From positions 416,001-480,000 of the forward strand of contig OZ241857.1 of the NCBI GenBank assembly GCA_965203315.1: a stretch of DNA of 64,000 bases, in the 5' to 3' direction. The notes beneath the pieces are model-generated. The model made no database searches, was not told the origin of the DNA, and worked only from the letters and a program-made list of their open reading frames with translations. The translations under genes were made by a program, and so were the position numbers. This DNA comes from Nitrosopumilus sp. Its GTDB lineage: Archaea; Thermoproteota; Nitrososphaeria; Nitrososphaerales; Nitrosopumilaceae. This document shows, one piece after another, positions 1-64,000 of the stretch (position 1 is the stretch's first letter; each line of letters starts with the position of its first letter).

Positions 1-89
1 TCAAGATCTATATCCACATCTTGGAAATTTTTAAAGTTGTGAACTCTGATCTTTCCTACATAAAAATTAGGTTTACTTGTGGCCAACAT
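1..89 (-). CDS. 5' end of a probable ABC/AAA-type ATPase (runs off the window)
   Basis: Minus strand from ATG at 89 reads MLATSKPNFYVGKIRVHNFKNFQDVDIDL, typical of the 'I.V.NFK.F.D..IDL' start of RecF/OLD/AAA_21-type ATPases. Confidence 0.55.
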   Translation of the reverse strand, partial: MLATSKPNFYVGKIRVHNFKNFQDVDIDL

Positions 90-236
90 AGTATTTTTTA
101 TAAATTTCCTTATATTCTTTTCAAAAGTCTACGATAGATGATTTTCAATCATATCTGTTGATATCAAGTGATCATGTAAATATTCTAGACTATTAATTTG
201 GTACTCGACATATTGACAAATTAACGCCACTATGAA

Positions 237-1961
237 TTACCTAGATCGAACTTTGTCTTGTATCTGTGCTAGGATGAGCTCAGCCTTGTTTTTGTTCTCA
301 AAGTTTTCGCTAGTCTCGTCAATAATCTCATCTATTTCATAACTCTTGTCGACCAGTACGTTTGCAACATGATCATCTAGTGTACCACTACCTATCAAAT
401 AATATGCAAAGACAGTACTCTTTTGTCCAATACGATGTAATCGGTCTTCAGCCTGTCTGTGAATTGCAGGACTCCAATCTAGTTCTGCAAATACTACATA
501 CTTTGCTCTAGTTAGGTTTATTCCAACGTTACCTGCACGCAAACCAGCAATCATCAGCTTTGTCTCACCTTGTTGAAACTTGTTTATGTTGGATTGTCGC
601 ACTGTGTCTGTCTGTCCGCCTATTATTGATACTGGTGAAAACTCTGACAAACTATCGTGTAATAGTTTGTGCATGACTTTATGATGGCAAAAGACAACAA
701 CACTCTCTTCAATCTCCATAATGTTTTGCACAAAGTTGATTATGTGTGGTAGCTTTGCGATACCAGCTATCTGTCGCTCACTCTGAATTGCGCGTTGGTA
801 TGCAGCAGACTTTGAAAACTCACTCTTTGCTTCTTTTTGTGCACTCTCCAATGTGTCCCAAATTTTGGCCAACTCGTCTAGATAGTAATCGGTATTTGCT
901 GCAATAACCTCTTTGTATCGAACTTTGTCTTTGAGTTCTTTTAAAACATCTGATTTCTTTCTTCGTAACATCACATGCTTTTGTAGTTCGTTACGAAGTG
1001 ATGCACGCCTATTCTCTAGCACTATTGCTTTTCCTTTAGAGTTTACATAGCAAAAGTACTCACAAAACTCTTTAAAACTTCCCAACAGTCCAGGTCGTAA
1101 AATATCTATGATTGGCCATATCTCAGAGCCTCGATTATATATGGGAGTTCCTGATAGACCTATTCTGTATCGAACAGTTGATAGTGCAGATAGTTTTTTG
1201 ACTGCCTTGTATTTCTGTGTGGTCTTGGAGCGGAGGTTATGAACCTCGTCACATACTATGCACTTTATTCCTGCTTTAGCAAGATCTGCATATCGTTTGA
1301 ACAACAACTCGTAGTTTATCAGATAGATATCAGTTTGTGGTAATGGACTAGACTTGCCGGTTCTAATTGTGGTCACGCTAGGTGACTCAGACTCTATGAT
1401 GCGACCGTTTCGACTCTTTCTCTTGAGAAACTTTCTTATCTCATTCTCCCAGTTGTTAAGAGTTACCAGCGGAGCCACTATCAGCATCGGAAATGACTGT
1501 TTCTCGGTTGCAGCGTACGCGAGTGTTTGGACAGTCTTTCCAAGACCCATCTCATCTGCAAGTAATGCATTGCCTGAAGATTTTAACAAGAAATCCAAGC
1601 CTTCTCTTTGAAAGTTTAACAACTTGCCTCTAAACTGTTCTCCCGCCTTTGCACGTTTCAGCTTTAGCCTTACAGCTGGAGCGGTAGTCTTTACATATGT
1701 ACTCTTTGTGATCTTTTTCTGCCACGCACTCTTTGATAGAATCTTGAGTGGGTATCTATCCATTATGAGTTTGATCTGTTTTATGTTCTCGTCACTGTCT
1801 GGGATGATTATCTCGTTGATGTTCTCACCATACCATGCCTCTGTGACTAGTCGAGACAGCATTGAGACAGCTCGATCTCCAGTAATCTTCCAACTCCAGA
1901 TCTTGGAGTATCTATCTAGAACATACTCTAGTGTACCAATGGTTTTGGTCATAGTCTTCAT
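237..1961 (-). CDS. SNF2-family helicase/ATPase (HARP/SMARCAL1-like)
   Basis: LADEMGLGKT, DEVH, LSGTP, GINLT and QAEDRLHRIGQ motifs. Confidence 0.95.
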   Translation of the reverse strand: MKTMTKTIGTLEYVLDRYSKIWSWKITGDRAVSMLSRLVTEAWYGENINEIIIPDSDENIKQIKLIMDRYPLKILSKSAWQKKITKSTYVKTTAPAVRLKLKRAKAGEQFRGKLLNFQREGLDFLLKSSGNALLADEMGLGKTVQTLAYAATEKQSFPMLIVAPLVTLNNWENEIRKFLKRKSRNGRIIESESPSVTTIRTGKSSPLPQTDIYLINYELLFKRYADLAKAGIKCIVCDEVHNLRSKTTQKYKAVKKLSALSTVRYRIGLSGTPIYNRGSEIWPIIDILRPGLLGSFKEFCEYFCYVNSKGKAIVLENRRASLRNELQKHVMLRRKKSDVLKELKDKVRYKEVIAANTDYYLDELAKIWDTLESAQKEAKSEFSKSAAYQRAIQSERQIAGIAKLPHIINFVQNIMEIEESVVVFCHHKVMHKLLHDSLSEFSPVSIIGGQTDTVRQSNINKFQQGETKLMIAGLRAGNVGINLTRAKYVVFAELDWSPAIHRQAEDRLHRIGQKSTVFAYYLIGSGTLDDHVANVLVDKSYEIDEIIDETSENFENKNKAELILAQIQDKVRSR

Positions 1962-2533
1962 AATTTGGAATATGATATTTTCTTTGCTTTATGAATCTTG
2001 ACATTGTTCTTTAGAGGAGGGGTTGAGACATGCTGAGAAGACAAAACTAGGTCTGGATATCAAAGACTCGTCATGTTCAGTGTACGCTATATGATCTTTT
2101 GAATCATCTCAATGTTAACTAGTCGTCTTCCAGAGATAGAGTACATACACTAGTCTCGGTTCTAGTTAGTGAGTGTTTTGGTAAATTAATAGTTTTGGGT
2201 TTGCATAGACATTATGAACAGAATACCTAGTTATCGGTCTATTCATAGGACAGAGTTTAGAGGTTTAGGATAAGATACACAGATGGTAGAGCATCGATCG
2301 GCTGAGTCAAGCAGGATATCATAGAGCAATAGACCAAGACTACGAAATGAAACATCTCAACTGAAAAAGTGATGAGACAATAGCAAGTATCCAACTAGGA
2401 AGTGTTGATACCAAATCTGACAAGAACATCTGCAAACTATTCCAAGAAACGTTTGAGACTAAAGATGTGATGTTTGTACCAGCTACTGGATAGATTCTCA
2501 AATTCCAAAAGGCACTAGAACTCTCACACACAA

Positions 2534-2824
2534 CTAGAGAGTTCTTTGTGCTGATCGTCCTTGTTGCATCCATGTAGTTATACATGTAAAGATTGAACTC
2601 AATCGCTGTCTACCTTTCTCAGATGCGACATGTCGACATACCGTGTTAAACATCACAAGCCTTGAGTACGTTCTGCCCGATTGTTTGCTGAATCTGCCCA
2701 CACGTGTCATGAATATGCATAGTTCATGTACTGCATCATCTGGATATGTCATCTGCTTGGACACTAGTTGCTTTTCTGCATCTATGGTCGCGAACATAAT
2801 GATTTTCCTAGTATGCGGTATCAC
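2534..2824 (-). pseudogene. IS66-like transposase C-terminal remnant
   Basis: 'RHVASEKGRQRLSSIFTCITTWMQQG' resembles the IS66 C-terminus and the remnant at 56883-57047. Confidence 0.55.
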
Positions 2825-3083
2825 AATTTGGCGTTAGCTGTTCTGCCAGAGGTAAATTCCGTCTCCGACCTCATATGCGAGAGTAAACAAGAAGACAATT
2901 CCTTTCGTGACTATAGTGTGACCATTTACTCTTGAGATACAAGAGTCTTGGATATGACTCTAGTTAACAAAGACTGTACAAGATAGAACATCACAAGTTG
3001 TCTTTTTAATACTTTATTCTTGATCCAATACCTTACAATAATAACATACAAATCTTTAAAGAACTGTATTCCTCATACTGAAT

Positions 3084-3350
3084 ATGAGTATTGAGAGGAT
3101 TCAAGAAAATCTATCCAGGAAAGTTTTTCAACACACTAAAAGTCCAAGAAAAGCATCAAGCAGAGCAATGGGAACACTTTTAGAGATTATAACTTTCTAT
3201 ATGTTAAGAACTTGGAACTTTAGAGACTCAATATCTGTTGAAACTGCTGTTTCAGAATATGGATATAACCAAATTACGCACAATGTAGAGTATTCTTTAC
3301 ATCCGACAAGCACCACATACAACATCAAAACTAAAAGGTGGAATACTTAA
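3084..3350 (+). pseudogene. Truncated probable type II restriction endonuclease (N-terminal fragment)
   Basis: 88 aa ORF (GTLLEIITFY...HNVEYSLHP) overlapping the start of a methyltransferase gene; the call rests mainly on context. Confidence 0.4.
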
Positions 3351-3766
3351 TGACCGCGGGTCGACACATTAATTCATCTAAAAAAGATTGGGGCACTCCT
3401 GAAAAATATGTTACAGCTGTTCGTGAGGTGTTTAGAGGTACAATATGCCTTGATCCATGCTCAGATCGTTCAAGTATTGTTAATGCAGATAATGAATAGA
3501 TATCATGTATAATTCGTTATTCACATGAACGCTCTTTGTTGATTAAAATAACTTGTTGTATCGTAAATTACAGAAAAAATAACATGTACTCTGGCATTTA
3601 TTCAAATTAGAAATAACAAAGACGCCGCAAAATACGGCACGTTAGCACAAAGTTGTACTAAATCGTACAAAATTGTACACGATTGTACACAAATACACAG
3701 AAATCAAAAGAACGTGCGCAGTCTTGGGACCATATTCTGTATCAAATGTGTTTTGATGTCTAAATT

Positions 3767-6291
3767 TTACTTTTTTGTCCGAGCTTTTTTTCTGTGTTTG
3801 TGTCTTTCTCTATGTCGACGAAACTCTTCCAATTCTATCAAGCGTTTCGATGGTTTGTTGTTCTCCTTGTCCCATAATATATCGTGGTTGACAAGAGACG
3901 CTACTGCTGCGGTTTTGCGTTGAAACTGTGGTTTGGTACCTTCAAACTGATCATTCATGCAACCAAACTGTCTTAACATTCCAACGGAGTGTTCAACAAC
4001 TATACGAATTGCCGCAATCCATTGATTGTACTCTTTTTGTTCTTGCGTGAGTTCACCATTTTTCGGTTTCTTGTATGGAACATAGACACATGAGCCCAAC
4101 ATATCATCGTACAGTCCTACATATGCAGCATCTCCAAATTGCTCTGGTCTTTGATGGTATGGCGTATTTGGATCTAGTAGCTTTTCCCAGTACCCTGTGA
4201 AATCTTCAAACATTGATCGTAGTATGTTTATCTCTGATGTATCGGCATAGTACACCTTACTAATACACAGAATCAATTTGTCTTGATTTGTTAGGATCAC
4301 TTGACGATAGACGTGTTTCTTTGACTTGCCTGAATAAGCTGCTGTTTCATCCTTTGATTTTTTTGGTTTGTCTATCTCTGTCTCGAATCCATCCACGAAT
4401 ATTCTGCCACCTCTTTCGCCTGGTACCCATCTCTTGAACTCTCTAGTTGTTTTACAACTAGCGATCTTTTCAAATATGTTCTCTACCGAAGAACTATTGG
4501 TCTCTAAAAATTTCGATACGTATGCTAGATGTCGAGATACCGTACCTTGATCTAGATCAAACAAACCTCCGATCTTCCATTGTGATAGACCACACCTCAA
4601 ATACGCGATTATCATGAACAGATAATACTTGGACATGTATCTGCACACGTTTCCTTGTGTTACAAAGATATCTGAGAACTGTGGGGTTTTATTTGGATGT
4701 TCTTCTATATACTCTACAAACCGTTTGTGTAGGTCATCAAATCGCTCTTGTGGCATCCTAACGTACGTATAGAAGAGATTTGGTTTGCTCATTATTCTGT
4801 TCCAAAACTCTAACACGTGTTGCGTATCTCGTTTATTCGTTTTACGTTGAAGTGAACACATCCACATCGATTCTTCGATCTTTTGTCTGGCATGTGCAAA
4901 GTCGAGTTTCTCTTTCAACTCTTTGATTTCGGTCTTTAATTCTTTGATTTTAGTTCTCGATTCATCACGTTCACTAGTTACTTTCAGACATCGCAAATGT
5001 TCGTGTAAATTTTGGCATCTAGGGCGCAATCGGCTCAGGTAGGATCTCGATCAATGTTTGCGCAGTTTTAAGAAACAAGCTTTGGTACATCTTGTGAGAT
5101 GTGATACCTTCGACCAACAATACAAGATTGAATATAGTCCACAAGTTTAGCAACATTTGTGCAGACATGAACATGTAAGTTCTACACGGTGTTGATCTAC
5201 TGTGAGTTCTAACACGCATATTTCGAGTAAATTTGAATCCATTCTCAATCTCCCAACGATCCCGATATTTCTCTAGATCAATATTTGGATCATTTGTTGC
5301 AAATGCTCTATACTCTTCTGGGTCATCTCTGTCACGAGTTATTATGATGTAACATTCTGCTTGATCCTTGCTGTTCTTTATTACATATTTTGACACTCTA
5401 GCTCGTTCTCCTCGTTTGTATTCCTCTATTGCCTTTTTTATGCCAGAAGTGTTTACGCATGGCATCAGATATCTGTGTCTAGTTCCATTCAAGAATTTGA
5501 TCATAGCAACTGAATAAAACCCACGATCGGCAACAAACAGCGCTGGTCTTGTAGAGTTTATTTCGTAAAAATCCACAATTTTAGGCATAAAATCAGCATT
5601 TTTTCCCCTTTTTTGACTGAAAATGTAGATAAAACAAGTCTTGTGCCTGGGTTGACCAGCTGTGCAGAGATGTGTGTCTCAAATACAGTCGTACCGTCTT
5701 TCGCTCTACCCTTAATCAGATCTGGATTATCTTTATCATATCTTGAAAAACTCGTTCTGTCTACTCCGATGATAGGATGTCGCGGAAAGCGACCAAGCCG
5801 TTTTAGCCCTGACAGATGTTCCATCACGGCATACTTGAATATCTCATCTATCGGTTTCTCACACGTCTCTTCGATCCTCTTCCTAATCCATTCGCTTGTA
5901 GGTGCATAACCGTTACTATCTCTGATCAATCTGGAACGATCAGCAGGAGATTTGTTTGCTACTGATGCATCTATGATGAGCTTAAGTCCATCCCATTTTG
6001 CATATTTGGCATTGTGATAATTAGATACTTTGAATGGTATCTGATCCATAGCGTTTGTGAAAATATATCTACAAGTAGAACGGTTTCTAGATATTGCTTG
6101 TCTCGGCGAGTCTGATTGTTTGCGCATTAGATTCCTGAGACATGCAATCCTTATTGACTTTGTTTGATCGATATTTTTGATCTTTTGGTTAAATTATAGT
6201 TACTTTTGCGATGTCTGACTTTGGCTAGTTTTCGTTCTAACGATTGTATCTTTTTGTTTTCTGCATCAGAGCATACTGTAACACTCTTCAT
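3767..6291 (-). pseudogene. IS5-family transposase split by an ISH3 insertion
   Basis: VDGFE, YSGKSKKH, GDAAY and RIVVEH motifs in 3767-4984. True N-terminus MKSVTVCSDAENKKIQSLERKLAK (6291-6218) joins in frame. Confidence 0.85.
4985..6217 (-). mobile_element. ISH3-family element with frameshifted transposase (6127-5558 and 5588-5019)
   Basis: TIRs CAGACATCGCAAA; 5-bp TSD ACTTT (4980-4984, 6218-6222); ADRGFY and YRDRWEIENGF motifs. Confidence 0.9.
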
Positions 6292-6799
6292 AATGGCTAT
6301 TCTACACATTACCTATCTAAGCAACTAGGTCAGATTCTGTTTATAAGGAGGTAAACTAAATCTTACCGTTTGCTCCTGTGAAAACGAATTATACATGATA
6401 TCTAATACATACTGCCCATAGATGGTTTAAAAGAATCCTGGAACTTTCCCACCATATACATAAATCCACCTTACGGTATAGATAAAAAACGAAACACGAG
6501 AATTATACACTGGTTTCAGAAAGCAGTAGAATCACGAAAAGAGTACAAAAATGAGATAATAATGCTAGTACCTGTAGCTACAAACACCACGCACTGGAAA
6601 AAGTATGTGTTTGGTGAAGCAGATGTCATGTGTTTTTTGTATGACACGAGATTAAAGTTTTTGATTAATGGCAAGTCTGGCGGAAATGGAGCACCAATGT
6701 CGTGTGCCATGATATACTATGGTAATAATACCAAGCGATTCGTCAAAGTCTTTAAGCGATTTGGCGCTACTGTACACATACAGCATTTGAAGTGTAGAT

Positions 6800-7150
6800 G
6801 ACGCAGTCAAAAATTATGAAAAACCAGATACAATACTTGCAGATTGTAGTAACTATAGTGGCACACAGTTCTATGTGTGTGAGGGGTCAAGAAAAAGAGT
6901 ATCTAAATTTGAGATGAGGTGGATAAAACTAGAAATCAAGTACATTCTTGCCCGAGCGTGACCCCCATAGATCAATGGTAATCTAGAACAGCTATTCGGT
7001 AAAGTTCAACACAAGTTGCCGGATTTGTTGCAATTATGTAGTGATTCAGAGACCTATTCGTATACAACTACAACTATGAATGACCACACATGTCTCTAAA
7101 GATCCCCGTGAACGACCAGCAGACGCATTTACCAGGAAACAACCCAAATT
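6800..7150 (+). pseudogene. Degraded IS481-like transposase remnant
   Basis: Broken frames give AVKNYEKPDTILAD..GTQFY and YNYE*PHMSL, matching the IS481 transposase at 28482-32361. Confidence 0.65.
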
Positions 7151-7273
7151 GTTGGTGGATAATCAAGAGATGAATCTCATGTCAAATGATTGGACATACT
7201 TTTCATATTCTCCATTTCATATTTCACAGAGAGATTGTGCTATAAAACATTCAATCGGACTAAGAATTTCAGA

Positions 7274-8173
7274 CTAGTTTGTAATCAGAGCTTCGATCAT
7301 CTTGTTTCGCAAACTCTCTGTAGAACCAATATGATAAAAGTGCTCATATTTGTGGATAGTGAATCTTGAAAAGTATTCTGCAATGTCATCGTTTCGTCTG
7401 TATGTGTTCTCGTACCATAGCGACAAGGCAAACCTACATTTGGTATTGTTGAGAAATTTGGCTAGATGTGCCATATCCGACTCGTCCCATGTGTCATAAT
7501 AGTTTGTATGCCTGCCATAGTATGGTGGATCGAGATAGATAAAGTCATCTGATTTTGTACGTTTTACAACTGTTTGCCAGTCTGTGACTTTGAACTGCCA
7601 GTCAACCTCTTGTAGTATGTCTTGAATATATTGTACCTGATTTGTTATCTTTGTTATGTAGGATTTTGAGAATCGACATGGTTTTTTACAGAATGGTGTA
7701 TTGAACTTGCCTTTAGAGTTGAATCTTATCAAACCATTAAAACCTGCCCGATTCAAGAACAAAAAGTCTAGTGGATCAATAGCACGTTTGTTGTGTTCAA
7801 TACTTTCAATCGCATCGTTGAATCGATCTCGAACATGATAATACCAGTCTGTATTCTCTTCTAAATTCTTACCTTCACGAGTTAGAAACTCTCTAACCAT
7901 ATCTGCAGTTATTGTACCGTTTTGAATTGCTTTGTAGAGGTTTATGATGTGTGGATTCACATCAGATACTAGAGCTCTCTTGGGCAGTATGTTGAACAGT
8001 ACAACACCAGAGCCTAGAAATGGCTCAATCCATCTACCTTTGCCAGACCACAATCTCTCTGATATGATTGTATCTGAGATAAACCTGACTAGCTTTGTCT
8101 TTATTCCTTGTGTCTTTATTGGTGGAACATGGATCTTTTGTAGAGTCTGGCTCAATATATGGTATTTAATCAA
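7274..8173 (-). CDS. Dam/D12-class DNA adenine methyltransferase
   Basis: EPFLGSG, FNGLIRFN and YLDPPY motifs. Confidence 0.9.
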   Translation of the reverse strand: MIKYHILSQTLQKIHVPPIKTQGIKTKLVRFISDTIISERLWSGKGRWIEPFLGSGVVLFNILPKRALVSDVNPHIINLYKAIQNGTITADMVREFLTREGKNLEENTDWYYHVRDRFNDAIESIEHNKRAIDPLDFLFLNRAGFNGLIRFNSKGKFNTPFCKKPCRFSKSYITKITNQVQYIQDILQEVDWQFKVTDWQTVVKRTKSDDFIYLDPPYYGRHTNYYDTWDESDMAHLAKFLNNTKCRFALSLWYENTYRRNDDIAEYFSRFTIHKYEHFYHIGSTESLRNKMIEALITN

Positions 8174-8436
8174 ATGAATTAATTAGTTTATTGCTCTGTA
8201 TATCTAGGTATAGTGAATCAAATCAAAATTTAATGAATTTACTAGAATGTTAAATCTTGGTTTTCGATAACAGTAAAACCCATCAAACGATCATGTCTAA
8301 ACGCTATGACAGTCCAACATATACAAAAATGAATCTCTCTGATTTACGTGGGAGTTTCACAAGGCTTTTTTCTAATTCCCTCTTATGGAATTTCATGGTG
8401 CTTTAACCATTAGTCTCATGTAAACCAAAGAGATCC

Positions 8437-8587
8437 GTAATAGTCAAACTCAACAGGATGTTGACGGTACAGATGGAAGCGATGTTTAATATTATCATCG
8501 ATAATATTTTGGGCACTACAAGCAACTGTACGTATGTTGTACTAGATTTCTGAGGACTCGAATTATACGGTAATGTTTCTAGATAAT
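8437..8587 (+). pseudogene. Eroded internal fragment of the VirD4-like gene
   Basis: VIVKLNRMLTVQMEAMFN...YVVLDF matches VIFNKLNKMLTIPEMDAMFN...YVVLDF of 34990-37623, also at DNA level. Confidence 0.65.
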
Positions 8588-8676
8588 CTTGCAAAAGATA
8601 TCGATTACAATTTGTAAAGTACGTGATTGTGTTCCAAGGTGTGGAATATACCACGCGATAATATTTTTAAGGCAAT

Positions 8677-9333
8677 GTGTTTAGATGTTCTGTGGATTAT
8701 AAACCAAAATATGCAGTCAAGGTACTCCAAAACATAGTATCAAGAAGAGGTTCTGGAAGGATACTAACATTTAGCAGTCCACATGTGTACAAGGCACTTC
8801 AATTACTATCTGCAGAGAGATATGTGAGTAGAGCAACATTTGGTCAAGAGATTCATCTGGGAGGCGGAGCAGTAAAGACACTGATCTCGTATCTTCGGGA
8901 TGCAAATATTATACAGTCAACACGATCAGGCAGTTATCTGACACCACATGGTAAGGTGATCATATCAGCAGTACGCCGCATCTTGCCAAAAGAGTGTACA
9001 ATAGAAAAATGTACACTAGCACCAGAGAACTATAACCACGCCATAATCATAAAGAGATATGCAGACGAGATACGATTGGGCATAGAACAACGTGATTATG
9101 CAGTAAAATATGGGGCAACCAGTTGCTCGACACTGCTGTATATAGAATCCAAGTTTGTGTTCCCAAATGAGACCAAAGATTGCTTTGATACCGACGTGTC
9201 CACGAGGAACCACATGATATCAAAGTTATCACCAAAAGAGTCAGACATAGTTATAGTAGCATCTGCAGCAGATCCATTTGTGGCAGAGATTGCTGCTAAA
9301 AACTCGGCACTCTCGACAATATCAAAAGGTTGA
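8677..9333 (+). CDS. Winged-helix protein (DUF4443/DUF2111-like)
   Basis: wHTH 'SRATFGQEIHLGGGAVKTLI...SGSYLT' plus 'GIEQRDYAVKYGA' motif. Confidence 0.7.
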   Translation: MFRCSVDYKPKYAVKVLQNIVSRRGSGRILTFSSPHVYKALQLLSAERYVSRATFGQEIHLGGGAVKTLISYLRDANIIQSTRSGSYLTPHGKVIISAVRRILPKECTIEKCTLAPENYNHAIIIKRYADEIRLGIEQRDYAVKYGATSCSTLLYIESKFVFPNETKDCFDTDVSTRNHMISKLSPKESDIVIVASAADPFVAEIAAKNSALSTISKG

Positions 9334-9418
9334 GACGACATTGGTGATGTGTTGAATTCACCACTTACTAGTGAGCATAAACCACTCAAAATTAATATTG
9401 GAATTGGTGATACAGCTT

Positions 9419-10699
9419 ATGCCAAAATTAAACATAGAGCAACAAGACTCTGTAAAGATGTACAAGATTAGAAAGACGCTCGAAGAGCTATCTCACAAGA
9501 CTGGACGTGGTACAGAGTTGATAACGGTGTACATTCCAAAAGGTAAACAACTTCACGAGGTAATAAACACACTACAGCAAGAACAGGGAACAGCTGACAA
9601 CATAAAATCAGATACGACTAGAACTCATGTTGTAGACTCTTTAGGAAAGGTCATTCAGAGATTAAAACTATACAAAAAGACTCCCAAGAGAGGACTGGTA
9701 GTATTTTGTGGGGCACTGCCGCCAGAAGAAGGAGGACCACTTGGTAGCGAGGTGGTTATGGTATGGGAGGTTGATCCGCCAAAAGATCTCAATCAATACC
9801 TATACCGATGTGATGATCACTTTCATGTAGATATCTTGAAAGGGATGCTAAAGGATGACAATCTGATCGGATTCTTGGCAATAGATGCAAAAGACGCCGG
9901 GTGGGGTCTACTACACAGCGACAAGATCGAGGTCTTGTCTCAGACGGGTTCAGGCGTCTCTGGAAAACATCGACAAGGAGGACAGTCCGCCAAACGATTT
10001 CAAAAACTGCGCGAGATGGAACTCACACACTATTACAATCGGGTTGCACAGACGACACGTGAATACTTTATAGATATTTATCCAGTAAAAGGATTGATAG
10101 TATCTGGACCTGGCCCAACCAAAGAGGAGTTCATAAACGGAAATTATCTAGAGTATCGATTACAAAATAATATCATTTCTACAATCGACGCATCATATTC
10201 TGGTGCAGAAGGGATACGAGAAGCATTTGCAAAGTCATCTGATATCTTGGGGAACTTTAGAATGGTAGAAGAGAAGATACTGGTAGAAAGTCTCTTTAGA
10301 GAGATCAATGGTAATACTGGCAAGGGATCGTACGGACTAGACGAGGTCATTGATTTTCTAAAAGGCAATGTTGTAGGTACATTGATAATTACAGACGATA
10401 CAGGACTCGATCGTGTATATGCAAAATGTAATCGATGTAGAGATCTGCAAGAGGTTACACTAGAACGACATCTGACCATTCCAAAAAAGACAGAGTATTC
10501 CAACAGTCCATGCCCAAACTGCAACGCAATGGATAAAGAGATCCGAGAACAAGATATCATAGATTATCTAGAGCTACTTGCAGCAAAGACTGGCACTAAA
10601 TTAGAAGTGATCTCTGGCAGTACAGAGTATGGAAAGATGTTAGCTAGTCTGGGCAAAGTTGGTGCAATACTGAGATATAATCCTGGTCACGCTAGCTAG
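9419..10699 (+). CDS. prf1: Archaeal peptide chain release factor aRF1
   Basis: GTELITVYIP, GTADNIKS, YRCD and GGQS motifs; start taken at ATG 9419. Confidence 0.97.
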   Translation: MPKLNIEQQDSVKMYKIRKTLEELSHKTGRGTELITVYIPKGKQLHEVINTLQQEQGTADNIKSDTTRTHVVDSLGKVIQRLKLYKKTPKRGLVVFCGALPPEEGGPLGSEVVMVWEVDPPKDLNQYLYRCDDHFHVDILKGMLKDDNLIGFLAIDAKDAGWGLLHSDKIEVLSQTGSGVSGKHRQGGQSAKRFQKLREMELTHYYNRVAQTTREYFIDIYPVKGLIVSGPGPTKEEFINGNYLEYRLQNNIISTIDASYSGAEGIREAFAKSSDILGNFRMVEEKILVESLFREINGNTGKGSYGLDEVIDFLKGNVVGTLIITDDTGLDRVYAKCNRCRDLQEVTLERHLTIPKKTEYSNSPCPNCNAMDKEIREQDIIDYLELLAAKTGTKLEVISGSTEYGKMLASLGKVGAILRYNPGHAS

Positions 10700-10812
10700 T
10701 ACTCGAGATGCTACGGATTTTGGCTGCAGGTACTGATAACTTGACGTCGTCTATGATCTCTCGTTTTGTCCAAACAGTTCCTCGTGCATTGTATGTAGGA
10801 ATTATATGAACA

Positions 10813-10989
10813 GGTTCTGTTCAATTGACGAGAGTTGAGTTCGTGATGACGTTATCTCAAAGAACGCACAACATCTGACTCAAAACAGCAGCAATTTACG
10901 ATAGCCGATGTGAGGCTGTTTCCATATTTTGCAAAATTTTTCGAGAATTTTGTGCAGAAAACGCCAACCCGCATCAATTGAACAGAACC
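10813..10989. mobile_element. MITE copy 1 (177 bp)
   Basis: 16-bp TIR GGTTCTGTTCAATTGA; diverged second copy at 32727-32901. Confidence 0.85.
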
Positions 10990-11859
10990 CTAAAAATATA
11001 TCTTATATGTGACTATAATGATATTAAAGATGCGAGTATGGAACGAGATCATGTTGATAGAATAGTGGACAAGATATCAAGTTTAGGTGAACAAGGCAGG
11101 CATGAAGAGGCATTAGCATTATGCGACAAAATGTTGAAGACTATGCCAAAGAGCTCGAGGATGTACATGATTAAAGCCGCTTATTATAAGAATCTCAAAG
11201 AATATGATAAAGCAATGAAGTGTATTGAACAAGCATTAGAATATTCTGATAAATACTCTAGAGCATCTTGCATATCTGTAAAGGCAGAGATTTTGTACCA
11301 TAGTCGTAGATATAGTGAAGCGATCGAGTTGATAGATAGATCGATACATAGTCGACTGTACTCACCAAACATGTATGCATTGAAAGGACTCGTCTTGCAT
11401 GCGCTTTATAGCAAATCTATGGACAAGAGAGAAGCAATGGAGATACTGCGCTGGTATGACAAATCATTAGAGTATGAACTAAATGATGTTATACTTGATA
11501 ACAAGGGAAGAATACTATACAATCTTGGCAGATATAATGAAGCGATCGAGTGTTATGAACGAGCACTGTCGATAAAACCCGAAAATGATCTATATTTAGA
11601 GAGTAAAGCCGCTTCGTTGTTTCTAGCAGACAGACTTGATGAATCCATCGAATGCTGCAGACAAGTAATCAAACTAGGCTCCAAAGATCCAAAGATACTG
11701 TTCTCATTGGCATGTACCATGTACAATCTTGATCTGTTCCAAGAAGCGCTAGATGCAGTAAACACTTCAATAAAACTAGATCCAACATCGGCTACAAGCT
11801 ATGAGCTTAGGCAAGATATCATGTCGGATTTACAATCTAGAACCAACAATCGATCATAG
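10978..11859 (+). CDS. TPR-repeat protein
   Basis: Repeats such as NKGRILYNLGRYNEAIECYERALSIKP; real start probably ATG 11038. Confidence 0.9.
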   Translation: MNRTLKIYLICDYNDIKDASMERDHVDRIVDKISSLGEQGRHEEALALCDKMLKTMPKSSRMYMIKAAYYKNLKEYDKAMKCIEQALEYSDKYSRASCISVKAEILYHSRRYSEAIELIDRSIHSRLYSPNMYALKGLVLHALYSKSMDKREAMEILRWYDKSLEYELNDVILDNKGRILYNLGRYNEAIECYERALSIKPENDLYLESKAASLFLADRLDESIECCRQVIKLGSKDPKILFSLACTMYNLDLFQEALDAVNTSIKLDPTSATSYELRQDIMSDLQSRTNNRS

Positions 11860-11927
11860 ATATCAAGTACTTAAATCTGCCGATTGACAACACAATAAAA
11901 ACAGATACGAAATCAAAAACATCTTGA

Positions 11928-12039
11928 GAATCTCTTCGGTTTACGCGGATGGCTTTTCGCAAGGTTTTTCGATAATTTTCTCCCGTAGAATCTCGTAGTG
12001 TTTTCTGACCCATCTATCCAACATAAACCGAAGAGATCC
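11928..12039. mobile_element. MITE related to the IS6 element at 14005-15508
   Basis: Ends GAATCTCTTCGGTTTACG / CATAAACCGAAGAGATCC resemble the TIR GGATGTTTTCGATTTACGTTGGATGG. Confidence 0.7.
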
Positions 12040-12168
12040 TAACAGATGTGTTTAACAAGAAACAATCTCCAAGCAGAGCAGTTATTCATGAGGAAACAAA
12101 AGTATGATGTTGTGTTGTCATTGATGTCAGGTATGATCTTTATGAAAAGTTTGTTTTTCGTGCATAAA

Positions 12169-12432
12169 CAGTTAACCCAAATATGTGTCTTTAGTGAAAG
12201 ATCTTACAACACTTGAGAAAAGTCATGAATCAATTATCACTACACAACCATGAGTTTGCTTTAAAACAACAACTGGCAAAACCGTTTGATCGATTTACGT
12301 CTAGAAACCTCACTTTCATTACAACTTTTGATTAGAAAATACATATGCAAAAATTACCGAGAGTATCTATTCGGTAATAGTCTCAGCGAAACATGACGCT
12401 GTCTTTTCAAAAAGGCACATTTGGGTTAACTG
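12169..12432. mobile_element. ISH3-derived MITE (264 bp)
   Basis: TIR CAGTTAACCCAAAT; 5-bp TSD ATAAA; matches the ISH3 end CAGTTAACGCAAAT at 13288. Confidence 0.85.
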
Positions 12433-12566
12433 ATAAACAACATGTCGACCTAATGTCATACAAACAAAATGTGAACAACGTGTCAGATGAGTAAGTGAAC
12501 TATTTTCTATACTCTAGTGTCTTCGACCACACATAAACTTTAAATACCAGCCACGAGTATTTAACT

Positions 12567-13184
12567 TTGATAACCATGAGAGAATTTGTGCTAGGCGTCT
12601 ATGACACAGTCATAGCAATAATGGATACATCGGAACAGATAACAGCCGCCGGTGCCAATCAGAGTGAGTTGATTGGAAGAACATCAATTCAAAAATTAAC
12701 ATATTTGATACAGCAAGCTTCTGACGCTGTAGAATTATCTGAATTTACACCATATCCATATGGACCTTACAGTCCTACAATTAGCCTAGTGATGAGGGAG
12801 TTGGTATCCCATGTCATTATAGAGGAAAGTAAAATTTCTGAAAAGAGTCATGACAATTATAGATACAAATTGACCGCAGATGGAAAGTCCATGGCAGAAG
12901 ATATTCAAAAAAATTGCAAAGATATCTATGAAGGGATTAAAAAATTGGTAAAAAAATGTCATGAATCTTGTTGTCTTAAAACAAGCCCGTTATCATATGC
13001 AGCAAAGTTACATTACATCACAAGCAAAGCTGAAAAGGAAAAAATAACTAGTGATGACCTAGAGAGACGAGCAAATGCACTAGGCTGGGATCTCAAAGAC
13101 AAAGATGTGAGCCAAGGAATAAGCGTACTCAAAAAATTAAATTTGATGGAGGACGAGTTACAAATAAATCAACAGTTACGATAG
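12567..13184 (+). CDS. YwgA/SocA(Panacea)-like winged-helix protein
   Basis: RTSIQKLTYL...FTPYPYGPYS motif. Confidence 0.6.
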   Translation: MITMREFVLGVYDTVIAIMDTSEQITAAGANQSELIGRTSIQKLTYLIQQASDAVELSEFTPYPYGPYSPTISLVMRELVSHVIIEESKISEKSHDNYRYKLTADGKSMAEDIQKNCKDIYEGIKKLVKKCHESCCLKTSPLSYAAKLHYITSKAEKEKITSDDLERRANALGWDLKDKDVSQGISVLKKLNLMEDELQINQQLR

Positions 13185-13287
13185 CAAAATTTAAACTGTT
13201 TTACTAGTCTCTTCAAATTTAGACTCCACTAACAAGTGTGCAAAACACACATAGTCATGACCAAAAATAATTTCCAGCATCTATAGT

Positions 13288-13905
13288 CAGTTAACGCAAA
13301 TGTGATCTTAAAACCTATAAACAAAAATAGAAAGATCTATAAAGGGTATTAAAAATTAATAACCATTGCAAAACCAAATTGAAAAATATGAACGAAAGTT
13401 TGCAAAATACATTGAAGATAATAAAATTACAAAATGGTTAACCGAAATATCTTTTCCAATATCGCAAAATTACAATGCCATGTATGGTACTTCTACAGTT
13501 TTCTCTCTCTTGTTTAAGTCGATAATGTCAAAAGCAAATATTGCAGATGTTGCAAATAATAATAAAGACAATGGTATGCCTACCGGTGAATGGGTTAGAA
13601 CATTATTCATAAAAATGGTAAATGAATGTGATCCAGCAGCAATGTTTGATAGGGTAGTTAAGGAACAAATTAGAATATTAAAACGCAAGGGGCGTTGGCC
13701 TAGTGTTCAAGACATTGCAATAGATATACACAAGGATCTGAGGTTCGATAAAACAGAAAGTGATTATCTGCATCGTGGTAAGATTGACAAGAAGACATGT
13801 CAGTATCAAAAACACATCACAGCTCAAATCACCATCAACGGGTCATCAATAGTGTTTGCAATATTTAGCATGTCAGACGAAGACACAAACGTTGATTGTA
13901 TACGT
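13288..13905 (+). mobile_element. Truncated ISH3-family element (left end and 5' half of transposase from 13366)
   Basis: TIR CAGTTAACGCAAAT; DIAIDIH motif similar to the other ISH3 transposases; no right end found. Confidence 0.75.
13331..13343 (+). promoter_or_regulatory. Shared transposase promoter AAAGATCTATAWA (also 29969-29981-, 31694-31706-, 37858-37870+, 45306-45318+, 53815-53827-, 56674-56686-)
   Basis: Same 13-mer at BRE/TATA position, with GATC 32-33 bp before each transposase start. Confidence 0.85.
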
Positions 13906-14004
13906 AGGAGTTCATGCGAAAGTCATTTTCAGGCACATATGATGTGTGATGGGTCAAATCTGACTAAATTCTCCGAGTTATTGCGGGTTTCGTGTATGTG
14001 AGGA

Positions 14005-15508
14005 GGATGTTTTCGATTTACGTTGGATGGTTTTTTAGACGACTTTTTCCTAAAACTACCCAACACTTCAAAAATAAAGCGATTGCGTCATATTTACTAG
14101 ATTTCTATTTGTAATTTAGTATATGATAGAAAACTTTAAATGAATAAAATTTTTTTAACTAAAAAATTAACTTTTTTTAAAAAAAGTGGTATATACTAGT
14201 ATATTTCTACTACACATGTGAAGCAAAATCTAGAGCAAATCTGCATGTCTGATGCTACAAAAGAATATTTGGAAATGTGCAAGTGTGTCAAAAAAGTACA
14301 AGATAACCACTACAAAGTCAAGATTCAAACAGGAGATGAAACATACGATGTTATGGGTGAACCAGGAAATTGGTTTTGCACTTGTAAAGGCTACAAGTTT
14401 GGAAAAAAGAGATGCAAACATGTCAAAATGGTTGATATCGTAGTGGAGGTTGGGACAAAAACAAAAGAAACTACGCTAGAGTCACTAAATGATGGCAAGA
14501 TTTGTTGTAAACATTGTGGCACACTAGAGACTGTAAAAAATGGCATCAGACCTAACAAAAATTATGATAATCAAAAATATTACTGCAAGATATGCGAGGT
14601 ATCGTTTTCTGGAAATGTAGGATTTGAGGGACTAGCCGCGTCACCAGAGCATGTAACTGATGCAATACATTTACATCTTACAGGATCTAGCTTGAGTGAA
14701 GTCGTACAATTTTTGGCAAAGAAAGGTGTCAAAGTTGGGTGTACCACCATTCACGACTGGACTGTAAGATACGTCAAATTGATGGATGAGTACATTTCAA
14801 CACTCGCACCTCAAATTGGTGAGATATATCATGCTGATGAAGTGTGGTTCGAGATCAATGGCAAACTGCATTATCTCTTTGCGATGCTGGATCGTAAAAC
14901 AAGGTTTTGGCTGGGCAGTCAAGTTGGCAAGAAGAAAAATAAAGCACAAGTCAATAAATTATTTAAAGAAGCAGAAAAGATTGCACAAAAAACACCATCT
15001 GTGCTGATAACTGATGGCGCAGCTTGTTATGAAGCATCGTTTAAGAAGATATTTGCAAAAGCAAAATCAGGCAAGTCATCTATTCACATTAGAGAAATTC
15101 ACATGGCAGGTGATCATGTACACAACAATGAGATGGAGAGTTTTAATGGAAAGTTTAGACATGTTGAACAAAAAATCAAAGGCTTCAAAAATGCTTTTCT
15201 TATTCGTGGAATTAGAATACATTACAATTACATTAGACCACATATGGGTTTAAACAGTGACACACCAGCCGACAGAGCTGGAATTATCATAAAAGGAGCA
15301 AATAAATGGCGCACATTAATACTGAACGCAGTGAAAACTCTGTATAATTTTAAATTTGTCTAGTAAATTCTAACAGAATTAAATAACAAGTGTTTTTTTA
15401 ATTGACATTTTAATACAAAGTTTGAATATTTCGTTTCAATAATTCCATAAAGTCTTGCAATGATGTGTCTGTAAAAAAAAATCCATCCAACGTAAATCGA
15501 AAAGATCC
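14005..15508 (+). mobile_element. IS6-family element; transposase 14218-15363 with N-terminal SWIM finger and Zn ribbon
   Basis: TIR GGAT(G/C)TTTTCGATTTACGTTGGATGG; HADE, ITDG and NNEMESFN motifs; no TSD. Confidence 0.88.
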
Positions 15509-15858
15509 CTCAACTAAACAACATACTAGAATCATTTAACAGCCAACGTTCGTCCTTGAACAATCCACAAATAATTCGTTTATTAGAAAATTATTTTATT
15601 GAACTGGCTCTAGTTATCTGTGAGTTGGGTAGATTGATAAGATCAGGCAGAAATGTATTCATGGTAAATGACAATGTACGCTATCATGGTATTGAGATTC
15701 CTGTTGACTTGATCCTAACCGATTTTGCAGAACAGAGTGGTTTTAGATGTGAGTCAATACGTATTTTGAAACGAGGTAAAGGAAACTCTAGCCAACAAAT
15801 GGGCAAGTTTGGCAAACAAGAGTTACGTAAATGTGTATACCATTGGTACAAACTATGA
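15509..15858 (+). pseudogene. C-terminal fragment of a DNA amino-methyltransferase, truncated by IS6
   Basis: MVNDNVRY...IPVDLILTDFAEQSGF...GNSSQQMG; lies directly upstream of a nuclease gene. Confidence 0.6.
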
Positions 15859-16804
15859 TAGACGAACTCGACTCTGCTAAAGAACGTGCAGTCACAATAA
15901 GTAAATTCGTAAAAAGTAGAATAAATCTAGATATCACATCAAAGATTAATGATCTTAAATTTGATCGAAATGAGTATGGTGATCTCGAGACTTTGGGTAT
16001 AAGTAAGGATGCATGGCTTTACATACTGAGCCAAGACATCGAACCAGAATTAGTATTTGCCCACCCAACAATTTTGATGACTATGCCACAATCATCATTA
16101 GACTATCGTGGAATTTCAACGTTGTCACTTAAACGTGTACAAACATTGGCATATCTGTAAAAGATGGGAAGATGGAACATATACAAGTCCATCAAAGTCA
16201 AAATGCGAAAAGATTGCTAAACTGTACAATACCATAATATCGACAATAATTCTGAATTCAGATGGTTGGACTAGAGAATGGTTATCGAAATATCGTGGCA
16301 ACGTTAGGGATAACAGCGGACGGACAGATAAGAAATCTCATTGGAGTTGAGGGTGAGACTAGTATCAGGCAATTAATTGTAAATTGGTTAGAGTCAGTTC
16401 CTGAAATATCGATCGAATCTATTGATGATCACTATCTTTTATCTAGTGGATCCAAAGTTGTTAAAATGATCTTTGCATCTGATCCAGATATAATATTTAT
16501 GACCAAACTTGATGATGAATGGAAGATTATGTCAACGATAGAGATAAAGAGCGGTACAGATCCTGCAGGAGCCTTAGAAAGATTAGGAGCAATTCAGAAG
16601 AGTTTTAAAGAAATACCAACTCAATCAAAAAATTTTGTTGTTCTTGGCGTAACCACTAGAGAAATGTTCAGTCGTCTAGAAAAAATGAATGTTGAAAAAA
16701 TATTTGACTTGTTTGATATATTGTATGGACACAAAAAGATAGAATTTCTTAACGAGATATTTCATTACACGTTAAGATTCGTACCCAAGGACATACGTTC
16801 ATAA
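15855..16804 (+). pseudogene. XcyI-like restriction endonuclease, two frameshifts
   Basis: Three overlapping ORFs; SDPDI...IEIKSGTDPAGALERLGA PD-(D/E)XK core. Confidence 0.65.
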
Positions 16805-16980
16805 TAAATTATACATATCTTGATTCATCAACACAAACATAATCTGGAAAGGCATTTGACAAGTACTAGTCTCATTCTTTTACAACAGAATAGTGTACGA
16901 GACAGGTATAGCATCATGGTAAATTAGACATACCAAGCTAATTAATATATACAAAGACGAGATCTCCATATCAGATAAAG

Positions 16981-17937
16981 ATGTATCCACATATACTTGC
17001 CACAAAGACAAAGGCCTTTCTGTACCATGCGGACTGCCTAGATGTAATACCGACACTAAAGAAGAATATCGATCTCACATTTCTAGATCCGCCATTCAAT
17101 CAAGGTAAAGACTATGAGAATCACAACGATATGCTACCCGAAGAGCAATACTGGAACATGATGAAAACAGTTTGTAAAGATGTTTATGACAAGACCAATG
17201 ACGGCGGTTGTATCTATTTTATGCAGAGAGAGAAAAATACTATACATGTATTGAATATATTACAAGAGACAGGCTGGACATTCCAAAACTGCATAATCTG
17301 GAAGAAAAAGACTTCGGCAGTTCCTATGCGTTATCGTTATGGCAAGTCGTATCAAGTTATCGTCTTTGCGACTAGAGGTAGTGCACCAAAGACATTCAAC
17401 AAACTTCGGATAAACCCTGAAACTCCACCACACTATAAACTAAAACGAGACAATGGTATCTTTGTTACAGATGTGTGGGATGACATACGAGAGTTGACAT
17501 CTGGCTATTTTGCAGGTGAAGAGCCACTCGTTGATAACAATGGTAGATTCCACAAACAACAGACATCACTTGAAGTGTTGTTGAGAATCATACTATCTTC
17601 TACACAGAAAGGTGATACAATACTAGATCCCTTTGCCGGTACTGGTACCACGTCACTTGTGGCGTCACAACTATCAAGAAGGAGCATCTCTATCGAGAAA
17701 GCAAAGAGAAATATCACTTGTATCAAAAAACGTATTGAGAATATCCGCACAGTTGATAACATTGAGAGACATTACGACAAGTATAGTTTTACCGAAAATT
17801 TATCTACAATCTGGGATTATACCAATGATGCCATGTTGGGTCATTCAGATAAACAAACTAGATCGACTTTAAGAGACACTAACTCTCAATTAATGGCAAA
17901 CGGTCTCACCAAAAAGGAGGATGATCACAAGTGTTAA
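16981..17937 (+). CDS. Beta-class N4C/N6A DNA methyltransferase
   Basis: DPPF precedes LDPFAGTGT. Confidence 0.92.
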   Translation: MYPHILATKTKAFLYHADCLDVIPTLKKNIDLTFLDPPFNQGKDYENHNDMLPEEQYWNMMKTVCKDVYDKTNDGGCIYFMQREKNTIHVLNILQETGWTFQNCIIWKKKTSAVPMRYRYGKSYQVIVFATRGSAPKTFNKLRINPETPPHYKLKRDNGIFVTDVWDDIRELTSGYFAGEEPLVDNNGRFHKQQTSLEVLLRIILSSTQKGDTILDPFAGTGTTSLVASQLSRRSISIEKAKRNITCIKKRIENIRTVDNIERHYDKYSFTENLSTIWDYTNDAMLGHSDKQTRSTLRDTNSQLMANGLTKKEDDHKC

Positions 17938-19229
17938 AGAGTATACACAAAAACAAGCCAAGTGAAGAATGGACATTTCTAGATATCAGTACCAAAAAAT
18001 ATACACACGCTTTACATCTATACCCTGCGCGCATGCATCCAGAGATAGCCAAACGTTTAATCATAAAATATGCTGACAAGAACGATGTGATTCTAGATCC
18101 ATTTGCAGGATCAGGCGGAGTCATACTTGAATCAATAATACAAGGACACAACTCTATTGGAATTGACATAAATCCATTTGCGGTATTGCTTTCAAGAGTA
18201 AAGACCACGCCGATAGAGAAAAATCTTGCACAAACATTAAAGAGAATAATATCAAATTCATCTAGAGATTGTCACGATAAAGATTATCATCTAGAGTGTG
18301 TTCCAGATACAATAGATCTGAAACAATGGTATCCTAGTTACTCTCTCAAGAGACTTGCTAGTTTAAAATACCATGTATTCAAGATTCGAGATATCAACGT
18401 GAGGGACTTTTTCAAGATATGTCTCTCACTTGCCATTAGGAGATCAAGCTATCAACGAAATGGTGCTTGGAAGATTCATAGAATCTCAGAATCAGATAGA
18501 ACATACTTTAAACCAGATCCTATAAAGATATTTGCAGATATTGCTCAAGATAACATAAACAAGATGCATGACCTAGTAATCACTAAACCAAAAGGCAAAG
18601 CATATGTTCAACTAGGCGATTCTAGAGATATCACGGGCATCTTTTCAAAGATCAATAACAATATACTACAAGAAAGAAAGGCAAATCTAGTAATCACTTC
18701 ACCACCTTATGGAGATCATAGCACTACAGTAGCATATGGTCAATTCTCAAAACACTCTAGCATGTGGCTAGAGCTAGGGAAAGAGAGTGCACTTGCAGTT
18801 GATTCAATTGGTTTGGGAGGTACTCAAAAAACAGGTGAGGAACTAGGATCAGATATACTAAATGACACATTAGACAAAGTTTACAAAAATGACATTAAAA
18901 TGACAAAGAACAAAAAACCATGTCGAGTATCTGCTGTATACTCTTTCTTTTATGACTTGGACAAATGTATGTACGAGATATCTAAAAATCTAGTTCCTGA
19001 CAAGAGTCATTGCTGTCTTGTTGTCGCCAATAGAACAGTTAGACGTGTTGTGATTCCAACCGATCAAATCACAATAGATCTAGGTAAAAAGTATGGATTC
19101 CGAGTAGAGCAGATAATCAAACGAGACATACCAAACAAATCTATGCCAATAAAGAATGCACCAGAGAATATTACAAACGAGACAGGCAATACAATGACTC
19201 AAGAAAAAGTTATAGTCCTGAGTTACTGA
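17931..19229 (+). CDS. Alpha-class N4-cytosine methyltransferase (M.MvaI-like)
   Basis: YPARM, DPFAGSG and TSPPYGD motifs. Confidence 0.9.
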   Translation: MLKSIHKNKPSEEWTFLDISTKKYTHALHLYPARMHPEIAKRLIIKYADKNDVILDPFAGSGGVILESIIQGHNSIGIDINPFAVLLSRVKTTPIEKNLAQTLKRIISNSSRDCHDKDYHLECVPDTIDLKQWYPSYSLKRLASLKYHVFKIRDINVRDFFKICLSLAIRRSSYQRNGAWKIHRISESDRTYFKPDPIKIFADIAQDNINKMHDLVITKPKGKAYVQLGDSRDITGIFSKINNNILQERKANLVITSPPYGDHSTTVAYGQFSKHSSMWLELGKESALAVDSIGLGGTQKTGEELGSDILNDTLDKVYKNDIKMTKNKKPCRVSAVYSFFYDLDKCMYEISKNLVPDKSHCCLVVANRTVRRVVIPTDQITIDLGKKYGFRVEQIIKRDIPNKSMPIKNAPENITNETGNTMTQEKVIVLSY

Positions 19230-19231
19230 GC

Positions 19232-19951
19232 GTGTTATCAATGAGACGCTATGAAGATATTCTGAAAGATCTGATCGAAATAAAAGAACGTGGTTTTATC
19301 AAAACACATAGAAGAGGAAATACAGGTGTAGGTAAGACTTTGGAAGATCTGTTGAACATCAAAGAGAACAATATTCCAGGGCCTAACAGTCATTTGACCG
19401 AACTAAAGTCATCTAGAAAGAACACTCAAAGTATGTTGACATTATTTACAAAATCGCCTCTACCAACAAAGATAAACGGAAGACTGTTTGATGTGTTTGG
19501 TCGTAGAAACAGAGATGGCAAGAAATCTCTACATACCATTCTAAACGCTACCTCGAGAAATACTCTGTATGGCAAGAGAGGGTTCATTATCAAGATAAAC
19601 GGCACGAGAATTGAGATTGATTGTCCTACAGATGATCTTGGACAAGTACCATACTGGAATGAATACATTTTAGAGAAATTCTTTAATCGTAAATACGTTA
19701 AAAATCTATTGTATGTGAAAGCCGATCATAGAAATAAAGGAGTAAATGAAGAGTTTCATTACACTGAGGCATATCTTTTGAGTGGATTTAGTTTTAAACA
19801 TTTCAAGAAACTACTCAAAGAGGGTAAAATTCGGATAGATGTAAGAATTGGACAACACTCCGACGGTACTCCTCACGATCACGGTACGGGGTTTAGGATA
19901 ATGCACAATGATCTCGATTTGTGTTTTTCAACCCGAGAAAGGGTGCTATAA
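19232..19951 (+). CDS. MvaI/BcnI-family restriction endonuclease
   Basis: GNTGVGKTLEDLL.I.ENN, ELKS, LTLFT and HDHGTGFRI motifs. Confidence 0.92.
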   Translation: MLSMRRYEDILKDLIEIKERGFIKTHRRGNTGVGKTLEDLLNIKENNIPGPNSHLTELKSSRKNTQSMLTLFTKSPLPTKINGRLFDVFGRRNRDGKKSLHTILNATSRNTLYGKRGFIIKINGTRIEIDCPTDDLGQVPYWNEYILEKFFNRKYVKNLLYVKADHRNKGVNEEFHYTEAYLLSGFSFKHFKKLLKEGKIRIDVRIGQHSDGTPHDHGTGFRIMHNDLDLCFSTRERVL

Positions 19952-20011
19952 GTTTGGAAACCAAATCCGGAAACGAGGACCTGGATCATTTAGATACTAA
20001 ACCATGCAATT

Positions 20012-20080
20012 TTTCTCACTTTAATACAAAATTTCTCTCATGTACACATGAAAGTACTATCACTGCCTAGCAGATCACTC
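20012..20080 (+). repeat. Direct repeat of 22297-22365 (promoter and first codons of the PrgI-like gene)
   Basis: TTTCTCACTTTAATACAAAATTTCTCT...(A/G)TGAAAGTACTATCACTGCCTAGCA occurs at both sites. Confidence 0.85.
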
Positions 20081-20482
20081 AATATACACTAGATATGAAG
20101 TGTCTAGCAAAGAAAGAAGTATAATTCCTGAATCTGAGATGCTAGACTCATCAAAACCTGAAATTGCTGAAAACATTGAGACCATCTCAGAAAGTCCAAC
20201 TATCAAAACTACAAGAATACGATATACAAAAGCGAAGGAGTAAATCTAGTGCTGTCGATAACACTAGCTGGTAAATCTCCACATTGCCAATCTTTCTATA
20301 TGGTCTTTGAACAAGATTATTCTTATCCATTATGCAAGTGATGACAATCTACCAGAATAGTATTTTAAACTCTTAAAACAAGACTAGGTGTCGATACATA
20401 ATGAACTATGTAATCAGTCAGTGTCTGATATTTTTTCCAGCTTGTACATATAGTCAACTATTGAATGTGGAGATGACATAAA

Positions 20483-21265
20483 CTGCTAGTCTTAAAGAAA
20501 GAGTCAAGATCGCCACTAAGATATGCAGGTGGAAAGACCAGGGGAGTAGCAGAGATAGCAAGTTTCATTCCTACTGGTACCAAGGTACTTTGCTCACCAT
20601 TTTTTGGTGGCGGTTCAGTTGAGCTACTCTGTGCGAGTCGTGGAATCAAAGTATGTGGATTTGATAACTTTAAACCGTTGGTGGAGTTTTGGCAATGTCT
20701 GCTACAGAATCCCAAGAAACTAGCAGAGATCGTCAGTAAATATTATCCACTTCCCAAATCAAGATTTTACGAGTTACGAAATACTCTACATACACTTAAA
20801 ACAAAATATGAGCGAGCAGCTGTCTTTTATGCATTGAATCGTTCGTCATTCTCTGGAACAACACTCTCTGGAGGCATGTCTCCTGGACATCCTCGTTTCA
20901 CACCTTCGTCTATAGAACGCCTAGCTAATTTCAAGATAGATAATGTAAGTGTACAACAAGCCGATTTTGGAGACTCTATACAAAAGTCACGAAACAACTT
21001 ACTATATCTCGACCCTCCGTATCTACTAAATCAACGGCTTTATGGAAATAACGGCAACATGCACAACAACTTTGATCATACTCGACTGGCTGAGATACTT
21101 TATACAAAAGACAACTGGATCTTGTCATATAATAACTGCAAAGCGATCCATAAATTGTACAAAGAGTATACGATTCACTATCCTGCTTGGAAGTATGGCA
21201 TGTCAAATAACAAAGATTCACGAGAAGTATTGATACTCAGTCACAATATCGCTAGGGGAATATGA
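20483..21265 (+). CDS. Dam/D12-like DNA methyltransferase (start codon uncertain or damaged)
   Basis: Frame open from 20477: SPLRYAGGKT, SPFFGGGS, YLDPPY. Only a CTG (20483) is available upstream of motif X. Confidence 0.8.
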   Translation: MLVLKKESRSPLRYAGGKTRGVAEIASFIPTGTKVLCSPFFGGGSVELLCASRGIKVCGFDNFKPLVEFWQCLLQNPKKLAEIVSKYYPLPKSRFYELRNTLHTLKTKYERAAVFYALNRSSFSGTTLSGGMSPGHPRFTPSSIERLANFKIDNVSVQQADFGDSIQKSRNNLLYLDPPYLLNQRLYGNNGNMHNNFDHTRLAEILYTKDNWILSYNNCKAIHKLYKEYTIHYPAWKYGMSNNKDSREVLILSHNIARGI

Positions 21266-22215
21266 TGCCCACTCAAACCCAATCTGGAAAAGCGTTTGAA
21301 TATGCACTGGCCTCATCACTTTACAACAAGATCCGGAACTATCAAGATGTCGAGTTGGTTATGGATTCCTTGTATGAAAACGCTCAAAAGTGCTTCAAGA
21401 TATTTAGCAAACATGAAAAGCAACAATACAGTGTTGCATCAGATGTAGCAATCCGTCACATATGGGATCTTGAACCTAGATTGGCGAACCCATTGACAAA
21501 AAATTCACGTATTAAAATCTTGATCCAATCTGATCAAAAAGGCACGATGGGTGATGTACGGGATATTGTTACTGTAAACTCGGATGATGATTGGCAGATA
21601 GGATTTTCAGCAAAGAACAGGAATGACGTAGTAAAGAACTCGCGATTATCAGACAAGATTGACTTTGGTAAAGAGTGGTTGGGAATACCATGCTCTGACA
21701 TATACATGAACAAAGCTAGACATATCTTTGGAGAGTTGAGGGATATTATATAATCCACAAAATATTGGAATCAACTAGATAACAAAACAACTGAATATTA
21801 TGCTCCAGTTCTTTGTGCATTACAAGAAGAGTTGTCTAGGCTGGCAACAAGTAACAATAGTGTACCTGAACGTTTGATCTCATATATGATGGGCAAGAAA
21901 GACTATTACAAGATTATAAAGTATAACAAGTATACTGAGATTAAAGGGTACAACATGTATGGTACGTTAAATTGCTCATCTGGAAAGATTAAACCGAAAC
22001 ACAGAGTCAAACAAATCCAGTTTCCATCTAAAATATTAAAGATAGAGATGATTAGAGAGAATAGACTAGAGATCTTTTTTAATGGTGGGCGGACATTAGG
22101 ATTCAGAATTCATAACGCAACTTCAAAGATAGAGCCATCACTTAAACTTGATGTCAGAACTATTGGAATACCAAACAACATGTATGTTGATCGAGAGAGA
22201 TGGGATTCTGCATAA
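21262..22215 (+). pseudogene. HaeIII-family restriction endonuclease with in-frame TAA at 21751-21753
   Basis: GKAFEYA, GDVRDI, IGFSAK, SRLS and FRIHNATSKIEPSLKLDV motifs; both ORFs are in the same frame. Confidence 0.85.
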
Positions 22216-22332
22216 TTTAAACAAGTGACTGTATACGTACAGTCACATAACAAGCTAGTAATATTGCACATATTACATCTGGGACATTCTCTCATATTTC
22301 TCACTTTAATACAAAATTTCTCTTACGTACAC

Positions 22333-22935
22333 GTGAAAGTACTATCACTGCCTAGCAAATCGCTCCTCGATACCAGATGGATAAATCTCTCTATCCGAAA
22401 CTTTTCCCCTCGAGAGTTTCTGGGTTTGGTTGTAGGTTTACTGTGTATTGTGGGGACGATTGCAGGCAAAATCCATCCTGCTATGATACCACTTGGTATA
22501 CTGATCATGATCTTTGGATTTCTGCCGTTTGGGTTTCTACCTCCTGAGATACAGATACAGAGTTTTATACGATTTCATTTGGCAAGAAAGAGAGTCAGGA
22601 CAGCAGCAACGAAATCACACATGCTTGGATATGGCATGTACAGTACAGAAGATATTACAACCATAACAGAGGATACCGAAATAGTACGTGTACAAGACCT
22701 AGATACACCATATACTATACGATTAAAGACCGACACTAAAGGTCAGTTTATTCCAGTATCGATATATTTCACTAAAGATAACAACGAGATTCACATCGCA
22801 GACTCTACTACTGATATACGTGGTATGGTGTCATGTACAATACTCCTAGATGACTATGGAGAGAGACAGATCAGAATAGTAGATGCAAACCACACTGTAC
22901 TATACGACAAGACGGTGAGGTTTGAGCACAAATGA
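22333..22935 (+). CDS. Two-TM membrane protein with beta-rich C-terminal domain (PrgI/VirB3-like position)
   Basis: Hydrophobic hairpin; overlaps the VirB6-like gene; start supported by the ATG in the duplicate at 20048. Confidence 0.5.
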   Translation: MKVLSLPSKSLLDTRWINLSIRNFSPREFLGLVVGLLCIVGTIAGKIHPAMIPLGILIMIFGFLPFGFLPPEIQIQSFIRFHLARKRVRTAATKSHMLGYGMYSTEDITTITEDTEIVRVQDLDTPYTIRLKTDTKGQFIPVSIYFTKDNNEIHIADSTTDIRGMVSCTILLDDYGERQIRIVDANHTVLYDKTVRFEHK

Positions 22936-25226
22936 TCTGTATCACACTACCACCAAAGATACCAGATCCACCAAAACGATCTATGTCGTCTAGATTTACG
23001 AGTATAATACGTATAGTCAAAGAGACCAAATCGACACTAAACAGTCCATTATCTGCTGTGGTTCCAGGTGTTACACCTGCACTACAAGCACTGATCATCA
23101 TAGGTACAATAGTTGCATTCAATGGGGCAATGTTGGCTCTTGTAAATCAGATCAGACTAGAGTTCCTAGAGTTGATTACAACAATGCCCAATTTCGAGTT
23201 CTCTGTAAATGATGCAGGACAAGAGACAGGCAACTTTTCGTTTGTGTTGTATTCACTGTTACGAGATGCTGCGTTGTATTTCTTTATCTTTGTGTTTATG
23301 ATATTTGGCATATTATTGATGTTGAAACAGGCAGAACTAGTAACAACAGAGACACTAAAGAATATGGTCAAGACCTCATTAATAGGGATAATCATAATAA
23401 TGATCTTTCCATATATCTGGGATCCAATATCAGACATGTCAGAGGGTGCAGCTGTATGGATATTGAATCCGTTATACACAGGAGATCCAGACAATCCCTG
23501 TCTTACTGAGAGTGACAACTATCTAGTTGCTGAACTATATTCACACCAACGAAACATGTCCAAGTTTGCTTCAGTGGGTGGCATATACGCAGACAACGAA
23601 CCATGTAATCCAAATCTACGAATCAACTATCTGTTCGCAAAGGCAGTCTTTGGAGCATCCGAAGAGATCAAAGTCGAAGAAGGCTGGTGGAACTTTATAG
23701 ATACTATTAATGCATGGTTTCAGACAGGAACAGAGTCGGTATTTAGTGCCATATTTCTATCTGTAACAAAGGTTAGTATTCTATTCTTTTTAACTACATT
23801 TGCAGCTCTGTTGGGCTCTGTACGACAGTTACTGACAGATGTCGTTGCTATATCGTTACCATTACTATTGGTCTTTCGTTCATTGCCGTTCTGGGGTATC
23901 GACAAGATGGCAAATACTCTTCTTACAATATTTGTGCCACTGATATTTGTCCCATTCTTTACTGCATTGATTATAACTGCAGGTTCTACTAGTCTGATGA
24001 CCCAGGAGATTGATCTGACTACAATAACAGAAGAGGAGAGACAAGCAGGTGCAATAGATACTTTGGCACGTGACAGATACATGTTTTGGTTGTATGCCAT
24101 TGCAACACTGACTCTGGCTGTACTCACGCCTGTACTATTTGTACCCATGTTGAGTAGTGTTGCAGGTACTATCAGTACTATGGTACAGACAGGCATACAA
24201 TCTGGTGTGATGTCGATGGCTGGTGTAACAGCTGGAGCAGCTGCAGGCGCAACAGGTACAGTACAAGGCATGGCAGCTGGAGCTTCAGCCACAGGATCTG
24301 GACTGTTGTCGACTATGGCATCGCGTGGCGGTATGGGCTCCATGATCAAGGGCATGGCACAAGGGATGGTATCAGAGGGAACACACGGCAAGATAACTCC
24401 CGGTGGCGGACCAGCAGGATATGAAACAGGATATCACACTGCAGAGCAACGAGCACACAACATCGAAGCTGCACGTAGAGTATCGGCAAAGGGAATCTTT
24501 ACAGGTGCAGGTGGTGTTCCTGGCGATCCGGTTCCTGGCTCAGCACCATTTGGCGTAACACCAGGTACACAGGGACAGACTGGTACTAGTGGTACTGGCG
24601 GTACAAGTGGCACTCAAGTACCAGGCCAATCAAACCTACATGTGTTTGGAGTACCTGGTGGCATTCCTGTAGGAACCAGTATGCCGTCCAAGAGTCATGC
24701 ACCACTAGGTGATTATGGACAAGAACGCAAGTACATTACACAAAAAACTGGTATTCAAAGGATCAGAGATCTCGAACATGATGCTCAAATAGGTAATCTA
24801 CCTAGCACAAACACCCTTAGAGAGTGGAATAACGACATGTATCCACTACGAACAGCTGCACTAGAGGCACATAGAGAAAACTCAAAGCAGAGAGATCTCG
24901 AAAAGATACAGAGACAACACCAGAGAGAGTATGACACGTCTGAGGCTAGATACCAAAATGAATCATTTTTTAGAGATCGTAACGAACAGCAAACTCGTGG
25001 CAAGAGTACTGGTAAGAGTGGCAAGAAGGTGTTCCACCCACAACAAGAGAAACTATGGAAGAACCTCCCATCAAATGAGCAATATGTGACTTGGACTCCA
25101 AGCGATATCAAATCAGACGCAAATGGCACAGAAAGTGAGAAGCGAAGCCAAATCGGTGATACTAAAAGGAATGATTATGTAGAAAATAACACACACAGAA
25201 AGAATGAATTAAAAAAACAAATCTAG
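22932..25226 (+). CDS. VirB6/TrbL-like polytopic membrane protein
   Basis: Multiple TM helices, then a Gly/Ala/Thr-rich linker and charged tail; near VirB4/VirD4. Confidence 0.7.
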   Translation: MICITLPPKIPDPPKRSMSSRFTSIIRIVKETKSTLNSPLSAVVPGVTPALQALIIIGTIVAFNGAMLALVNQIRLEFLELITTMPNFEFSVNDAGQETGNFSFVLYSLLRDAALYFFIFVFMIFGILLMLKQAELVTTETLKNMVKTSLIGIIIIMIFPYIWDPISDMSEGAAVWILNPLYTGDPDNPCLTESDNYLVAELYSHQRNMSKFASVGGIYADNEPCNPNLRINYLFAKAVFGASEEIKVEEGWWNFIDTINAWFQTGTESVFSAIFLSVTKVSILFFLTTFAALLGSVRQLLTDVVAISLPLLLVFRSLPFWGIDKMANTLLTIFVPLIFVPFFTALIITAGSTSLMTQEIDLTTITEEERQAGAIDTLARDRYMFWLYAIATLTLAVLTPVLFVPMLSSVAGTISTMVQTGIQSGVMSMAGVTAGAAAGATGTVQGMAAGASATGSGLLSTMASRGGMGSMIKGMAQGMVSEGTHGKITPGGGPAGYETGYHTAEQRAHNIEAARRVSAKGIFTGAGGVPGDPVPGSAPFGVTPGTQGQTGTSGTGGTSGTQVPGQSNLHVFGVPGGIPVGTSMPSKSHAPLGDYGQERKYITQKTGIQRIRDLEHDAQIGNLPSTNTLREWNNDMYPLRTAALEAHRENSKQRDLEKIQRQHQREYDTSEARYQNESFFRDRNEQQTRGKSTGKSGKKVFHPQQEKLWKNLPSNEQYVTWTPSDIKSDANGTESEKRSQIGDTKRNDYVENNTHRKNELKKQI

Positions 25227-25377
25227 TAAACCAAATAAGCCACACTTGTAAGGAACAAAGAAAAAATGATCACACTTGTATTCGATTATACAGTATATTC
25301 TGCAATCTATTGATCTGTCTCGAATATTCGGTCTCATTAATTCATCAAACTGCACAAAATAGCCTCATGCTCCTTGC

Positions 25378-27474
25378 ATGCAACCTTTAAAAGCAACAAG
25401 TACCTTACAATACAGTATGATCGCTAAACAAGCAAACGAGTATACGATAATAGAGATTCCACTCAAGAAGGGAAAGACCCTAGAGATCACAAACCAATGT
25501 ATTGGAGTATACAGCTCCAAAGGAGTCCATCTACTGATTCCTGTACACAACATACGAATCATATCTCCTGTAAATAAGAATAAAATTCGCATTCAATACA
25601 TCGAAGTGGATCAACAGAACCCAAGCATCTATCAACGCAGGCAGATAATCTATGATCTCGATAAACCCAACCTCTCTCCTTTACAACTATGTCACAAGAT
25701 TCTAGAAGAGTATGAGAAACTAGGCATTGTCTCTAAAAATCCGGATGGCTTACTGTTTATGCCACCGGATGAGCATATTGTCGTAACATACCCAAACGTC
25801 CACACAAACGAAGGCAATGGTCTATTATACATCACAAATCTAGGTATTACACTTGAGACAAATGAGGGTATATCCTGTGACATATCCTATGCGCTAATGT
25901 CATTAATCACCGATCACAAGAAAGACATCATCAGAATAGTCTGGGAAGAGATATCACCTAAAGGCTCTACATCAAAGCATACATTCGACTTTACATTACC
26001 AAAAAAAGTAGACCGTGATCTAGCATCAAACTTGGCTAAAGAACAACTCTCTCGATTTAGAACAGAGAGCAGCTATGCATTTTTGCAGATGGACAAATAT
26101 TACAACAATCTCAATTATGATGCACTATATGATCTAGCAAGAAAAAGAGATGAACAGTTTGAGTCACATCTGATGCGTCACACAGAGTTTACTTTTGGTC
26201 ACATATCCCCCGAATTTACAGAATTTGAGAAGGATCTAATTCAATCATGCAAGCTACTCGGATATGATATAGGTTTAATCACAGAAAAAACAGACGAGGA
26301 AATAGAGCAACGTAAATCTGCAACACAATACATGCACTTTCACAACAGAGTCAAGAAAGAGATAAAATCACATAGTGAAGCAATGGATAGACTTTGGAAA
26401 GATCTTCCCAACGCACCTGAAAAATATGAAGACGCATTGAATATATTGTATGAAAATGAAGAGTGGCAAGATCACAATAGAGCAATCATAGAGATAGAGA
26501 ACAGAAATCCAGAGATTCTAAAGAGTCAGCAATACTTTAACAAAATATTGGCTGAGGGTTTGAGATACTATGATAAACGCGCAGTGATACTGTACAAAGA
26601 ATGGTGCAAGAATGTACCATTACAAGACTTTACAGACGAGTATGACGACGAATGGATCAACTATTTGCTAGAGAAACTAGATACGCCTCAAGGACATAAT
26701 CCTCTCTCTAGTTCATGTATATCTCGTGACAAATTAAAAGAACAATTAAACATGAGAAACAGAAACAGAACGACACTTGCAAACTTTTCAGCGCCAGACC
26801 ACATAGACAAGAGAGACATCTATAACAACTGTTGGTATGACAAACAGCATGACATGTGGTATGTCCAAGATGATAATTTAGATGAAATATTACAAGGACA
26901 TGCAGACTCTGATCTAGATGACTCACAGAGTACAATCGGCAGACGTGTGTGGGGATTCAAAGGCGATAATGTACAAATGTTTTGTGGCTGGCCGTCAATC
27001 ACATATGAGAGTGAAGATGGCAGATACGAAGATAGAGTTACATTTAGTCGAGTGACAGGTCAAGAGTTGCGTAGAACCGAATTTAAGTTCGTCTCTTTTA
27101 TCTTACCAATCTTGAGAGATGAGGATATCAATAAGCATATGGAGTGCATGTATGGGGGATTAGCATATTCGTCAACCGAAGTAGCGTGTTGTATTTTGCC
27201 TAGTGGCGGTTTTAAATGGATGACTCCAAAGATGTTAAAACTCGCTGGTGAGAATTATGGGTTTGGTGACATTCCATTAAATGAACGAGTCAGACGTGCA
27301 TTATTCAAGGTGGAATCAGGTGTCTGCTTTAATGTTCAAGCACCACTAGAACCTGTACCGATCAAGATTCCTGACGAGTATCCAGATCATCCGTACATGA
27401 ATAGATTTGCACGTACAGCTCCGTTTGTAGTCTGCTGGCCAAAGAAGAGAATGCCTGATAGGAGTCACGTCTAG
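25378..27474 (+). CDS. Large hypothetical protein, possible N-terminal PH/GRAM-like domains
   Basis: 698 aa ORF; 'GLLYITNLGITLE' segment. Confidence 0.6.
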   Translation: MQPLKATSTLQYSMIAKQANEYTIIEIPLKKGKTLEITNQCIGVYSSKGVHLLIPVHNIRIISPVNKNKIRIQYIEVDQQNPSIYQRRQIIYDLDKPNLSPLQLCHKILEEYEKLGIVSKNPDGLLFMPPDEHIVVTYPNVHTNEGNGLLYITNLGITLETNEGISCDISYALMSLITDHKKDIIRIVWEEISPKGSTSKHTFDFTLPKKVDRDLASNLAKEQLSRFRTESSYAFLQMDKYYNNLNYDALYDLARKRDEQFESHLMRHTEFTFGHISPEFTEFEKDLIQSCKLLGYDIGLITEKTDEEIEQRKSATQYMHFHNRVKKEIKSHSEAMDRLWKDLPNAPEKYEDALNILYENEEWQDHNRAIIEIENRNPEILKSQQYFNKILAEGLRYYDKRAVILYKEWCKNVPLQDFTDEYDDEWINYLLEKLDTPQGHNPLSSSCISRDKLKEQLNMRNRNRTTLANFSAPDHIDKRDIYNNCWYDKQHDMWYVQDDNLDEILQGHADSDLDDSQSTIGRRVWGFKGDNVQMFCGWPSITYESEDGRYEDRVTFSRVTGQELRRTEFKFVSFILPILRDEDINKHMECMYGGLAYSSTEVACCILPSGGFKWMTPKMLKLAGENYGFGDIPLNERVRRALFKVESGVCFNVQAPLEPVPIKIPDEYPDHPYMNRFARTAPFVVCWPKKRMPDRSHV

Positions 27475-27510
27475 TCCAATCACGATAGAGATATATGAGT
27501 GAGATAAACT

Positions 27511-28149
27511 ATGAATTTAATTGTCGTAATTGTTCTAGGTCTAGTCGCAATTTCAACACTGTTTGCAGTTTCAGTTCTGTATATTGTACCCATCATAATC
27601 ACAAGTATCGATATTGATGCAGTGTACTTTTTAGCTGCAATTGTTACAATCTTTTCACTCATTCTTTCACCTCTTGTGTATTTCATAAAGAGATGGAATA
27701 ACGAAAAAGCAGAAACAAAGAGAGCATCTGGCAACATCTGTCGTGAACTTAGAGATACACTAGAGTCACTAGATCGTAGTAAATTTCGCAACGAATCCAT
27801 AGATTTTACAACTAAAGATGGCAAAAAAGTCTATTTCATGAACAGGGTTCTTAATCATGACTTTTATGATAGCTTGATATCGTCAGGAAAGATTAACTTT
27901 CTCGATCCTGATCTTCAACAACATGTTCAAAATATCTTTAAATTAATTAAAAGACACAACGAACATCTAAAAATAGCTGAGAAAATAAGAATTGATAAGC
28001 AAGAATCATTTCCAGAGGAAACACACATATACCACATATGGATGGAACGTGATGAAAGAATGTTGCTACAAGACATACCTGTTTTGATAAAGAATATAGA
28101 GTTCAAGTTTGGTAATTGCACTTACCTATCTTTGAATAATTATGGATAG
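27511..28149 (+). CDS. Hypothetical membrane-anchored protein
   Basis: Two N-terminal TM segments followed by a soluble helical domain. Confidence 0.7.
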   Translation: MNLIVVIVLGLVAISTLFAVSVLYIVPIIITSIDIDAVYFLAAIVTIFSLILSPLVYFIKRWNNEKAETKRASGNICRELRDTLESLDRSKFRNESIDFTTKDGKKVYFMNRVLNHDFYDSLISSGKINFLDPDLQQHVQNIFKLIKRHNEHLKIAEKIRIDKQESFPEETHIYHIWMERDERMLLQDIPVLIKNIEFKFGNCTYLSLNNYG

Positions 28150-28682
28150 TGTTCTTTTTTAGGCGTGGTTTGTTTTTTTGTGTTGCATAGTCCACAATAT
28201 GAATCCATCTTACGGAAATCAAATGGACACAATTTGAACGATTTTGCCCATAGAAATAACACATACGCTGTCGTCATTACAAGATGAGTACGTCCATAAA
28301 AAGTACACATACGTTCTTTTGTTGCCGTCTTGGAAAACACTTTTGCGCTCTAGTGTATTAACACAAGATTGTGATCTTTGCGATAGTTCATATTTACAAT
28401 CCCATCTCCCAAGGATTATACAGAACCCGCAATTGTGGGATCCAAAAAGTAGTTCGCCCCTCGTTTGATGTGGTATTCTTTTTACGAGTCATCGATTTCT
28501 ACTCCTTTTGGCGGTTGTTTGTTGATAAACGCTTTGTATGGTGTCTCTCTGATGTCAATATTGAGAGACATGTGAATGCGTTCATAGTTGTACCATTTCA
28601 TTGTATTTACTACAAACATGTCTACTGGATCACTTGTTCGTTGCATGTATCCTGCAAATACTGGATATTTGCGTTCTACCTC

Positions 28683-30143
28683 AGCTCTGTTCAATGAATA
28701 TTTTTGCAATATGATGGTTTAGTGGTGGTTTAGATGAAAACACATCAGATGTGCAATTCGGAATCAATTTCTCATTAAAATTAAAGCTTGTTGTACTGAA
28801 ATGTTGTTTTTTACTACAAAATGAACAAGATTCTGACAATCAAAAGTTAGAAATCATTAAAAAAATCAAAGGTTTGCAAGTATTTGTTTTTTAATTATTC
28901 GCAAGTTATGTGCGGCAACCCTAAATAACAATTCTTGAACCATATGTTCCCACAATATCGATTTTAGACCTTCGCCAAACAGACGCTTCATTGTAGAAAA
29001 TACACCCTCCGATGCAGAGCGTTCACCATAACCGTTTTTTCTCCCCCATCTTGCTTGATTTTTTAATCTATCTTTTTTTGTGATCTTTGTTACATCTTTG
29101 CATTTTGAGCCAAAAGTTAACTGAATCTGAGCAGTTTTGCTTCTAACAGTTTCAAGATATGTTTTGGCAGTGTATCTTATTGGAATTATTGGTTTAATCC
29201 CACGCTTTTTACAGTACTCGAAGATTTCAACTGTGTCGTAGCCTTTATCAGCTAGAATTTTAATCTCTATGTCATTAATATTACAACATTTTTGGAGCAT
29301 ACCGATCGCAAATTCAACGAGTTCAATAAATTGAGATGAATCTGCTTCAGAATCGGTTGTAATGGTACATCCTAGTATTGCCTTTGTTTTTACGTCTATG
29401 ATTGGGTGTAATTTAACAAATCCTTTCTTCTTTACTTTGTCCTTTTCTTTCTCGAACCTAAACTCGATCCATCTACCGCCTGCGTGTTGTGTAAATCCAG
29501 AGGCATCCAGGGAAAGAATGACTTCTTTAAAATGATCTGCAACTGCGATATCATTTAAAATGTCTACCTCCTTGTCATTTATTCTAGTAAATAATGTAGT
29601 ATAAGCTGGTATATCGAAATCAGGAAAAAATCGTTTTAATTCGTCTTCTAATTCTCTATATGATAATCCTCGCTTAGCTCTTATCATTGCAGCACATCTC
29701 AAAAAAGATTCCGAATAGGCGTATTGACCGCCACGTTTCTTTACGTTCATCTTTTTTAATTCTTTCCTAAACAGTTCTGCAAATTCCTCAGTATCGATTA
29801 CTCCAAATTCAAATAATAACAAAACATATCTGACCGTTGAACCTTTACTAAGTTGCTTTGCTATTCTTCTTATTTTATTTCTTTCTTTATTTTGAACTTT
29901 TTTATCTTTTAAAATTTTGAATGTTGACTTGTTTTTACGTTTCAATATCTTGTAGAAAATAGATACCCTATATAGATCTTTTCATTTAATTTTAAAATTA
30001 CGTCACAAAAAACGAAATCATAATTAAAAGCAAACTAACGTGCAATTTAATTTCATAATCTCTAATCAGCTCCGAATTTGACGCAGTTGAGTATTAACTA
30101 ATGAGAAATTTTGCAGTTTTGTGCCTATTCATTGAACAGAGCA
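28683..30143 (-). mobile_element. IS5-family (IS903-like) element; transposase 28866-29945
   Basis: TIR GCTCTGTTCAATGAATA; 9-bp TSD TTCTACCTC; LDASG, ADKGYD and YGERSASE motifs. Confidence 0.9.
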
Positions 30144-30433
30144 TTCTACCTCTCCAAATAGTCGTTCTACTTTGCCGTTGGTCTGTGGATGATTTACGCG
30201 TCCAAGAAGATGCTGTATTCCTAGTTCTGCTAATCTTGCCTCAAACTTGGATATTCCTTTCTTCTTGTTCTCACCTGCATTGGCGTAAAACTGCGTTCCA
30301 TGATCTGTAAGGATTGCTTTTGGTTTTCCATAATTTTTGATGGCCTCATCCAACACTGCAAGTGTATTCTCTGCTGTTGCATGGTCAAATATGCCATATC
30401 CGACCACAAATCTAGACGCATCGTCCAGATAAG

Positions 30434-31902
30434 GGTTCTTTTAACTTATCGGGGGGTAGTAAATTGACAAATTTGACACTAAATTTTAGAAATAACGAAT
30501 CATGTATTAAAATATAGAAAAATAATAGAGAATAATTGCAAACTGGTTGTTTGTGATTTAAAATTATGACACACTAGTTGGCAAGAGCTGCATTTTCAAT
30601 CAATATGCGCCATTTATTGTCACCTTGTATTACAATTCCAGCTTTTTCAGCTGGCGTGTTTCCATTTAAACTACTATGCGGCCTTATGAAATTATAATTT
30701 ATCCACATGCCCTCAAAAAATGGACTAGAGGTTGTTTTCAAACCTCTGAGAACTTTTTCACGGTCTCTTATACTGCCGTTAAAGCGTTCTTGTTTGTTGT
30801 TGTTTTTTCTTTTCTTTTGCATGTGAATCTCTTTAATGTGTGTGGGCTTTTTAATTGCAGATTTAAACGCGTTTTTGATGGCAAAGGGATACACTGGCGA
30901 ACCATCAGATACCACTTTGCTAGGAACCATTCTTGTAATTTGTTGAGCAGAATTAAACATTTTGATTGCATTGTGTCCCTCTTTTGTATCGCCTAGTTCA
31001 TATGAAATAAAAAATCTTGTAGTACTATCAGTTATTGCAAAGAGCCATTTTATCTCACCATTGATCTTGACGTACATCTCATCTGTGTGCCATTTTATCC
31101 CAACCTTTGGTGAAAACTTTGACAAATATGCATGTATTAGTTTAGTGTATTTTACGACCCATTTGTATATGGAAACAAAGGACACTTTACATCCTTGTCG
31201 TTTAAAACACTGTTCAATAGCGACAAAAGACATTCCTGAAAAATACAAGTCTATGGCCAAAGTTATCCATTTGGGATCAACTCTAGCTCGCTCAAATCCT
31301 ACATTGCCACAGAATTCTCTGTTACATTTTAGGCATTCATACCTCTGAACGTCACCGCTTTTGTTATGACGTATACCATTTTTGCGAAATTTTCTTAATT
31401 TGCAATGCGTGCAACGAATAATCTCTGCAGGTTTAATTTTAATTTTCTTTATCAGGTTTTTTAAAAATTCAATAACCAACAAGACATGTTTGCACAAATG
31501 TTTTCGAACTCTAATACCATTGCAGGAACAACACCAACAAGATTTATCTTTTTTAATTTTATACGTTTTATTCTCTTGTTTGGATTTAACTGTATAGCGA
31601 TTGTTCCTTCTCGCTTTAATTGAGTACTTGTCGCTAACGATTTTTTCTATCTGCATTAATTCTTGCTCCATAATTACCTCAAAATCGATACCATATATAG
31701 ATCTTTCGGAATAAATCTACTATTTCAAAAATATTTTACTGCCAATATGTAAAAAATCTTAATTACAAAAACACGTGTGCGATTTTTATTAGATGAAATA
31801 ACACACGATATCGAAAAACAAGGTCGTTATGAAATTTTAACACTCAACTCGCTGATTAAAAACACCAAAAACAACGTCATCCCCCGTTAAGTTAAAAGAA
31901 CC
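30434..31902 (-). mobile_element. IS6-family element, copy A; intact transposase 30574-31671
   Basis: TIR GGTTCTTTTAACTTA; 8-bp TSD CAGATAAG; HTDE, VSDG and NNKQERFN motifs. Confidence 0.93.
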
Positions 31903-32540
31903 CAGATAAGCGATTAACCATCTACCATCAGGTAGTTGTTTCCAGTCTACATGCCATAAAGAGTTGGAATGTTTACGCTCATATCGCACAAATTTGCGTT
32001 GATGTTTGCGTTGTTTTTTGGTTAGATTCTCATCTTGTAGGATCATTTGTATCATGTACCGTGGAACGCTTATTCCAAGATACTTTACTAGATCACGTTT
32101 GAGATTTGCGGCTCCTTGACCTGTTAAAACACGCAGTGTTAGTACTGCAGAGTGTTCTAGCCTACCTACTAGACTCTTCTTGGGTCTACCCATGGGTTTT
32201 GGGTATACCATCTGATTTGGTTCTACATTCTTGTATCTGGCAAACAATTTTTGAACCCAACGAACCGATACGCCCATCTGTTCTGCAATGACAGAGTTCT
32301 TGGTTCCTTTGCTCTTTTCTCGTACAATGTATTGTACTTTTTGTTGATCTAATTTACTCATTCTTCGAATTCGCTTCTTGCCTACATATTTCCACCTCTC
32401 ATCATAGCTGCGTACACGCTTTCGACGGGGCTTAGAACTTGCACTCACACTCTTGATTGAGGGGTGAACTACTTTTTGGATCTTACAATACAGAACCCGC
32501 AATAGTAATGTTTTTAAGCTTATCTTCACTATGTTACTGT

Positions 32541-32654
32541 ATGTTTAACAAAAAGTCTAGTAAACCCAAAGAAGACTCGGATAAACCATTCTATGGGAGT
32601 ATACCAGGTATCGACATCCCTGGTGCTAGTAAGGGCAAGCTGAGACCATCGTAG
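32541..32654 (+). CDS. Small 37-aa protein, paralogue 1
   Basis: MFNKKSSKPKEDSDKPFYGSIPGIDIPGASKGKLRPS; TTTAA box about 28 bp upstream; conserved with 32931-33053. Confidence 0.65.
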   Translation: MFNKKSSKPKEDSDKPFYGSIPGIDIPGASKGKLRPS

Positions 32655-32726
32655 AATAGGGTACTTGGTGAAAAATCAAATACAAATAAAGAAATCGCTG
32701 ATGAGCCTTTCTATGAAAGCATAGAA

Positions 32727-32901
32727 GTTTCTGTTCAATTGACGGTAGTCGAGATCGCGATGACATTATCTCAAAGAACGCCCAAGATGAGACTCAAAAC
32801 AGCAACAATTTACGATAGCCGATATGAGTCCGTTTCCATATTTTGCAAAGTTTCAAGAATTTTGTGCAGAAAATACCAACCCCTGTCAAATGAACAGAAC
32901 C
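32727..32901. mobile_element. MITE copy 2
   Basis: Colinear with 10813-10989; ends GTTTCTGTTCAATTGAC / GTCAAATGAACAGAACC. Confidence 0.85.
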
Positions 32902-32930
32902 TTTTAAACATATGGTTACTATGTTACTGT

Positions 32931-33053
32931 ATGTTTAACAAAAAATCAGATAAAACTAAAGATGACTCATATCAGCCTTTCTATGGAAGCATAGAAGCAC
33001 CAGACATACCAGGTGCCATAAAGGGCAAATTGAGACCAACATCAAAGGACTGA
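32931..33053 (+). CDS. Small 40-aa protein, paralogue 2
   Basis: MFNKKSDKTKDDSYQPFYGSIEAPDIPGAIKGKLRPTSKD; same leader ACTATGTTACTGT and a TTTAA box. Confidence 0.65.
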   Translation: MFNKKSDKTKDDSYQPFYGSIEAPDIPGAIKGKLRPTSKD

Positions 33054-33155
33054 GTTTCCTAGCGGTCTTTTTTAGCTCTTGATCGAATGCGCATCCCTCA
33101 CAAACTCGAGATGTGTCAAATTTCCTCTTTTAAACAATTTTTACAGTTATGATGT

Positions 33156-34988
33156 GTGAAGACAGTACAGATCCACTCGTTCCAGCTGGTACCGCTAAAC
33201 CTAGAGTTTGCATCGAGTTCTACACAGGTGGCAGGAGTATCAGAACGAGACATCATAATATCGCAGTTTCTATCGTTATTTGACAAGCTAGAGAGTCCAT
33301 TCTGGCTAGATGTGATACGCGACTATGAAGAACTGTTATTCTACAAGACTCCTCGATACTGTGCCTTTGATAGTACAATACTAAACGTAACTGATGAAAA
33401 TCCAGAGAGCATTCTCAAAGGTGCAGGTGTAAAGTATACTACAGTATCATCACGCAAATGGAACATATCATACGAGTCACCAAACTATTGCAAGCTAGAA
33501 GATGATCTATACGCCAAAGCATACACATTATCAGTACTACATGACGATCTTGTACCTGGTTGGATATACGACATATATCGATATGCAGATGCATTGAGAA
33601 TATTTGTAGAACCGATACCTGTAGAAAAGTATCAGAGTATTATCGCAAATCACAAGACTGCAGCAATAACACTATCCTCTACATTAAAGATGGACTTGGC
33701 AGAGAACATTTCAATAATCAAAGAACTAGTACTGAACAAGAAACTAGAGAAATTATACTTTACCAAAGTCATACCTATCGTACTAGCCAAAGATCTAAAC
33801 ACATTAAATGAAAAACAAAAGTCCTTTGTACAAAACACAAAGAATGTTCCCGGTATCGATACTGCAAAGCATATACAATCACAGTTGATTCGCGGTAAAC
33901 TAGGACAGAACATCCTAATGTCAACATCTGCATTTCATGCATTACTGCCTTTTTGCACATCTGAACTATACGAAGATGGTGGCACACTACTCGGCGAGAA
34001 CATGCTTACCGGAAATCCTATACGATGGAACATCAACAACAGGTTAAACCGTAATACCGTACTTGCAGCTACATCGGGCTCTGGCAAGACTACACTTGCA
34101 ATGTTGATAATTCATGCATTTGAGAGAATGTATCCACAGAGTTTCATATTTGGTGTAGACCCAGAGAACGAGTATGCTGCACTAGGTCAAAACATGGGAT
34201 TCGAATACATTGATTACTCGTTTGGTCGCAAGATGGGTCTTGATCTATTCAAGATGGTACCAGACTCGTTCGCAGCTGCTGAAACTCTGTGTAATGCACT
34301 AGGAGTACCCGAGATAGACAGAATCCAACCAAACACAGCAGCTGCCAAACTAGCAGGTATGGATATCAAACAGCGTAGCTTTGCAGAGTTTTACAAGTAT
34401 CTACAAGAGTCTGATGACAAAGAGATCATTCGTTACTTTAAAGCACTAGCAAGTCCACCATACTCTGATTTCTTTGAAGGTAAGCCACCTGTATCCAACA
34501 AGATAATACTATCGCTCAAGAATATCGGCTCTGCAGGTGGAACAGTCCATCGGCTCATTACACAGATATCGTTATCATACGCGATGGGCAGAGCACTACT
34601 CATGCCAAAGATAATCCCCAAATTGTTCATGCTAGATGAGGTCTGGATGTTACTCCAACATGATACACTGGGAAATTACATACAAAATCTATCTCGGCGT
34701 GGAAGAAAGTACAACATCAATCTAATGATGGCTACACAGAATATAGAAGATATGACAGACAACATATCGGCAAGAAACGTTCTTGTAAACAGCGATACTG
34801 TCATGTTTCTACGACAGTCCGAAGCTACGATATCATCACTAAAAGAACACTTTGTGTTATCTGATAGGGCAGTATCATTTTTGTTGCAACTAGAACGTGG
34901 TCAAGCGTTGATCAAATATGGCAACAACATGGTACCTGCAAGGATTCTACCCGACAAGGCACAGTTGGAGCTATTTAGACCGAGATAA
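33156..34988 (+). CDS. virB4: VirB4-like conjugation ATPase
   Basis: ATSGSGKT Walker A, VDPENEY, MLDEVW Walker B, RRGRKYN...ATQ. Confidence 0.85.
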   Translation: MKTVQIHSFQLVPLNLEFASSSTQVAGVSERDIIISQFLSLFDKLESPFWLDVIRDYEELLFYKTPRYCAFDSTILNVTDENPESILKGAGVKYTTVSSRKWNISYESPNYCKLEDDLYAKAYTLSVLHDDLVPGWIYDIYRYADALRIFVEPIPVEKYQSIIANHKTAAITLSSTLKMDLAENISIIKELVLNKKLEKLYFTKVIPIVLAKDLNTLNEKQKSFVQNTKNVPGIDTAKHIQSQLIRGKLGQNILMSTSAFHALLPFCTSELYEDGGTLLGENMLTGNPIRWNINNRLNRNTVLAATSGSGKTTLAMLIIHAFERMYPQSFIFGVDPENEYAALGQNMGFEYIDYSFGRKMGLDLFKMVPDSFAAAETLCNALGVPEIDRIQPNTAAAKLAGMDIKQRSFAEFYKYLQESDDKEIIRYFKALASPPYSDFFEGKPPVSNKIILSLKNIGSAGGTVHRLITQISLSYAMGRALLMPKIIPKLFMLDEVWMLLQHDTLGNYIQNLSRRGRKYNINLMMATQNIEDMTDNISARNVLVNSDTVMFLRQSEATISSLKEHFVLSDRAVSFLLQLERGQALIKYGNNMVPARILPDKAQLELFRPR

Positions 34989-34989
34989 G

Positions 34990-37623
34990 ATGCCACAGAC
35001 CATTACAAATCCCAATGACTATTCCGTAATAGGATATCTAGACAAGAGAAAGGTACTGGCTATTCCAAATATATCTAGACAGAATCTACTAATTCTAGGA
35101 GAGATAGGCTCTGGCAAATCTAGTATACTACGACTGTTGATATATCAAGATATTGTAGCAGGTAGAGGATTCCTACTAGCAGAGAATCACTCTGAACTAT
35201 CCAGAGAGATACTGTCGATGATTCCGCCAGAGCAATACCACAAGCTAGTGTACATTAGTCTGTCATCTATAAAAAAATACGACAAGACACTACGATTCAA
35301 TCCACTAGAGATGGATGATCCTCAAGATGCAGGAATGATTGCGTTAAACTTTACCGAGTGTTTAGCAAAAGCATTTGCTGACTCGTGGGGTGCACGAGTA
35401 GAGACATGTGCTAGAAACGGAGCACTATCGGTAATAGGCACACAGAGTAATACCATAGGTGCAATGTTAAAACTACTCACAGACAAGGACTTTCGTCAGA
35501 CGTTCATACCTGAAATAGCCAACAAACAGGCAAGAGATTTCTTTTCACACGTATATGACGAACAGTATCCAAAAGAGGCAGGAGGCGTAATATTCAACAA
35601 ACTCAACAAGATGCTGACTATACCAGAAATGGATGCAATGTTTAATACGAAAAAGTCATCGATATCATTTTTGGATATCATAAACAACGGTATGTATGTT
35701 GTACTAGATTTTGGCGGACTACCAAACGATATGGTGATGTTTCTAGGCAATGTCTTTCTGCATCTATTTTATACACAGTACAAGAAACGAGCCAAGAATA
35801 GATCTGGCATATACGATACATTCAATCTGTATCTAGACGAGGTACAAATGTTCTCACCACCGATGATTCGAGAGTTACTGAATACAGTTCGTAAATACGG
35901 TATAAAGGCCACAATAGCAACACAGTCGATAACTGCAGTAGGCAAAGAACTATCAGACGAGATAACAACGCTGTGTAGAGCAGTGGCATGTTTCAGGTGT
36001 GACAATACAACAGCATATCATCTAAAGTCTATCTTGCCTATCAAACCCGAAGCTCAACAACAGCTGTCGTTTCACTATTTTTCATACTATGGAGCAGGAG
36101 ATAAACCCATACGAGCGGTAGCCAAAACTAAACACATGAACATTCCAGACACATCAGAACAAGCAAGTAAAGCAAGCGTAATGAATCTAGGTTCGTTTAT
36201 ATCTCTAGACAAGTACTATACATCACAAGGTGGAAATGCAGATGTCGTACTATCACCACTAGAGTTTGGCATACTGAATCTATTACGAATGGAGAATAGA
36301 GACATGACCAAAAACGAGATAACAGAAAAGATAACTCGTATATTTGTAACCAATCCACGCGCAATAACAAACGCACTAAACGATACATTGGTCGCTACCA
36401 ATAGATTCGTTGCAATAAAAGACGTCATGTCAGACGATGGTGATGATAAACTAGAGACTAGATACGTGATCACCAAGACAGCACATTCTAAAATATTTAG
36501 TCATGCAGCAGCAGGTAGACGCGCAGGAAGTGATCTACATCTACGTACTATATTTACCATAATGGATCTACAAACAAATCTGTACTGTTACTGTATTCCC
36601 GATCTTGGTAAAAACACATCACAGAAGGCAGACCTTGTTATATTTTCACCAAAAAAGATCAAACCCAAAGATCCAAAACAAGAGACGTTATACGGAACAA
36701 AATTCCATCCAACCGAATGGTCAGATAAAATAGTTGCGGTGGAGGTAGAGACTGCACCTAACAAACACTGGGATCAGATACACATCAACTATATAAAAAA
36801 TGAAAAGATGGGATACTTTACATGGTTTGTTGTATACGATGAGAATGCAAAACGAGGCATATATCACACACTGCAAGAACACGGTATATCTTCTCAAGAC
36901 TATTCGATACTAGTATATGACAAAAAGTCACTACTTGGCGCCGATATCTCTCTAGTTCGTTCAGATATTGAGTCGTGTATATGGAAAGTAATATTTGACA
37001 ACAGAGGTGCAACCGTACAGAATATCTGCGATTCACTAGTAGATTATGATAAATCGGATATCAAGAGAGCGATACAACACATGAGTGAAACGGGAGCATT
37101 AGAATCTAGACGGAATAAGAGTGACACAGCTGATATCTGGTGTATATCTGCAATACGTAACGCCAGTAATGATTCACTGGGTGTAGAGGCCATACCTGGA
37201 ACAACACCACAAGACAAGGAGCGATATGCAGCAACACGAGAGATATCTGACGTATCTGTCGATGTCAATCCAAATACAGTACAAGATACATCTTTGAATA
37301 TCGAAAAAATACTAGATCATCCGGTGGTTCGAACTAGACCGACTCTAGACGATCATATCTTTACAGATACACCGATATCTGATGTGCAGGACTCGCAAAC
37401 ATCTAGTTCTATCCCGGATAAAGAGTGTACAGATGCCAAACCAGACATGACAAACGTGCAGTTGCTAGAGTACTGGATCAACATACATGATCTGACTGAT
37501 CCAGAATCTCAATCAGTACTAAAGGATATTGAAGCAAAGTTGATGAACCGAGGATTAATGGTAAAATCTAGAAGAGGCAAGTTCTTTCTATCAAAGATTC
37601 CCAAAAATCAAAAGTCCAAGTAG
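34990..37623 (+). CDS. VirD4/TraG-like coupling ATPase with C-terminal wHTH and nuclease-like extension
   Basis: GEIGSGKS, FNPL, LYLDEVQ, RKYG..ATQ; C-terminal ADLV...AVEVET. Confidence 0.8.
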   Translation: MPQTITNPNDYSVIGYLDKRKVLAIPNISRQNLLILGEIGSGKSSILRLLIYQDIVAGRGFLLAENHSELSREILSMIPPEQYHKLVYISLSSIKKYDKTLRFNPLEMDDPQDAGMIALNFTECLAKAFADSWGARVETCARNGALSVIGTQSNTIGAMLKLLTDKDFRQTFIPEIANKQARDFFSHVYDEQYPKEAGGVIFNKLNKMLTIPEMDAMFNTKKSSISFLDIINNGMYVVLDFGGLPNDMVMFLGNVFLHLFYTQYKKRAKNRSGIYDTFNLYLDEVQMFSPPMIRELLNTVRKYGIKATIATQSITAVGKELSDEITTLCRAVACFRCDNTTAYHLKSILPIKPEAQQQLSFHYFSYYGAGDKPIRAVAKTKHMNIPDTSEQASKASVMNLGSFISLDKYYTSQGGNADVVLSPLEFGILNLLRMENRDMTKNEITEKITRIFVTNPRAITNALNDTLVATNRFVAIKDVMSDDGDDKLETRYVITKTAHSKIFSHAAAGRRAGSDLHLRTIFTIMDLQTNLYCYCIPDLGKNTSQKADLVIFSPKKIKPKDPKQETLYGTKFHPTEWSDKIVAVEVETAPNKHWDQIHINYIKNEKMGYFTWFVVYDENAKRGIYHTLQEHGISSQDYSILVYDKKSLLGADISLVRSDIESCIWKVIFDNRGATVQNICDSLVDYDKSDIKRAIQHMSETGALESRRNKSDTADIWCISAIRNASNDSLGVEAIPGTTPQDKERYAATREISDVSVDVNPNTVQDTSLNIEKILDHPVVRTRPTLDDHIFTDTPISDVQDSQTSSSIPDKECTDAKPDMTNVQLLEYWINIHDLTDPESQSVLKDIEAKLMNRGLMVKSRRGKFFLSKIPKNQKSK

Positions 37624-37661
37624 ATTTAGTAAATGAGCAGTATTGTATTCTCTACTTGTAG

Positions 37662-39184
37662 GAGGTTGTCCGGTGAATAGGAATAGGGCAGCTGCAAATC
37701 CACTCATCGGGGATACAAATCGCTCGATTTTGAACACATGAGAAATATTTTCTCTAATTGCATCGTTTCTAGTGTTGTTTTTTCAACTGCTGCATAGAAT
37801 TAGTAACAAGTTCTAGTTTACAATTAATTTTAAAACACAAAATAGATATCAAAATGAAAAGATCTATAAAGGGGAACTATTTTTAGAAATGTCATGGCGA
37901 GTGATTTCCCTTATTGGTTCAAGTTTCTAAAAGATGAGGACATGAATCGTAAAGAAAAACGTGAGAAAGCAAGAAATTTAAGTAGAATTATGAAATCATT
38001 AAAACATAAACCAAGATTAAGACTTTTATTTTTTATGCTTGTTTTAAGATTGGAAGACGAGGATAAATTTAAAGAAGAATTCGAAAAAGAGTTAACTCTT
38101 ATGAATAAAAATAAACGTGGTGGACAATTCCTTTATTCAGAAGCTCTTATAATGTACGCAGGCATTACAAAATCTAGAAACAACTATTCATATAGACGAC
38201 TCATAAAAGAGTTAGAGAAATCTTTTCCTAATTTCAAGATACCACGTAGATCTCAGTTACACGCTAGAATAAAAGCACAGGAAGTCGATATTTTAAACGA
38301 TCTCTTAATTATAAAGTCTAAAATGCCACATACTCTAGCTATTGATGCTTCTGGCTTTAGACAACATGCAGGTGGTCGATGGATTGAAGCCCATTACAAA
38401 GTAGAACGAGATGGATTTGTAAAAATGCACATTTGTATAGACGTGAATTCAAAGATTATAAGGTCATACAGCATTACGACTGACAAGAAATCAGATTCGT
38501 CACAGTTTAAGCAACTATTAAAAGATGCAACAGAGATAGTTGATGAATGTAATCGTACCGGTAAACCAATCACAAAGAAAATTCTCGCCGACAAAGGTTA
38601 TGATACAAAAAAGATTCACGAGTTTTGTATGATGTATAATCTCATCAATGGAATATTGATAAAACGTAATGCAGTATCACATGGAGATGATCCCAGAAGT
38701 AAATTAGCCGAGTTTCAATTTGGTGCTTTAGATGGTAAAGATCTAAATTCCATGCCAACAGACGAACGCGAAGAAAATCAAGATGATTGGAAGATAATTC
38801 TAGGATATGGAGACCGTGCAAATGTTGAAGGCGTATTTTCAACAATGAAACTCCTATTTGGTGAAGACATTAAAGCAATAAAATGGGAAAACATGGTTCA
38901 AGAGTTAAAGTTCAAGATTGCTGCACATAATTCAAAAGTAATTTTAGCACAAGTGGGTATTGAGTGGTAACCAAATACTGTTTTTTGGTAAATGCATGCT
39001 TGTCGAGCATTAATTTGTGGCGTTTTAATTAATCAAACTTGATTATTGAAGTGCAAAACGGTACACTTTGCACCAAAGTTTAACTTTTAATAGAAAAATA
39101 ACGGCAAATAGAGTTAATTTGTTGTATTTTGTTTAAGAGATCATAAAATGCATAGATTTTACGAGATATTCACCGGACAACCCC
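37662..39184 (+). mobile_element. IS5-family element; transposase 37894-38970
   Basis: TIR G(A/G)GGTTGTCCGGTGAATA; 8-bp TSD ACTTGTAG; paralogue of 28866-29945. Confidence 0.92.
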
Positions 39185-39215
39185 ACTTGTAGATACATAT
39201 TCGATACTTTTTGAT

Positions 39216-40136
39216 ATGCGTGTCCAGATCCAATTGCAAACAAGATTTAAAAAAACCAACGCCTCAATCTGGACTATGAGTACAAGCTCGATTATGATCG
39301 ATACCGATATAATTTACAATGAAGACTGTATTGATACAATGGCACGATTTCCTGATAACTGTATCTGCCTTGTAGTTACTTATCCTCCATATGACAACAT
39401 GAGAAAGTACAATGGTACCAGCTTCAATGAATTTGAGACCATATCTTGTGAACTATGCCGAGTGATAAAAGATGGCAGAGTTGTTGTGTGGGTTATGGGA
39501 GATCAGACGCGTAATGGAAACGAGAGTGGAACGTTATTTACATATGCCTTATTCTTCAAAGATATCGGATTTAATCTATTTGATACAATGATATATCTCA
39601 AACCGCCACATGGTGCTGTTGGTAACAACAAGACTTGTTGGCAGTCATTTGAGTACCTGTTTGTATTTTCTAAAAATAAACTAAAGACGATCAATCTATT
39701 AATTGACAGAGAGAACAAAGACTCTCGAGATGGAGATAACGGTACAAAGAGATTGTACAACGGCACCCTAAAGAGCGTAAAACGAAACGAATACGAAAAG
39801 ATGGGTAAAAGGACGAACGTTTGGGAGTACTATACTAAAAGAGGACATTCTGCAACAGACAATATAGAAGATCAACACCCATCAATATTTTCAAAAAAAC
39901 TCGCAAGAGATCACAACATGTCATGGAGCAGTAAAGGTGATATTGTATATGATCCGTTCATGGGATCTGGTACAACTACAAAGATGTGTGTCTTGAATGA
40001 TCGCAAGTACATCAGAAGTGAGTTGGATAAAAATTATTATAGAATATCAAAAAAGAGATTAAAGACTTGTCAGACCCGGACGCAACTAGATTGTATATAT
40101 TTGTCGAATTCAATAAAAAAATCCAGAGGCCAATAA
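39216..40136 (+). CDS. Beta-class N4C/N6A methyltransferase, possibly degenerate
   Basis: TYPPY (canonical TSPPY) and DPFMGSGTT motifs. Confidence 0.8.
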   Translation: MRVQIQLQTRFKKTNASIWTMSTSSIMIDTDIIYNEDCIDTMARFPDNCICLVVTYPPYDNMRKYNGTSFNEFETISCELCRVIKDGRVVVWVMGDQTRNGNESGTLFTYALFFKDIGFNLFDTMIYLKPPHGAVGNNKTCWQSFEYLFVFSKNKLKTINLLIDRENKDSRDGDNGTKRLYNGTLKSVKRNEYEKMGKRTNVWEYYTKRGHSATDNIEDQHPSIFSKKLARDHNMSWSSKGDIVYDPFMGSGTTTKMCVLNDRKYIRSELDKNYYRISKKRLKTCQTRTQLDCIYLSNSIKKSRGQ

Positions 40137-40137
40137 A

Positions 40138-40973
40138 ATGGTAACTAGACAACAGGTTGATAAAAAACAAAGAGGAATCTATGACAAACGAAACAATCTC
40201 AATGACTTGACAGGAAAAGAATGGCTTCAAATGTCAAAGAGTGTTTGGATTAGTAAAAGAAATGTTATTGACAAGGATGCATTTGATCACCCTGCACCAT
40301 TTTTATTTGAAGATATTAAAAGGTTAATTCTTACTTTTACTAAAAAAACGATCATGTTGCAGACATATTCATGGGTAGTGGAACAACCATTATTGCGTCT
40401 ACACTCTCTAAGAGATATGGAATAGGAATTGATCTTAATAAACAATATTGTAATTTAGCAAAAAAAAGACTGCGCAAGCTTCAGATACCAAAAGAAAATT
40501 TTAAAGTAATATGTGGCGACGCTTTAAAGGTTATAAAAAAAATAGACAAGATGGATTATTGTGTGACATCACCCCCATATCACAACATACTTAGAAATAA
40601 TGGAATGGGTTTACGGCACGATGGAAGTCAAAAAAGACAAGGAGTTGAATATTATTCAAACAATTTAAACGATCTAGGAAATAAAAAAACATATAAAGCA
40701 TACTTGCAATCTATTGAAGAAATAATGGTTGAAATGTACAAAAAACTGTCCGACAAAAAATACTGTACCATAATAATCAGCGATTTTACAGTAAACAAAA
40801 AAGAGACTAATGCTCATGGAGATATGATCAACTTGATGCAGAATGTTGGCTTTGAATTTACCGGAAATATAATATTGGTTCAAGACAGCAAACCACTGTA
40901 TCCCTTTGGCTACCCATATGCATTTAAGATAAACCATGTACATCAATATTTATTAAATTTTAGAAAAATTTGA
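40138..40973 (+). pseudogene. Alpha-class N4C methyltransferase, frameshifted near 40345
   Basis: LNDLTGKEW..HPAPF in ORF1; MGSGTT..TSPPY in ORF2; the shift falls at an A-run. Confidence 0.8.
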
Positions 40974-40991
40974 AGCACTAGTTACATCGTT

Positions 40992-43358
40992 TTATGATTT
41001 TTTGAATAATTTAGTAAACGAGTCTTCAGTCATACTTTCATTTTTAATGAAACTTTCGAGGCGATCATATAAGATGATTTGCCACTTGTCTTTTTTGAAA
41101 TAATCGGAAAACAATGGTTCGGTTTTCTTTCGCTCAAAAAATTTCATTCTTTCGTTAGGCAACACGATTATCCTTTTGACTTCGTGAGAGCTTATGTTGG
41201 AGCCACGTTCCAATGCAGTTGTAATGCCTGTAGAGTTTTCAACTTCGAACGCGTATTTGATTTTCCCCTCTTTCATCCACAAAACGTCAATTAGTTTTAT
41301 TCTATCGCTGTTTGGAATACTATCAAGATCGAAATCTATACAAATGTTGCTCATTTCAGAATTTTTTGACTTGTCAGGCGACCAAACATCGTAACCAAAT
41401 TTTACTCCAATTTTCATCAAAACGGTTTCTATACTTGTATGTTTTGATAATATTTCGCTCTCATTCATTCCTAACTTTAGTTTCCACATACCGTCGCTTG
41501 TTTTTTCACCATATTCGTTCAAGTAGTATCCAACATTTTCTGTGTCTGGCGTAAGTGAGTTTGGAAACTTTTCAAAGATACTTCCAAGTACTTGATCGTA
41601 AGTTACTTTATAATTTTGCCGCAATACATTTAGAACAGCTTCTTCAACTCTGTCAGATAGCGGAATGCTGAGCTTTGATTTTTTAATTACAGAGTCAGTA
41701 AACCACCACAATTCATTTTTAATTTTTATGAAATCCTTACTTTTGTCGAGTATTGTTGATATTTGATTGTCTGACGAAAAATGAATTCGCATCCCTGACT
41801 GTCCCATCTCTTCATACATGTGTGGAATCATTGCAGCTATTTCTGTAGGTTCACCACGTTGGCTGAGTACCTCTTTAGCTATTCTCTCCACAATACTCTC
41901 GAATTTAATTTCTACAAAATCAGTCAGTTTAGTGACACTCTCATCTTTTTTTGGTTTTCTAAACCGGATGTAAAAATCACTCACGGAAGTACCCCATGGA
42001 CTAACTGCACCCGTTTCCCCAGCTCTTCTATTCATCTGAAACAAAATTTTTTCTAGTACGAATCCACTGTTTTGACATGCCTTTAGTATAGAGTTGAATA
42101 TTTTTGGTTTACTGTTGTGAAATGTTACTGTCATATACTTTCCTCCTTTCAAAACTCTGAAAATTTGATCAAATACAAGATCTAGCCTTCTATGATATTC
42201 TTCAAAGTCTATTTTCTTATGAGAATCAATTGTAATTTCATCATCAAACGGAATTGTAAATCTGTCGTCAACAAGTGCCAACCATGCACTCCAAATAAAG
42301 CTCAAATCAAAGTAAGCGATTAATCCTCCATAAGGAGGATCAGTTATCACATAATCTATACTGTTGTCCTTGAGAAAGTTTACCATTTCTAAAGCATTTG
42401 TTTGTGATAACAATACAGTGCTATCAAAATTTAAATCTTGAACGGTTTTGGCAAATTTGACCTTGTCCATTAATCTTTCATTAGAGTTTATTTTTCCCTT
42501 AATAATTCCTTGGTTACCTTCTATTGCTCTTTCAAACTGTAGGAATGGATTCAATTCCATGTTCTTTTTCGGTTTCATGTATGATGGTCTCCCCCAGCTG
42601 CCAGAACCAACTCTGCCAGAATGCTCTCTGACACTTGGTATGCTCGATACAAGATGAACCATCGATATAAAAGCAAATTTGAAAAAATCTTTTAGAACTA
42701 TATCATCAACCTTGTTAATTCTATTAAAAATTACTGCAAGAGCAAAAAGATTACGTCTAGTAAATAACTCCTCATACGTTTCACCATAATTTCTTCGAGC
42801 CATATCAAAAGCAGCAGTATGTGGAAATTTTTGCTTTGGATATTGAAACTTTATGTCATGTACATTGGAGATAGAGATTGCTTTCTTGTCGTTTTGATCT
42901 AGTGATTTTTCTTGATATTTTTTGACACATGAGCATTTGTAAAAAATTGTGTATGGAATGTCGTCCACTCGATTCACTGTAACTAGTCTTGCGTTATTTC
43001 CACAGCGGATACACAGCGTTGCAAAAAAGTTAGATCCTTTCTCATACTTGTCTAGATCTTTTTTTATCTTATTCCACTCTTTATTGAATTTGGATATATC
43101 TAGTGGTTTTAAAATCATTTTTGCTTGAAAGATTGCTATTGGATTCAAGTCAATGCCTATGGCTTTACGTCCATTTCTTACAGATTCAGCGACTCCCACA
43201 CCACGGCCACAAAAAGGATCTAAAACAACATCGTTGCTTTCTGTGTACTTTTTAATGTATTCTGCCCATATGTTGTGAGGTTTACCGCCCCACCACTTCA
43301 TCATCTTGTACATCATTGGCCTTTTGTTTTCTACAAGTGCAGTGTTGATATGATCCAT
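40992..43358 (-). CDS. Methyltransferase-endonuclease fusion
   Basis: DPFCGRG and TDPPY motifs; C-terminal IDVLW...FEVENST nuclease-like motif. Confidence 0.8.
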   Translation of the reverse strand: MDHINTALVENKRPMMYKMMKWWGGKPHNIWAEYIKKYTESNDVVLDPFCGRGVGVAESVRNGRKAIGIDLNPIAIFQAKMILKPLDISKFNKEWNKIKKDLDKYEKGSNFFATLCIRCGNNARLVTVNRVDDIPYTIFYKCSCVKKYQEKSLDQNDKKAISISNVHDIKFQYPKQKFPHTAAFDMARRNYGETYEELFTRRNLFALAVIFNRINKVDDIVLKDFFKFAFISMVHLVSSIPSVREHSGRVGSGSWGRPSYMKPKKNMELNPFLQFERAIEGNQGIIKGKINSNERLMDKVKFAKTVQDLNFDSTVLLSQTNALEMVNFLKDNSIDYVITDPPYGGLIAYFDLSFIWSAWLALVDDRFTIPFDDEITIDSHKKIDFEEYHRRLDLVFDQIFRVLKGGKYMTVTFHNSKPKIFNSILKACQNSGFVLEKILFQMNRRAGETGAVSPWGTSVSDFYIRFRKPKKDESVTKLTDFVEIKFESIVERIAKEVLSQRGEPTEIAAMIPHMYEEMGQSGMRIHFSSDNQISTILDKSKDFIKIKNELWWFTDSVIKKSKLSIPLSDRVEEAVLNVLRQNYKVTYDQVLGSIFEKFPNSLTPDTENVGYYLNEYGEKTSDGMWKLKLGMNESEILSKHTSIETVLMKIGVKFGYDVWSPDKSKNSEMSNICIDFDLDSIPNSDRIKLIDVLWMKEGKIKYAFEVENSTGITTALERGSNISSHEVKRIIVLPNERMKFFERKKTEPLFSDYFKKDKWQIILYDRLESFIKNESMTEDSFTKLFKKS

Positions 43359-43905
43359 TGCTACTATTATGAATATAATGCTTTTATCTATTCCGTTTGC
43401 TGCGCAAGCTCGAATCTGTTTACCACTCTAGTTTGACGCAATATCGTCTCTAGTTCTTACATCTTTTTTACACGTTTTGAATCAACGCTAGATCGCTTCT
43501 CAGATTTATTCGCTAGTAACCATGATCAAAAACTGGTAGAATTCGTGGATGGATATGTGGAAGTTGTAATTCATGTATTGGTAAATTCAATAAAGATACA
43601 CAAATTTTAGAGAGAGCGATCAAATGGCTGAAAGGAGATCTAAATCGGTAATTGTACGAATAGCGTCTCTGTTATTGGCTACAAGACAGTAAAATATCGT
43701 GTTGACACAGCACATATACGAAAATCAAGATTCAAACAATATCTCATTTTGTTCACGACATGTCTTGTGAATATTCTACGCAATGTGACTAGTCATGAAA
43801 AGGGTAAAATCAACTTGCCTGATGAGCAGGTTGAACAACTTGCCCATAAGTGGACCATAGTTGCGTAATAATTAAAAGATATTATGGATCTCCAGTTGTA
43901 AGAAC

Positions 43906-44532
43906 ATGACTGACGTAAAAATAACCTCAACAATAATACTTGCAATCACTGTCACATTTGCATTGCCTATCGCCTTTGGACACGACAGTAACTCAAACAT
44001 CATGACGTTTCACCCATATGGTGTAAACGAGTCAGAGACAATTTGGTACGATATTACTAGTCTCAACGATGTAAATTTGGATAACGAGTCCAATGGTGCT
44101 GGAATTCGACTAAGTGCCTAAGTATCACGAAATATGATTCACAGTACCGATTTTGATCTAGTCGAAACTAGTACATACTCATGGCCACATGCCAGTAAAG
44201 TTGACGCAGCAAATTTAGGTTCTACCAACACATATGGTGTGACCACAACCCATAAAGGTACTTCTGGCGGTAACCCATATTTCTACAAAGTAATTTGGCT
44301 AAATACCCACGAACATCTGAACTACAACACACGTGGTAGTTGCAATATATTTGCTAGTGATGTTCCGGTACAATATATCCTCAATCATGAGTTTGGACAT
44401 CTTGCAGGTTTGAATCACCATCACCATTTTACATGGACTTCTGATCATACCGCAATGAAGCCTGGCTGTGATTCAGGAATGGCGCAACTGAGAGCCGAAG
44501 ACATCAATGACATCAATGACTACTATTCATAG
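43906..44532 (+). pseudogene. Secreted metzincin-type metalloprotease with in-frame TAA at 44119-44121
   Basis: Signal peptide; HEFGHLAGLNH and Met-turn (TAM); both ORFs are in the same frame. Confidence 0.75.
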
Positions 44533-44540
44533 GAGAAGAA

Positions 44541-46673
44541 ATGAACAAAAAACTATTGGCGACTAGTGTTTTGATCATCGCGACTATTTCGGTAATTTCT
44601 ATTGCTGCATTGATGACGCCTAGTGAGTACGTGTATGTCCAATCAGACATTACCAAAGCAAATCCAAATCTCAAGGTATTACCTACCGAAGTCTCTATGA
44701 GAACACATAACATTTCAGAAACAAAAGATACTGTAGTCTTGACGCTCTCTGGAACTGTAATGTCGGTAGGCGATCCTATAGTTTGGAAGTATAAAAGCGT
44801 TACACAAGGTTCTGTACCGGTAACTATAGATGTCAGTAAGAAAACAAAGGACAAAGATACTGAACTTGTACATAATGGTGACTCGTTCACATTCTATCTA
44901 ACAGGTACTTATGAACACGAAGAACATTTCATATTTGGCTTTGAACCTCAATTCGAGTTGGGTGAAAACGTAATAGTACACATAGGAAAGTCTGTTCACG
45001 GCCCTAACGGAGAGAATGGCAATAATTACTTTGTAGAACTAGGCAAGTATGGCAAGTACAAAATTGTTGGAGATAAAGCATACAATGAAAAAGATTCTGT
45101 AAACTTGGCGGGTGGTGGTTTTATCATAAACACTCTTCAAATGTTTCACATTGCACATAAAAAACACATCAAATGCATTACAATTGCTGCCACAAAATAA
45201 TATTGTTCTGTCTATCAAGATACATTGTTTTTAAATAATGATGTGTCATGTTACTAAAAATTATAAAAGTATGTATCATAATTTTGAAATAATATAACAA
45301 AATGTAAAGATCTATATACTAGTAATTTTTTAACAATTGTATGGTTAGAAAAATAACTTGTGAAGTAAACTCTAGTAAAGAGGAATATGAGATAATTAAG
45401 ATAAACGAAAATGAATACACCGTTAAAGACAAACAACAAGGAACACCATATCATGTACATGTTGAAGGAAATACTTTTTCTTGCTCTTGTGATGACAAGA
45501 CGGTAATAAACATATGCAAACACAGTATGCTAGTTTACTCTGTAATCAAAAAATTTACCATAAACCACATAATTGAACCTCAGTCTGTTAACTGCTGTCC
45601 AAAGTGCAAATGTAAAAAATACATCAAAAACGGCAAGCGTAAAAAGAAATTGGGACCAGCTCAACGCTACCTTTGCAAGTCATGTGGTCATAGATTCACG
45701 GATAATTTGGGGTTCGAGGGCATGAGAATGACGCCAGAGATTATAACGGATGCAATCCAATCGTTCTTTACACACAAAAGTCTTCGGAACATTGCAGAAG
45801 GATTTGAACAAAAAGGCATTTCAATATCACATACTGCTATATGGAAATGGGTTCAAAAATATATTCCAATAACAGTAAAGTACCTGTCAAAATTTGTGCC
45901 AAATTTGAGTGAGAAATGGCACGGCGATGAAACATACATAAAAGTTCTTGGCAAGGGTCACTATCTATTTACAGTAATGGATCATGATACAAGATTTTGT
46001 ATTGCACATCAAATGAAACAACAAAAATACGGTAATGCACCAACAAGACTATTTAGAAAAGCTAAACAAGCTGCAAAGACAGTACCAAAAATATTTGTAT
46101 CTGATTCATCACGTTCATTTGCTAAAGCATTTAGAAAAGAATTCCTTGAGAAAAATCCTACAAACAAACGTGTCAAACACATAAAAGAAACTCATCTGCG
46201 CAATCAACGATCAAACAACAACATTGAAGAGCGTTTTAATGGATGGCTCCAAGACAATTTTAAAGTATACAGAGGTATGAAAAAATCTGACAGTACAATT
46301 ATTTCTGGACTGATCATAACTCGAAATTTTATTACACGGCATATGGGTTTAGACGGTGAAATACCTTGTACTATGGCAGGAATTGTAATACTTGGAGACA
46401 ATAGGTGGAAAACATTAATTCAAAATTCAAGTCTAAAAAAGTGAATTTTAAACTCTAATTGATAAATAACATCTTGTTTGATAAATATCCAGCATATTGT
46501 TAATTTTATGGTTGAATTTAGATGAGAATAATTTGAGAGATTTAGAAAATTTTGTTTGGTAAAACCACCACCACCCGCCAAGTTTACAGAATCATGAAAA
46601 ATATGATCAAGGTAGATCTCTTGATCCCATATTTAAAGAAGCCATAGAGAAAGAGTCCAAAGATCTCAAATAA
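44541..46673 (+). pseudogene. Secreted/anchored hypothetical protein interrupted by IS6
   Basis: N-terminal hydrophobic segment; frame resumes NEKYDQGRSLDPIFKEAIEKESKDLK* after the IS. Confidence 0.7.
45093..46593 (+). mobile_element. IS6-family element; transposase 45341-46444
   Basis: TIR GATTCTGTAAACTTGGCGGGTGGTGGT; 8-bp TSD ATGAAAAA; HGDET and NNNIEERFN motifs. Confidence 0.93.
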
Positions 46674-46918
46674 CTCTTCTTTTTTATTTCCAAGACTACA
46701 AAGATACTGATGTGATATCAGGATGCACATATCTTTCAAATGACACGCTAAGATATTTTTAGCATTACTCTTATCGACCGTAGCATATTGTTACATTTTG
46801 TATTATAGTTTTATCCTAGAATGGATCACAGATATAACAAAGATTCCCAAGTCCAAGAGATTAGAGATCGACACACGATATCGAAAAATATTTGTATTGA
46901 TCTAATCATCAAATAGAT

Positions 46919-47746
46919 ATGACATCCACATCACAGTTTTTGGTACAAAATCAGAGATCACTCAAACTGATCCCATATATTGGCTGCAAGGCAGGATTTG
47001 CCCACATCTTTGACTTGCTGATCCCCGACAACTATGGCAAAAAGATATACGACATATTTGGTGGTGGTGGAGGATTTACATTTTATGCGTGTAATCGATT
47101 TGGCTCTAAAAACGTCATATACAACGATCATAATCCCGTAATTACAAATCTTATGAGCCATCTACAATCAAACCCCATAGAACTATACAAAGAGTATCAA
47201 CGACACTATCGAAAATCTAGTAACGACTATTATCTAAAGATTAGATCCATGGATATTACACAAGGAGTACAGGCTGCAGGTAGATTCTTTTATCTAGCAA
47301 AAAATGCATTCTCTGGCAAGATTCGATTCAATGCCAAAAATCAATTCAACACGCCGATGAGAAAGAACGCCAAGTGCCCCCAAGTTGAACAAGAGACACT
47401 TGAAGACCTTGCTCACACAATACGAGATCTAACAATAGTGAATAAGGACTATGCTGACTTTGACAGTATACGTGACTCTTTTCTATACTTGGATCCGCCA
47501 TACATGAACAACTCTAACGGTCACTATAACGCAACCGTACCTCTAGGCGACTTTATCTCTTTCGTCAAATATGTAGAGACTAATAATATGATCATGATCT
47601 CAGAGCAGAACAATCGTAAAACTCTGAAATTATCTAGCATGTACAAGATATTCCCAATAACCTTGAAACGATCACTGCAATACATAACACAGAGTAACAG
47701 TAACGAGATAATTGCGATAAACTATAAAGTTCCAGCCGATACATGA
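46919..47746 (+). CDS. Dam/D12-like DNA methyltransferase
   Basis: IPYIGCK, DIFGGGG, FSGKIRFN and YLDPPY motifs. Confidence 0.88.
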   Translation: MTSTSQFLVQNQRSLKLIPYIGCKAGFAHIFDLLIPDNYGKKIYDIFGGGGGFTFYACNRFGSKNVIYNDHNPVITNLMSHLQSNPIELYKEYQRHYRKSSNDYYLKIRSMDITQGVQAAGRFFYLAKNAFSGKIRFNAKNQFNTPMRKNAKCPQVEQETLEDLAHTIRDLTIVNKDYADFDSIRDSFLYLDPPYMNNSNGHYNATVPLGDFISFVKYVETNNMIMISEQNNRKTLKLSSMYKIFPITLKRSLQYITQSNSNEIIAINYKVPADT

Positions 47747-48483
47747 TGTCAGATATCGCAAAGAGTGGTTTTATTACAGAAGAACAAGTCGTAAGCGAGT
47801 TCAACAACTGGAAAGAGAGTACAATAACACCACAGTGGTTCAAGCAGATCAAGATATCAGATATCAAACATGTTGCAGCACACACTACAAGATCACTTGG
47901 CAAGAACACCAAAGCTGATGTGCTAGTAACAATCAATGGAACTCAGATAGGCATATCTGTGAAAAAGTTCAAAGCTAGTTTTAACCAACTCGACAAGAGA
48001 CGTATAGATTCCTATGAAGAGATGTGGAATATTCCAGATAATGTGTCGACTATATTACGAAAATACTGTGGTGAAGAAGGATTTAGACCAATAGATCATA
48101 AACGAACCAATGTCAGAGATACAAGACGATATTTTTTGAACGAATTAGATCAAAGTGAACAAAGAGATCTGTTGGAGTTTTTTACTAGATGCCAAAGGCA
48201 GATAGTAAATGACATCTTGCAAGGATACCAAGAACCAAAGGCAGACTATATGCTAGTTGTACAAAAGAATGGTGATGGACTAGAGCGATCAAAGATTGTG
48301 GATATCAATACAGTAATCGAATATGTGTTGGGACCAGTACACATCACAAAGAAAGGATCACTAAAGATGGGCAAGATAACTGTTCAACGAAAGGGAGGCG
48401 ATGCAGGCAAGAGTTCCGCACAAATGCTACAATTCAAGTTCTCACCACAAGATGTTCTGGATTTAAACTATGATCTTGTCTAG
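47743..48483 (+). CDS. HinP1I-family restriction endonuclease
   Basis: AKSGF..E, KADV, FNQLDKR and ITVQRKGGD...MLQFKF motifs. Confidence 0.82.
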   Translation: MMSDIAKSGFITEEQVVSEFNNWKESTITPQWFKQIKISDIKHVAAHTTRSLGKNTKADVLVTINGTQIGISVKKFKASFNQLDKRRIDSYEEMWNIPDNVSTILRKYCGEEGFRPIDHKRTNVRDTRRYFLNELDQSEQRDLLEFFTRCQRQIVNDILQGYQEPKADYMLVVQKNGDGLERSKIVDINTVIEYVLGPVHITKKGSLKMGKITVQRKGGDAGKSSAQMLQFKFSPQDVLDLNYDLV

Positions 48484-48639
48484 TTTGATATATGATCTCA
48501 CTCATCAGTTTGTATCAGTTGCGAACGCCCATGAATCCGTCATCAAACTCAGAATAACAGCCGGTGAATTGTAGAGATATAACAAACGAACCATAGCTAC
48601 ACAATAGTTAAAAGCAAATATACGCCAATAGTAACAATA

Positions 48640-49815
48640 ATGACAAACAAGACAAACACTCTCAAAATACTGTCAATGATAGTAGCAGTTACGCTAGTAG
48701 CAACTACGCCTGTGATGACAAATGCTCAGATTACACCTGGTGAAGATGGTCCGATAACCACGCCAGCCAGAACAGGCAGTACCACGTTATCGGATGATGA
48801 GATCTCTAAAAAAGTTGACGAGATTGGATTTGCCATGTTGCAACTGAAAATTCAAAATCAACATCTAGCCCAATTTTCCACCAACGAACTCATACAAGAT
48901 ATGATCAACGATAACGAGGAAGAGATAGAAAAGTTATTTGCACAGATGATGGAGATATGGCCACCATTAGTTGTTGTTGAGATTCCCGCAGATGTCGAGG
49001 CTAGAATGAACACAGTCTTGCCAAAACTAGCAGAAAGTGGTTTGCCGGTGTTAGGAATGGGAATTGATCATCTTACAGGAACGTTGAGTGTAAAGGTCGA
49101 CGTAGAAAGAACGACACCAGACACTGAACAGAAAATAAGAGAGATTGCAGGAGATGTTCCGTTGAGCATTACTTTTGTCGCAGACGATGCAGTATTTCAG
49201 AGCGCATCATGTGATCGAACCACCGGGTACTGTGATCCTCTAGTGGGTGGCTCATTAGGGGAAGACAGGCATTGGGGTCTAGAGTGTACTATATCTATTG
49301 CAGCAGTTAGAAATACAGGTAATGGAACAGAAAATGGAATAGTAATCCCAGATCATTGTAACAAAGAAACAACACAGTATTATCAACCTGATAACGCTAG
49401 ATCATCATATCTAGTGGGTAGTGAAACTAAAGATGGGGGTTGGTTCTGTGACTGTGATTTTGTGAAATCAAATTCACGTGCAATTGATGCGACTAAACTG
49501 ATTGTCAACGGATCAGATTTTACCTTGTCCGGCAAGTCTGATCTTAGAGTAGGCGATTATGTATTCATGTATGGCGCAAAATCAGGCTACGATGTGGGAC
49601 GAATAGTATCCATAAATCAATGGCAGACTTTTGATAACAGATGGTTCTGGGATCTGTACGCAATAGAAGACATAAACTTTACAGATGGTGACAGCGGTGC
49701 TCCAATCGTAGGTACCTCAAACGATCACTATGCTGGAATGAATATTGGTACATTCGATGGACATAATTATGGTCATGATTGGTCTATTCTAAAGTCTAGA
49801 CTAGGTTTACAATAA
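48640..49815 (+). CDS. Secreted chymotrypsin-like (S1) serine protease with pro-region
   Basis: Signal peptide; PDHC, CD and GDSGAP catalytic-triad motifs. Confidence 0.8.
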   Translation: MTNKTNTLKILSMIVAVTLVATTPVMTNAQITPGEDGPITTPARTGSTTLSDDEISKKVDEIGFAMLQLKIQNQHLAQFSTNELIQDMINDNEEEIEKLFAQMMEIWPPLVVVEIPADVEARMNTVLPKLAESGLPVLGMGIDHLTGTLSVKVDVERTTPDTEQKIREIAGDVPLSITFVADDAVFQSASCDRTTGYCDPLVGGSLGEDRHWGLECTISIAAVRNTGNGTENGIVIPDHCNKETTQYYQPDNARSSYLVGSETKDGGWFCDCDFVKSNSRAIDATKLIVNGSDFTLSGKSDLRVGDYVFMYGAKSGYDVGRIVSINQWQTFDNRWFWDLYAIEDINFTDGDSGAPIVGTSNDHYAGMNIGTFDGHNYGHDWSILKSRLGLQ

Positions 49816-49822
49816 CAAAAAA

Positions 49823-49841
49823 CATCTTTTTATTTTTTTTT
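49823..49841 (+). terminator. Poly-T archaeal terminator
   Basis: TCTTTTTATTTTTTTTT just after the protease stop codon. Confidence 0.5.
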
Positions 49842-50138
49842 AACAAATTCCTCAAACATATCATATAGTCTTACATACAGTCAAAAATTAAGTATTTAGA
49901 TGCAATGTCCAGGCATGATAAACTCAATATCTAGATGTTCTGAAACTATATTGTCTATCCTTTGCACAAATACAAGTTCGGCTTTTGTCTCTAGAAACCT
50001 TGTCTCTAATTGTATTTATGGTGGTCACACACTTGATGTAGAACACTTTTGAACCTTGTAAGCCACAGTCTGAGCAGTGTGTTAAGGGAATCAATTTATT
50101 ATTTTCTCCTTTAAATGTAAAATTATCTGTATTAAGCA

Positions 50139-50441
50139 ATGTTAGGCAAAAGCAAAGAAGCAGACATCAATGAGATACTTCGTGGACCTGTAATGGTAGC
50201 CGCAATGGCCATCCTCGTAATCGGGGCAACGTTTGCACTAGCCGAGAACTATATCCCTAAAGAGAGTGACAAACCCGACAAGACTGCCATCTTTGGCACA
50301 TTTATGATCGATGCGATAGATGAAGTTGTATTCTATATCAAGTGGGGCGGATATCTAGCTATAATTGCAGGAGGTATCATGGTAGGAGTTCAGCTACGCA
50401 TACATCCCAGCTTCAAAGATACACATGGTTCTGGTGAATAG
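50139..50441 (+). CDS. Small two-TM protein (VirB2/pilin-like candidate)
   Basis: 100 aa with two hydrophobic helices; first gene of an overlapping operon. Confidence 0.45.
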   Translation: MLGKSKEADINEILRGPVMVAAMAILVIGATFALAENYIPKESDKPDKTAIFGTFMIDAIDEVVFYIKWGGYLAIIAGGIMVGVQLRIHPSFKDTHGSGE

Positions 50442-50838
50442 TACCATGTTGTATCATTTTTTACTAATCACGTCTTATACGATATATGCTATATTCTCTG
50501 TACTGATAGGTATAATCGCAAATGTATTTTTGAACGACTATGGCATATGGATTGCAATATTTGTGTACATTGGATGTTTCTTTGTAGATTATATCACGAC
50601 CATTAGAGTGAAAAATTATACCAAACATGAGATAAATCCATTATTTCAGGTACTGAATCACAAACTTGATTCCACTACATCGTTTATGGTGATACTAGGA
50701 ATTGGTGTAACTGTCAATCTAGTTGCATTCTATACCATACAAGATACTGTTCTATCGTATATCTTGAGCATTGGACACTTGTGTATGGCTGCCAATAATC
50801 ACCACTACTCTAAAAAGATAAACATGGAGGTAATCTAG
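50425..50838 (+). CDS. Integral membrane protein (DUF5658-like)
   Basis: D..TT...EINPL motif between TM helices. Confidence 0.5.
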   Translation: MVLVNSTMLYHFLLITSYTIYAIFSVLIGIIANVFLNDYGIWIAIFVYIGCFFVDYITTIRVKNYTKHEINPLFQVLNHKLDSTTSFMVILGIGVTVNLVAFYTIQDTVLSYILSIGHLCMAANNHHYSKKINMEVI

Positions 50839-51338
50839 TGATTACTGTACAGATAGACAATGTCGTTACAACTGCTCAAGTTACTAGATTCAACACAAAT
50901 AGTATCGTATATTGGCCAAAAGTAGAGTTTCGACCAAATGGTTATCCTGGAATCTGTATACATGAAAGACATGTAACTCTATCAGTATTTGACTCTGGCA
51001 AGATCGTATCCAAAGGTAGCAAAGGCACGAAAGATGCTATTCAATCTATACTAGACTTTATTCAAAGACTAAAAAAGTCTGGAATCAAGGTCTCTCTAAA
51101 GTCAAAACCTACCATCAGTATGATCGTAGCACATGTTAGATTTGAGCCAAAGAGACTAGACATTCAAAGACTCAAAGAGTTGCCAGAGTTTCATAAAGAG
51201 ATCAAGAGATTTGCCAGCATACAACTAAAGTTCAAAGAGGGTAATGTTCAGGCATACGAGTCCAAGATTGTAATAAGCAGTACAAGCATTGATGATATCA
51301 CTCGCATAGCAAAAAAGATGAGGCGATACACATGCTAA
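50838..51338 (+). CDS. Divergent TATA-binding protein (TBP) paralogue
   Basis: IDNVV...EFRPNGYPG...VFDSGKIVSKGSK equals TBP repeat 1; degenerate repeat 2 ISMIVAH...LDI...RFASI. Confidence 0.8.
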   Translation: MITVQIDNVVTTAQVTRFNTNSIVYWPKVEFRPNGYPGICIHERHVTLSVFDSGKIVSKGSKGTKDAIQSILDFIQRLKKSGIKVSLKSKPTISMIVAHVRFEPKRLDIQRLKELPEFHKEIKRFASIQLKFKEGNVQAYESKIVISSTSIDDITRIAKKMRRYTC

Positions 51339-51796
51339 CCACAGAGTATCTAAAGATCTTTTTACTGACAGGCGTAATAACAGCTAGTGCCATTGGTATC
51401 GCATTCTCGTCTGGACAGTTTGATACCATGGTACTAGATTATCGTGTACAAGTACATACAGAGTATCTACTAAACAACAATACCGACAATATCGGGCATA
51501 TCTGGTACGAGATATACAATACTGGAACTAGCGATATTGATATCATACGTACAAGCTGTGAAATTACATGTAACATAAATGATCCTGCACTGGTACATCC
51601 ACTCGGAGTACCATGTGATAACTGTACGCCACCACGATCTGGAGGGGAATCATTACTTTCAGGTCAATCGATCAAGATTAACGGCAGAATCGTTCTTGGT
51701 AGTCTAGAAAGAGGAGATCATATAACATTACAATTTGATGCAATAGATGCACTTGGTTCTAACAAACTAGTAATCAAACAGGTGCTAGTACGATGA
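51332..51796 (+). CDS. Archaeal pilin/archaellin-like membrane-anchored Ig-fold protein
   Basis: N-terminal hydrophobic helix; 'IYNTGTSDIDI' and 'LSGQSI' motifs. Confidence 0.5.
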   Translation: MLTTEYLKIFLLTGVITASAIGIAFSSGQFDTMVLDYRVQVHTEYLLNNNTDNIGHIWYEIYNTGTSDIDIIRTSCEITCNINDPALVHPLGVPCDNCTPPRSGGESLLSGQSIKINGRIVLGSLERGDHITLQFDAIDALGSNKLVIKQVLVR

Positions 51797-51853
51797 CTAG
51801 CTGTATAGTTGCATTGAGTGGCATTGTTGAACAATATAATCAAGGTGTTTTAG

Positions 51854-52579
51854 TTGGCTGAAAAGACAGAGATAGAGTGGGCAGACTGTACATTGAATAC
51901 AGTTGGGGGCTGTACCAAGGTATCATCTGGTTGTGAAAACTGTTACACGTTTAGACTATCAAAGATATTTGGCAGAACTGCAGATGTTGTACAACCCAGA
52001 CAGATAAAGAACATTAAATCAGATATCAAGCGACTTGGTAGCACGAGACGAATAGTTTTCCTGAACTCTTTGACTGATACCTTTCACGAAGATTTTAGTG
52101 ATGATTTAATTACGAGTTGGTTTGACGCCATTTTATCTGCTCCTCATGTATACATTATTCTAACAAAGCGAGTAAATCGAATGTACAACTATTTCAAGAT
52201 TAGAGATGTTCCCGATAGATTTTGGCTAGGTACAAGTATTGAGAATCGAGCTGCATACCATCGACTAGAAAAACTAAAGAGGATATCAGCAAAGACAAAG
52301 TTTGCCTCATTAGAGCCATTGTTGGAATCTGTATCTGATATCAACTTACAAAGTATACAGTGGTGTATTGTGGGTGGCTAATCTGATCAGATATCTCCTA
52401 GACCATTTGACGAGCAGTGGGCACGAGAGATACGAGATATTTGCAAGTACAATAACATAAAGTTCTTTTACAAGCAGTCTGGAGGTCGTAAAAAGATCAA
52501 CGGTACATGGGGCACAAATGTACTTGACGGTCAGACACATCTAGAGATGCCAGAGACGCTAAAGACCAAGCCATATTGA
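51854..52579 (+). pseudogene. DUF5131 (phage Gp37/Gp68-like three-Cys) protein with in-frame TAA at 52379
   Basis: IEW..T.N...GCTKVSSGCENCY, LTKR, SLEPLL, IVGG*S, FFYKQ motifs. Confidence 0.88.
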
Positions 52580-52619
52580 CTTTGAATACACTTAAATATT
52601 TGGCACCAGATATAAGACT

Positions 52620-53875
52620 CAGTACTTCCAACTGTCTGCTTATTAACAAGCTGCAGCGGCAATCTTTGGTGGAGGCCATTTTTCTCGATAGAGTTCAATG
52701 TAATCTAGCACAAGATCTCTGAACGTAAGTTGAGGAATGTGCCACCAACCAACATTCAATGGATCATTTTCATCATCTATGTTACGTGCTATGATCCAAG
52801 CATTATAAAACAAAAGAGAAAAAGAAAACAACAAATCTCTTACTGATTCATTTTTAGTTGTAGTTGGTAATCTCATCTTATCGACTACCCTATATCCAGT
52901 TTCAATAACCCATCGCTTTGCGTATTTTTTTGTATCAATTCTTGGATTGTTTGTTGCGAATGGAATGTAGTCTATTTTACCATCCTTTTCAATTTCTTCT
53001 ATGATCATGTAATAGTCCATTGACAAGCCTTTGCCATTAGAGATCGTACGTTTTGATACTCGTTTACGTTTTCCTTGTTTGTACTCTTCTAGATATCGCC
53101 TTGTCTTGGCGTTATTTTGACAGATGGTGAGAAATGTGTAACCTCGACCTTGCAGCAGCTGCAAGATCTGTGTAGTAAGAAACTCACGATCCATCAACCA
53201 GTTACCAATGTCCAGACGCAGATCTTCACAATCTTTGATGATTTTACGCACAAAATTGGGGTTTTGGTCTCCTTTGTACATGGCATGTTTTGACACAACT
53301 AGTGTTTCGCCTTCGTTTATGACTTGTGCTGTCATGTACTTTTCATGTAATGCATATCTGTCGTCAACCGGACCATAGCATAGTTTAGTATCTGTTTTGT
53401 CATCATATCGTGCATATTTGTGCAGATCAATTGCTATATCTTTTGGCTCTTTAGACCAACGACCCATATCTTGTAATGCTGCGATGTTGCTTTTTACTGA
53501 CCTTTTAAATTTAAAGTTGTCAAAATCAGCTGCTGCCTTTTTGAATAATAGTCTAAAATATTCTGGAGATGGAGCACGCTTTTTCCTCATTTTCATTGAA
53601 GTTGAATGTCCAGTTATTGAACTTTTAGACATGGCTGTTTTAAACATAATGGATAAAACATCTTCTTTACCAAACTTTGCATTATTTTTTTTTAGACACA
53701 GGAATATCTAAATCATTTAAAAATGCAGTATATCGAGAATATTCTAAATGTCTTCTAAATCGCTGTCCATTTAATTCATTTTTGTTTTTCAACAAAAGTT
53801 ATTTTTAGAAACCCTTTATAGATCTTTCTATTTCTATATAATTTTCGTTATTTAAAGAGACATTTGGAAGTACTG
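52620..53875 (-). mobile_element. ISH3-family element; transposase 53792-52643 with a frameshift in an A-run near 53690
   Basis: TIR CAGTACTTCCAA; 5-bp TSD AGACT; MDREF and YAKRWVIETGY motifs. Confidence 0.92.
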
Positions 53876-53880
53876 AGACT

Positions 53881-54690
53881 ATGGTTGAAAATATTCAAGC
53901 AATACCAGTTAACTGACTTGATATCTCAGAATATAACGTCAGAAAATCTAATGTACTTCAAGACATAGATGAACTAGCTAAAAACATTGCAGAAGTAGGA
54001 GTAAAAAACCCGCTTACAGTTAAAAAGACTGGAAAAAACAAATTCGAAATAGTAACAGGTCAAAGGAGATATATAGCTGCCCAAAAAGCAGGCTTGAAAA
54101 CAGTTCCATGCATAATTAGAGAGTATGATTCTGAAATAGACTCCATGATAGAATCATTTAGTGAAAACGTGTTTCGCTCGGATATGACGCTGAGTGATAA
54201 AGCAAAAACTGCTATTACTCTATTAAAAATGCTTGATAACGATAAAAACAAGGTTGCTAAAAATCTAGGAGTCCATATCTCAACACTTGAAAGATATCTA
54301 GAACATGAATCTCTTCCGAAGAAACTACAAAAACTAATTAGAGAAAAAAAGATGAACTTTTATACAGCAAAAACTATTTACAAGAAAACAAAACATGATG
54401 AGATACAAAGAAACAAAATTATTGAGTCGTATATTAAAAAAGAGAAAAAAGATAAAAACAATTTTTACGTTGCGTTAAAAGAGAGCAAAGCCAGCGACAA
54501 ACTTGAAGACATAGAAAAAAATTCCAAAGAAATTGCAAATTCACAAAAATATATCTTGCGCTCACCAACTGCTCAAAATAAATTTATACAAAAAATTGCA
54601 AAGGATAAAAACATATCTCCTGAAATGGTCTTACAAAATTTTATAGCTGTAGGTATTGAGGAATTTAAGCACGGGAGAATGAGAATTTAA
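53881..54690 (+). pseudogene. ParB/Spo0J-family protein with in-frame TGA at 53914
   Basis: YNVRK...IDELAKNIAEVGVKNPL...IVTGQRRYIAA...SENVFRSDM, followed by an HTH. Confidence 0.85.
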
Positions 54691-55223
54691 TGGATCTCAA
54701 ACAAGCCGAGTTAATTTTAATGGATAATCTGAAAGGGAGTAAAAATAAAAAGAATGATATTTTGAGTATTGCTAAAGCAGTAAACGTTGTAAAGAATCAT
54801 TATACCACATCAGATATAAAAACCATGTTTGAGATCACTCCTACTAGTGTTAATAGAATAAATGCAATAAATAAACTAAATACATATTCTAAAAAATTAA
54901 TAAAACAGAGAAAAATAAAAATTGAGCAAACATATCACTTATCTCGATTAGATGGAAAAAGGCAAGATGAGGCAGCTCGAATTGTTGCGTCTATGAATGC
55001 ACACAACTCCAGAATATTTGTGAATATGCTTTTGGCACAACCAACCAAAACTGTTAAAGAATGTAAAAACATTTTTGATAAATCTAGAAATGACGATATA
55101 TCTCTAGCTGTAGTACCTATGCCAAACGACGTATACAATAGCTTAGAAAGAATTGCAACAAAGAATAAAAAAGAGCCACAAGATATTATTTTACAGTTGG
55201 TGGAGGATTACATTGGTCGATGA
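54690..55223 (+). CDS. Basic hypothetical protein resembling a ParB C-terminal/HTH region
   Basis: Coupled to parB; 'KIKIEQTYHLSRL...QDEAA' segment. Confidence 0.55.
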   Translation: MDLKQAELILMDNLKGSKNKKNDILSIAKAVNVVKNHYTTSDIKTMFEITPTSVNRINAINKLNTYSKKLIKQRKIKIEQTYHLSRLDGKRQDEAARIVASMNAHNSRIFVNMLLAQPTKTVKECKNIFDKSRNDDISLAVVPMPNDVYNSLERIATKNKKEPQDIILQLVEDYIGR

Positions 55224-55369
55224 ATTGTTAGATATGAAAAACTTGTCTGCCTCGGAGTTAGACAAAATTAACCATGACTGTGAGGATAACTTACCAAACA
55301 TAACTTCAAGATTTAATGATCAATACATTTCTATCAATGATGACATATCTAAGTCGTCAGCAGAACTAG
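55213..55369 (+). pseudogene. 5' fragment of an unknown gene cut by IS6 copy B
   Basis: Open frame overlapping the upstream stop and ending at the IS TIR. Confidence 0.5.
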
Positions 55370-56882
55370 GGTTCTTTTAACTTATCGGGGGGTAGTAAAT
55401 TGACAAATTTGACACTAAATTTTAGAAATAACGAATCATGTATTAAAATATAGAAAAATAATAGAGAATAATTGCAAACTGGTTGTTTGTGATTTAAAAT
55501 TATGACACACTAGTTGGCAAGAGCTGCATTTTCAATCAATATGCGCCATTTATTGTCACCTTGTATTACAATTCCAGCTTTTTCAGCTGGCGTGTTTCCA
55601 TTTAAACTACTATGCGGCCTTATGAAATTATAATTTATCCACATGCCCTCAAAAAATGGACTAGAGGTTGTTTTCAAACCTCTGGGAACTTTTTCACGGT
55701 CTCTTATACTGCCGTTAAAGCGTTCTTGTTTGTTGTTGTTTTTTCTTTTCTTTTGCATGTGAATCTCTTTAATGTGTGTGGGCTTTTTAATTGCAGATTT
55801 AAACGCGTTTTTGATGGCAAAGGGATACACTGGCGAACCATCAGATACCACTTTGCTAGGAACCATTCTTGTAATTTGTTGAGCAGAATTAAACATTTTG
55901 ATTGCATTGTGTCCCTCTTTTGTATCGCCTAGTTCATATGAAATAAAAAATCTTGTAGTACTATCAGTTATTGCAAAGAGCCATTTTATCTCACCATTGA
56001 TCTTGACGTACATCTCATCTGTGTGCCATTTTATCTCACCATTGATCTTGACGTACATCTCATCTGTGTGCCATTTTATCCCAACCTTTGGTGAAAACTT
56101 TGACAAATATGCATGTATTAGTTTAGTGTATTTTACGACCCATTTGTATATGGAAACAAAGGACACTTTACATCCTTGTCGTTTAAAACACTGTTCAATA
56201 GCGACAAAAGACATTCCTGAAAAATACAAGTCTATGGCCAAAGTTATCCATTTGGGATCAACTCTAGCTCGCTCAAATCCTACATTGCCACAGAATTCTC
56301 TGTTACATTTTAGGCATTCATACCTCTGAACGTCACCGCTTTTGTTATGACGTATACCATTTTTGCGAAATTTTCTTAATTTGCAATGCGTGCAACGAAT
56401 AATCTCTGCAGGTTTAATTTTAATTTTCTTTATCAGGTTTTTTAAAAATTCAATAACCAACAAGACATGTTTGACAAATGTTTTCGAACTCTAATACCAT
56501 TGCAGGAACAACACCAACAAGATTTATCTTTTTTAATTTTATACGTTTTATTCTCTTGTTTGGATTTAACTGTATAGCGATTGTTCCTTCTCGCTTTAAT
56601 TGAGTACTTGTCGCTAACGATTTTTTCTATCTGCATTAATTCTTGCTCCATAATTACCTCAAAATCGATACCATATATAGATCTTTCGGAATAAATCTAC
56701 TATTTCAAAAATATTTTACTGCCAATATGTAAAAAATCTTAATTACAAAAACACGTGTGCGACTTTTATTAGATGAAATAACACACGATATCGAAAAACA
56801 AGGTCGTTATGAAATTTTAACACTCAACTCGCTGATTAAAAACACCAAAAACAACGTCATCTCCCGTTAAGTTAAAAGAACC
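55370..56882 (-). mobile_element. IS6-family element, copy B (damaged)
   Basis: Near-identical to 30434-31902, with a 45-bp tandem duplication and a 1-bp deletion; no TSD. Confidence 0.93.
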
Positions 56883-57047
56883 GAGCGAGCTATACGATCA
56901 ATGGTGCTATTCCGCAAGGTAACTCAACGTATTGTATCTGTGGAGAGTAAACGACGAGTTGGCAATATCTTTACATGTGTAACAACATGGGAGCAACAAG
57001 GTCTCAACGTCTATGATACACTCCTAAAAGTTGTGCGTGAGACCTAA
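56883..57047 (+). pseudogene. IS66-like transposase C-terminal remnant
   Basis: ERAIRSMVLFRKVTQRIVSVESKRRVGNIFTCVTTWEQQGLNVYDTL. Confidence 0.7.
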
Positions 57048-57163
57048 CCTCATACTGGAAGACTATGCGGGGTATCAAACGGCACACATGCGACGAGATT
57101 TGAAAGAATGTTACTTACCAATATATCAAATAAATTTTTATGATGTTATTCTAGATTACATAC

Positions 57164-57440
57164 ATGAGTGATGTGGCATATGAGATTTTACCAAAATGTA
57201 CAGTCACTAGATCGTTAAACGATGATACCAGTACAGTATTGAGCCGATCAACGACTATTGTCTTTTGTACCATGCATGACAGAGAACCACATATTGCTCC
57301 CGTGTGGTTTGTTACATACAGTAACAAAATCCTAGTTGGTAAAGACATGTTTCACCAGTACAAGCAACTAATGCATAACAAGTATCAAGATCTAAAGATT
57401 AATCGTTTTGTTGAGAGCATAGAGTATATGACTGTACTAA
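57164..57440 (+). pseudogene. Internally deleted paralogue of the PPOX-like gene at 61059
   Basis: Aligns with 61059-61472 but lacks the central KISKK...SISDD block. Confidence 0.8.
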
Positions 57441-57567
57441 TTCTGGCGATAGTCATAACATTGATTCCGAGAGATACAACACAAGGAGAACCTATGATCT
57501 ATACTAGAGGTAATAGTCCTTACCGTAACATGCCACAAAAAATTAACTCAGAGAAAGGAGGCAAGGA

Positions 57568-59877
57568 ATGAAGAAGAATACTGACCCACTAGAATCTGCA
57601 ACTAGAAAAAAGATAGACCAAATCCTAATCAATCTAGAATGGAATACTGACGAATTTTCTAACAAGTGTAACGTGTTTACAGAAAGAGTAAAGACCAAAG
57701 AACAAACAAAACTGCTTAAAAAGATTAGTGGTTACAAAAAACCGCCAGACTATGTTTTGTATGAATCCAATACGGACAAACCTATAGCAATTATTGAAGC
57801 TAAGAGAATTGGACAATCCATGGAAGGTGCACTAAACCAAGCAATTACAAATTATGCAGAACCTCTCAATGTAGATTTAATCTTCACTACAGACGGAACA
57901 ATCGTTCAAGCATTTGATAACCGTAGTAAAAATAATCTCCTTATGGATGATCAAATAGTTACTGATTTTCTTGATGAGCAAACAGTTTTGAAATTTATTG
58001 AGGATGGTTACAAACTATACACTTCTGAAAAATTCTCCCACACAAAACGTGAACTAATTGAAATTTTTTCAAACGCAAATGATATTTTGAGAGAAGAGGG
58101 AATAAGGCAAGGAATTGAGAGATTTACCGAATTTTCTAATTTATTGTTCCTGAAATTAATCAGTGAAAAAGAAAAAGCACGAGAAGCTAAAGGTGAGAAA
58201 AGAATATTAGAAAAAAAATACTGTTGGGAATCATTCTGTGACAAAGAGCCAGAACTTGTACTGGATTACATTAACAAAATCATTCTTCCAAGATTAGTTG
58301 ACAGATACAATGGCAGTGGAGAGGTTTTTCAGAAGGAATTGAAGATAAAAACACCTGAAATTCTTAAAGAAATTGTAGATCAACTATCTACTCTTAAACT
58401 ATATGATACTGATTCTGATGTAAAAGGTGATGCATTTGAGTACTTTTTAAAAAATGCCCTAATCGTAGGCAAGGATTTGGGAGAACATTTCACACCTAGA
58501 AACATAGTCAAACTAATGGTAGATTTGATTAGTCCTAGTTTTGGTGAAAAAGTTTATGATCCTGCATGTGGTACAGGCGGATTTTTGATAGAAGCATTCA
58601 GACACATCAAAGCTAAAATTAAACATACTAGAGATAACATAAAAGTTTTAGAACAAGACACAATCTATGGACGAGAGTTAACTGCAACTGCAAAGATAGC
58701 CAAAATGAACATGATTGTGAGCGGAGATGGACACACAAACATTCAACAGATGGATAGCCTAAAAAATCCACTTAAAAACGAGTATGAGACAATTCTTACA
58801 AACATACCCTTTTCACAAAAAACCAAACATTCAAGTCTTCATGGGTTTACTACCACCGATGCAAACCCTGTATTTTTGAAACATGTTATAGATGCCTTAA
58901 GCGATGGTGGAAGATCTGCTGTCATTGTTCCTGATGGATTATTATTTGACAAAGGCTCGGAATACCAAAAAATCCGAAAGATACTGCTTACAACTTGTAA
59001 TGTAATAGCTATAATCCAATTACATCCTTATGTTTTCTCACCATACACCAAACAGCCCACATGTATAGTTGTTTTCCAGAAAGGACAATCGACTAAAGAT
59101 GTATGGTTCTTTGAGGTGGATAATGATGGGTTCAAGAAGACAGACAGTAAGAAAGGAAGGCCACCCATTGAGAAAGATGATTTGAAATTGTTAAGAGAGA
59201 TTTGGAATGACAAATCTGATTCATCCCATTCTTTCTCGATAAATTATAAAACAATCGAAAAAAACTATTACAAGTTGAACATGAATGCATACAAGCAAAG
59301 AAAAACACGTAAAGTTCCCACTATGCCTCTAAGCGAACTATGTACTATAGATATTGGTGGAACCCCTCCAAGAGGAAATCGAGAGTATTGGACAGGAGAC
59401 CATGTTTGGGTAAAAATTGCCGATATGTTAGGTAAAAAAACAATTACTGAATCTGGAGAAACCATCACTGACAAAGGCATTGAAAAATCCAACGTAAAAG
59501 AACTCAAAGAGGGAACTTTGTTGTTTAGTTTTAAACTCACGCTGGGTAGAGTGGCATTTGCGGGAAAGGCTCTATACACAAATGAAGCAATAGCAGGATT
59601 AAACCCAATAGATAAGGATGATAAATATTTGATGAGATATTTGTACTATATACTACCTACTCTTGATTTTGCACCGTGGTCCCAAAGAGCTACCAAAGGA
59701 TTCACAATGAACAAGGATTCGATAGGAGATATTGAGATTCCAATGCCCTCGCCCTATATGCGACAAAAAATTGTCGAGACGGGAGAGAATAATGAAGAGA
59801 GAAAACAAGATCTTTTTGACCAAATTGACAAAATCGATGATTCGCAGATCGATTTTATTAAAAAATCAACTTGTTGA
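57568..59877 (+). CDS. Fused restriction-modification protein (HsdR_N-like nuclease, N6-MTase, one TRD; type IIG-like)
   Basis: PDYVL...IIEAK, GEHFTPR, DPACGTGGF, TNIPF and GGTPPRG..TNEAI motifs. Confidence 0.88.
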   Translation: MKKNTDPLESATRKKIDQILINLEWNTDEFSNKCNVFTERVKTKEQTKLLKKISGYKKPPDYVLYESNTDKPIAIIEAKRIGQSMEGALNQAITNYAEPLNVDLIFTTDGTIVQAFDNRSKNNLLMDDQIVTDFLDEQTVLKFIEDGYKLYTSEKFSHTKRELIEIFSNANDILREEGIRQGIERFTEFSNLLFLKLISEKEKAREAKGEKRILEKKYCWESFCDKEPELVLDYINKIILPRLVDRYNGSGEVFQKELKIKTPEILKEIVDQLSTLKLYDTDSDVKGDAFEYFLKNALIVGKDLGEHFTPRNIVKLMVDLISPSFGEKVYDPACGTGGFLIEAFRHIKAKIKHTRDNIKVLEQDTIYGRELTATAKIAKMNMIVSGDGHTNIQQMDSLKNPLKNEYETILTNIPFSQKTKHSSLHGFTTTDANPVFLKHVIDALSDGGRSAVIVPDGLLFDKGSEYQKIRKILLTTCNVIAIIQLHPYVFSPYTKQPTCIVVFQKGQSTKDVWFFEVDNDGFKKTDSKKGRPPIEKDDLKLLREIWNDKSDSSHSFSINYKTIEKNYYKLNMNAYKQRKTRKVPTMPLSELCTIDIGGTPPRGNREYWTGDHVWVKIADMLGKKTITESGETITDKGIEKSNVKELKEGTLLFSFKLTLGRVAFAGKALYTNEAIAGLNPIDKDDKYLMRYLYYILPTLDFAPWSQRATKGFTMNKDSIGDIEIPMPSPYMRQKIVETGENNEERKQDLFDQIDKIDDSQIDFIKKSTC

Positions 59878-59884
59878 CTATCTC

Positions 59885-59950
59885 CAGACACCGTAAATGT
59901 TCGTGTAAGTTTTGGCGTCTAGGGCGCAATCGACTCAAGCGTGGGCTCGG
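59885..59950 (-). mobile_element. ISH3 terminal remnant
   Basis: CAGACACCGTAAATGTTCGTGTAAGTTTTGGCGTCTAGGGCGCAATCG closely matches 4985-5032. Confidence 0.7.
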
Positions 59951-60237
59951 GAGGAAGGATAATTCTACTGCGAGTATAATTCCGGGAACTCTCCTAAATC
60001 CTAACTGTCACAACAAGTTGGGATAACCACCACTCTCTTGTTGATCGATATGGACTTTGATGCTGTTCTCATCGTATGGTGTGATGATCATTTGATATCA
60101 TAAGGTTTCTGAATATAGTTTTATGAGCAGACTCGTCAACCCGTATATCTTCAAACTGTAACCGCATTGTTTCGAGATTGGTCACAAGTCGGTGTTCACT
60201 AAAAGTCTTTTATTAATGAAAATCATATTGTCATGTA

Positions 60238-61044
60238 TTGAATGTAGATGAATTTGGACCAGCCCCTCGAAAGAATGGACTGCTTTATCCAGGCAAACGC
60301 CCATCACAGTCATACGTGATGTGTGGCAATAGCATATCGCTTATCAGTCCAGTATCTCCACTAAAAGACACTCTGGTATCAACCAACCATGGAACGCTAT
60401 CCTTGATAGAGTTCTTACGTCTACATGATACCGATATTGGCAACAGATATTGTGTGATTGGATACGGTTCAAACGCATGTCCTGCACAGCTGCATGAAAA
60501 ATTTAATGATGATGTATTGATCGTCTTGCGTGGTACATTACAAAACTATGACATAGTATACGCAAATGCTATAACAAAGTATGGCTCTATACCTGCCACT
60601 ATAATCGACTCACCTGGTACCACTGTACAAGTATGGTGCAACATACTAGATGAAGAACAGCTGTACACAATGGATGAGACGGAGGGTAGAGACACATCAT
60701 ATATCATGGGCAAGCTAAACGGTACAGTCAGACTAGATGGTCTCAGTAAATATGCCGCATATAGTTATGTTCATTCTCAAGGAGCACTAAACTACAAGGG
60801 TAAACCTATACGAATAGCAGATATACCTGCAACAAATCCCATCCATGACAGCTTGAATCAGATCGAGATGTTAGAACTATTCTCTAATATCATAAACGAA
60901 CCAAAAGTAGCACCAAGTTTTATCAAAGATATCATCAAATATCGAGTAAAATATACTAAAAAGCTACACGACCTATCAAAAGGCATACATTCAACACAAT
61001 TTGAGAGACTACCACGTCCTAGTGTGCCAGACACTTTTTTATAA
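60238..61044 (+). CDS. Gamma-glutamylcyclotransferase-like protein
   Basis: IGYGSN loop and MDETEG motif. Confidence 0.6.
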   Translation: MNVDEFGPAPRKNGLLYPGKRPSQSYVMCGNSISLISPVSPLKDTLVSTNHGTLSLIEFLRLHDTDIGNRYCVIGYGSNACPAQLHEKFNDDVLIVLRGTLQNYDIVYANAITKYGSIPATIIDSPGTTVQVWCNILDEEQLYTMDETEGRDTSYIMGKLNGTVRLDGLSKYAAYSYVHSQGALNYKGKPIRIADIPATNPIHDSLNQIEMLELFSNIINEPKVAPSFIKDIIKYRVKYTKKLHDLSKGIHSTQFERLPRPSVPDTFL

Positions 61045-61058
61045 TGTAGTGATACAAC

Positions 61059-61472
61059 ATGTACATGACTGATGCTGCATACAAACTTGTTCCCAAATGC
61101 ACCATTACCAGATCATTGGATGACATCAGCTGTAACATACTGGACAGATCAAAGATTATTGTTTTTTGTACAATACACAACATAGAACCACATGTCGCTC
61201 CCGTATGGTTCGCCACATACAACAATACAGTACTAGTTGGCAGTGTAAAGATATCTAAAAAGATCAAAAACATACAAAACAATCCATCAGTAGCATTATG
61301 TACGGACAATATCAGAATAACAGGCACTGCAAGTATCTCAGACGATAAAGATTTGTCGTACCAATACAAACAACTAATGCATGACAAGTATCAAGACCCA
61401 AAGATCAATCGTTTTGTTGAACACATAAAACACATTATTGTAATAACTCCAGTGAGAGTCACAACATGGTAG
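61059..61472 (+). CDS. Pyridoxamine-5'-phosphate oxidase-like split-barrel flavin/F420-binding protein
   Basis: PHVAPVWF...KKIKNIQNNPSVAL motif. Confidence 0.85.
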   Translation: MYMTDAAYKLVPKCTITRSLDDISCNILDRSKIIVFCTIHNIEPHVAPVWFATYNNTVLVGSVKISKKIKNIQNNPSVALCTDNIRITGTASISDDKDLSYQYKQLMHDKYQDPKINRFVEHIKHIIVITPVRVTTW

Positions 61473-62014
61473 AGATACTGCTAGTAGATAACGGCACTAA
61501 ATATATCAAAGATCTAAAAAACACCTTGAATGGATACAACTTTACCTGTATTGTCTATGACAAGCTGGTTGATACCAGTTTGGATGTTTTTGATGGTTTT
61601 ATCTTATCGGGAGGTAGAGGCGGTACCATACAAGATATTACAAATTACAAGATCATAGAACATTGTCACACTTGTAATAAAACCCTCTTGGGAATATGCT
61701 ATGGTTCAGAATTGTTGGCGTTATACCGTGATTGCAAGTTAGGACGTCTTTATGGACTACGTCATTTACATCAAGATATTGTAATCAACTTTACACTACT
61801 CGACAAACATACGATAAACGTCTTTTCCAGTCATAGATACTTTATCAGTGAACTGTCACCAAGTGTACACATATTGTCTAGATCAAGCATACCAGAGATG
61901 ATACACATTAAAGATACCAACATGTATGGTACACAGTTTCATCCTGAAAAGACTATTGACGGTCAAAATATCATACACGTATTATTCAATCTGTTTTCGA
62001 GATCTAAACATTGA
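61466..62014 (+). CDS. Class I glutamine amidotransferase
   Basis: LVDNG, ILSGG, LGICYG and QFHPE motifs. Confidence 0.88.
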   Translation: MVEILLVDNGTKYIKDLKNTLNGYNFTCIVYDKLVDTSLDVFDGFILSGGRGGTIQDITNYKIIEHCHTCNKTLLGICYGSELLALYRDCKLGRLYGLRHLHQDIVINFTLLDKHTINVFSSHRYFISELSPSVHILSRSSIPEMIHIKDTNMYGTQFHPEKTIDGQNIIHVLFNLFSRSKH

Positions 62015-62151
62015 GGATGTAAAGATACTCCAAACAGTGATTGTCATCAATATGATGGTCCATGGCACACGTCCATCGAGTATGATCTTTTGTACATAGT
62101 CGAGTAAGTCATCAGATGGTGTAGGTAATGGCGATATGTGGAATAGTGGTA

Positions 62152-63605
62152 TAGTGACATGACGAATTAATTTCACTATTATGTCCCTTAAAACACTAAA
62201 ATTCACGCATTGACACAATTTTTAGTGATATCTTGAGTACAAAACACAAAAATCTTCTTCTAGCTCTTAAAAATAAAAAGTACGCGCACATACGAACTAG
62301 AATCTTTGGTGTAAAGATGGTTCTAATTGATAAAAACACAATATCACGTACAGCAAGGCATGTTGGCAGGACGGAACGTACCGTGTATAATTGGCTAAGA
62401 CGATACAAGCGAGAAGGAATTGCAGGACTAGAAGACAAACCAGGTAGAGGAAGAAAGCCACTAACACGAGTTTGACGTATTATGCAACGATCTCTCTTTT
62501 TATGAATGCCAAAAGATCGAGCGTATGTCGTGTCTTTTTTAGATAGTCACGCACAGCAGCTTCCATCTCTTCAACTGTCTCATAGTATACTCCAACTTTG
62601 ATCTCTCGTTTGAGCTGATGCCAATACTCTTCGATTGGATTGAACTCGGGTATTGCTCTTGGCAGATAGACGAGTTTGATATCCTTGCCCTTGATGAACT
62701 CTTCAACATCTTCTCCTTTGTGCGTCTTGGGACCATCGAGCAGCAGTATCACTTTTTTGAAGCGTTTGTACAGGTTTTTCAGAAACTCCAAGAAACAGGC
62801 CTTGTTTGTACTCTCTACTATCTCAAAGTATTGCACTCTACCTTGACCTATTGCCCCCATTACGATCACTTTATCACGTGACCCCTTTGAGGTAGCATAT
62901 ACAGGCCTGCCTATTTTGGTCCAGAATTTAGCACCGTTCTTGGTTTCTAACGTCAAGATTGTCTCGTCCATTGCAAACAGTTTCCAACCTTTCTTCTTGA
63001 GATGTCCATACATGGACAGTACCCTTTTACGGAATGCTTTGATCTCTGGAGGTTTAGCTCGATTTCTGTATGCCGTTTGTGAACGTTTCCTTGACCACCC
63101 TAACTTTTTCATCCTCTTTCTTATCGTATCAAAGTGTTGTTTCACACCCGTCTCGTCTAAAAGTAACTTGTACATGTCTCTAGGTGTTGTTCTTTCTTGA
63201 GTGTCTAGTATTTGCTCATATGTTTCGTCAGGTATCTTGGGTTTTCTTCCACGACCACCCTTGTCTTCCAGCCCAAAAAGAGCCTTTTCGCTAAACAGAT
63301 TGAGCCAATTGTATACTGTACGTTCTGTTACTCCAACAGATTTTGCAGCAAGTGCTACTGTACAGCCATCGACTATGATCATCTTGAGAGCTATGACTTT
63401 GTGTCGTATGTGTTGGTGTTTTCTTTTCTTAAGACCCTTCTTGAGTATTTTTCTCTGTGATCCAGACCATCGTCTGGGCGATTTAGATGTCTTTGAAGTA
63501 TTGACAGATCTCTTTTTTGATGCCATTGTAATGTCTAGAACACATTAATTCATAACTTATGATGTCAAAAATAGTTGATACTGAAATTAATTTATCTTGT
63601 CACTA
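62152..63605 (-). mobile_element. IS630-family element; transposase 62480-63526
   Basis: Imperfect TIR TAGTGACA.GA..AATTAATTTCA; TA duplication; MDET, LLDG and PEFNPIEEYW motifs. Confidence 0.92.
62233..62475 (+). CDS. HTH-only small protein inside the IS630 element
   Basis: TERTVYNWL...GLEDKPGRGRKP, paralogous to the transposase N-terminus. Confidence 0.7.
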   Translation: MSTKHKNLLLALKNKKYAHIRTRIFGVKMVLIDKNTISRTARHVGRTERTVYNWLRRYKREGIAGLEDKPGRGRKPLTRV

Positions 63606-64000
63606 TAGTATCACAGATAGGCCAACAATGCATAGTGGTCCAAACCCATTGATCTTCTTCTTTATTTCCCAAGCTAGATGGCGACGTATCTTTACAGGAT
63701 CACCTTGTGATATTTCCAGTTGCGCTCTAGATATTTGATCCATAAATATGAGGTGAATGCTTTTGCCCGTATCACTCAATTGTGGTATATAATCACCATC
63801 TCTAAATGGTTTAAGATTCTTATCATGATGATTTTGCATCTGTGTGCTAAGTGATGTACATTTTACAACTATTGATTTTGTGGGCGATTCTATGATTACT
63901 CGATCTCCATATTCAACATTAATCATCTCTGTCATCTCAGAACACAGAGAGACCATGGGAATCTTACTCTCACGAAATATTGGATTTGAATGTGATCTCA

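What the first reader, a model, noticed from the sequence alone, without database searches (positions are those of the whole stretch)
13331..56686. One GATC-containing promoter shared by transposases of three unrelated IS families
Seen: AAAGATCTATA(A/T)A precedes seven transposase genes. These are ISH3 (GATC 13334 and 53821), IS5/IS903-like (29975, 37861) and IS6 (31700, 45309, 56680; 31700 and 56680 are copies of one element). The G is always 32-33 bp from the start codon, so GATC overlaps the BRE/TATA junction. The IS6 at 14218 has GTGG at the same position. Non-IS genes checked (3084, 12567, 22333, 32541) use TTTAA-type boxes. Known: in IS10 and IS50, Dam sites in the transposase promoter tie transposition to hemimethylated DNA. 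Inference: this is a convergent or exchanged promoter placing archaeal IS elements under GATC-methylation (replication-coupled) control, or under a dedicated TBP/TFB or repressor. I know of no description of this in archaea.
Basis: partly seen in the sequence, partly recalled or inferred. Interest (0 to 1): 0.9.

Follow-up and report, generated by a model that had tools for sequence, protein, structure and literature searches.

The report
Shared GATC promoter of archaeal transposons
Jumping genes of three unrelated families in an ammonia-oxidising archaeon all start their transposase gene from the same 13-letter promoter, which carries the DNA-methylation site GATC, so their activity may be tied to the methylation state of the DNA as in some bacterial transposons.

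Summary
AAAGATCTATAWA occurs 7 times in the window and 35 times in the 2.47-Mb genome. Of these, 31 lie 32-33 nt before the transposase start codon of seven insertion sequence (IS) types: ISH3 a/b/c, IS5 a/b and IS6 a/b. The motif lies 44-213 bp inside the elements, not in their inverted repeats. It sits where this host's leaderless genes carry BRE and TATA, so it is a core promoter, but host genes and tRNA genes do not use this sequence. About 15 other IS types in the genome lack it.

Transposases within one family are only 33-45% identical, yet the 13-mer is invariant. The same 13-mer, at the same spacing, precedes an ISH3 transposase in a 68%-GC relative and a different IS5-type transposase in another relative. 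In other family genomes, GATC lies in the promoter zone of 15 of 29 ISH3 loci and 11 of 28 IS5 loci, about four times the expectation.

A Dam methylase is present in 60 of 61 family genomes. Published methylomes of relatives show 98% or more of GATC sites methylated.

Methylation-dependent control of transposase transcription, as in IS10, is the best reading but is untested. A dedicated TFB or regulator, or simple promoter exchange, remain open.

The parts
13331..13343 (+). Promoter 13-mer AAAGATCTATAAA of ISH3a. The element starts near 13288 and is cut at about 13906 by a roughly 100-bp repeat and by IS6c. The transposase ORF 13366-14001 is truncated.
14005..15508 (+). IS6c (1504 bp, 26-bp inverted repeats), transposase 14218-15363. 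At 14183-14195 it has AAAGTGGTATATA, the same promoter place without GATC.
28683..30143 (-). IS5b (1461 bp, 17-bp inverted repeats, 9-bp target duplication TTCTACCTC). Transposase 28866-29945. The 13-mer lies at 29969-29981, 162 bp inside the end.
30433..31902 (-). IS6a (1470 bp), transposase 30574-31671. The 13-mer lies at 31694-31706, 196 bp inside the end.
37662..39184 (+). IS5a (1523 bp, inverted repeat with 17 of 18 positions matching, target duplication ACTTGTAG). Transposase 37894-38970. The 13-mer lies at 37858-37870.
45093..46599 (+). IS6b (1507 bp), transposase 45341-46444. The 13-mer lies at 45306-45318.
52619..53875 (-). ISH3b (1257 bp). The 13-mer lies at 53815-53827, 48 bp inside the end. 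The reading frame starts at TTG 53792/53789. In this copy it is broken by an A9 tract (A8 in intact copies), which leaves ORF 52643-53647.
55368..56882 (-). Second IS6a copy with an internal loss of about 46 bp, leaving ORF 55510-56463. The 13-mer lies at 56674-56686.
7274..8173 (-). Dam-family DNA adenine methyltransferase gene in the island (196 bits). This is context; the conserved chromosomal orthologue lies outside the window at G000:C1:1039409-1040227.
46919..47746 (+). Second, more distant Dam-family methyltransferase gene (101 bits, below the cut-off), just downstream of IS6b. Context only.

Best explanation
The 13-mer is the BRE/TATA core promoter of leaderless transposase mRNAs. AAA is the BRE, T(C)TATAWA is the TATA box, and the start codon lies where transcription should begin. 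This part is well supported (about 0.9). One exact sequence is kept in several unrelated IS lineages of this archaeal family because it places a Dam site (GATC, here AGATCT) on the BRE/TATA junction of an otherwise consensus promoter. There is essentially one register that achieves this while costing one TATA position, which would explain the identical solution. The host lineage methylates nearly every GATC, so the two N6-methyl groups sit in the major groove where TFB reads the BRE. This makes initiation depend on methylation state. Most likely the promoter is low when fully methylated and gives a short burst on hemimethylated DNA behind the replication fork, as in IS10 and IS50. Shown: the position, the specificity to IS elements, the conservation, the presence of a Dam gene, and methylation in relatives (from the literature). 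Inferred: methylation in this organism, its effect on TFB/TBP, and the direction of that effect.
For: Position: TTTAAA, TTTATA and TATATA peak 28-32 nt before start codons, and AAA..TTTAWA peaks at 33-36. The motif fits with G at 32-33. It is not the host promoter. At 28-32 nt, TTTAWA occurs 99 times and TATAWA 71 times, but TCTAWA only 7 times, which is background. None of 40 tRNA genes has the motif upstream. Of 67 AAANNTNTATAWA sites in the genome, 35 are this one. Selection: transposases within a family are 33-45% identical and the flanks cannot be aligned, yet the 13-mer is invariant. The genome has 35 exact sites against 37 one-mismatch sites, most of which look random. The same 13-mer with ATG 32 nt after the G occurs in G092 (ISH3, 8 copies, locus 68% GC, transposase 23% identical to ISH3a and ISH3c). 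It also occurs in G416 (a different IS5 subgroup with no detectable similarity to IS5a/b). GATC is the conserved core. It lies in the -45..-20 window of 15 of 29 ISH3 loci and 11 of 28 IS5 loci from other genomes, against expected fractions of 0.12 and 0.11. The seven other palindromes of the same composition occur in 1-6 loci per set. ISH3 contexts read A[CA]AGATC[TA]AT while the TATA part varies. Host methylation: four Dam-family genes in the genome, the chromosomal one at 291 bits with no restriction-enzyme family found among its neighbours. Dam scores above the cut-off in 60 of 61 family genomes, 22 of 22 genera. Published methylomes: GATC m6A at 9446 of 9618 sites in Ca. Nitrosoarchaeum BD3 (PMC6329791). 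GATC was detected at 19-99% across archaeal MAGs with two exceptions (PMC8919816). More than 99% of GATC sites are methylated in Ca. Nitrosomarinus catalina (via PMC11033074). IS6c keeps the rest of the promoter (AAAG...TATATACTAGTA) but not ATC, and still has 6 or more copies. GATC is therefore dispensable for basal promoter function, as expected of a regulatory site.
Against: There is no methylome and no transcript data for this organism. No effect of m6A on archaeal TFB or TBP has been tested here, and none turned up in the papers read. GATC is common in this genome (17,960 sites, O/E 1.02). It occurs in the same window of 192 of 1287 host promoters without any peak at 32-33 (14 of 1287), so the host neither avoids nor favours it there. 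Unlike IS10 and IS50, the motif-bearing elements have no second GATC in their terminal repeats. About 15 other IS types in the same genome lack the motif, including a 17-copy ISH3 type and IS6c, so such control is not general. Conservation reaches beyond GATC (A.AGATC.A, and GGG after TATA in 5 of 7 types), which also fits a protein-binding site. Loci within each homologue set are related, so the 15/29 and 11/28 counts are not independent events. Their start codons were set by a rule that prefers a TATA-like box and allows TCTATA, which could slightly favour the motif.
Confidence: 0.4

Rival explanations
1. The sequence is the recognition site of a dedicated protein. One option is one of the host's several TFB paralogues, with A.AGATC as its preferred BRE. 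The other is a dimeric regulator on the AGATCT palindrome that covers BRE/TATA. Either would tie transposase expression to a stress or growth signal, and methylation would be irrelevant or secondary.
For: The genome has 7 TFB loci, 6 of them full length at 247-378 bits. Conservation covers the BRE positions and the bases flanking GATC (A[CA]AGATC[TA]A in ISH3 loci of other genomes). GGG follows the TATA box in 5 of 7 types, which host promoters do not show. AGATCT is a 6-bp palindrome. IS6-like homologues in other genomes carry palindromic repeats around their TATA box, so operator-type control of transposase promoters does occur in this family. Recalled, not from a call: TFB/TBP paralogues with different promoter preferences are described in Halobacterium.
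Against: No candidate factor was identified. Apart from one near-match gene (C1:1008618), no host regulon shares the site. A host factor serving several unrelated IS families has no obvious benefit for the host unless it is a repressor. The palindrome is only 6 bp. In the G092 and G416 copies the GGG is absent.
Confidence: 0.3
2. A promoter cassette of about 40 nt, native to the ISH3 elements of this archaeal family, was copied into co-resident IS5 and IS6 elements by recombination. It persists because it is a good promoter. GATC is a passenger with no regulatory role.
For: Cross-family similarity goes beyond the 13-mer. IS5b-IS6a and IS5a-IS6a share 11 of 17 nt downstream (p about 0.003 against host promoter pairs, mean 4.8). 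IS5a-IS6b share 12 of 17 upstream. ISH3b-IS5b and ISH3c-IS5a share 10 of 17 downstream. GATC-type promoters are widespread in ISH3 of other genomes, whereas IS6-like homologues elsewhere use ordinary TTTAWATA boxes: 0 of 26 have GATC at 32-33, and 2 of 26 have it anywhere in the window. All of these elements sit in the same genome, and several are nested in one island.
Against: A passenger GATC should decay. Instead it is the best-kept part across ISH3 and IS5 loci whose TATA parts differ, and across 23-45% protein identity and 33-68% GC. The flank similarity is modest, partly A/T-run composition, and was not corrected for 21 cross-family comparisons. Exchange explains where the motif came from, not why it is maintained, so it can be true together with either functional reading.
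Confidence: 0.2
3. Chance, or simply the host's standard strong promoter.
For: The architecture AAA-NN-T.TAWA is that of the host.
Against: The genome has 35 exact sites against 0 for the reversed control and about 0.6 expected per 64 kb even with one mismatch allowed. It occurs in none of 40 tRNA gene upstream regions, and TCTAWA is not enriched at host promoters. In 401 family genomes only G000 (35), G092 (8), G056 (5) and G416 (3) have three or more sites.
Confidence: 0.02

Closest known systems
Dam-controlled transposase promoters of IS10 (Tn10), IS50 (Tn5) and IS903 in enterobacteria (recalled from the literature, not read here)
   Same: A GATC lies inside the core promoter of the transposase gene, in a host that methylates GATC genome-wide. 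Several unrelated IS families in one host lineage show the same feature.
   Different: Here the promoter is an archaeal BRE/TATA element read by TBP and TFB, not a sigma-70 -10 box. The mRNAs are leaderless. No second GATC lies in the transposase-binding ends. The whole 13-mer, not only GATC, is identical across families. Methylation sensitivity is untested.
Ordinary archaeal BRE/TATA promoters of leaderless genes
   Same: An A-rich BRE lies 33-36 nt and a TATA-like box 28-32 nt before the start codon, the same geometry as the host genes.
   Different: The second TATA position is C (or the box is shifted by 2 nt), which host genes do not use. The sequence is invariant over 13 nt, whereas host promoters carry little information outside TTTAWA.
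Promoter classes read by alternative TFB/TBP paralogues (Halobacterium; recalled)
   Same: The host has many TFB paralogues (7 loci) and one promoter class is distinct from the bulk.
   Different: No paralogue has been linked to this motif, and the class consists almost only of transposase genes.
Survey of thaumarchaeal IS elements (Krupovic et al. 2019, PMC6563490; passages read)
   Same: It catalogues IS families in Thaumarchaeota: 244 IS of 13 families in 20 genomes, including ISH3, IS5 and IS6.
   Different: The word 'promoter' does not occur in its main text. It gives no analysis of regulatory sequences or of methylation sites.

Membership tests
Archaeal BRE/TATA core promoter (leaderless gene) | A TATA-like box centred about 26-27 nt upstream of the transcription start, with an A-rich BRE immediately upstream | tested here: met
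   The motif's T.TATAWA starts 30-31 nt (TATAWA 28-29 nt) before the start codon and its AAA lies at 35-36. Host TATA hexamers peak at 28-32 and AAA..TTTAWA at 33-36.
Archaeal BRE/TATA core promoter (leaderless gene) | Transcription actually starts downstream of it | not testable with these tools
   No RNA run holding the sequence was listed, so there are no 5'-end data.
Dam-regulated IS promoter (IS10/IS50 type) | GATC inside the core promoter of the transposase gene | tested here: met
   GATC occupies positions 4-7 of the 13-mer in all 31 IS-linked copies. It also lies in the promoter window of 15 of 29 ISH3 and 11 of 28 IS5 loci of other genomes.
Dam-regulated IS promoter (IS10/IS50 type) | The host methylates GATC | tested here: inconclusive
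   A Dam-family gene is present (291 bits) and is conserved in 60 of 61 family genomes. Methylation has been measured only in relatives, in the literature (PMC6329791, PMC8919816, PMC11033074).
Dam-regulated IS promoter (IS10/IS50 type) | A second GATC in the transposase-binding terminal repeat | tested here: not met
   There is no GATC in the terminal 50 bp of IS5a, IS5b, IS6a, IS6b or ISH3b. Only IS6c, which lacks the promoter GATC, has GGATC in one inverted repeat.
Dam-regulated IS promoter (IS10/IS50 type) | Promoter activity differs between unmethylated, hemimethylated and fully methylated DNA | not testable with these tools
   This needs biochemistry.
Insertion sequences of families ISH3, IS5 and IS6 | A DDE transposase of the family, terminal inverted repeats, target-site duplication, and multiple copies | tested here: met
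   NCBIfam hits (several fall below the curated cut-offs, so these are divergent members). Inverted repeats of 17-26 bp and target duplications. Between 2 and 8 copies each at 96-100% identity.

The most novel reading that the evidence does not exclude
In ammonia-oxidising archaea, which methylate essentially every GATC (and AGCT), transposable elements of several unrelated families have evolved or exchanged core promoters that carry the host's methylation motif on the BRE/TATA junction. TFB/TBP binding, and therefore transposition, would then be gated by the methylation state of the DNA. This would be the first epigenetic switch on an archaeal basal promoter and an archaeal counterpart of Dam control of IS10 and IS50.
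Probability: 0.3. Interest if true: 0.85.

Novelty: new variant of a known kind. Interest (0 to 1): 0.7.

Why it matters
Whether DNA methylation regulates transcription in archaea is largely open. The 2026 review I read in passages (PMC13076061) notes that experimental validation remains limited for the undefined methyltransferases common in archaea, and calls direct validation of one archaeal phenotype sparse. This finding offers a concrete, repeated and conserved test case. It is a 13-nt promoter with a Dam site on the BRE/TATA junction, with natural controls alongside: IS6c has the same promoter without GATC, and host genes use TTTAAATA promoters. The host lineage has a universal Dam methylase. 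If methylation gates TFB/TBP binding, that would show how mobile elements sense replication in archaea and would give a first mechanism for m6A acting on the eukaryote-like basal transcription machinery. If a dedicated TFB or repressor reads the site instead, it would reveal a host or mobile-element circuit that controls several IS families at once. Either way, the motif is a useful marker for annotating the start codons and promoters of IS elements in these genomes.

Tried and rejected
RNA evidence: the look-up of sequencing runs listed no RNA holder.

Metagenome scan for AAAGATCTATAWAGGG plus a start codon: 30 stretches were found. None was followed by a transposase-length ORF at the expected place except one 462-aa ORF of unknown kind. 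The contexts looked random, so no conclusion was drawn.

The search for related loci with the IS5a transposase in genome contigs gave 7 fragmentary loci in two named thaumarchaeal MAGs, none with the motif.

A class-level pattern search used the wrong gap (N19-20 instead of N22-23).

A search of 119 genomes of a neighbouring family with the right gap gave single hits in 15 genomes. The recurrent hit lies inside the coding sequence of a conserved membrane protein, so there is no IS link there.

The G056 repeat (5 copies) has no transposase ORF downstream and is left unexplained. In one genus the motif precedes a conserved 30-codon ORF beside a tRNA gene, so the motif is not strictly IS-exclusive outside G000.

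The tree of IS6-like transposases joins IS6a and IS6b only weakly (96/68) on long branches, so it cannot decide between one gain and two.

The column-frequency product is meaningless, because the anchoring forbids C at position 7, and it is not used.

GATC avoidance or enrichment in host promoters was tested and no signal was found.

Supplementary files of the papers were not available, and the methylome tables of PMC8919816 and of the Ahlgren et al. 2017 paper may bear on per-site methylation.

Claims of 'not in print' rest on searches and on passages of six papers: PMC8919816, PMC11033074, PMC6563490, PMC13076061 and PMC6329791 by 'find', and others by listing only.

Full report
**What is there.** The window is G000:C1:416001-480000 of a 2.47-Mb, 39%-GC archaeal genome in 7 contigs. 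An aRF1 gene lies in the window. The nearest named relatives of its IS5 transposase are Nitrosopumilus and sponge Thaumarchaeota MAGs. I therefore treat the organism as a member of the ammonia-oxidising Nitrosopumilaceae; this is an inference, and I did not try to identify the record. The window is an IS-rich mobile island with VirB4- and VirD4-like ATPases, several DNA methyltransferases and defence-type helicases.

**The observation.** AAAGATCTATAWA occurs exactly at the seven stated sites. With one mismatch allowed there are 9 sites, against 0.64 expected, and 0 of 100 shuffles reached 9. The downstream genes are transposases of ISH3, IS5 and zinc-finger IS6 types.
- Comparing copies across the genome sets the element borders: IS5b 28683-30143, IS6a 30433-31902, IS5a 37662-39184, IS6b 45093-46599, ISH3b 52619-53875 and IS6c 14005-15508. 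ISH3a starts near 13288.
- The elements have inverted repeats of 17-26 bp and target duplications.
- The motif lies 44-213 bp inside the elements, so it is neither part of the terminal repeats nor of the insertion target.
- The G of GATC is 32 or 33 nt from the start codon in every type.

**Genome-wide picture.** There are 35 exact sites and none for the reversed control.
- 31 of the 35 belong to seven IS types: ISH3b 8, IS5b 7, IS5a 5, ISH3a 4, IS6a 3, ISH3c 3 and IS6b 1.
- The other four are two IS-like relics and two sites inside ORFs.
- There are 37 sites with one mismatch. Of these, 21 lie inside ORFs. The remaining 16 are mostly intergenic and look random, but they include a decayed second IS6b copy with a mutated TATA box and a 218-aa non-IS gene.
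- Of 67 AAANNTNTATAWA sites in the genome, 35 are this sequence.

**It is a promoter, but not the host's usual one.** In 1295 de-duplicated upstream regions from a crude gene call, TTTAAA, TTTATA, TTATAA and TATATA pile up 28-32 nt before start codons, and AAA..TTTAWA piles up at 33-36. Genes are therefore mostly leaderless, with BRE and TATA at fixed places, and the 13-mer sits exactly there.
- Host promoters carry little information beyond an A-rich BRE and TTTAWA.
- At 28-32 nt, TTTAWA occurs 99 times and TATAWA 71 times, but TCTAWA only 7 times, which is background.
- None of the upstream regions of the 40 tRNA genes has the motif.

**It is not general to IS elements.** Self-comparison of the genome plus NCBIfam naming shows about 15 further multi-copy IS types without the motif within 120 nt of their start. 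These are a fourth ISH3 type (12+5 copies), three or four IS5_4-like types, three IS66, IS110, three IS630, IS481, IS1595 and IS6c. IS6c is instructive. It has AAAGTGGTATATACTAGTA where IS6b has AAAGATCTATATACTAGTA. It shares 12 of 17 downstream bases with IS6b although the proteins are 33% identical, and it has six or more copies. GATC is therefore not needed for a working promoter.

**Conservation.** Within each family the transposases are 33-45% identical, and the upstream regions cannot be aligned outside a block of roughly aAATrrAAAGATCTATAWAGGGkwTC.
- In a scan of 401 family genomes, only G000 (35), G092 (8), G056 (5) and G416 (3) have three or more sites. The rest look like the reversed control.
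- In G092 the motif precedes the ATG of a 411-aa ISH3 transposase by 32 nt. The locus is 68% GC, and the protein is 23% identical to ISH3a and ISH3c.
- In G416 the motif precedes, also by 32 nt, a 425-aa transposase of another IS5 subgroup with no detectable similarity to IS5a or IS5b.
- The G056 copies are short repeats without a transposase ORF.

**GATC is the kept core.** I fetched homologues from 218 family genomes of at least 95% completeness.
- *IS6-like genes* occur in 122 genomes. In 26 loci with an assigned start, the promoters are ordinary TTTAWATA boxes, often flanked by palindromic repeats. None has GATC at 32-33, and 2 of 26 have it in the -45..-20 window.
- *ISH3 homologues* occur in 41 genomes. 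Of 29 loci, 15 have GATC in that window, against an expected fraction of 0.12 from gene-body density. The seven other palindromes of the same composition occur in 1-5 loci. The contexts read A[CA]AGATC[TA]AT, while the TATA part varies (CTATGA, CAATTG, CTAAAA) and GC ranges from 0.33 to 0.68.
- *IS5-type homologues* occur in 53 genomes. Of 28 loci, 11 have GATC (0.11 expected), and 6 have AGCT followed within 12 nt by GATC.
- *Caveats.* Loci in a set are related. Starts were assigned by a rule that prefers a TATA-like box and allows TCTATA. Three IS6-like loci come from genomes flagged as unpublished.

**Host methylation.** The genome encodes four Dam-family methyltransferases. The chromosomal one scores 291 bits, and none of its neighbours matches a protein family. 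Three weaker ones lie in the window.
- A Dam orthologue above the cut-off occurs in 60 of 61 family genomes, covering 22 of 22 genera, and in all five motif-related genomes tested.
- Hiraoka et al. 2019 (PMC6329791, passages read) report GATC m6A at 9446 of 9618 sites in a Ca. Nitrosoarchaeum genome and call the GATC and AGCT marks likely conserved in the group.
- Hiraoka et al. 2022 (PMC8919816, passages read) find GATC methylated at 19-99% across archaeal MAGs, with two euryarchaeal exceptions, and AGCT methylated in both Thaumarchaeota MAGs.
- A review (PMC11033074, passages read) cites more than 99% GATC methylation in Ca. Nitrosomarinus catalina.
- GATC is neither avoided nor rare in G000: 17,960 sites, O/E 1.02. 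Host promoters show no special use or avoidance of it: 14 of 1287 at 32-33, and 192 of 1287 in the window.

**Mechanism.** I commit to the following, at about 0.4. The 13-mer is a consensus BRE/TATA promoter (AAA-NN-TTTATAWA) in which NN=GA and one T-to-C change create GATC on the junction. That is essentially the only register that overlaps both the TFB and the TBP contacts at the cost of one consensus position, which would explain identical solutions in unrelated elements. The two methyl groups then lie in the major groove at the BRE-proximal edge. That TFB reads this edge is recalled from the literature on TFB-BRE recognition and was not tested here. Methylation state would then set promoter strength, giving IS10-like coupling to replication. 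No second GATC lies in the element ends, so any control would act on transcription only.

**Rivals.** A dedicated TFB paralogue or a regulator on A.AGATC.A or AGATCT is nearly as likely (0.3). There are 7 TFB loci, and conservation extends beyond GATC. Exchange of a promoter cassette of about 40 nt, with GATC as a passenger, has some support from cross-family flank identity of 10-12 of 17 nt against a mean of 4.8 for host promoter pairs. It does not explain why GATC is the best-kept part, and it may be true of the origin under any functional reading. Chance is excluded.

**Novelty.** A full-text search for the motif found only unrelated papers. The thaumarchaeal mobile-element survey does not mention promoters. 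Searches for archaeal IS combined with GATC or hemimethylation found nothing of this kind. I rate this a new variant of a known kind: Dam-site-bearing transposase promoters, here on an archaeal BRE/TATA element and shared across families and genomes.

Noticed in passing
L158, L164, L171, L174, L177, L181 (IS5-type loci of other family genomes): Six of 28 IS5-type loci carry AGCT followed within 12 nt by GATC in the promoter zone (for example AAAAGCTAAAGATC and CAAGCTTTGGATC). Three ISH3 loci (L140, L144, L149) have AAAAGCT at about -31 where others have GATC. AGCT (m4C) and GATC (m6A) are the two marks reported as conserved in this group (PMC6329791).
   Followed up: partly
L098-L126 (IS6-like loci of other family genomes): Zinc-finger IS6-like transposase genes occur in 122 of 218 family genomes and form a tight clade apart from G000's IS6a/b/c. 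Many have the same 12-14-nt palindromic word on both sides of the TATA box (for example ttatgaccccataa...ttatgaccccataa), which looks like an operator pair.
   Followed up: partly
window 53683-53691 (- strand): The ISH3b copy in the window has an A9 tract where intact copies have A8. This breaks the transposase frame after 36 codons. It is either an inactivating slip or a slippery site.
   Followed up: partly
G000 genome-wide; for example upstream of C1:136737 and C1:840114: Runs of eight or more G are strongly enriched just upstream of genes. The GGGGGGGG word was counted 91 times in upstream regions against 202 in the genome (both strands), a 12.7-fold enrichment. The runs often lie between the TATA box and the start codon of very large ORFs.
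   Followed up: no
window 13907-14007 and 56874-57055: Two short repeats (about 100 bp and about 175-180 bp) have 10-20 near-identical copies across the genome. They are probably MITEs. The first has inserted into ISH3a next to IS6c.
   Followed up: no
window 14005-15508: IS6c, which lacks the promoter GATC, has GGATC at the tip of one inverted repeat and GGATG at the other.
   Followed up: no
G000:C1:1008618-1009309: A 218-aa gene with no family match has AAAGATCTATATG with its ATG 32 nt after the G. It is the only clear non-IS gene with a near-identical promoter.
   Followed up: partly
G000 genome-wide: CTAG is over-represented (O/E 1.53) and GGCC is under-represented (O/E 0.64) relative to a Markov expectation.
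   Followed up: no
window 33156-37623 and neighbours: VirB4-like (33156-34988) and VirD4-like (34918-37623) ATPases lie beside several DNA methyltransferases (17931-19229, 40992-43358, 57568-59877) and a Snf2-type helicase (237-1961). The window is an integrated conjugative or defence island that collects IS insertions.
   Followed up: no
L033, L034 (genus g38): In 7 of 19 genomes of one genus the exact 13-mer occurs once. In the two loci examined it precedes a conserved ORF of about 30 codons (MASWWEGLPKEF...) beside a tRNA gene.
   Followed up: partly

Follow-up and report, generated by a model that had tools for sequence, protein, structure and literature searches.

Results

Gene content of the locus

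The window, as we call the whole 64-kb stretch of DNA that was analysed, contains at 50139-51796 on the forward strand a block filled by four ORFs with overlapping stops and starts. One of them encodes a TBP-like protein, referred to here as TBPL. The GTG start of TBPL overlaps the preceding TAG, which is the stop of TM137, by 1 nt, and the 154-aa ORF that begins at 51332 overlaps the end of TBPL by 7 nt. The block and the genes of the same module are as follows.

22225..27474, + strand: three more conserved module genes of 236, 764 and 698 aa, with homologues in loci L007, L008, L061 and L072
33156..34988, + strand: VirB4-like conjugation ATPase, 610 aa (Pfam TraG P-loop and AAA_10; NCBIfam VirB4-like models)
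34918..37623, + strand: VirD4/TraG-like coupling ATPase, 901 aa (Pfam TraG-D_C and T4SS-DNA_transf)
48640..49815, + strand: S391, 391 aa with an N-terminal hydrophobic segment (hydropathy), just upstream of the block
50139..50441, + strand: TM100, small membrane protein, 100 aa (hydropathy; alignment)
50425..50838, + strand: TM137, membrane protein with four transmembrane segments (4-TM), 137 aa (hydropathy; alignment)
50838..51338, + strand: TBPL, 166 aa, GTG start, pI 10.0, without a hydrophobic segment (hydropathy)
51332..51796, + strand: P154, 154 aa with one N-terminal hydrophobic helix (hydropathy; alignment; UpsA model)

The conserved order of the block is VirB4, VirD4, 2-TM protein, 4-TM protein, TBP-like protein and pilin-like protein. 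Synteny, which the original prediction had proposed as a check, was found throughout: TM137 lies directly upstream of TBPL and adjacent to it in all 14 other loci. Both VirB4 and VirD4 lie further upstream, on the same strand, in 11 of the 14, and P154 is directly downstream in 9. The VirB4 homologues near TBPL in relatives show 49-74% identity. Homologues of VirD4 (50-68% identity) lie between VirB4 and TM100 in 11/14 loci, and homologues of S391 lie between VirD4 and TM100 in L064 and L065. In the rearranged cluster L072, TM100 is fused to a TM137-like part and adjoins TBPL. That the TM137-type adjacency survives this rearrangement hints at a physical partnership of TBPL with the membrane part.

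TM100 matched no Pfam, NCBIfam or PHROG family. It carries a conserved N-terminal K-x-K-G-x-D..R-G-P motif, and that it could be a VirB2/CedA1-like pilin is only a guess. TM137 likewise matched no family in these three collections, and its homologues have neither a Pfam domain nor a name; its invariant residues are D55, T59, E69, N71 and N125. No match was obtained for S391 in Pfam, NCBIfam or PHROGs, or for the 236-, 764- and 698-aa module proteins in Pfam or NCBIfam. The 764-aa protein is a large membrane protein and may be VirB6-like.

TBPL had been predicted to overlap membrane and pilin-like genes. The membrane genes were recovered, with Kyte-Doolittle hydrophobic segments in both TM100 and TM137 but not in TBPL. 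The pilin-like neighbour stood in part: P154 has the N-terminal helix and matches the UpsA pilin model with E 0.0044, but the score is 17 bits against a cut-off of 130, and we call P154 pilin-like only weakly.

The block lies in a mobile island

The following genes were found on both sides of the block.

53890..54690, + strand: ParB-like gene (Pfam HTH_ParB, 22.8 bits)
14218, 37894 and 45341: DDE transposase ORFs
3767, 5019, 28866, 30574, 52643, 55510 and 62480, − strand: DDE transposase ORFs

The window holds at least 11 DDE transposase ORFs and several restriction-modification pairs. An IS transposase immediately precedes the ParB-like gene. The ORF listed for this gene starts at 54094, and similarity to the ParB-like proteins of L068 and L069 begins at about 53890 (tblastn). 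There was no tRNA in the window and no tyrosine recombinase among its scanned ORFs. The island extends past the right end of the window. The VirB4/VirD4-like ATPases, the ParB-like gene, the transposases, the restriction-modification pairs and the sporadic occurrence of the family agree with the mobile region that had been proposed. Judged by gene neighbourhood, the TBPL family is a constant component of a single type of conjugative (type-IV-secretion-like) module that resides in integrated Nitrosopumilaceae elements.

TBPL contains two TBP repeats

Two repeats were located in TBPL.

50847..51077, + strand: TBP repeat 1, residues 4-80 (Pfam; hhalign; residue counts)
51108..51326, + strand: degenerate TBP repeat 2, about residues 91-163 (hhalign; PDB profile search)

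Pfam TBP (PF00352) matched TBPL with E 7.9e-11 and 42.1 bits (cut-off 22.9), which bears out the prediction that the 166-aa ORF is TBP-related. The match is a single stretch covering residues 4-80 only, and repeat 2 was not matched by Pfam. In hhalign, the N-terminal half aligned to canonical TBP with a probability of 99.7% and E 9e-26, and the C-terminal half aligned to TBP repeat 2 with a probability of 96.2% and E 2.1e-9. A profile of 13 C-terminal halves run against PDB sequences matched 1mp9 (E 1.6e-6) and 1ais, 1d3u and 1pcz (E about 4e-4). The evidence for repeat 2 is remote homology by profile methods and not a fold test; the motif register agreed between hhalign and the C-half profile, which are independent.

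The NCBIfam model NF001594 aligned residues 3-161 collinearly with whole TBP, and the two tandem repeats are each of normal length. The best NCBIfam TBP score was 46.5 bits against a cut-off of 278, and all ten models stayed far under their cut-offs (181-347). The closest solved relatives are archaeal TBPs, with 1pcz as the top PDB match (E 3.3e-15). The host genome has two canonical TBPs, to which TBPL is 25-27% identical, and seven TFB loci.

Repeat 1 shows N8, Y36-P37-G38, F51-D-S-G-K55 and a family-specific stirrup E-F/Y-R-P-N-G; the YPG and VFDSGK motifs by which it had been recognised are both present. Repeat 2 is altered as had been described, with Asn replaced by M95, IFxSGK by AYESK and the EYEPEQ stirrup by HKEIKR (H119-K-E-I-K-R124); F125 and Y140 follow. 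Taking identity and context together, we consider it very likely that TBPL is a TBP paralogue in the context of a conjugation module. Our search found no fused or longer forms of TBPL, which is weak evidence. Relatives were absent from IMG/VR contigs, PLSDB plasmids gave no match, and PHROGs has no family for TBPL or its three neighbours.

The TBPL family is conserved and separate from host TBPs

Among 196 matches, the family comprises 12 representative clusters with full-length single-stretch matches. Full-length homologues were found at 74-27% identity. The two halves are equally conserved, with identities to P0002 of 0.74 for the N-half and 0.75 for the C-half. For the seven of the ten closest DNA pairs with computable dS, dN/dS was 0.09-0.30 (dN 0.28-0.48, dS 1.1-3.4); in most pairs dS is either saturated or could not be computed, so these ratios are rough upper-level indications only. 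In a quick tree that took 60 of the 89 canonical TBPs, a single branch separated all 24 family rows from 62 canonical TBPs, both host TBPs among them. The core of 23 rows forms a long-branch clade with an SH-aLRT of 95. The phylogeny proposed with the original prediction thus sets the family apart from both host TBPs.

A functionless, decaying duplicate of a host TBP gene would account for a repeat 2 that Pfam misses, in an island where IS elements are abundant. However, the frame is intact, full-length homologues reach down to 27% identity with both halves conserved alike, and dN/dS is 0.09-0.30. The family also has its own clade apart from the host TBPs, and synteny is kept in 14/14 loci. 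We regard decay as refuted and leave it next to no probability. Decay had been named as one of the outcomes that would overturn the original prediction; dN/dS of about 0.1-0.3 and the existence of conserved homologues point the other way. In these comparisons TBPL belongs to an old TBP paralogue family that is small and evolves under purifying selection.

Full-length matches occurred sporadically, in 11 of 401 Nitrososphaeria genomes. The same 11 genomes carry a VirB4 at ≥49% identity, and the next best VirB4 among the 401 had 32%. The 401 include G283, G231, G132, G326 and G364, none of which had a family match; G283, G231 and G326 had distant VirB4 matches without a TBPL family match.

DNA-kinking residues are kept and the acidic TFB-contact pair is lost

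We take the DNA-kinking aromatic positions of TBPL to be Y36, F51, F125 and Y140, as placed from TBP-DNA structures; their register comes from hhalign and the C-half PDB profile search. All four are retained in TBPL, and across the family rows an aromatic residue occupies position 36 in 22/23, position 51 in 23/23, position 125 in 23/23 and position 140 in 22/23. In TBP, the Asn that opens strand S1 of either lobe contacts the minor groove. In the N-lobe this residue, N8, is kept in all 23 rows, and the S-G-K motif is retained in TBPL as well. The C-lobe position is M95 in TBPL; it is Asn in only one row and Met, Leu or Val in 20 of the 23. The family is uniformly basic (pI 8.3-10.4 in 23/23 rows). 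In the N-lobe stirrup R-P-N-G, P33 is invariant and N34 nearly so.

The acidic pair C.L3.2/C.L3.4 (human E284/E286) contacts Arg/Thr of TFB/TFIIB, according to Ravarani et al. (2020, PMC7221094). The corresponding residues of TBPL are E121, which keeps the acidic charge, and K123, which reverses it. We examined 89 canonical TBPs, in 12 of which the motif was missed by the regular expression. Both positions are acidic in 58 of the remaining 77, compared with 2 of the 23 family rows. The claim that the remodelled repeat 2 touches TFB-contact residues holds. In human TBP, E286R (C.L3.4) lowered transcription in vitro, as given in the same source. The C-lobe stirrup as a whole is highly variable across the family. 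Such variability is odd for a surface that meets a conserved partner, and it counts against a role of TBPL in transcription control.

TBPL shares with canonical archaeal TBP (PF00352; 1pcz, 1ais, 1mp9, 2z8u) the two repeats, the N-lobe Asn, S-G-K and the aromatic pairs, and canonical archaeal TBP is the best PDB match for the whole protein and for each half. Unlike canonical TBP, TBPL has a repeat 2 that is invisible to Pfam, has lost the C-lobe Asn and the acidic pair, belongs to a uniformly basic family and is carried only by a conjugation module, in 11/401 genomes.

These residues bear on two other explanations. TBPL might be an alternative TBP of the ordinary kind, as found in archaea that have many TBP/TFB genes; it would then work with one of the host's seven TFBs and simply widen the host promoter repertoire. 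The host has two canonical TBPs and seven TFB loci, E121 at C.L3.2 is still acidic in the TBPL of the window, and the kink residues are retained. However, K123 reverses the charge at C.L3.4, where human E286R cut transcription in vitro (PMC7221094), and the pair is acidic in only 2/23 rows. TBPL also scores 46 bits, where the NCBIfam TBP cut-offs are 181-347, and always lies within a conjugation module in its 11 of 401 genomes. We find this pairing very unlikely.

The second is that TBPL serves as a protein-protein adaptor of the secretion machine, with the TBP fold as a scaffold that does not bind DNA. This would agree with its operon position and coupling to membrane proteins, with the loss of the C-lobe Asn in 22/23 rows, and with the N-lobe stirrup R-P-N-G, a surface loop outside the DNA face, being the most conserved family-specific feature. 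Four solvent-exposed aromatics at the exact kink positions, N8 and the basic pI are nevertheless hard to explain without DNA. Such an adaptor is unlikely in our view, and so is the example of one that docks on the ATPases or the cytoplasmic loop of TM137.

Promoters and TFB genes

One promoter-like site was located in front of the block.

50098..50121, + strand: promoter-like site ATTATTTTCTCCTTTAAATGTAAA, whose TATA-like box begins 29 nt ahead of the ATG of TM100

Both in the window and in relatives, the starts of TM100 and VirB4 are preceded at 26-29 nt by TATA-like boxes, and ATTATTTTCTCCTTTAAATGTAAA probably acts as a promoter. The conjugation operons of the TBPL-type elements have ordinary TTTAAAT/TTTATAT boxes. 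An extended promoter weight matrix, derived from nine sites in relatives, was run over the entire genome, with a host TATA comparison set of only 41 sites. Two outliers emerged from the scan, one next to the island and the other on contig C5. The site of the window ranked only 11th, and we therefore claim no element-specific promoter class.

The original prediction had also linked TBPL to GATCTATA promoters, and this part did not stand. Of 11 GATCTATA sites, none is in front of the TBPL block; five sit 24-25 nt upstream of an ORF start. Because four of these five ORFs are DDE transposases (Pfam), the excess of GATCTATA looks like repeated IS promoters. We rejected GATCTATA as a TBPL target since its sites are IS-associated.

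A six-frame search of the 64-kb window gave no Pfam TFIIB match, and tblastn with four element-type TFBs detected no TFB remnant in it. A window without a TFB gene or remnant speaks against transcription control by TBPL. Across six carrier genomes, the distance from TBPL to the closest TFB-like gene is 16, 61, 80, 186, about 269 and about 490 kb. The TFBs at 16, 61 and 80 kb, in three carriers, are divergent, and two of five related carriers have no TFB within about 250 kb. These distances indicate that a resident TBP-TFB pair is not the rule. In two carrier genomes (L068 and L069), short divergent TFBs adjoin ParB-like genes.

Discussion

Among basal factors, TBP alone is considered necessary for all transcription events of archaea and eukaryotes, and its two lobes normally evolve under very tight constraint. 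Here a mobile element keeps an asymmetric TBP in which the kinking residues of both lobes survive and the TFB-contact signature is gone, and its gene is fixed in a conjugation operon, flanked by membrane protein genes. This suggests that the element carries its own DNA-bending or transcription factor. The original prediction of an element-borne, conserved and selected TBP paralogue was sustained by the Pfam match, the 12 clusters, dN/dS and the profile matches.

Our best explanation, held tentatively and at somewhat under even probability, is that TBPL would be a TBP derivative specific to the element, which binds DNA and governs the transfer genes. TBPL would still sit on the minor groove and bend DNA, and would work on the DNA of the element itself. 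It would control the transfer operons, which carry TTTAAAT-type boxes with unusual flanks. In one variant, TBPL could seed initiation by a non-canonical contact, either with an element TFB or through another surface, for which the highly conserved N-lobe stirrup E-Y/F-R-P-N-G is a candidate. In the other, TBPL might occupy the boxes without recruiting host TFB, and the transfer genes would be silent. The Pfam and profile matches, selection, the DNA-binding surface, the loss of the TFB signature, context, precedent and the boxes argue for control of this kind, although we would still place it slightly below an even chance.

Thaumarchaeal ICEs, which are reported to encode TFIIB homologues (PMC6563490), are one precedent, and the other is viral. 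In Ravarani et al. (2020, PMC7221094), viral TBPs that have diverged at C.L3.2/3.4 pair with their own TFIIB. Like the TBPs of these large dsDNA virus pairs, TBPL keeps the nucleic-acid-binding signature and has diverged at C.L3.2/C.L3.4; it differs in belonging to an archaeal conjugative element and in having no TFB in the window. If TBPL is transcriptional, these orthogonal viral TBP/TFIIB systems would have an archaeal counterpart in it, and TBPL would lend itself to studying how much of TBP is required to seed initiation.

The eukaryotic paralogue TRF2/TBPL1 also performs a specialised task and has modified surfaces. It has lost the phenylalanines that contact TATA and still binds TFIIA and TFIIB. 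TBPL is the reverse of this pattern, with the aromatics kept and the TFB contact lost.

TBPL lies in the middle of the machine operon and is translationally coupled to a membrane protein, an observation that weighs against control of transfer genes. Transfer regulators are usually not placed inside a machine operon. Since TBPL is fixed in the transfer-machine operon and coupled in this way, a role in DNA transfer fits the position about equally well.

The main rival to transcription control, rather unlikely in our estimate, is a DNA-handling accessory of the transfer machine. Its TBP-derived saddle might bind and bend the element dsDNA at a transfer origin and present it to the VirD4-like ATPase, which we regard as a lesser possibility. 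Docking on the TM100/TM137 membrane pair, as an archaeal counterpart of the bacterial relaxosome accessory benders, is conceivable with the same reserve. The position of TBPL two genes downstream of VirD4 is fixed and its start overlaps the TM137 stop, co-occurrence with one VirB4 subclade is strict (11/11), and TBPL adjoins the fused TM100-TM137 protein in L072. The basic pI, the retained kink residues and the lost canonical TFB-contact signature fit as well. Thaumarchaeal ICEs, moreover, are without a detected relaxase and dsDNA transfer has been suggested for them (PMC6563490, main text). No transfer origin was found, however: repeat scans of four intergenic regions between VirD4 and TM100 showed no shared transfer-origin-like repeats. 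To our knowledge, every TBP studied to date acts in transcription, which also counts against this rival.

TraM, TraY and IHF, which bend DNA in bacterial relaxosomes, are basic DNA-binding proteins of small size whose genes neighbour that of the coupling ATPase. Their fold is unrelated to that of TBPL, and the likeness is in gene position only, as a functional analogy. A TBP saddle may have been recruited into an archaeal conjugation machine, tethered to the membrane by the co-translated TM137/TM100, bending dsDNA and handing it to the VirD4-like translocase; we would bet against this, though not heavily. It would give a TBP a task outside transcription, in a relaxase-less system. In a variant with the same modest likelihood, the membrane pair would hold TBPL inactive in an anti-sigma-like manner until mating contact frees it and the transfer genes turn on. 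A DNA-transfer role would make TBPL a first handle on substrate recognition in relaxase-less archaeal conjugation.

The element resembles the thaumarchaeal ICEs of Krupovic et al. (2019, PMC6563490), as their main text presents them, in its VirB4/VirD4 pair, its ParB-like gene and the absence of a detected relaxase. Those ICEs are reported there to encode TFIIB homologues, usually next to ParB. In the window the ParB-like gene is present and the TFIIB homologue is absent; the basal-factor homologue is instead a TBP, and it lies in the transfer operon rather than beside ParB. The words "TBP", "TATA", "TFIID" and "arCOG01764" do not occur in that main text, supplements aside. We found no description of the TBPL family in the literature, again leaving paper supplements aside. 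An extra TBP orthologous group unique to one sponge-associated Nitrosopumilus is mentioned without further analysis in PMC6697440 and may or may not be the TBPL family. TBPL is also a convenient marker by which one kind of conjugative element in marine ammonia oxidisers can be recognised.

TBP-like gene in a conjugation island

The middle part of the window is an island. It holds the genes for a VirB4-like ATPase (33156-34988) and a VirD4-like ATPase (34918-37623), together with a ParB-like gene, many DDE transposases and restriction-modification genes. Four plus-strand ORFs with overlapping ends fill positions 50139-51796 (hydrophobic segments by Kyte-Doolittle):

50139-50441, +, TM100, small membrane protein with hydrophobic segments
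50425-50838, +, TM137, 4-TM membrane protein with hydrophobic segments
50838-51338, +, 166-aa TBP-like protein (TBPL), GTG start, no hydrophobic segment
51332-51796, +, P154, weakly pilin-like 154-aa protein with a single N-terminal hydrophobic segment

The GTG start of the TBPL gene shares its G with the TAG stop of TM137, and P154 overlaps the TBPL gene by 7 nt. The order TM137 then TBP-like gene recurs in all 14 other loci: three in species genomes, seven taken from carrier genomes, and four on metagenome contigs (three of these being near-copies of carrier locus L056). Eleven of the 14 have VirB4 and VirD4 upstream, encoded on the same strand. Two contigs are too short to tell, and in L007 VirB4 is downstream. 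TM100 was detected in 13 of the 14 loci, and P154 lies immediately downstream of the TBP-like gene in nine.

In the window, about 12.5 kb of insertion sequence (IS), methylase, restriction and S391 genes separates the block from VirD4. S391 (48640-49815) is 391 aa long, begins with a hydrophobic segment near its N-terminus and contains GDSGAP, a serine-protease motif; Pfam and NCBIfam models assigned it no family. Its homologues in metagenome loci (L064:4797-5996 and L065:5586-6785) lie between VirD4 and TM100. The P154 family has a conserved N-terminus, M-x-L-T-x-E-x-L-x-I-F followed by a hydrophobic helix, and no leader peptide in the alignment; P154 matched the UpsA pilin model weakly (E 0.0044). 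The VirD4-like protein is long (901 aa), and in its C-terminal part, residues ~639-736 faintly matched the Sta1 and sigma-70 models of helix-turn-helix regulators (E 0.05-0.09).

Identity of TBPL

The identity, conservation and context of TBPL are well supported; its function we infer. Pfam placed a TBP domain on residues 4-80 (E 7.9e-11, 42.1 bits, cut-off 22.9), the sole match, with no second TBP stretch. Ten NCBIfam archaeal TBP models all matched TBPL with 23-46 bits, below their cut-offs of 181-347. Among solved structures TBPL is closest to archaeal TBPs (1pcz, E 3.3e-15), and in the PDB alignments repeat 1 of TBPL pairs with both repeats of the target TBPs.

The second half (residues 88-166) was detected at the profile level only. 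A C-half alignment of 23 family rows was compared by hhalign with an alignment of 89 canonical TBPs, and matched repeat 2 with a probability of 96.2% (E 2.1e-9) and repeat 1 with 96.1%. When a profile of 13 C-halves was searched against all PDB sequences, the top four were archaeal TBPs (1mp9, E 1.6e-6; 1ais, 1d3u and 1pcz, ~4e-4). Both methods put K-E-I-K-R-F on Y-E-P-E-Q-F and A-Y-E-S-K on I-F-S-S-G-K. The TBP homology and the altered repeat 2 of the original prediction hold, in the register it had proposed.

Conservation and phylogeny

The original prediction named a decaying copy as one refuting outcome, with dN/dS near 1 and no conserved homologues. In a search of 5.8 billion proteins we found four full-length homologues, with 74, 69, 49 and 42% identity. 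An exhaustive search of 1.84 billion representatives gave 196 proteins with E of at most 1e-3, of which twelve (P0003 and P0006-P0016) match TBPL over its whole length in a single stretch; the others look like canonical TBPs, most of them matched twice by repeat 1. Compared with the homologue P0002, TBPL has an identity of 0.74 over the N-half and 0.75 over the C-half, and mean identity over all 253 family pairs is 0.42 and 0.32, respectively. The two halves are conserved to a like degree. Among the ten closest pairs with DNA, dS was computable in seven (dS 1.1-3.4, dN 0.28-0.48, dN/dS 0.09-0.30) and saturated in three, including L006/L063 (dN 0.24), as it was in most family pairs overall. The full-length homologues, the like conservation of the halves and the dN/dS of the computable pairs refute a pseudogene.

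Two canonical two-repeat TBPs are encoded elsewhere in the host genome; TBPL is 27% and 25% identical to them. A quick maximum-likelihood tree was built from 86 rows (24 family rows, the host TBPs and 60 canonical TBPs); in it, all 24 family rows fall on one side of a branch that separates them from both host TBPs. The 23 core rows have an SH-aLRT of 95 and a long stem. The two host TBPs are placed together among the canonical ones.

Distribution

Among the matches listed, full-length family members (E 9e-42 or better, model positions 1-168) were found in 11 of 401 Nitrososphaeria genomes; the other matches listed cover model positions 3-111 only, like canonical TBPs. VirB4 homologues are present in 100 of the same genomes. 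Those with VirB4 of at least 49% identity are the same 11, and the next best is 32%. A further genome, G169, encodes a 167-aa protein that matches the family model (E 1.5e-17), and its VirB4 is 30% identical. Since this distant member exists, diverged members may hide among the unlisted matches.

In locus L072 this divergent 167-aa TBP-like gene (15827-16330, +) adjoins, on the opposite strand, a 221-aa protein (15112-15777, -) that looks like TM100 fused to TM137. The TBP-like gene comes first in an operon that also contains two other genes of the module, and the S-G-R-x-x-x-T-G-A motif kept in its repeat 2 is closer to the canonical form. The arrangement belongs to a more distant element type. 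In the window's own genome, a VirB4 fragment ~48 kb beyond the window (G000:C1:527931-528185; 60% identical over residues 2-90, two TAG stops) looks like what is left of a second element.

Residues kept and lost

Key positions in the family alignment (register of the four aromatic positions from hhalign and the PDB profile search)
Position 36, aromatic: 22 of 23 rows
Position 51, aromatic: 23 of 23
Position 125, aromatic (Phe): 23 of 23
Position 140, aromatic: 22 of 23
N8, N-lobe Asn: 23 of 23
S53 and G54: invariant over 23 rows
K55: 21 of 23
C-lobe Asn position: Met 9, Leu 8, Val 3, Gln 1, Tyr 1, Asn 1 (23 rows)

Positions 36, 51, 125 and 140 align with the DNA-kinking phenylalanines of TBP. 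The family is basic in all 23 rows (pI 8.3-10.4; canonical set median 7.8, range 4.1-10.8). Its hallmark is the stirrup of the N-lobe, E-Y/F-R-P-N-G-F-P, in which P33 never varies and N34 hardly does. A DNA saddle is favoured by the TBP ancestry, by the retained kink residues and by the basic charge; that TBPL is a DNA-free adaptor seems improbable.

As described by Ravarani et al. (PMC7221094), two glutamates of the C-lobe, C.L3.2 and C.L3.4 (E284 and E286 in human TBP), contact Arg and Thr of TFIIB/TFB, and E284R and E286R reduce transcription. TBPL has E121 and K123 at the equivalent sites. An acidic residue at both sites occurs in 2 of 23 family rows versus 58 of 77 canonical TBPs, the 77 of 89 in which the search pattern located the motif. 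Loss of this TFB signature speaks against the function of an ordinary TBP, and the reading of TBPL as an ordinary alternative TBP is improbable.

The position of TBPL is fixed between VirD4 and the membrane/pilin-like genes, it is translationally coupled to TM137, and it is strictly tied to one VirB4 subclade. These features lead to two live models. We tentatively favour, at somewhat less than even likelihood, that TBPL would act in element-specific control of transfer operons. The other model, less probable, is that it serves the transfer machine as an accessory that presents DNA. Searches of full-text literature turned up no account of a TBP homologue from an archaeal conjugation module.

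TFB genes and promoters

The main text of Krupovic et al. (PMC6563490) reports that all thaumarchaeal integrative-conjugative elements found encode TFIIB homologues, mostly beside ParB; TBP, TATA, TFIID and arCOG01764 are absent from that main text. No TFB gene or remnant was found in the 64-kb window. Directly upstream of the ParB-like gene, at the place where a TFB gene is common in related elements, lies a DDE (IS) transposase (52643-53647, -). The ParB-like frame spans 53890-54690, with similarity to relatives from ~53890, upstream of the listed start at 54094. In two carriers, short divergent TFBs adjoin ParB-like genes 61 and 80 kb from the TBP-like gene; a third has another short divergent TFB 16 kb away. 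The distance to the nearest TFB is ~186, 269 and 490 kb in the window's own genome and in two other carriers.

TBPL had also been linked to GATCTATA promoters. The window has 11 such sites (13334, 29971(-), 31696(-), 37861, 45309 and six others) versus 3.4 expected, and none of 100 shuffles reached 11. Five of the 11 lie 24-25 nt before an ORF start. Four of these five ORFs encode DDE transposases, so that repeated IS promoters appear to account for the excess. No site is near the block, and the link is not supported.

TTTAAAT starts 29 nt ahead of the TM100 ATG. In relatives (L008, L056-L062), similar boxes precede TM100 and VirB4, flanked by ATTTT..C.C upstream and (T/G)CAA downstream. This extended promoter-like motif before conjugation operons (including window 50098-50121) is roughly ATTTT..C.CTTTAAAT(T/G)CAA, and we regard it as a lead only. 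A matrix built on nine sites of relatives was scanned across the window's own genome. It gave two genome-wide outliers, G000:C1:482471 (L077) and G000:C5:248045 (L078), one of them 2.5 kb right of the window before an actin/ParM-like gene. The window's own site ranked 11th.

Restriction-modification genes

Restriction-modification genes are unusually dense at 12000-62000. Among them are endonucleases of XcyI, MvaI/BcnI, HaeIII and HinP1I type and several methylases of the N4/N6 and D12 kinds, and 57568-59877 encodes a fused enzyme that is type I/IIG-like. The HaeIII-type endonuclease is split into two ORFs (21262-21753 and 21832-22215; Pfam positions 1-150 and 183-298) and is probably a broken gene.
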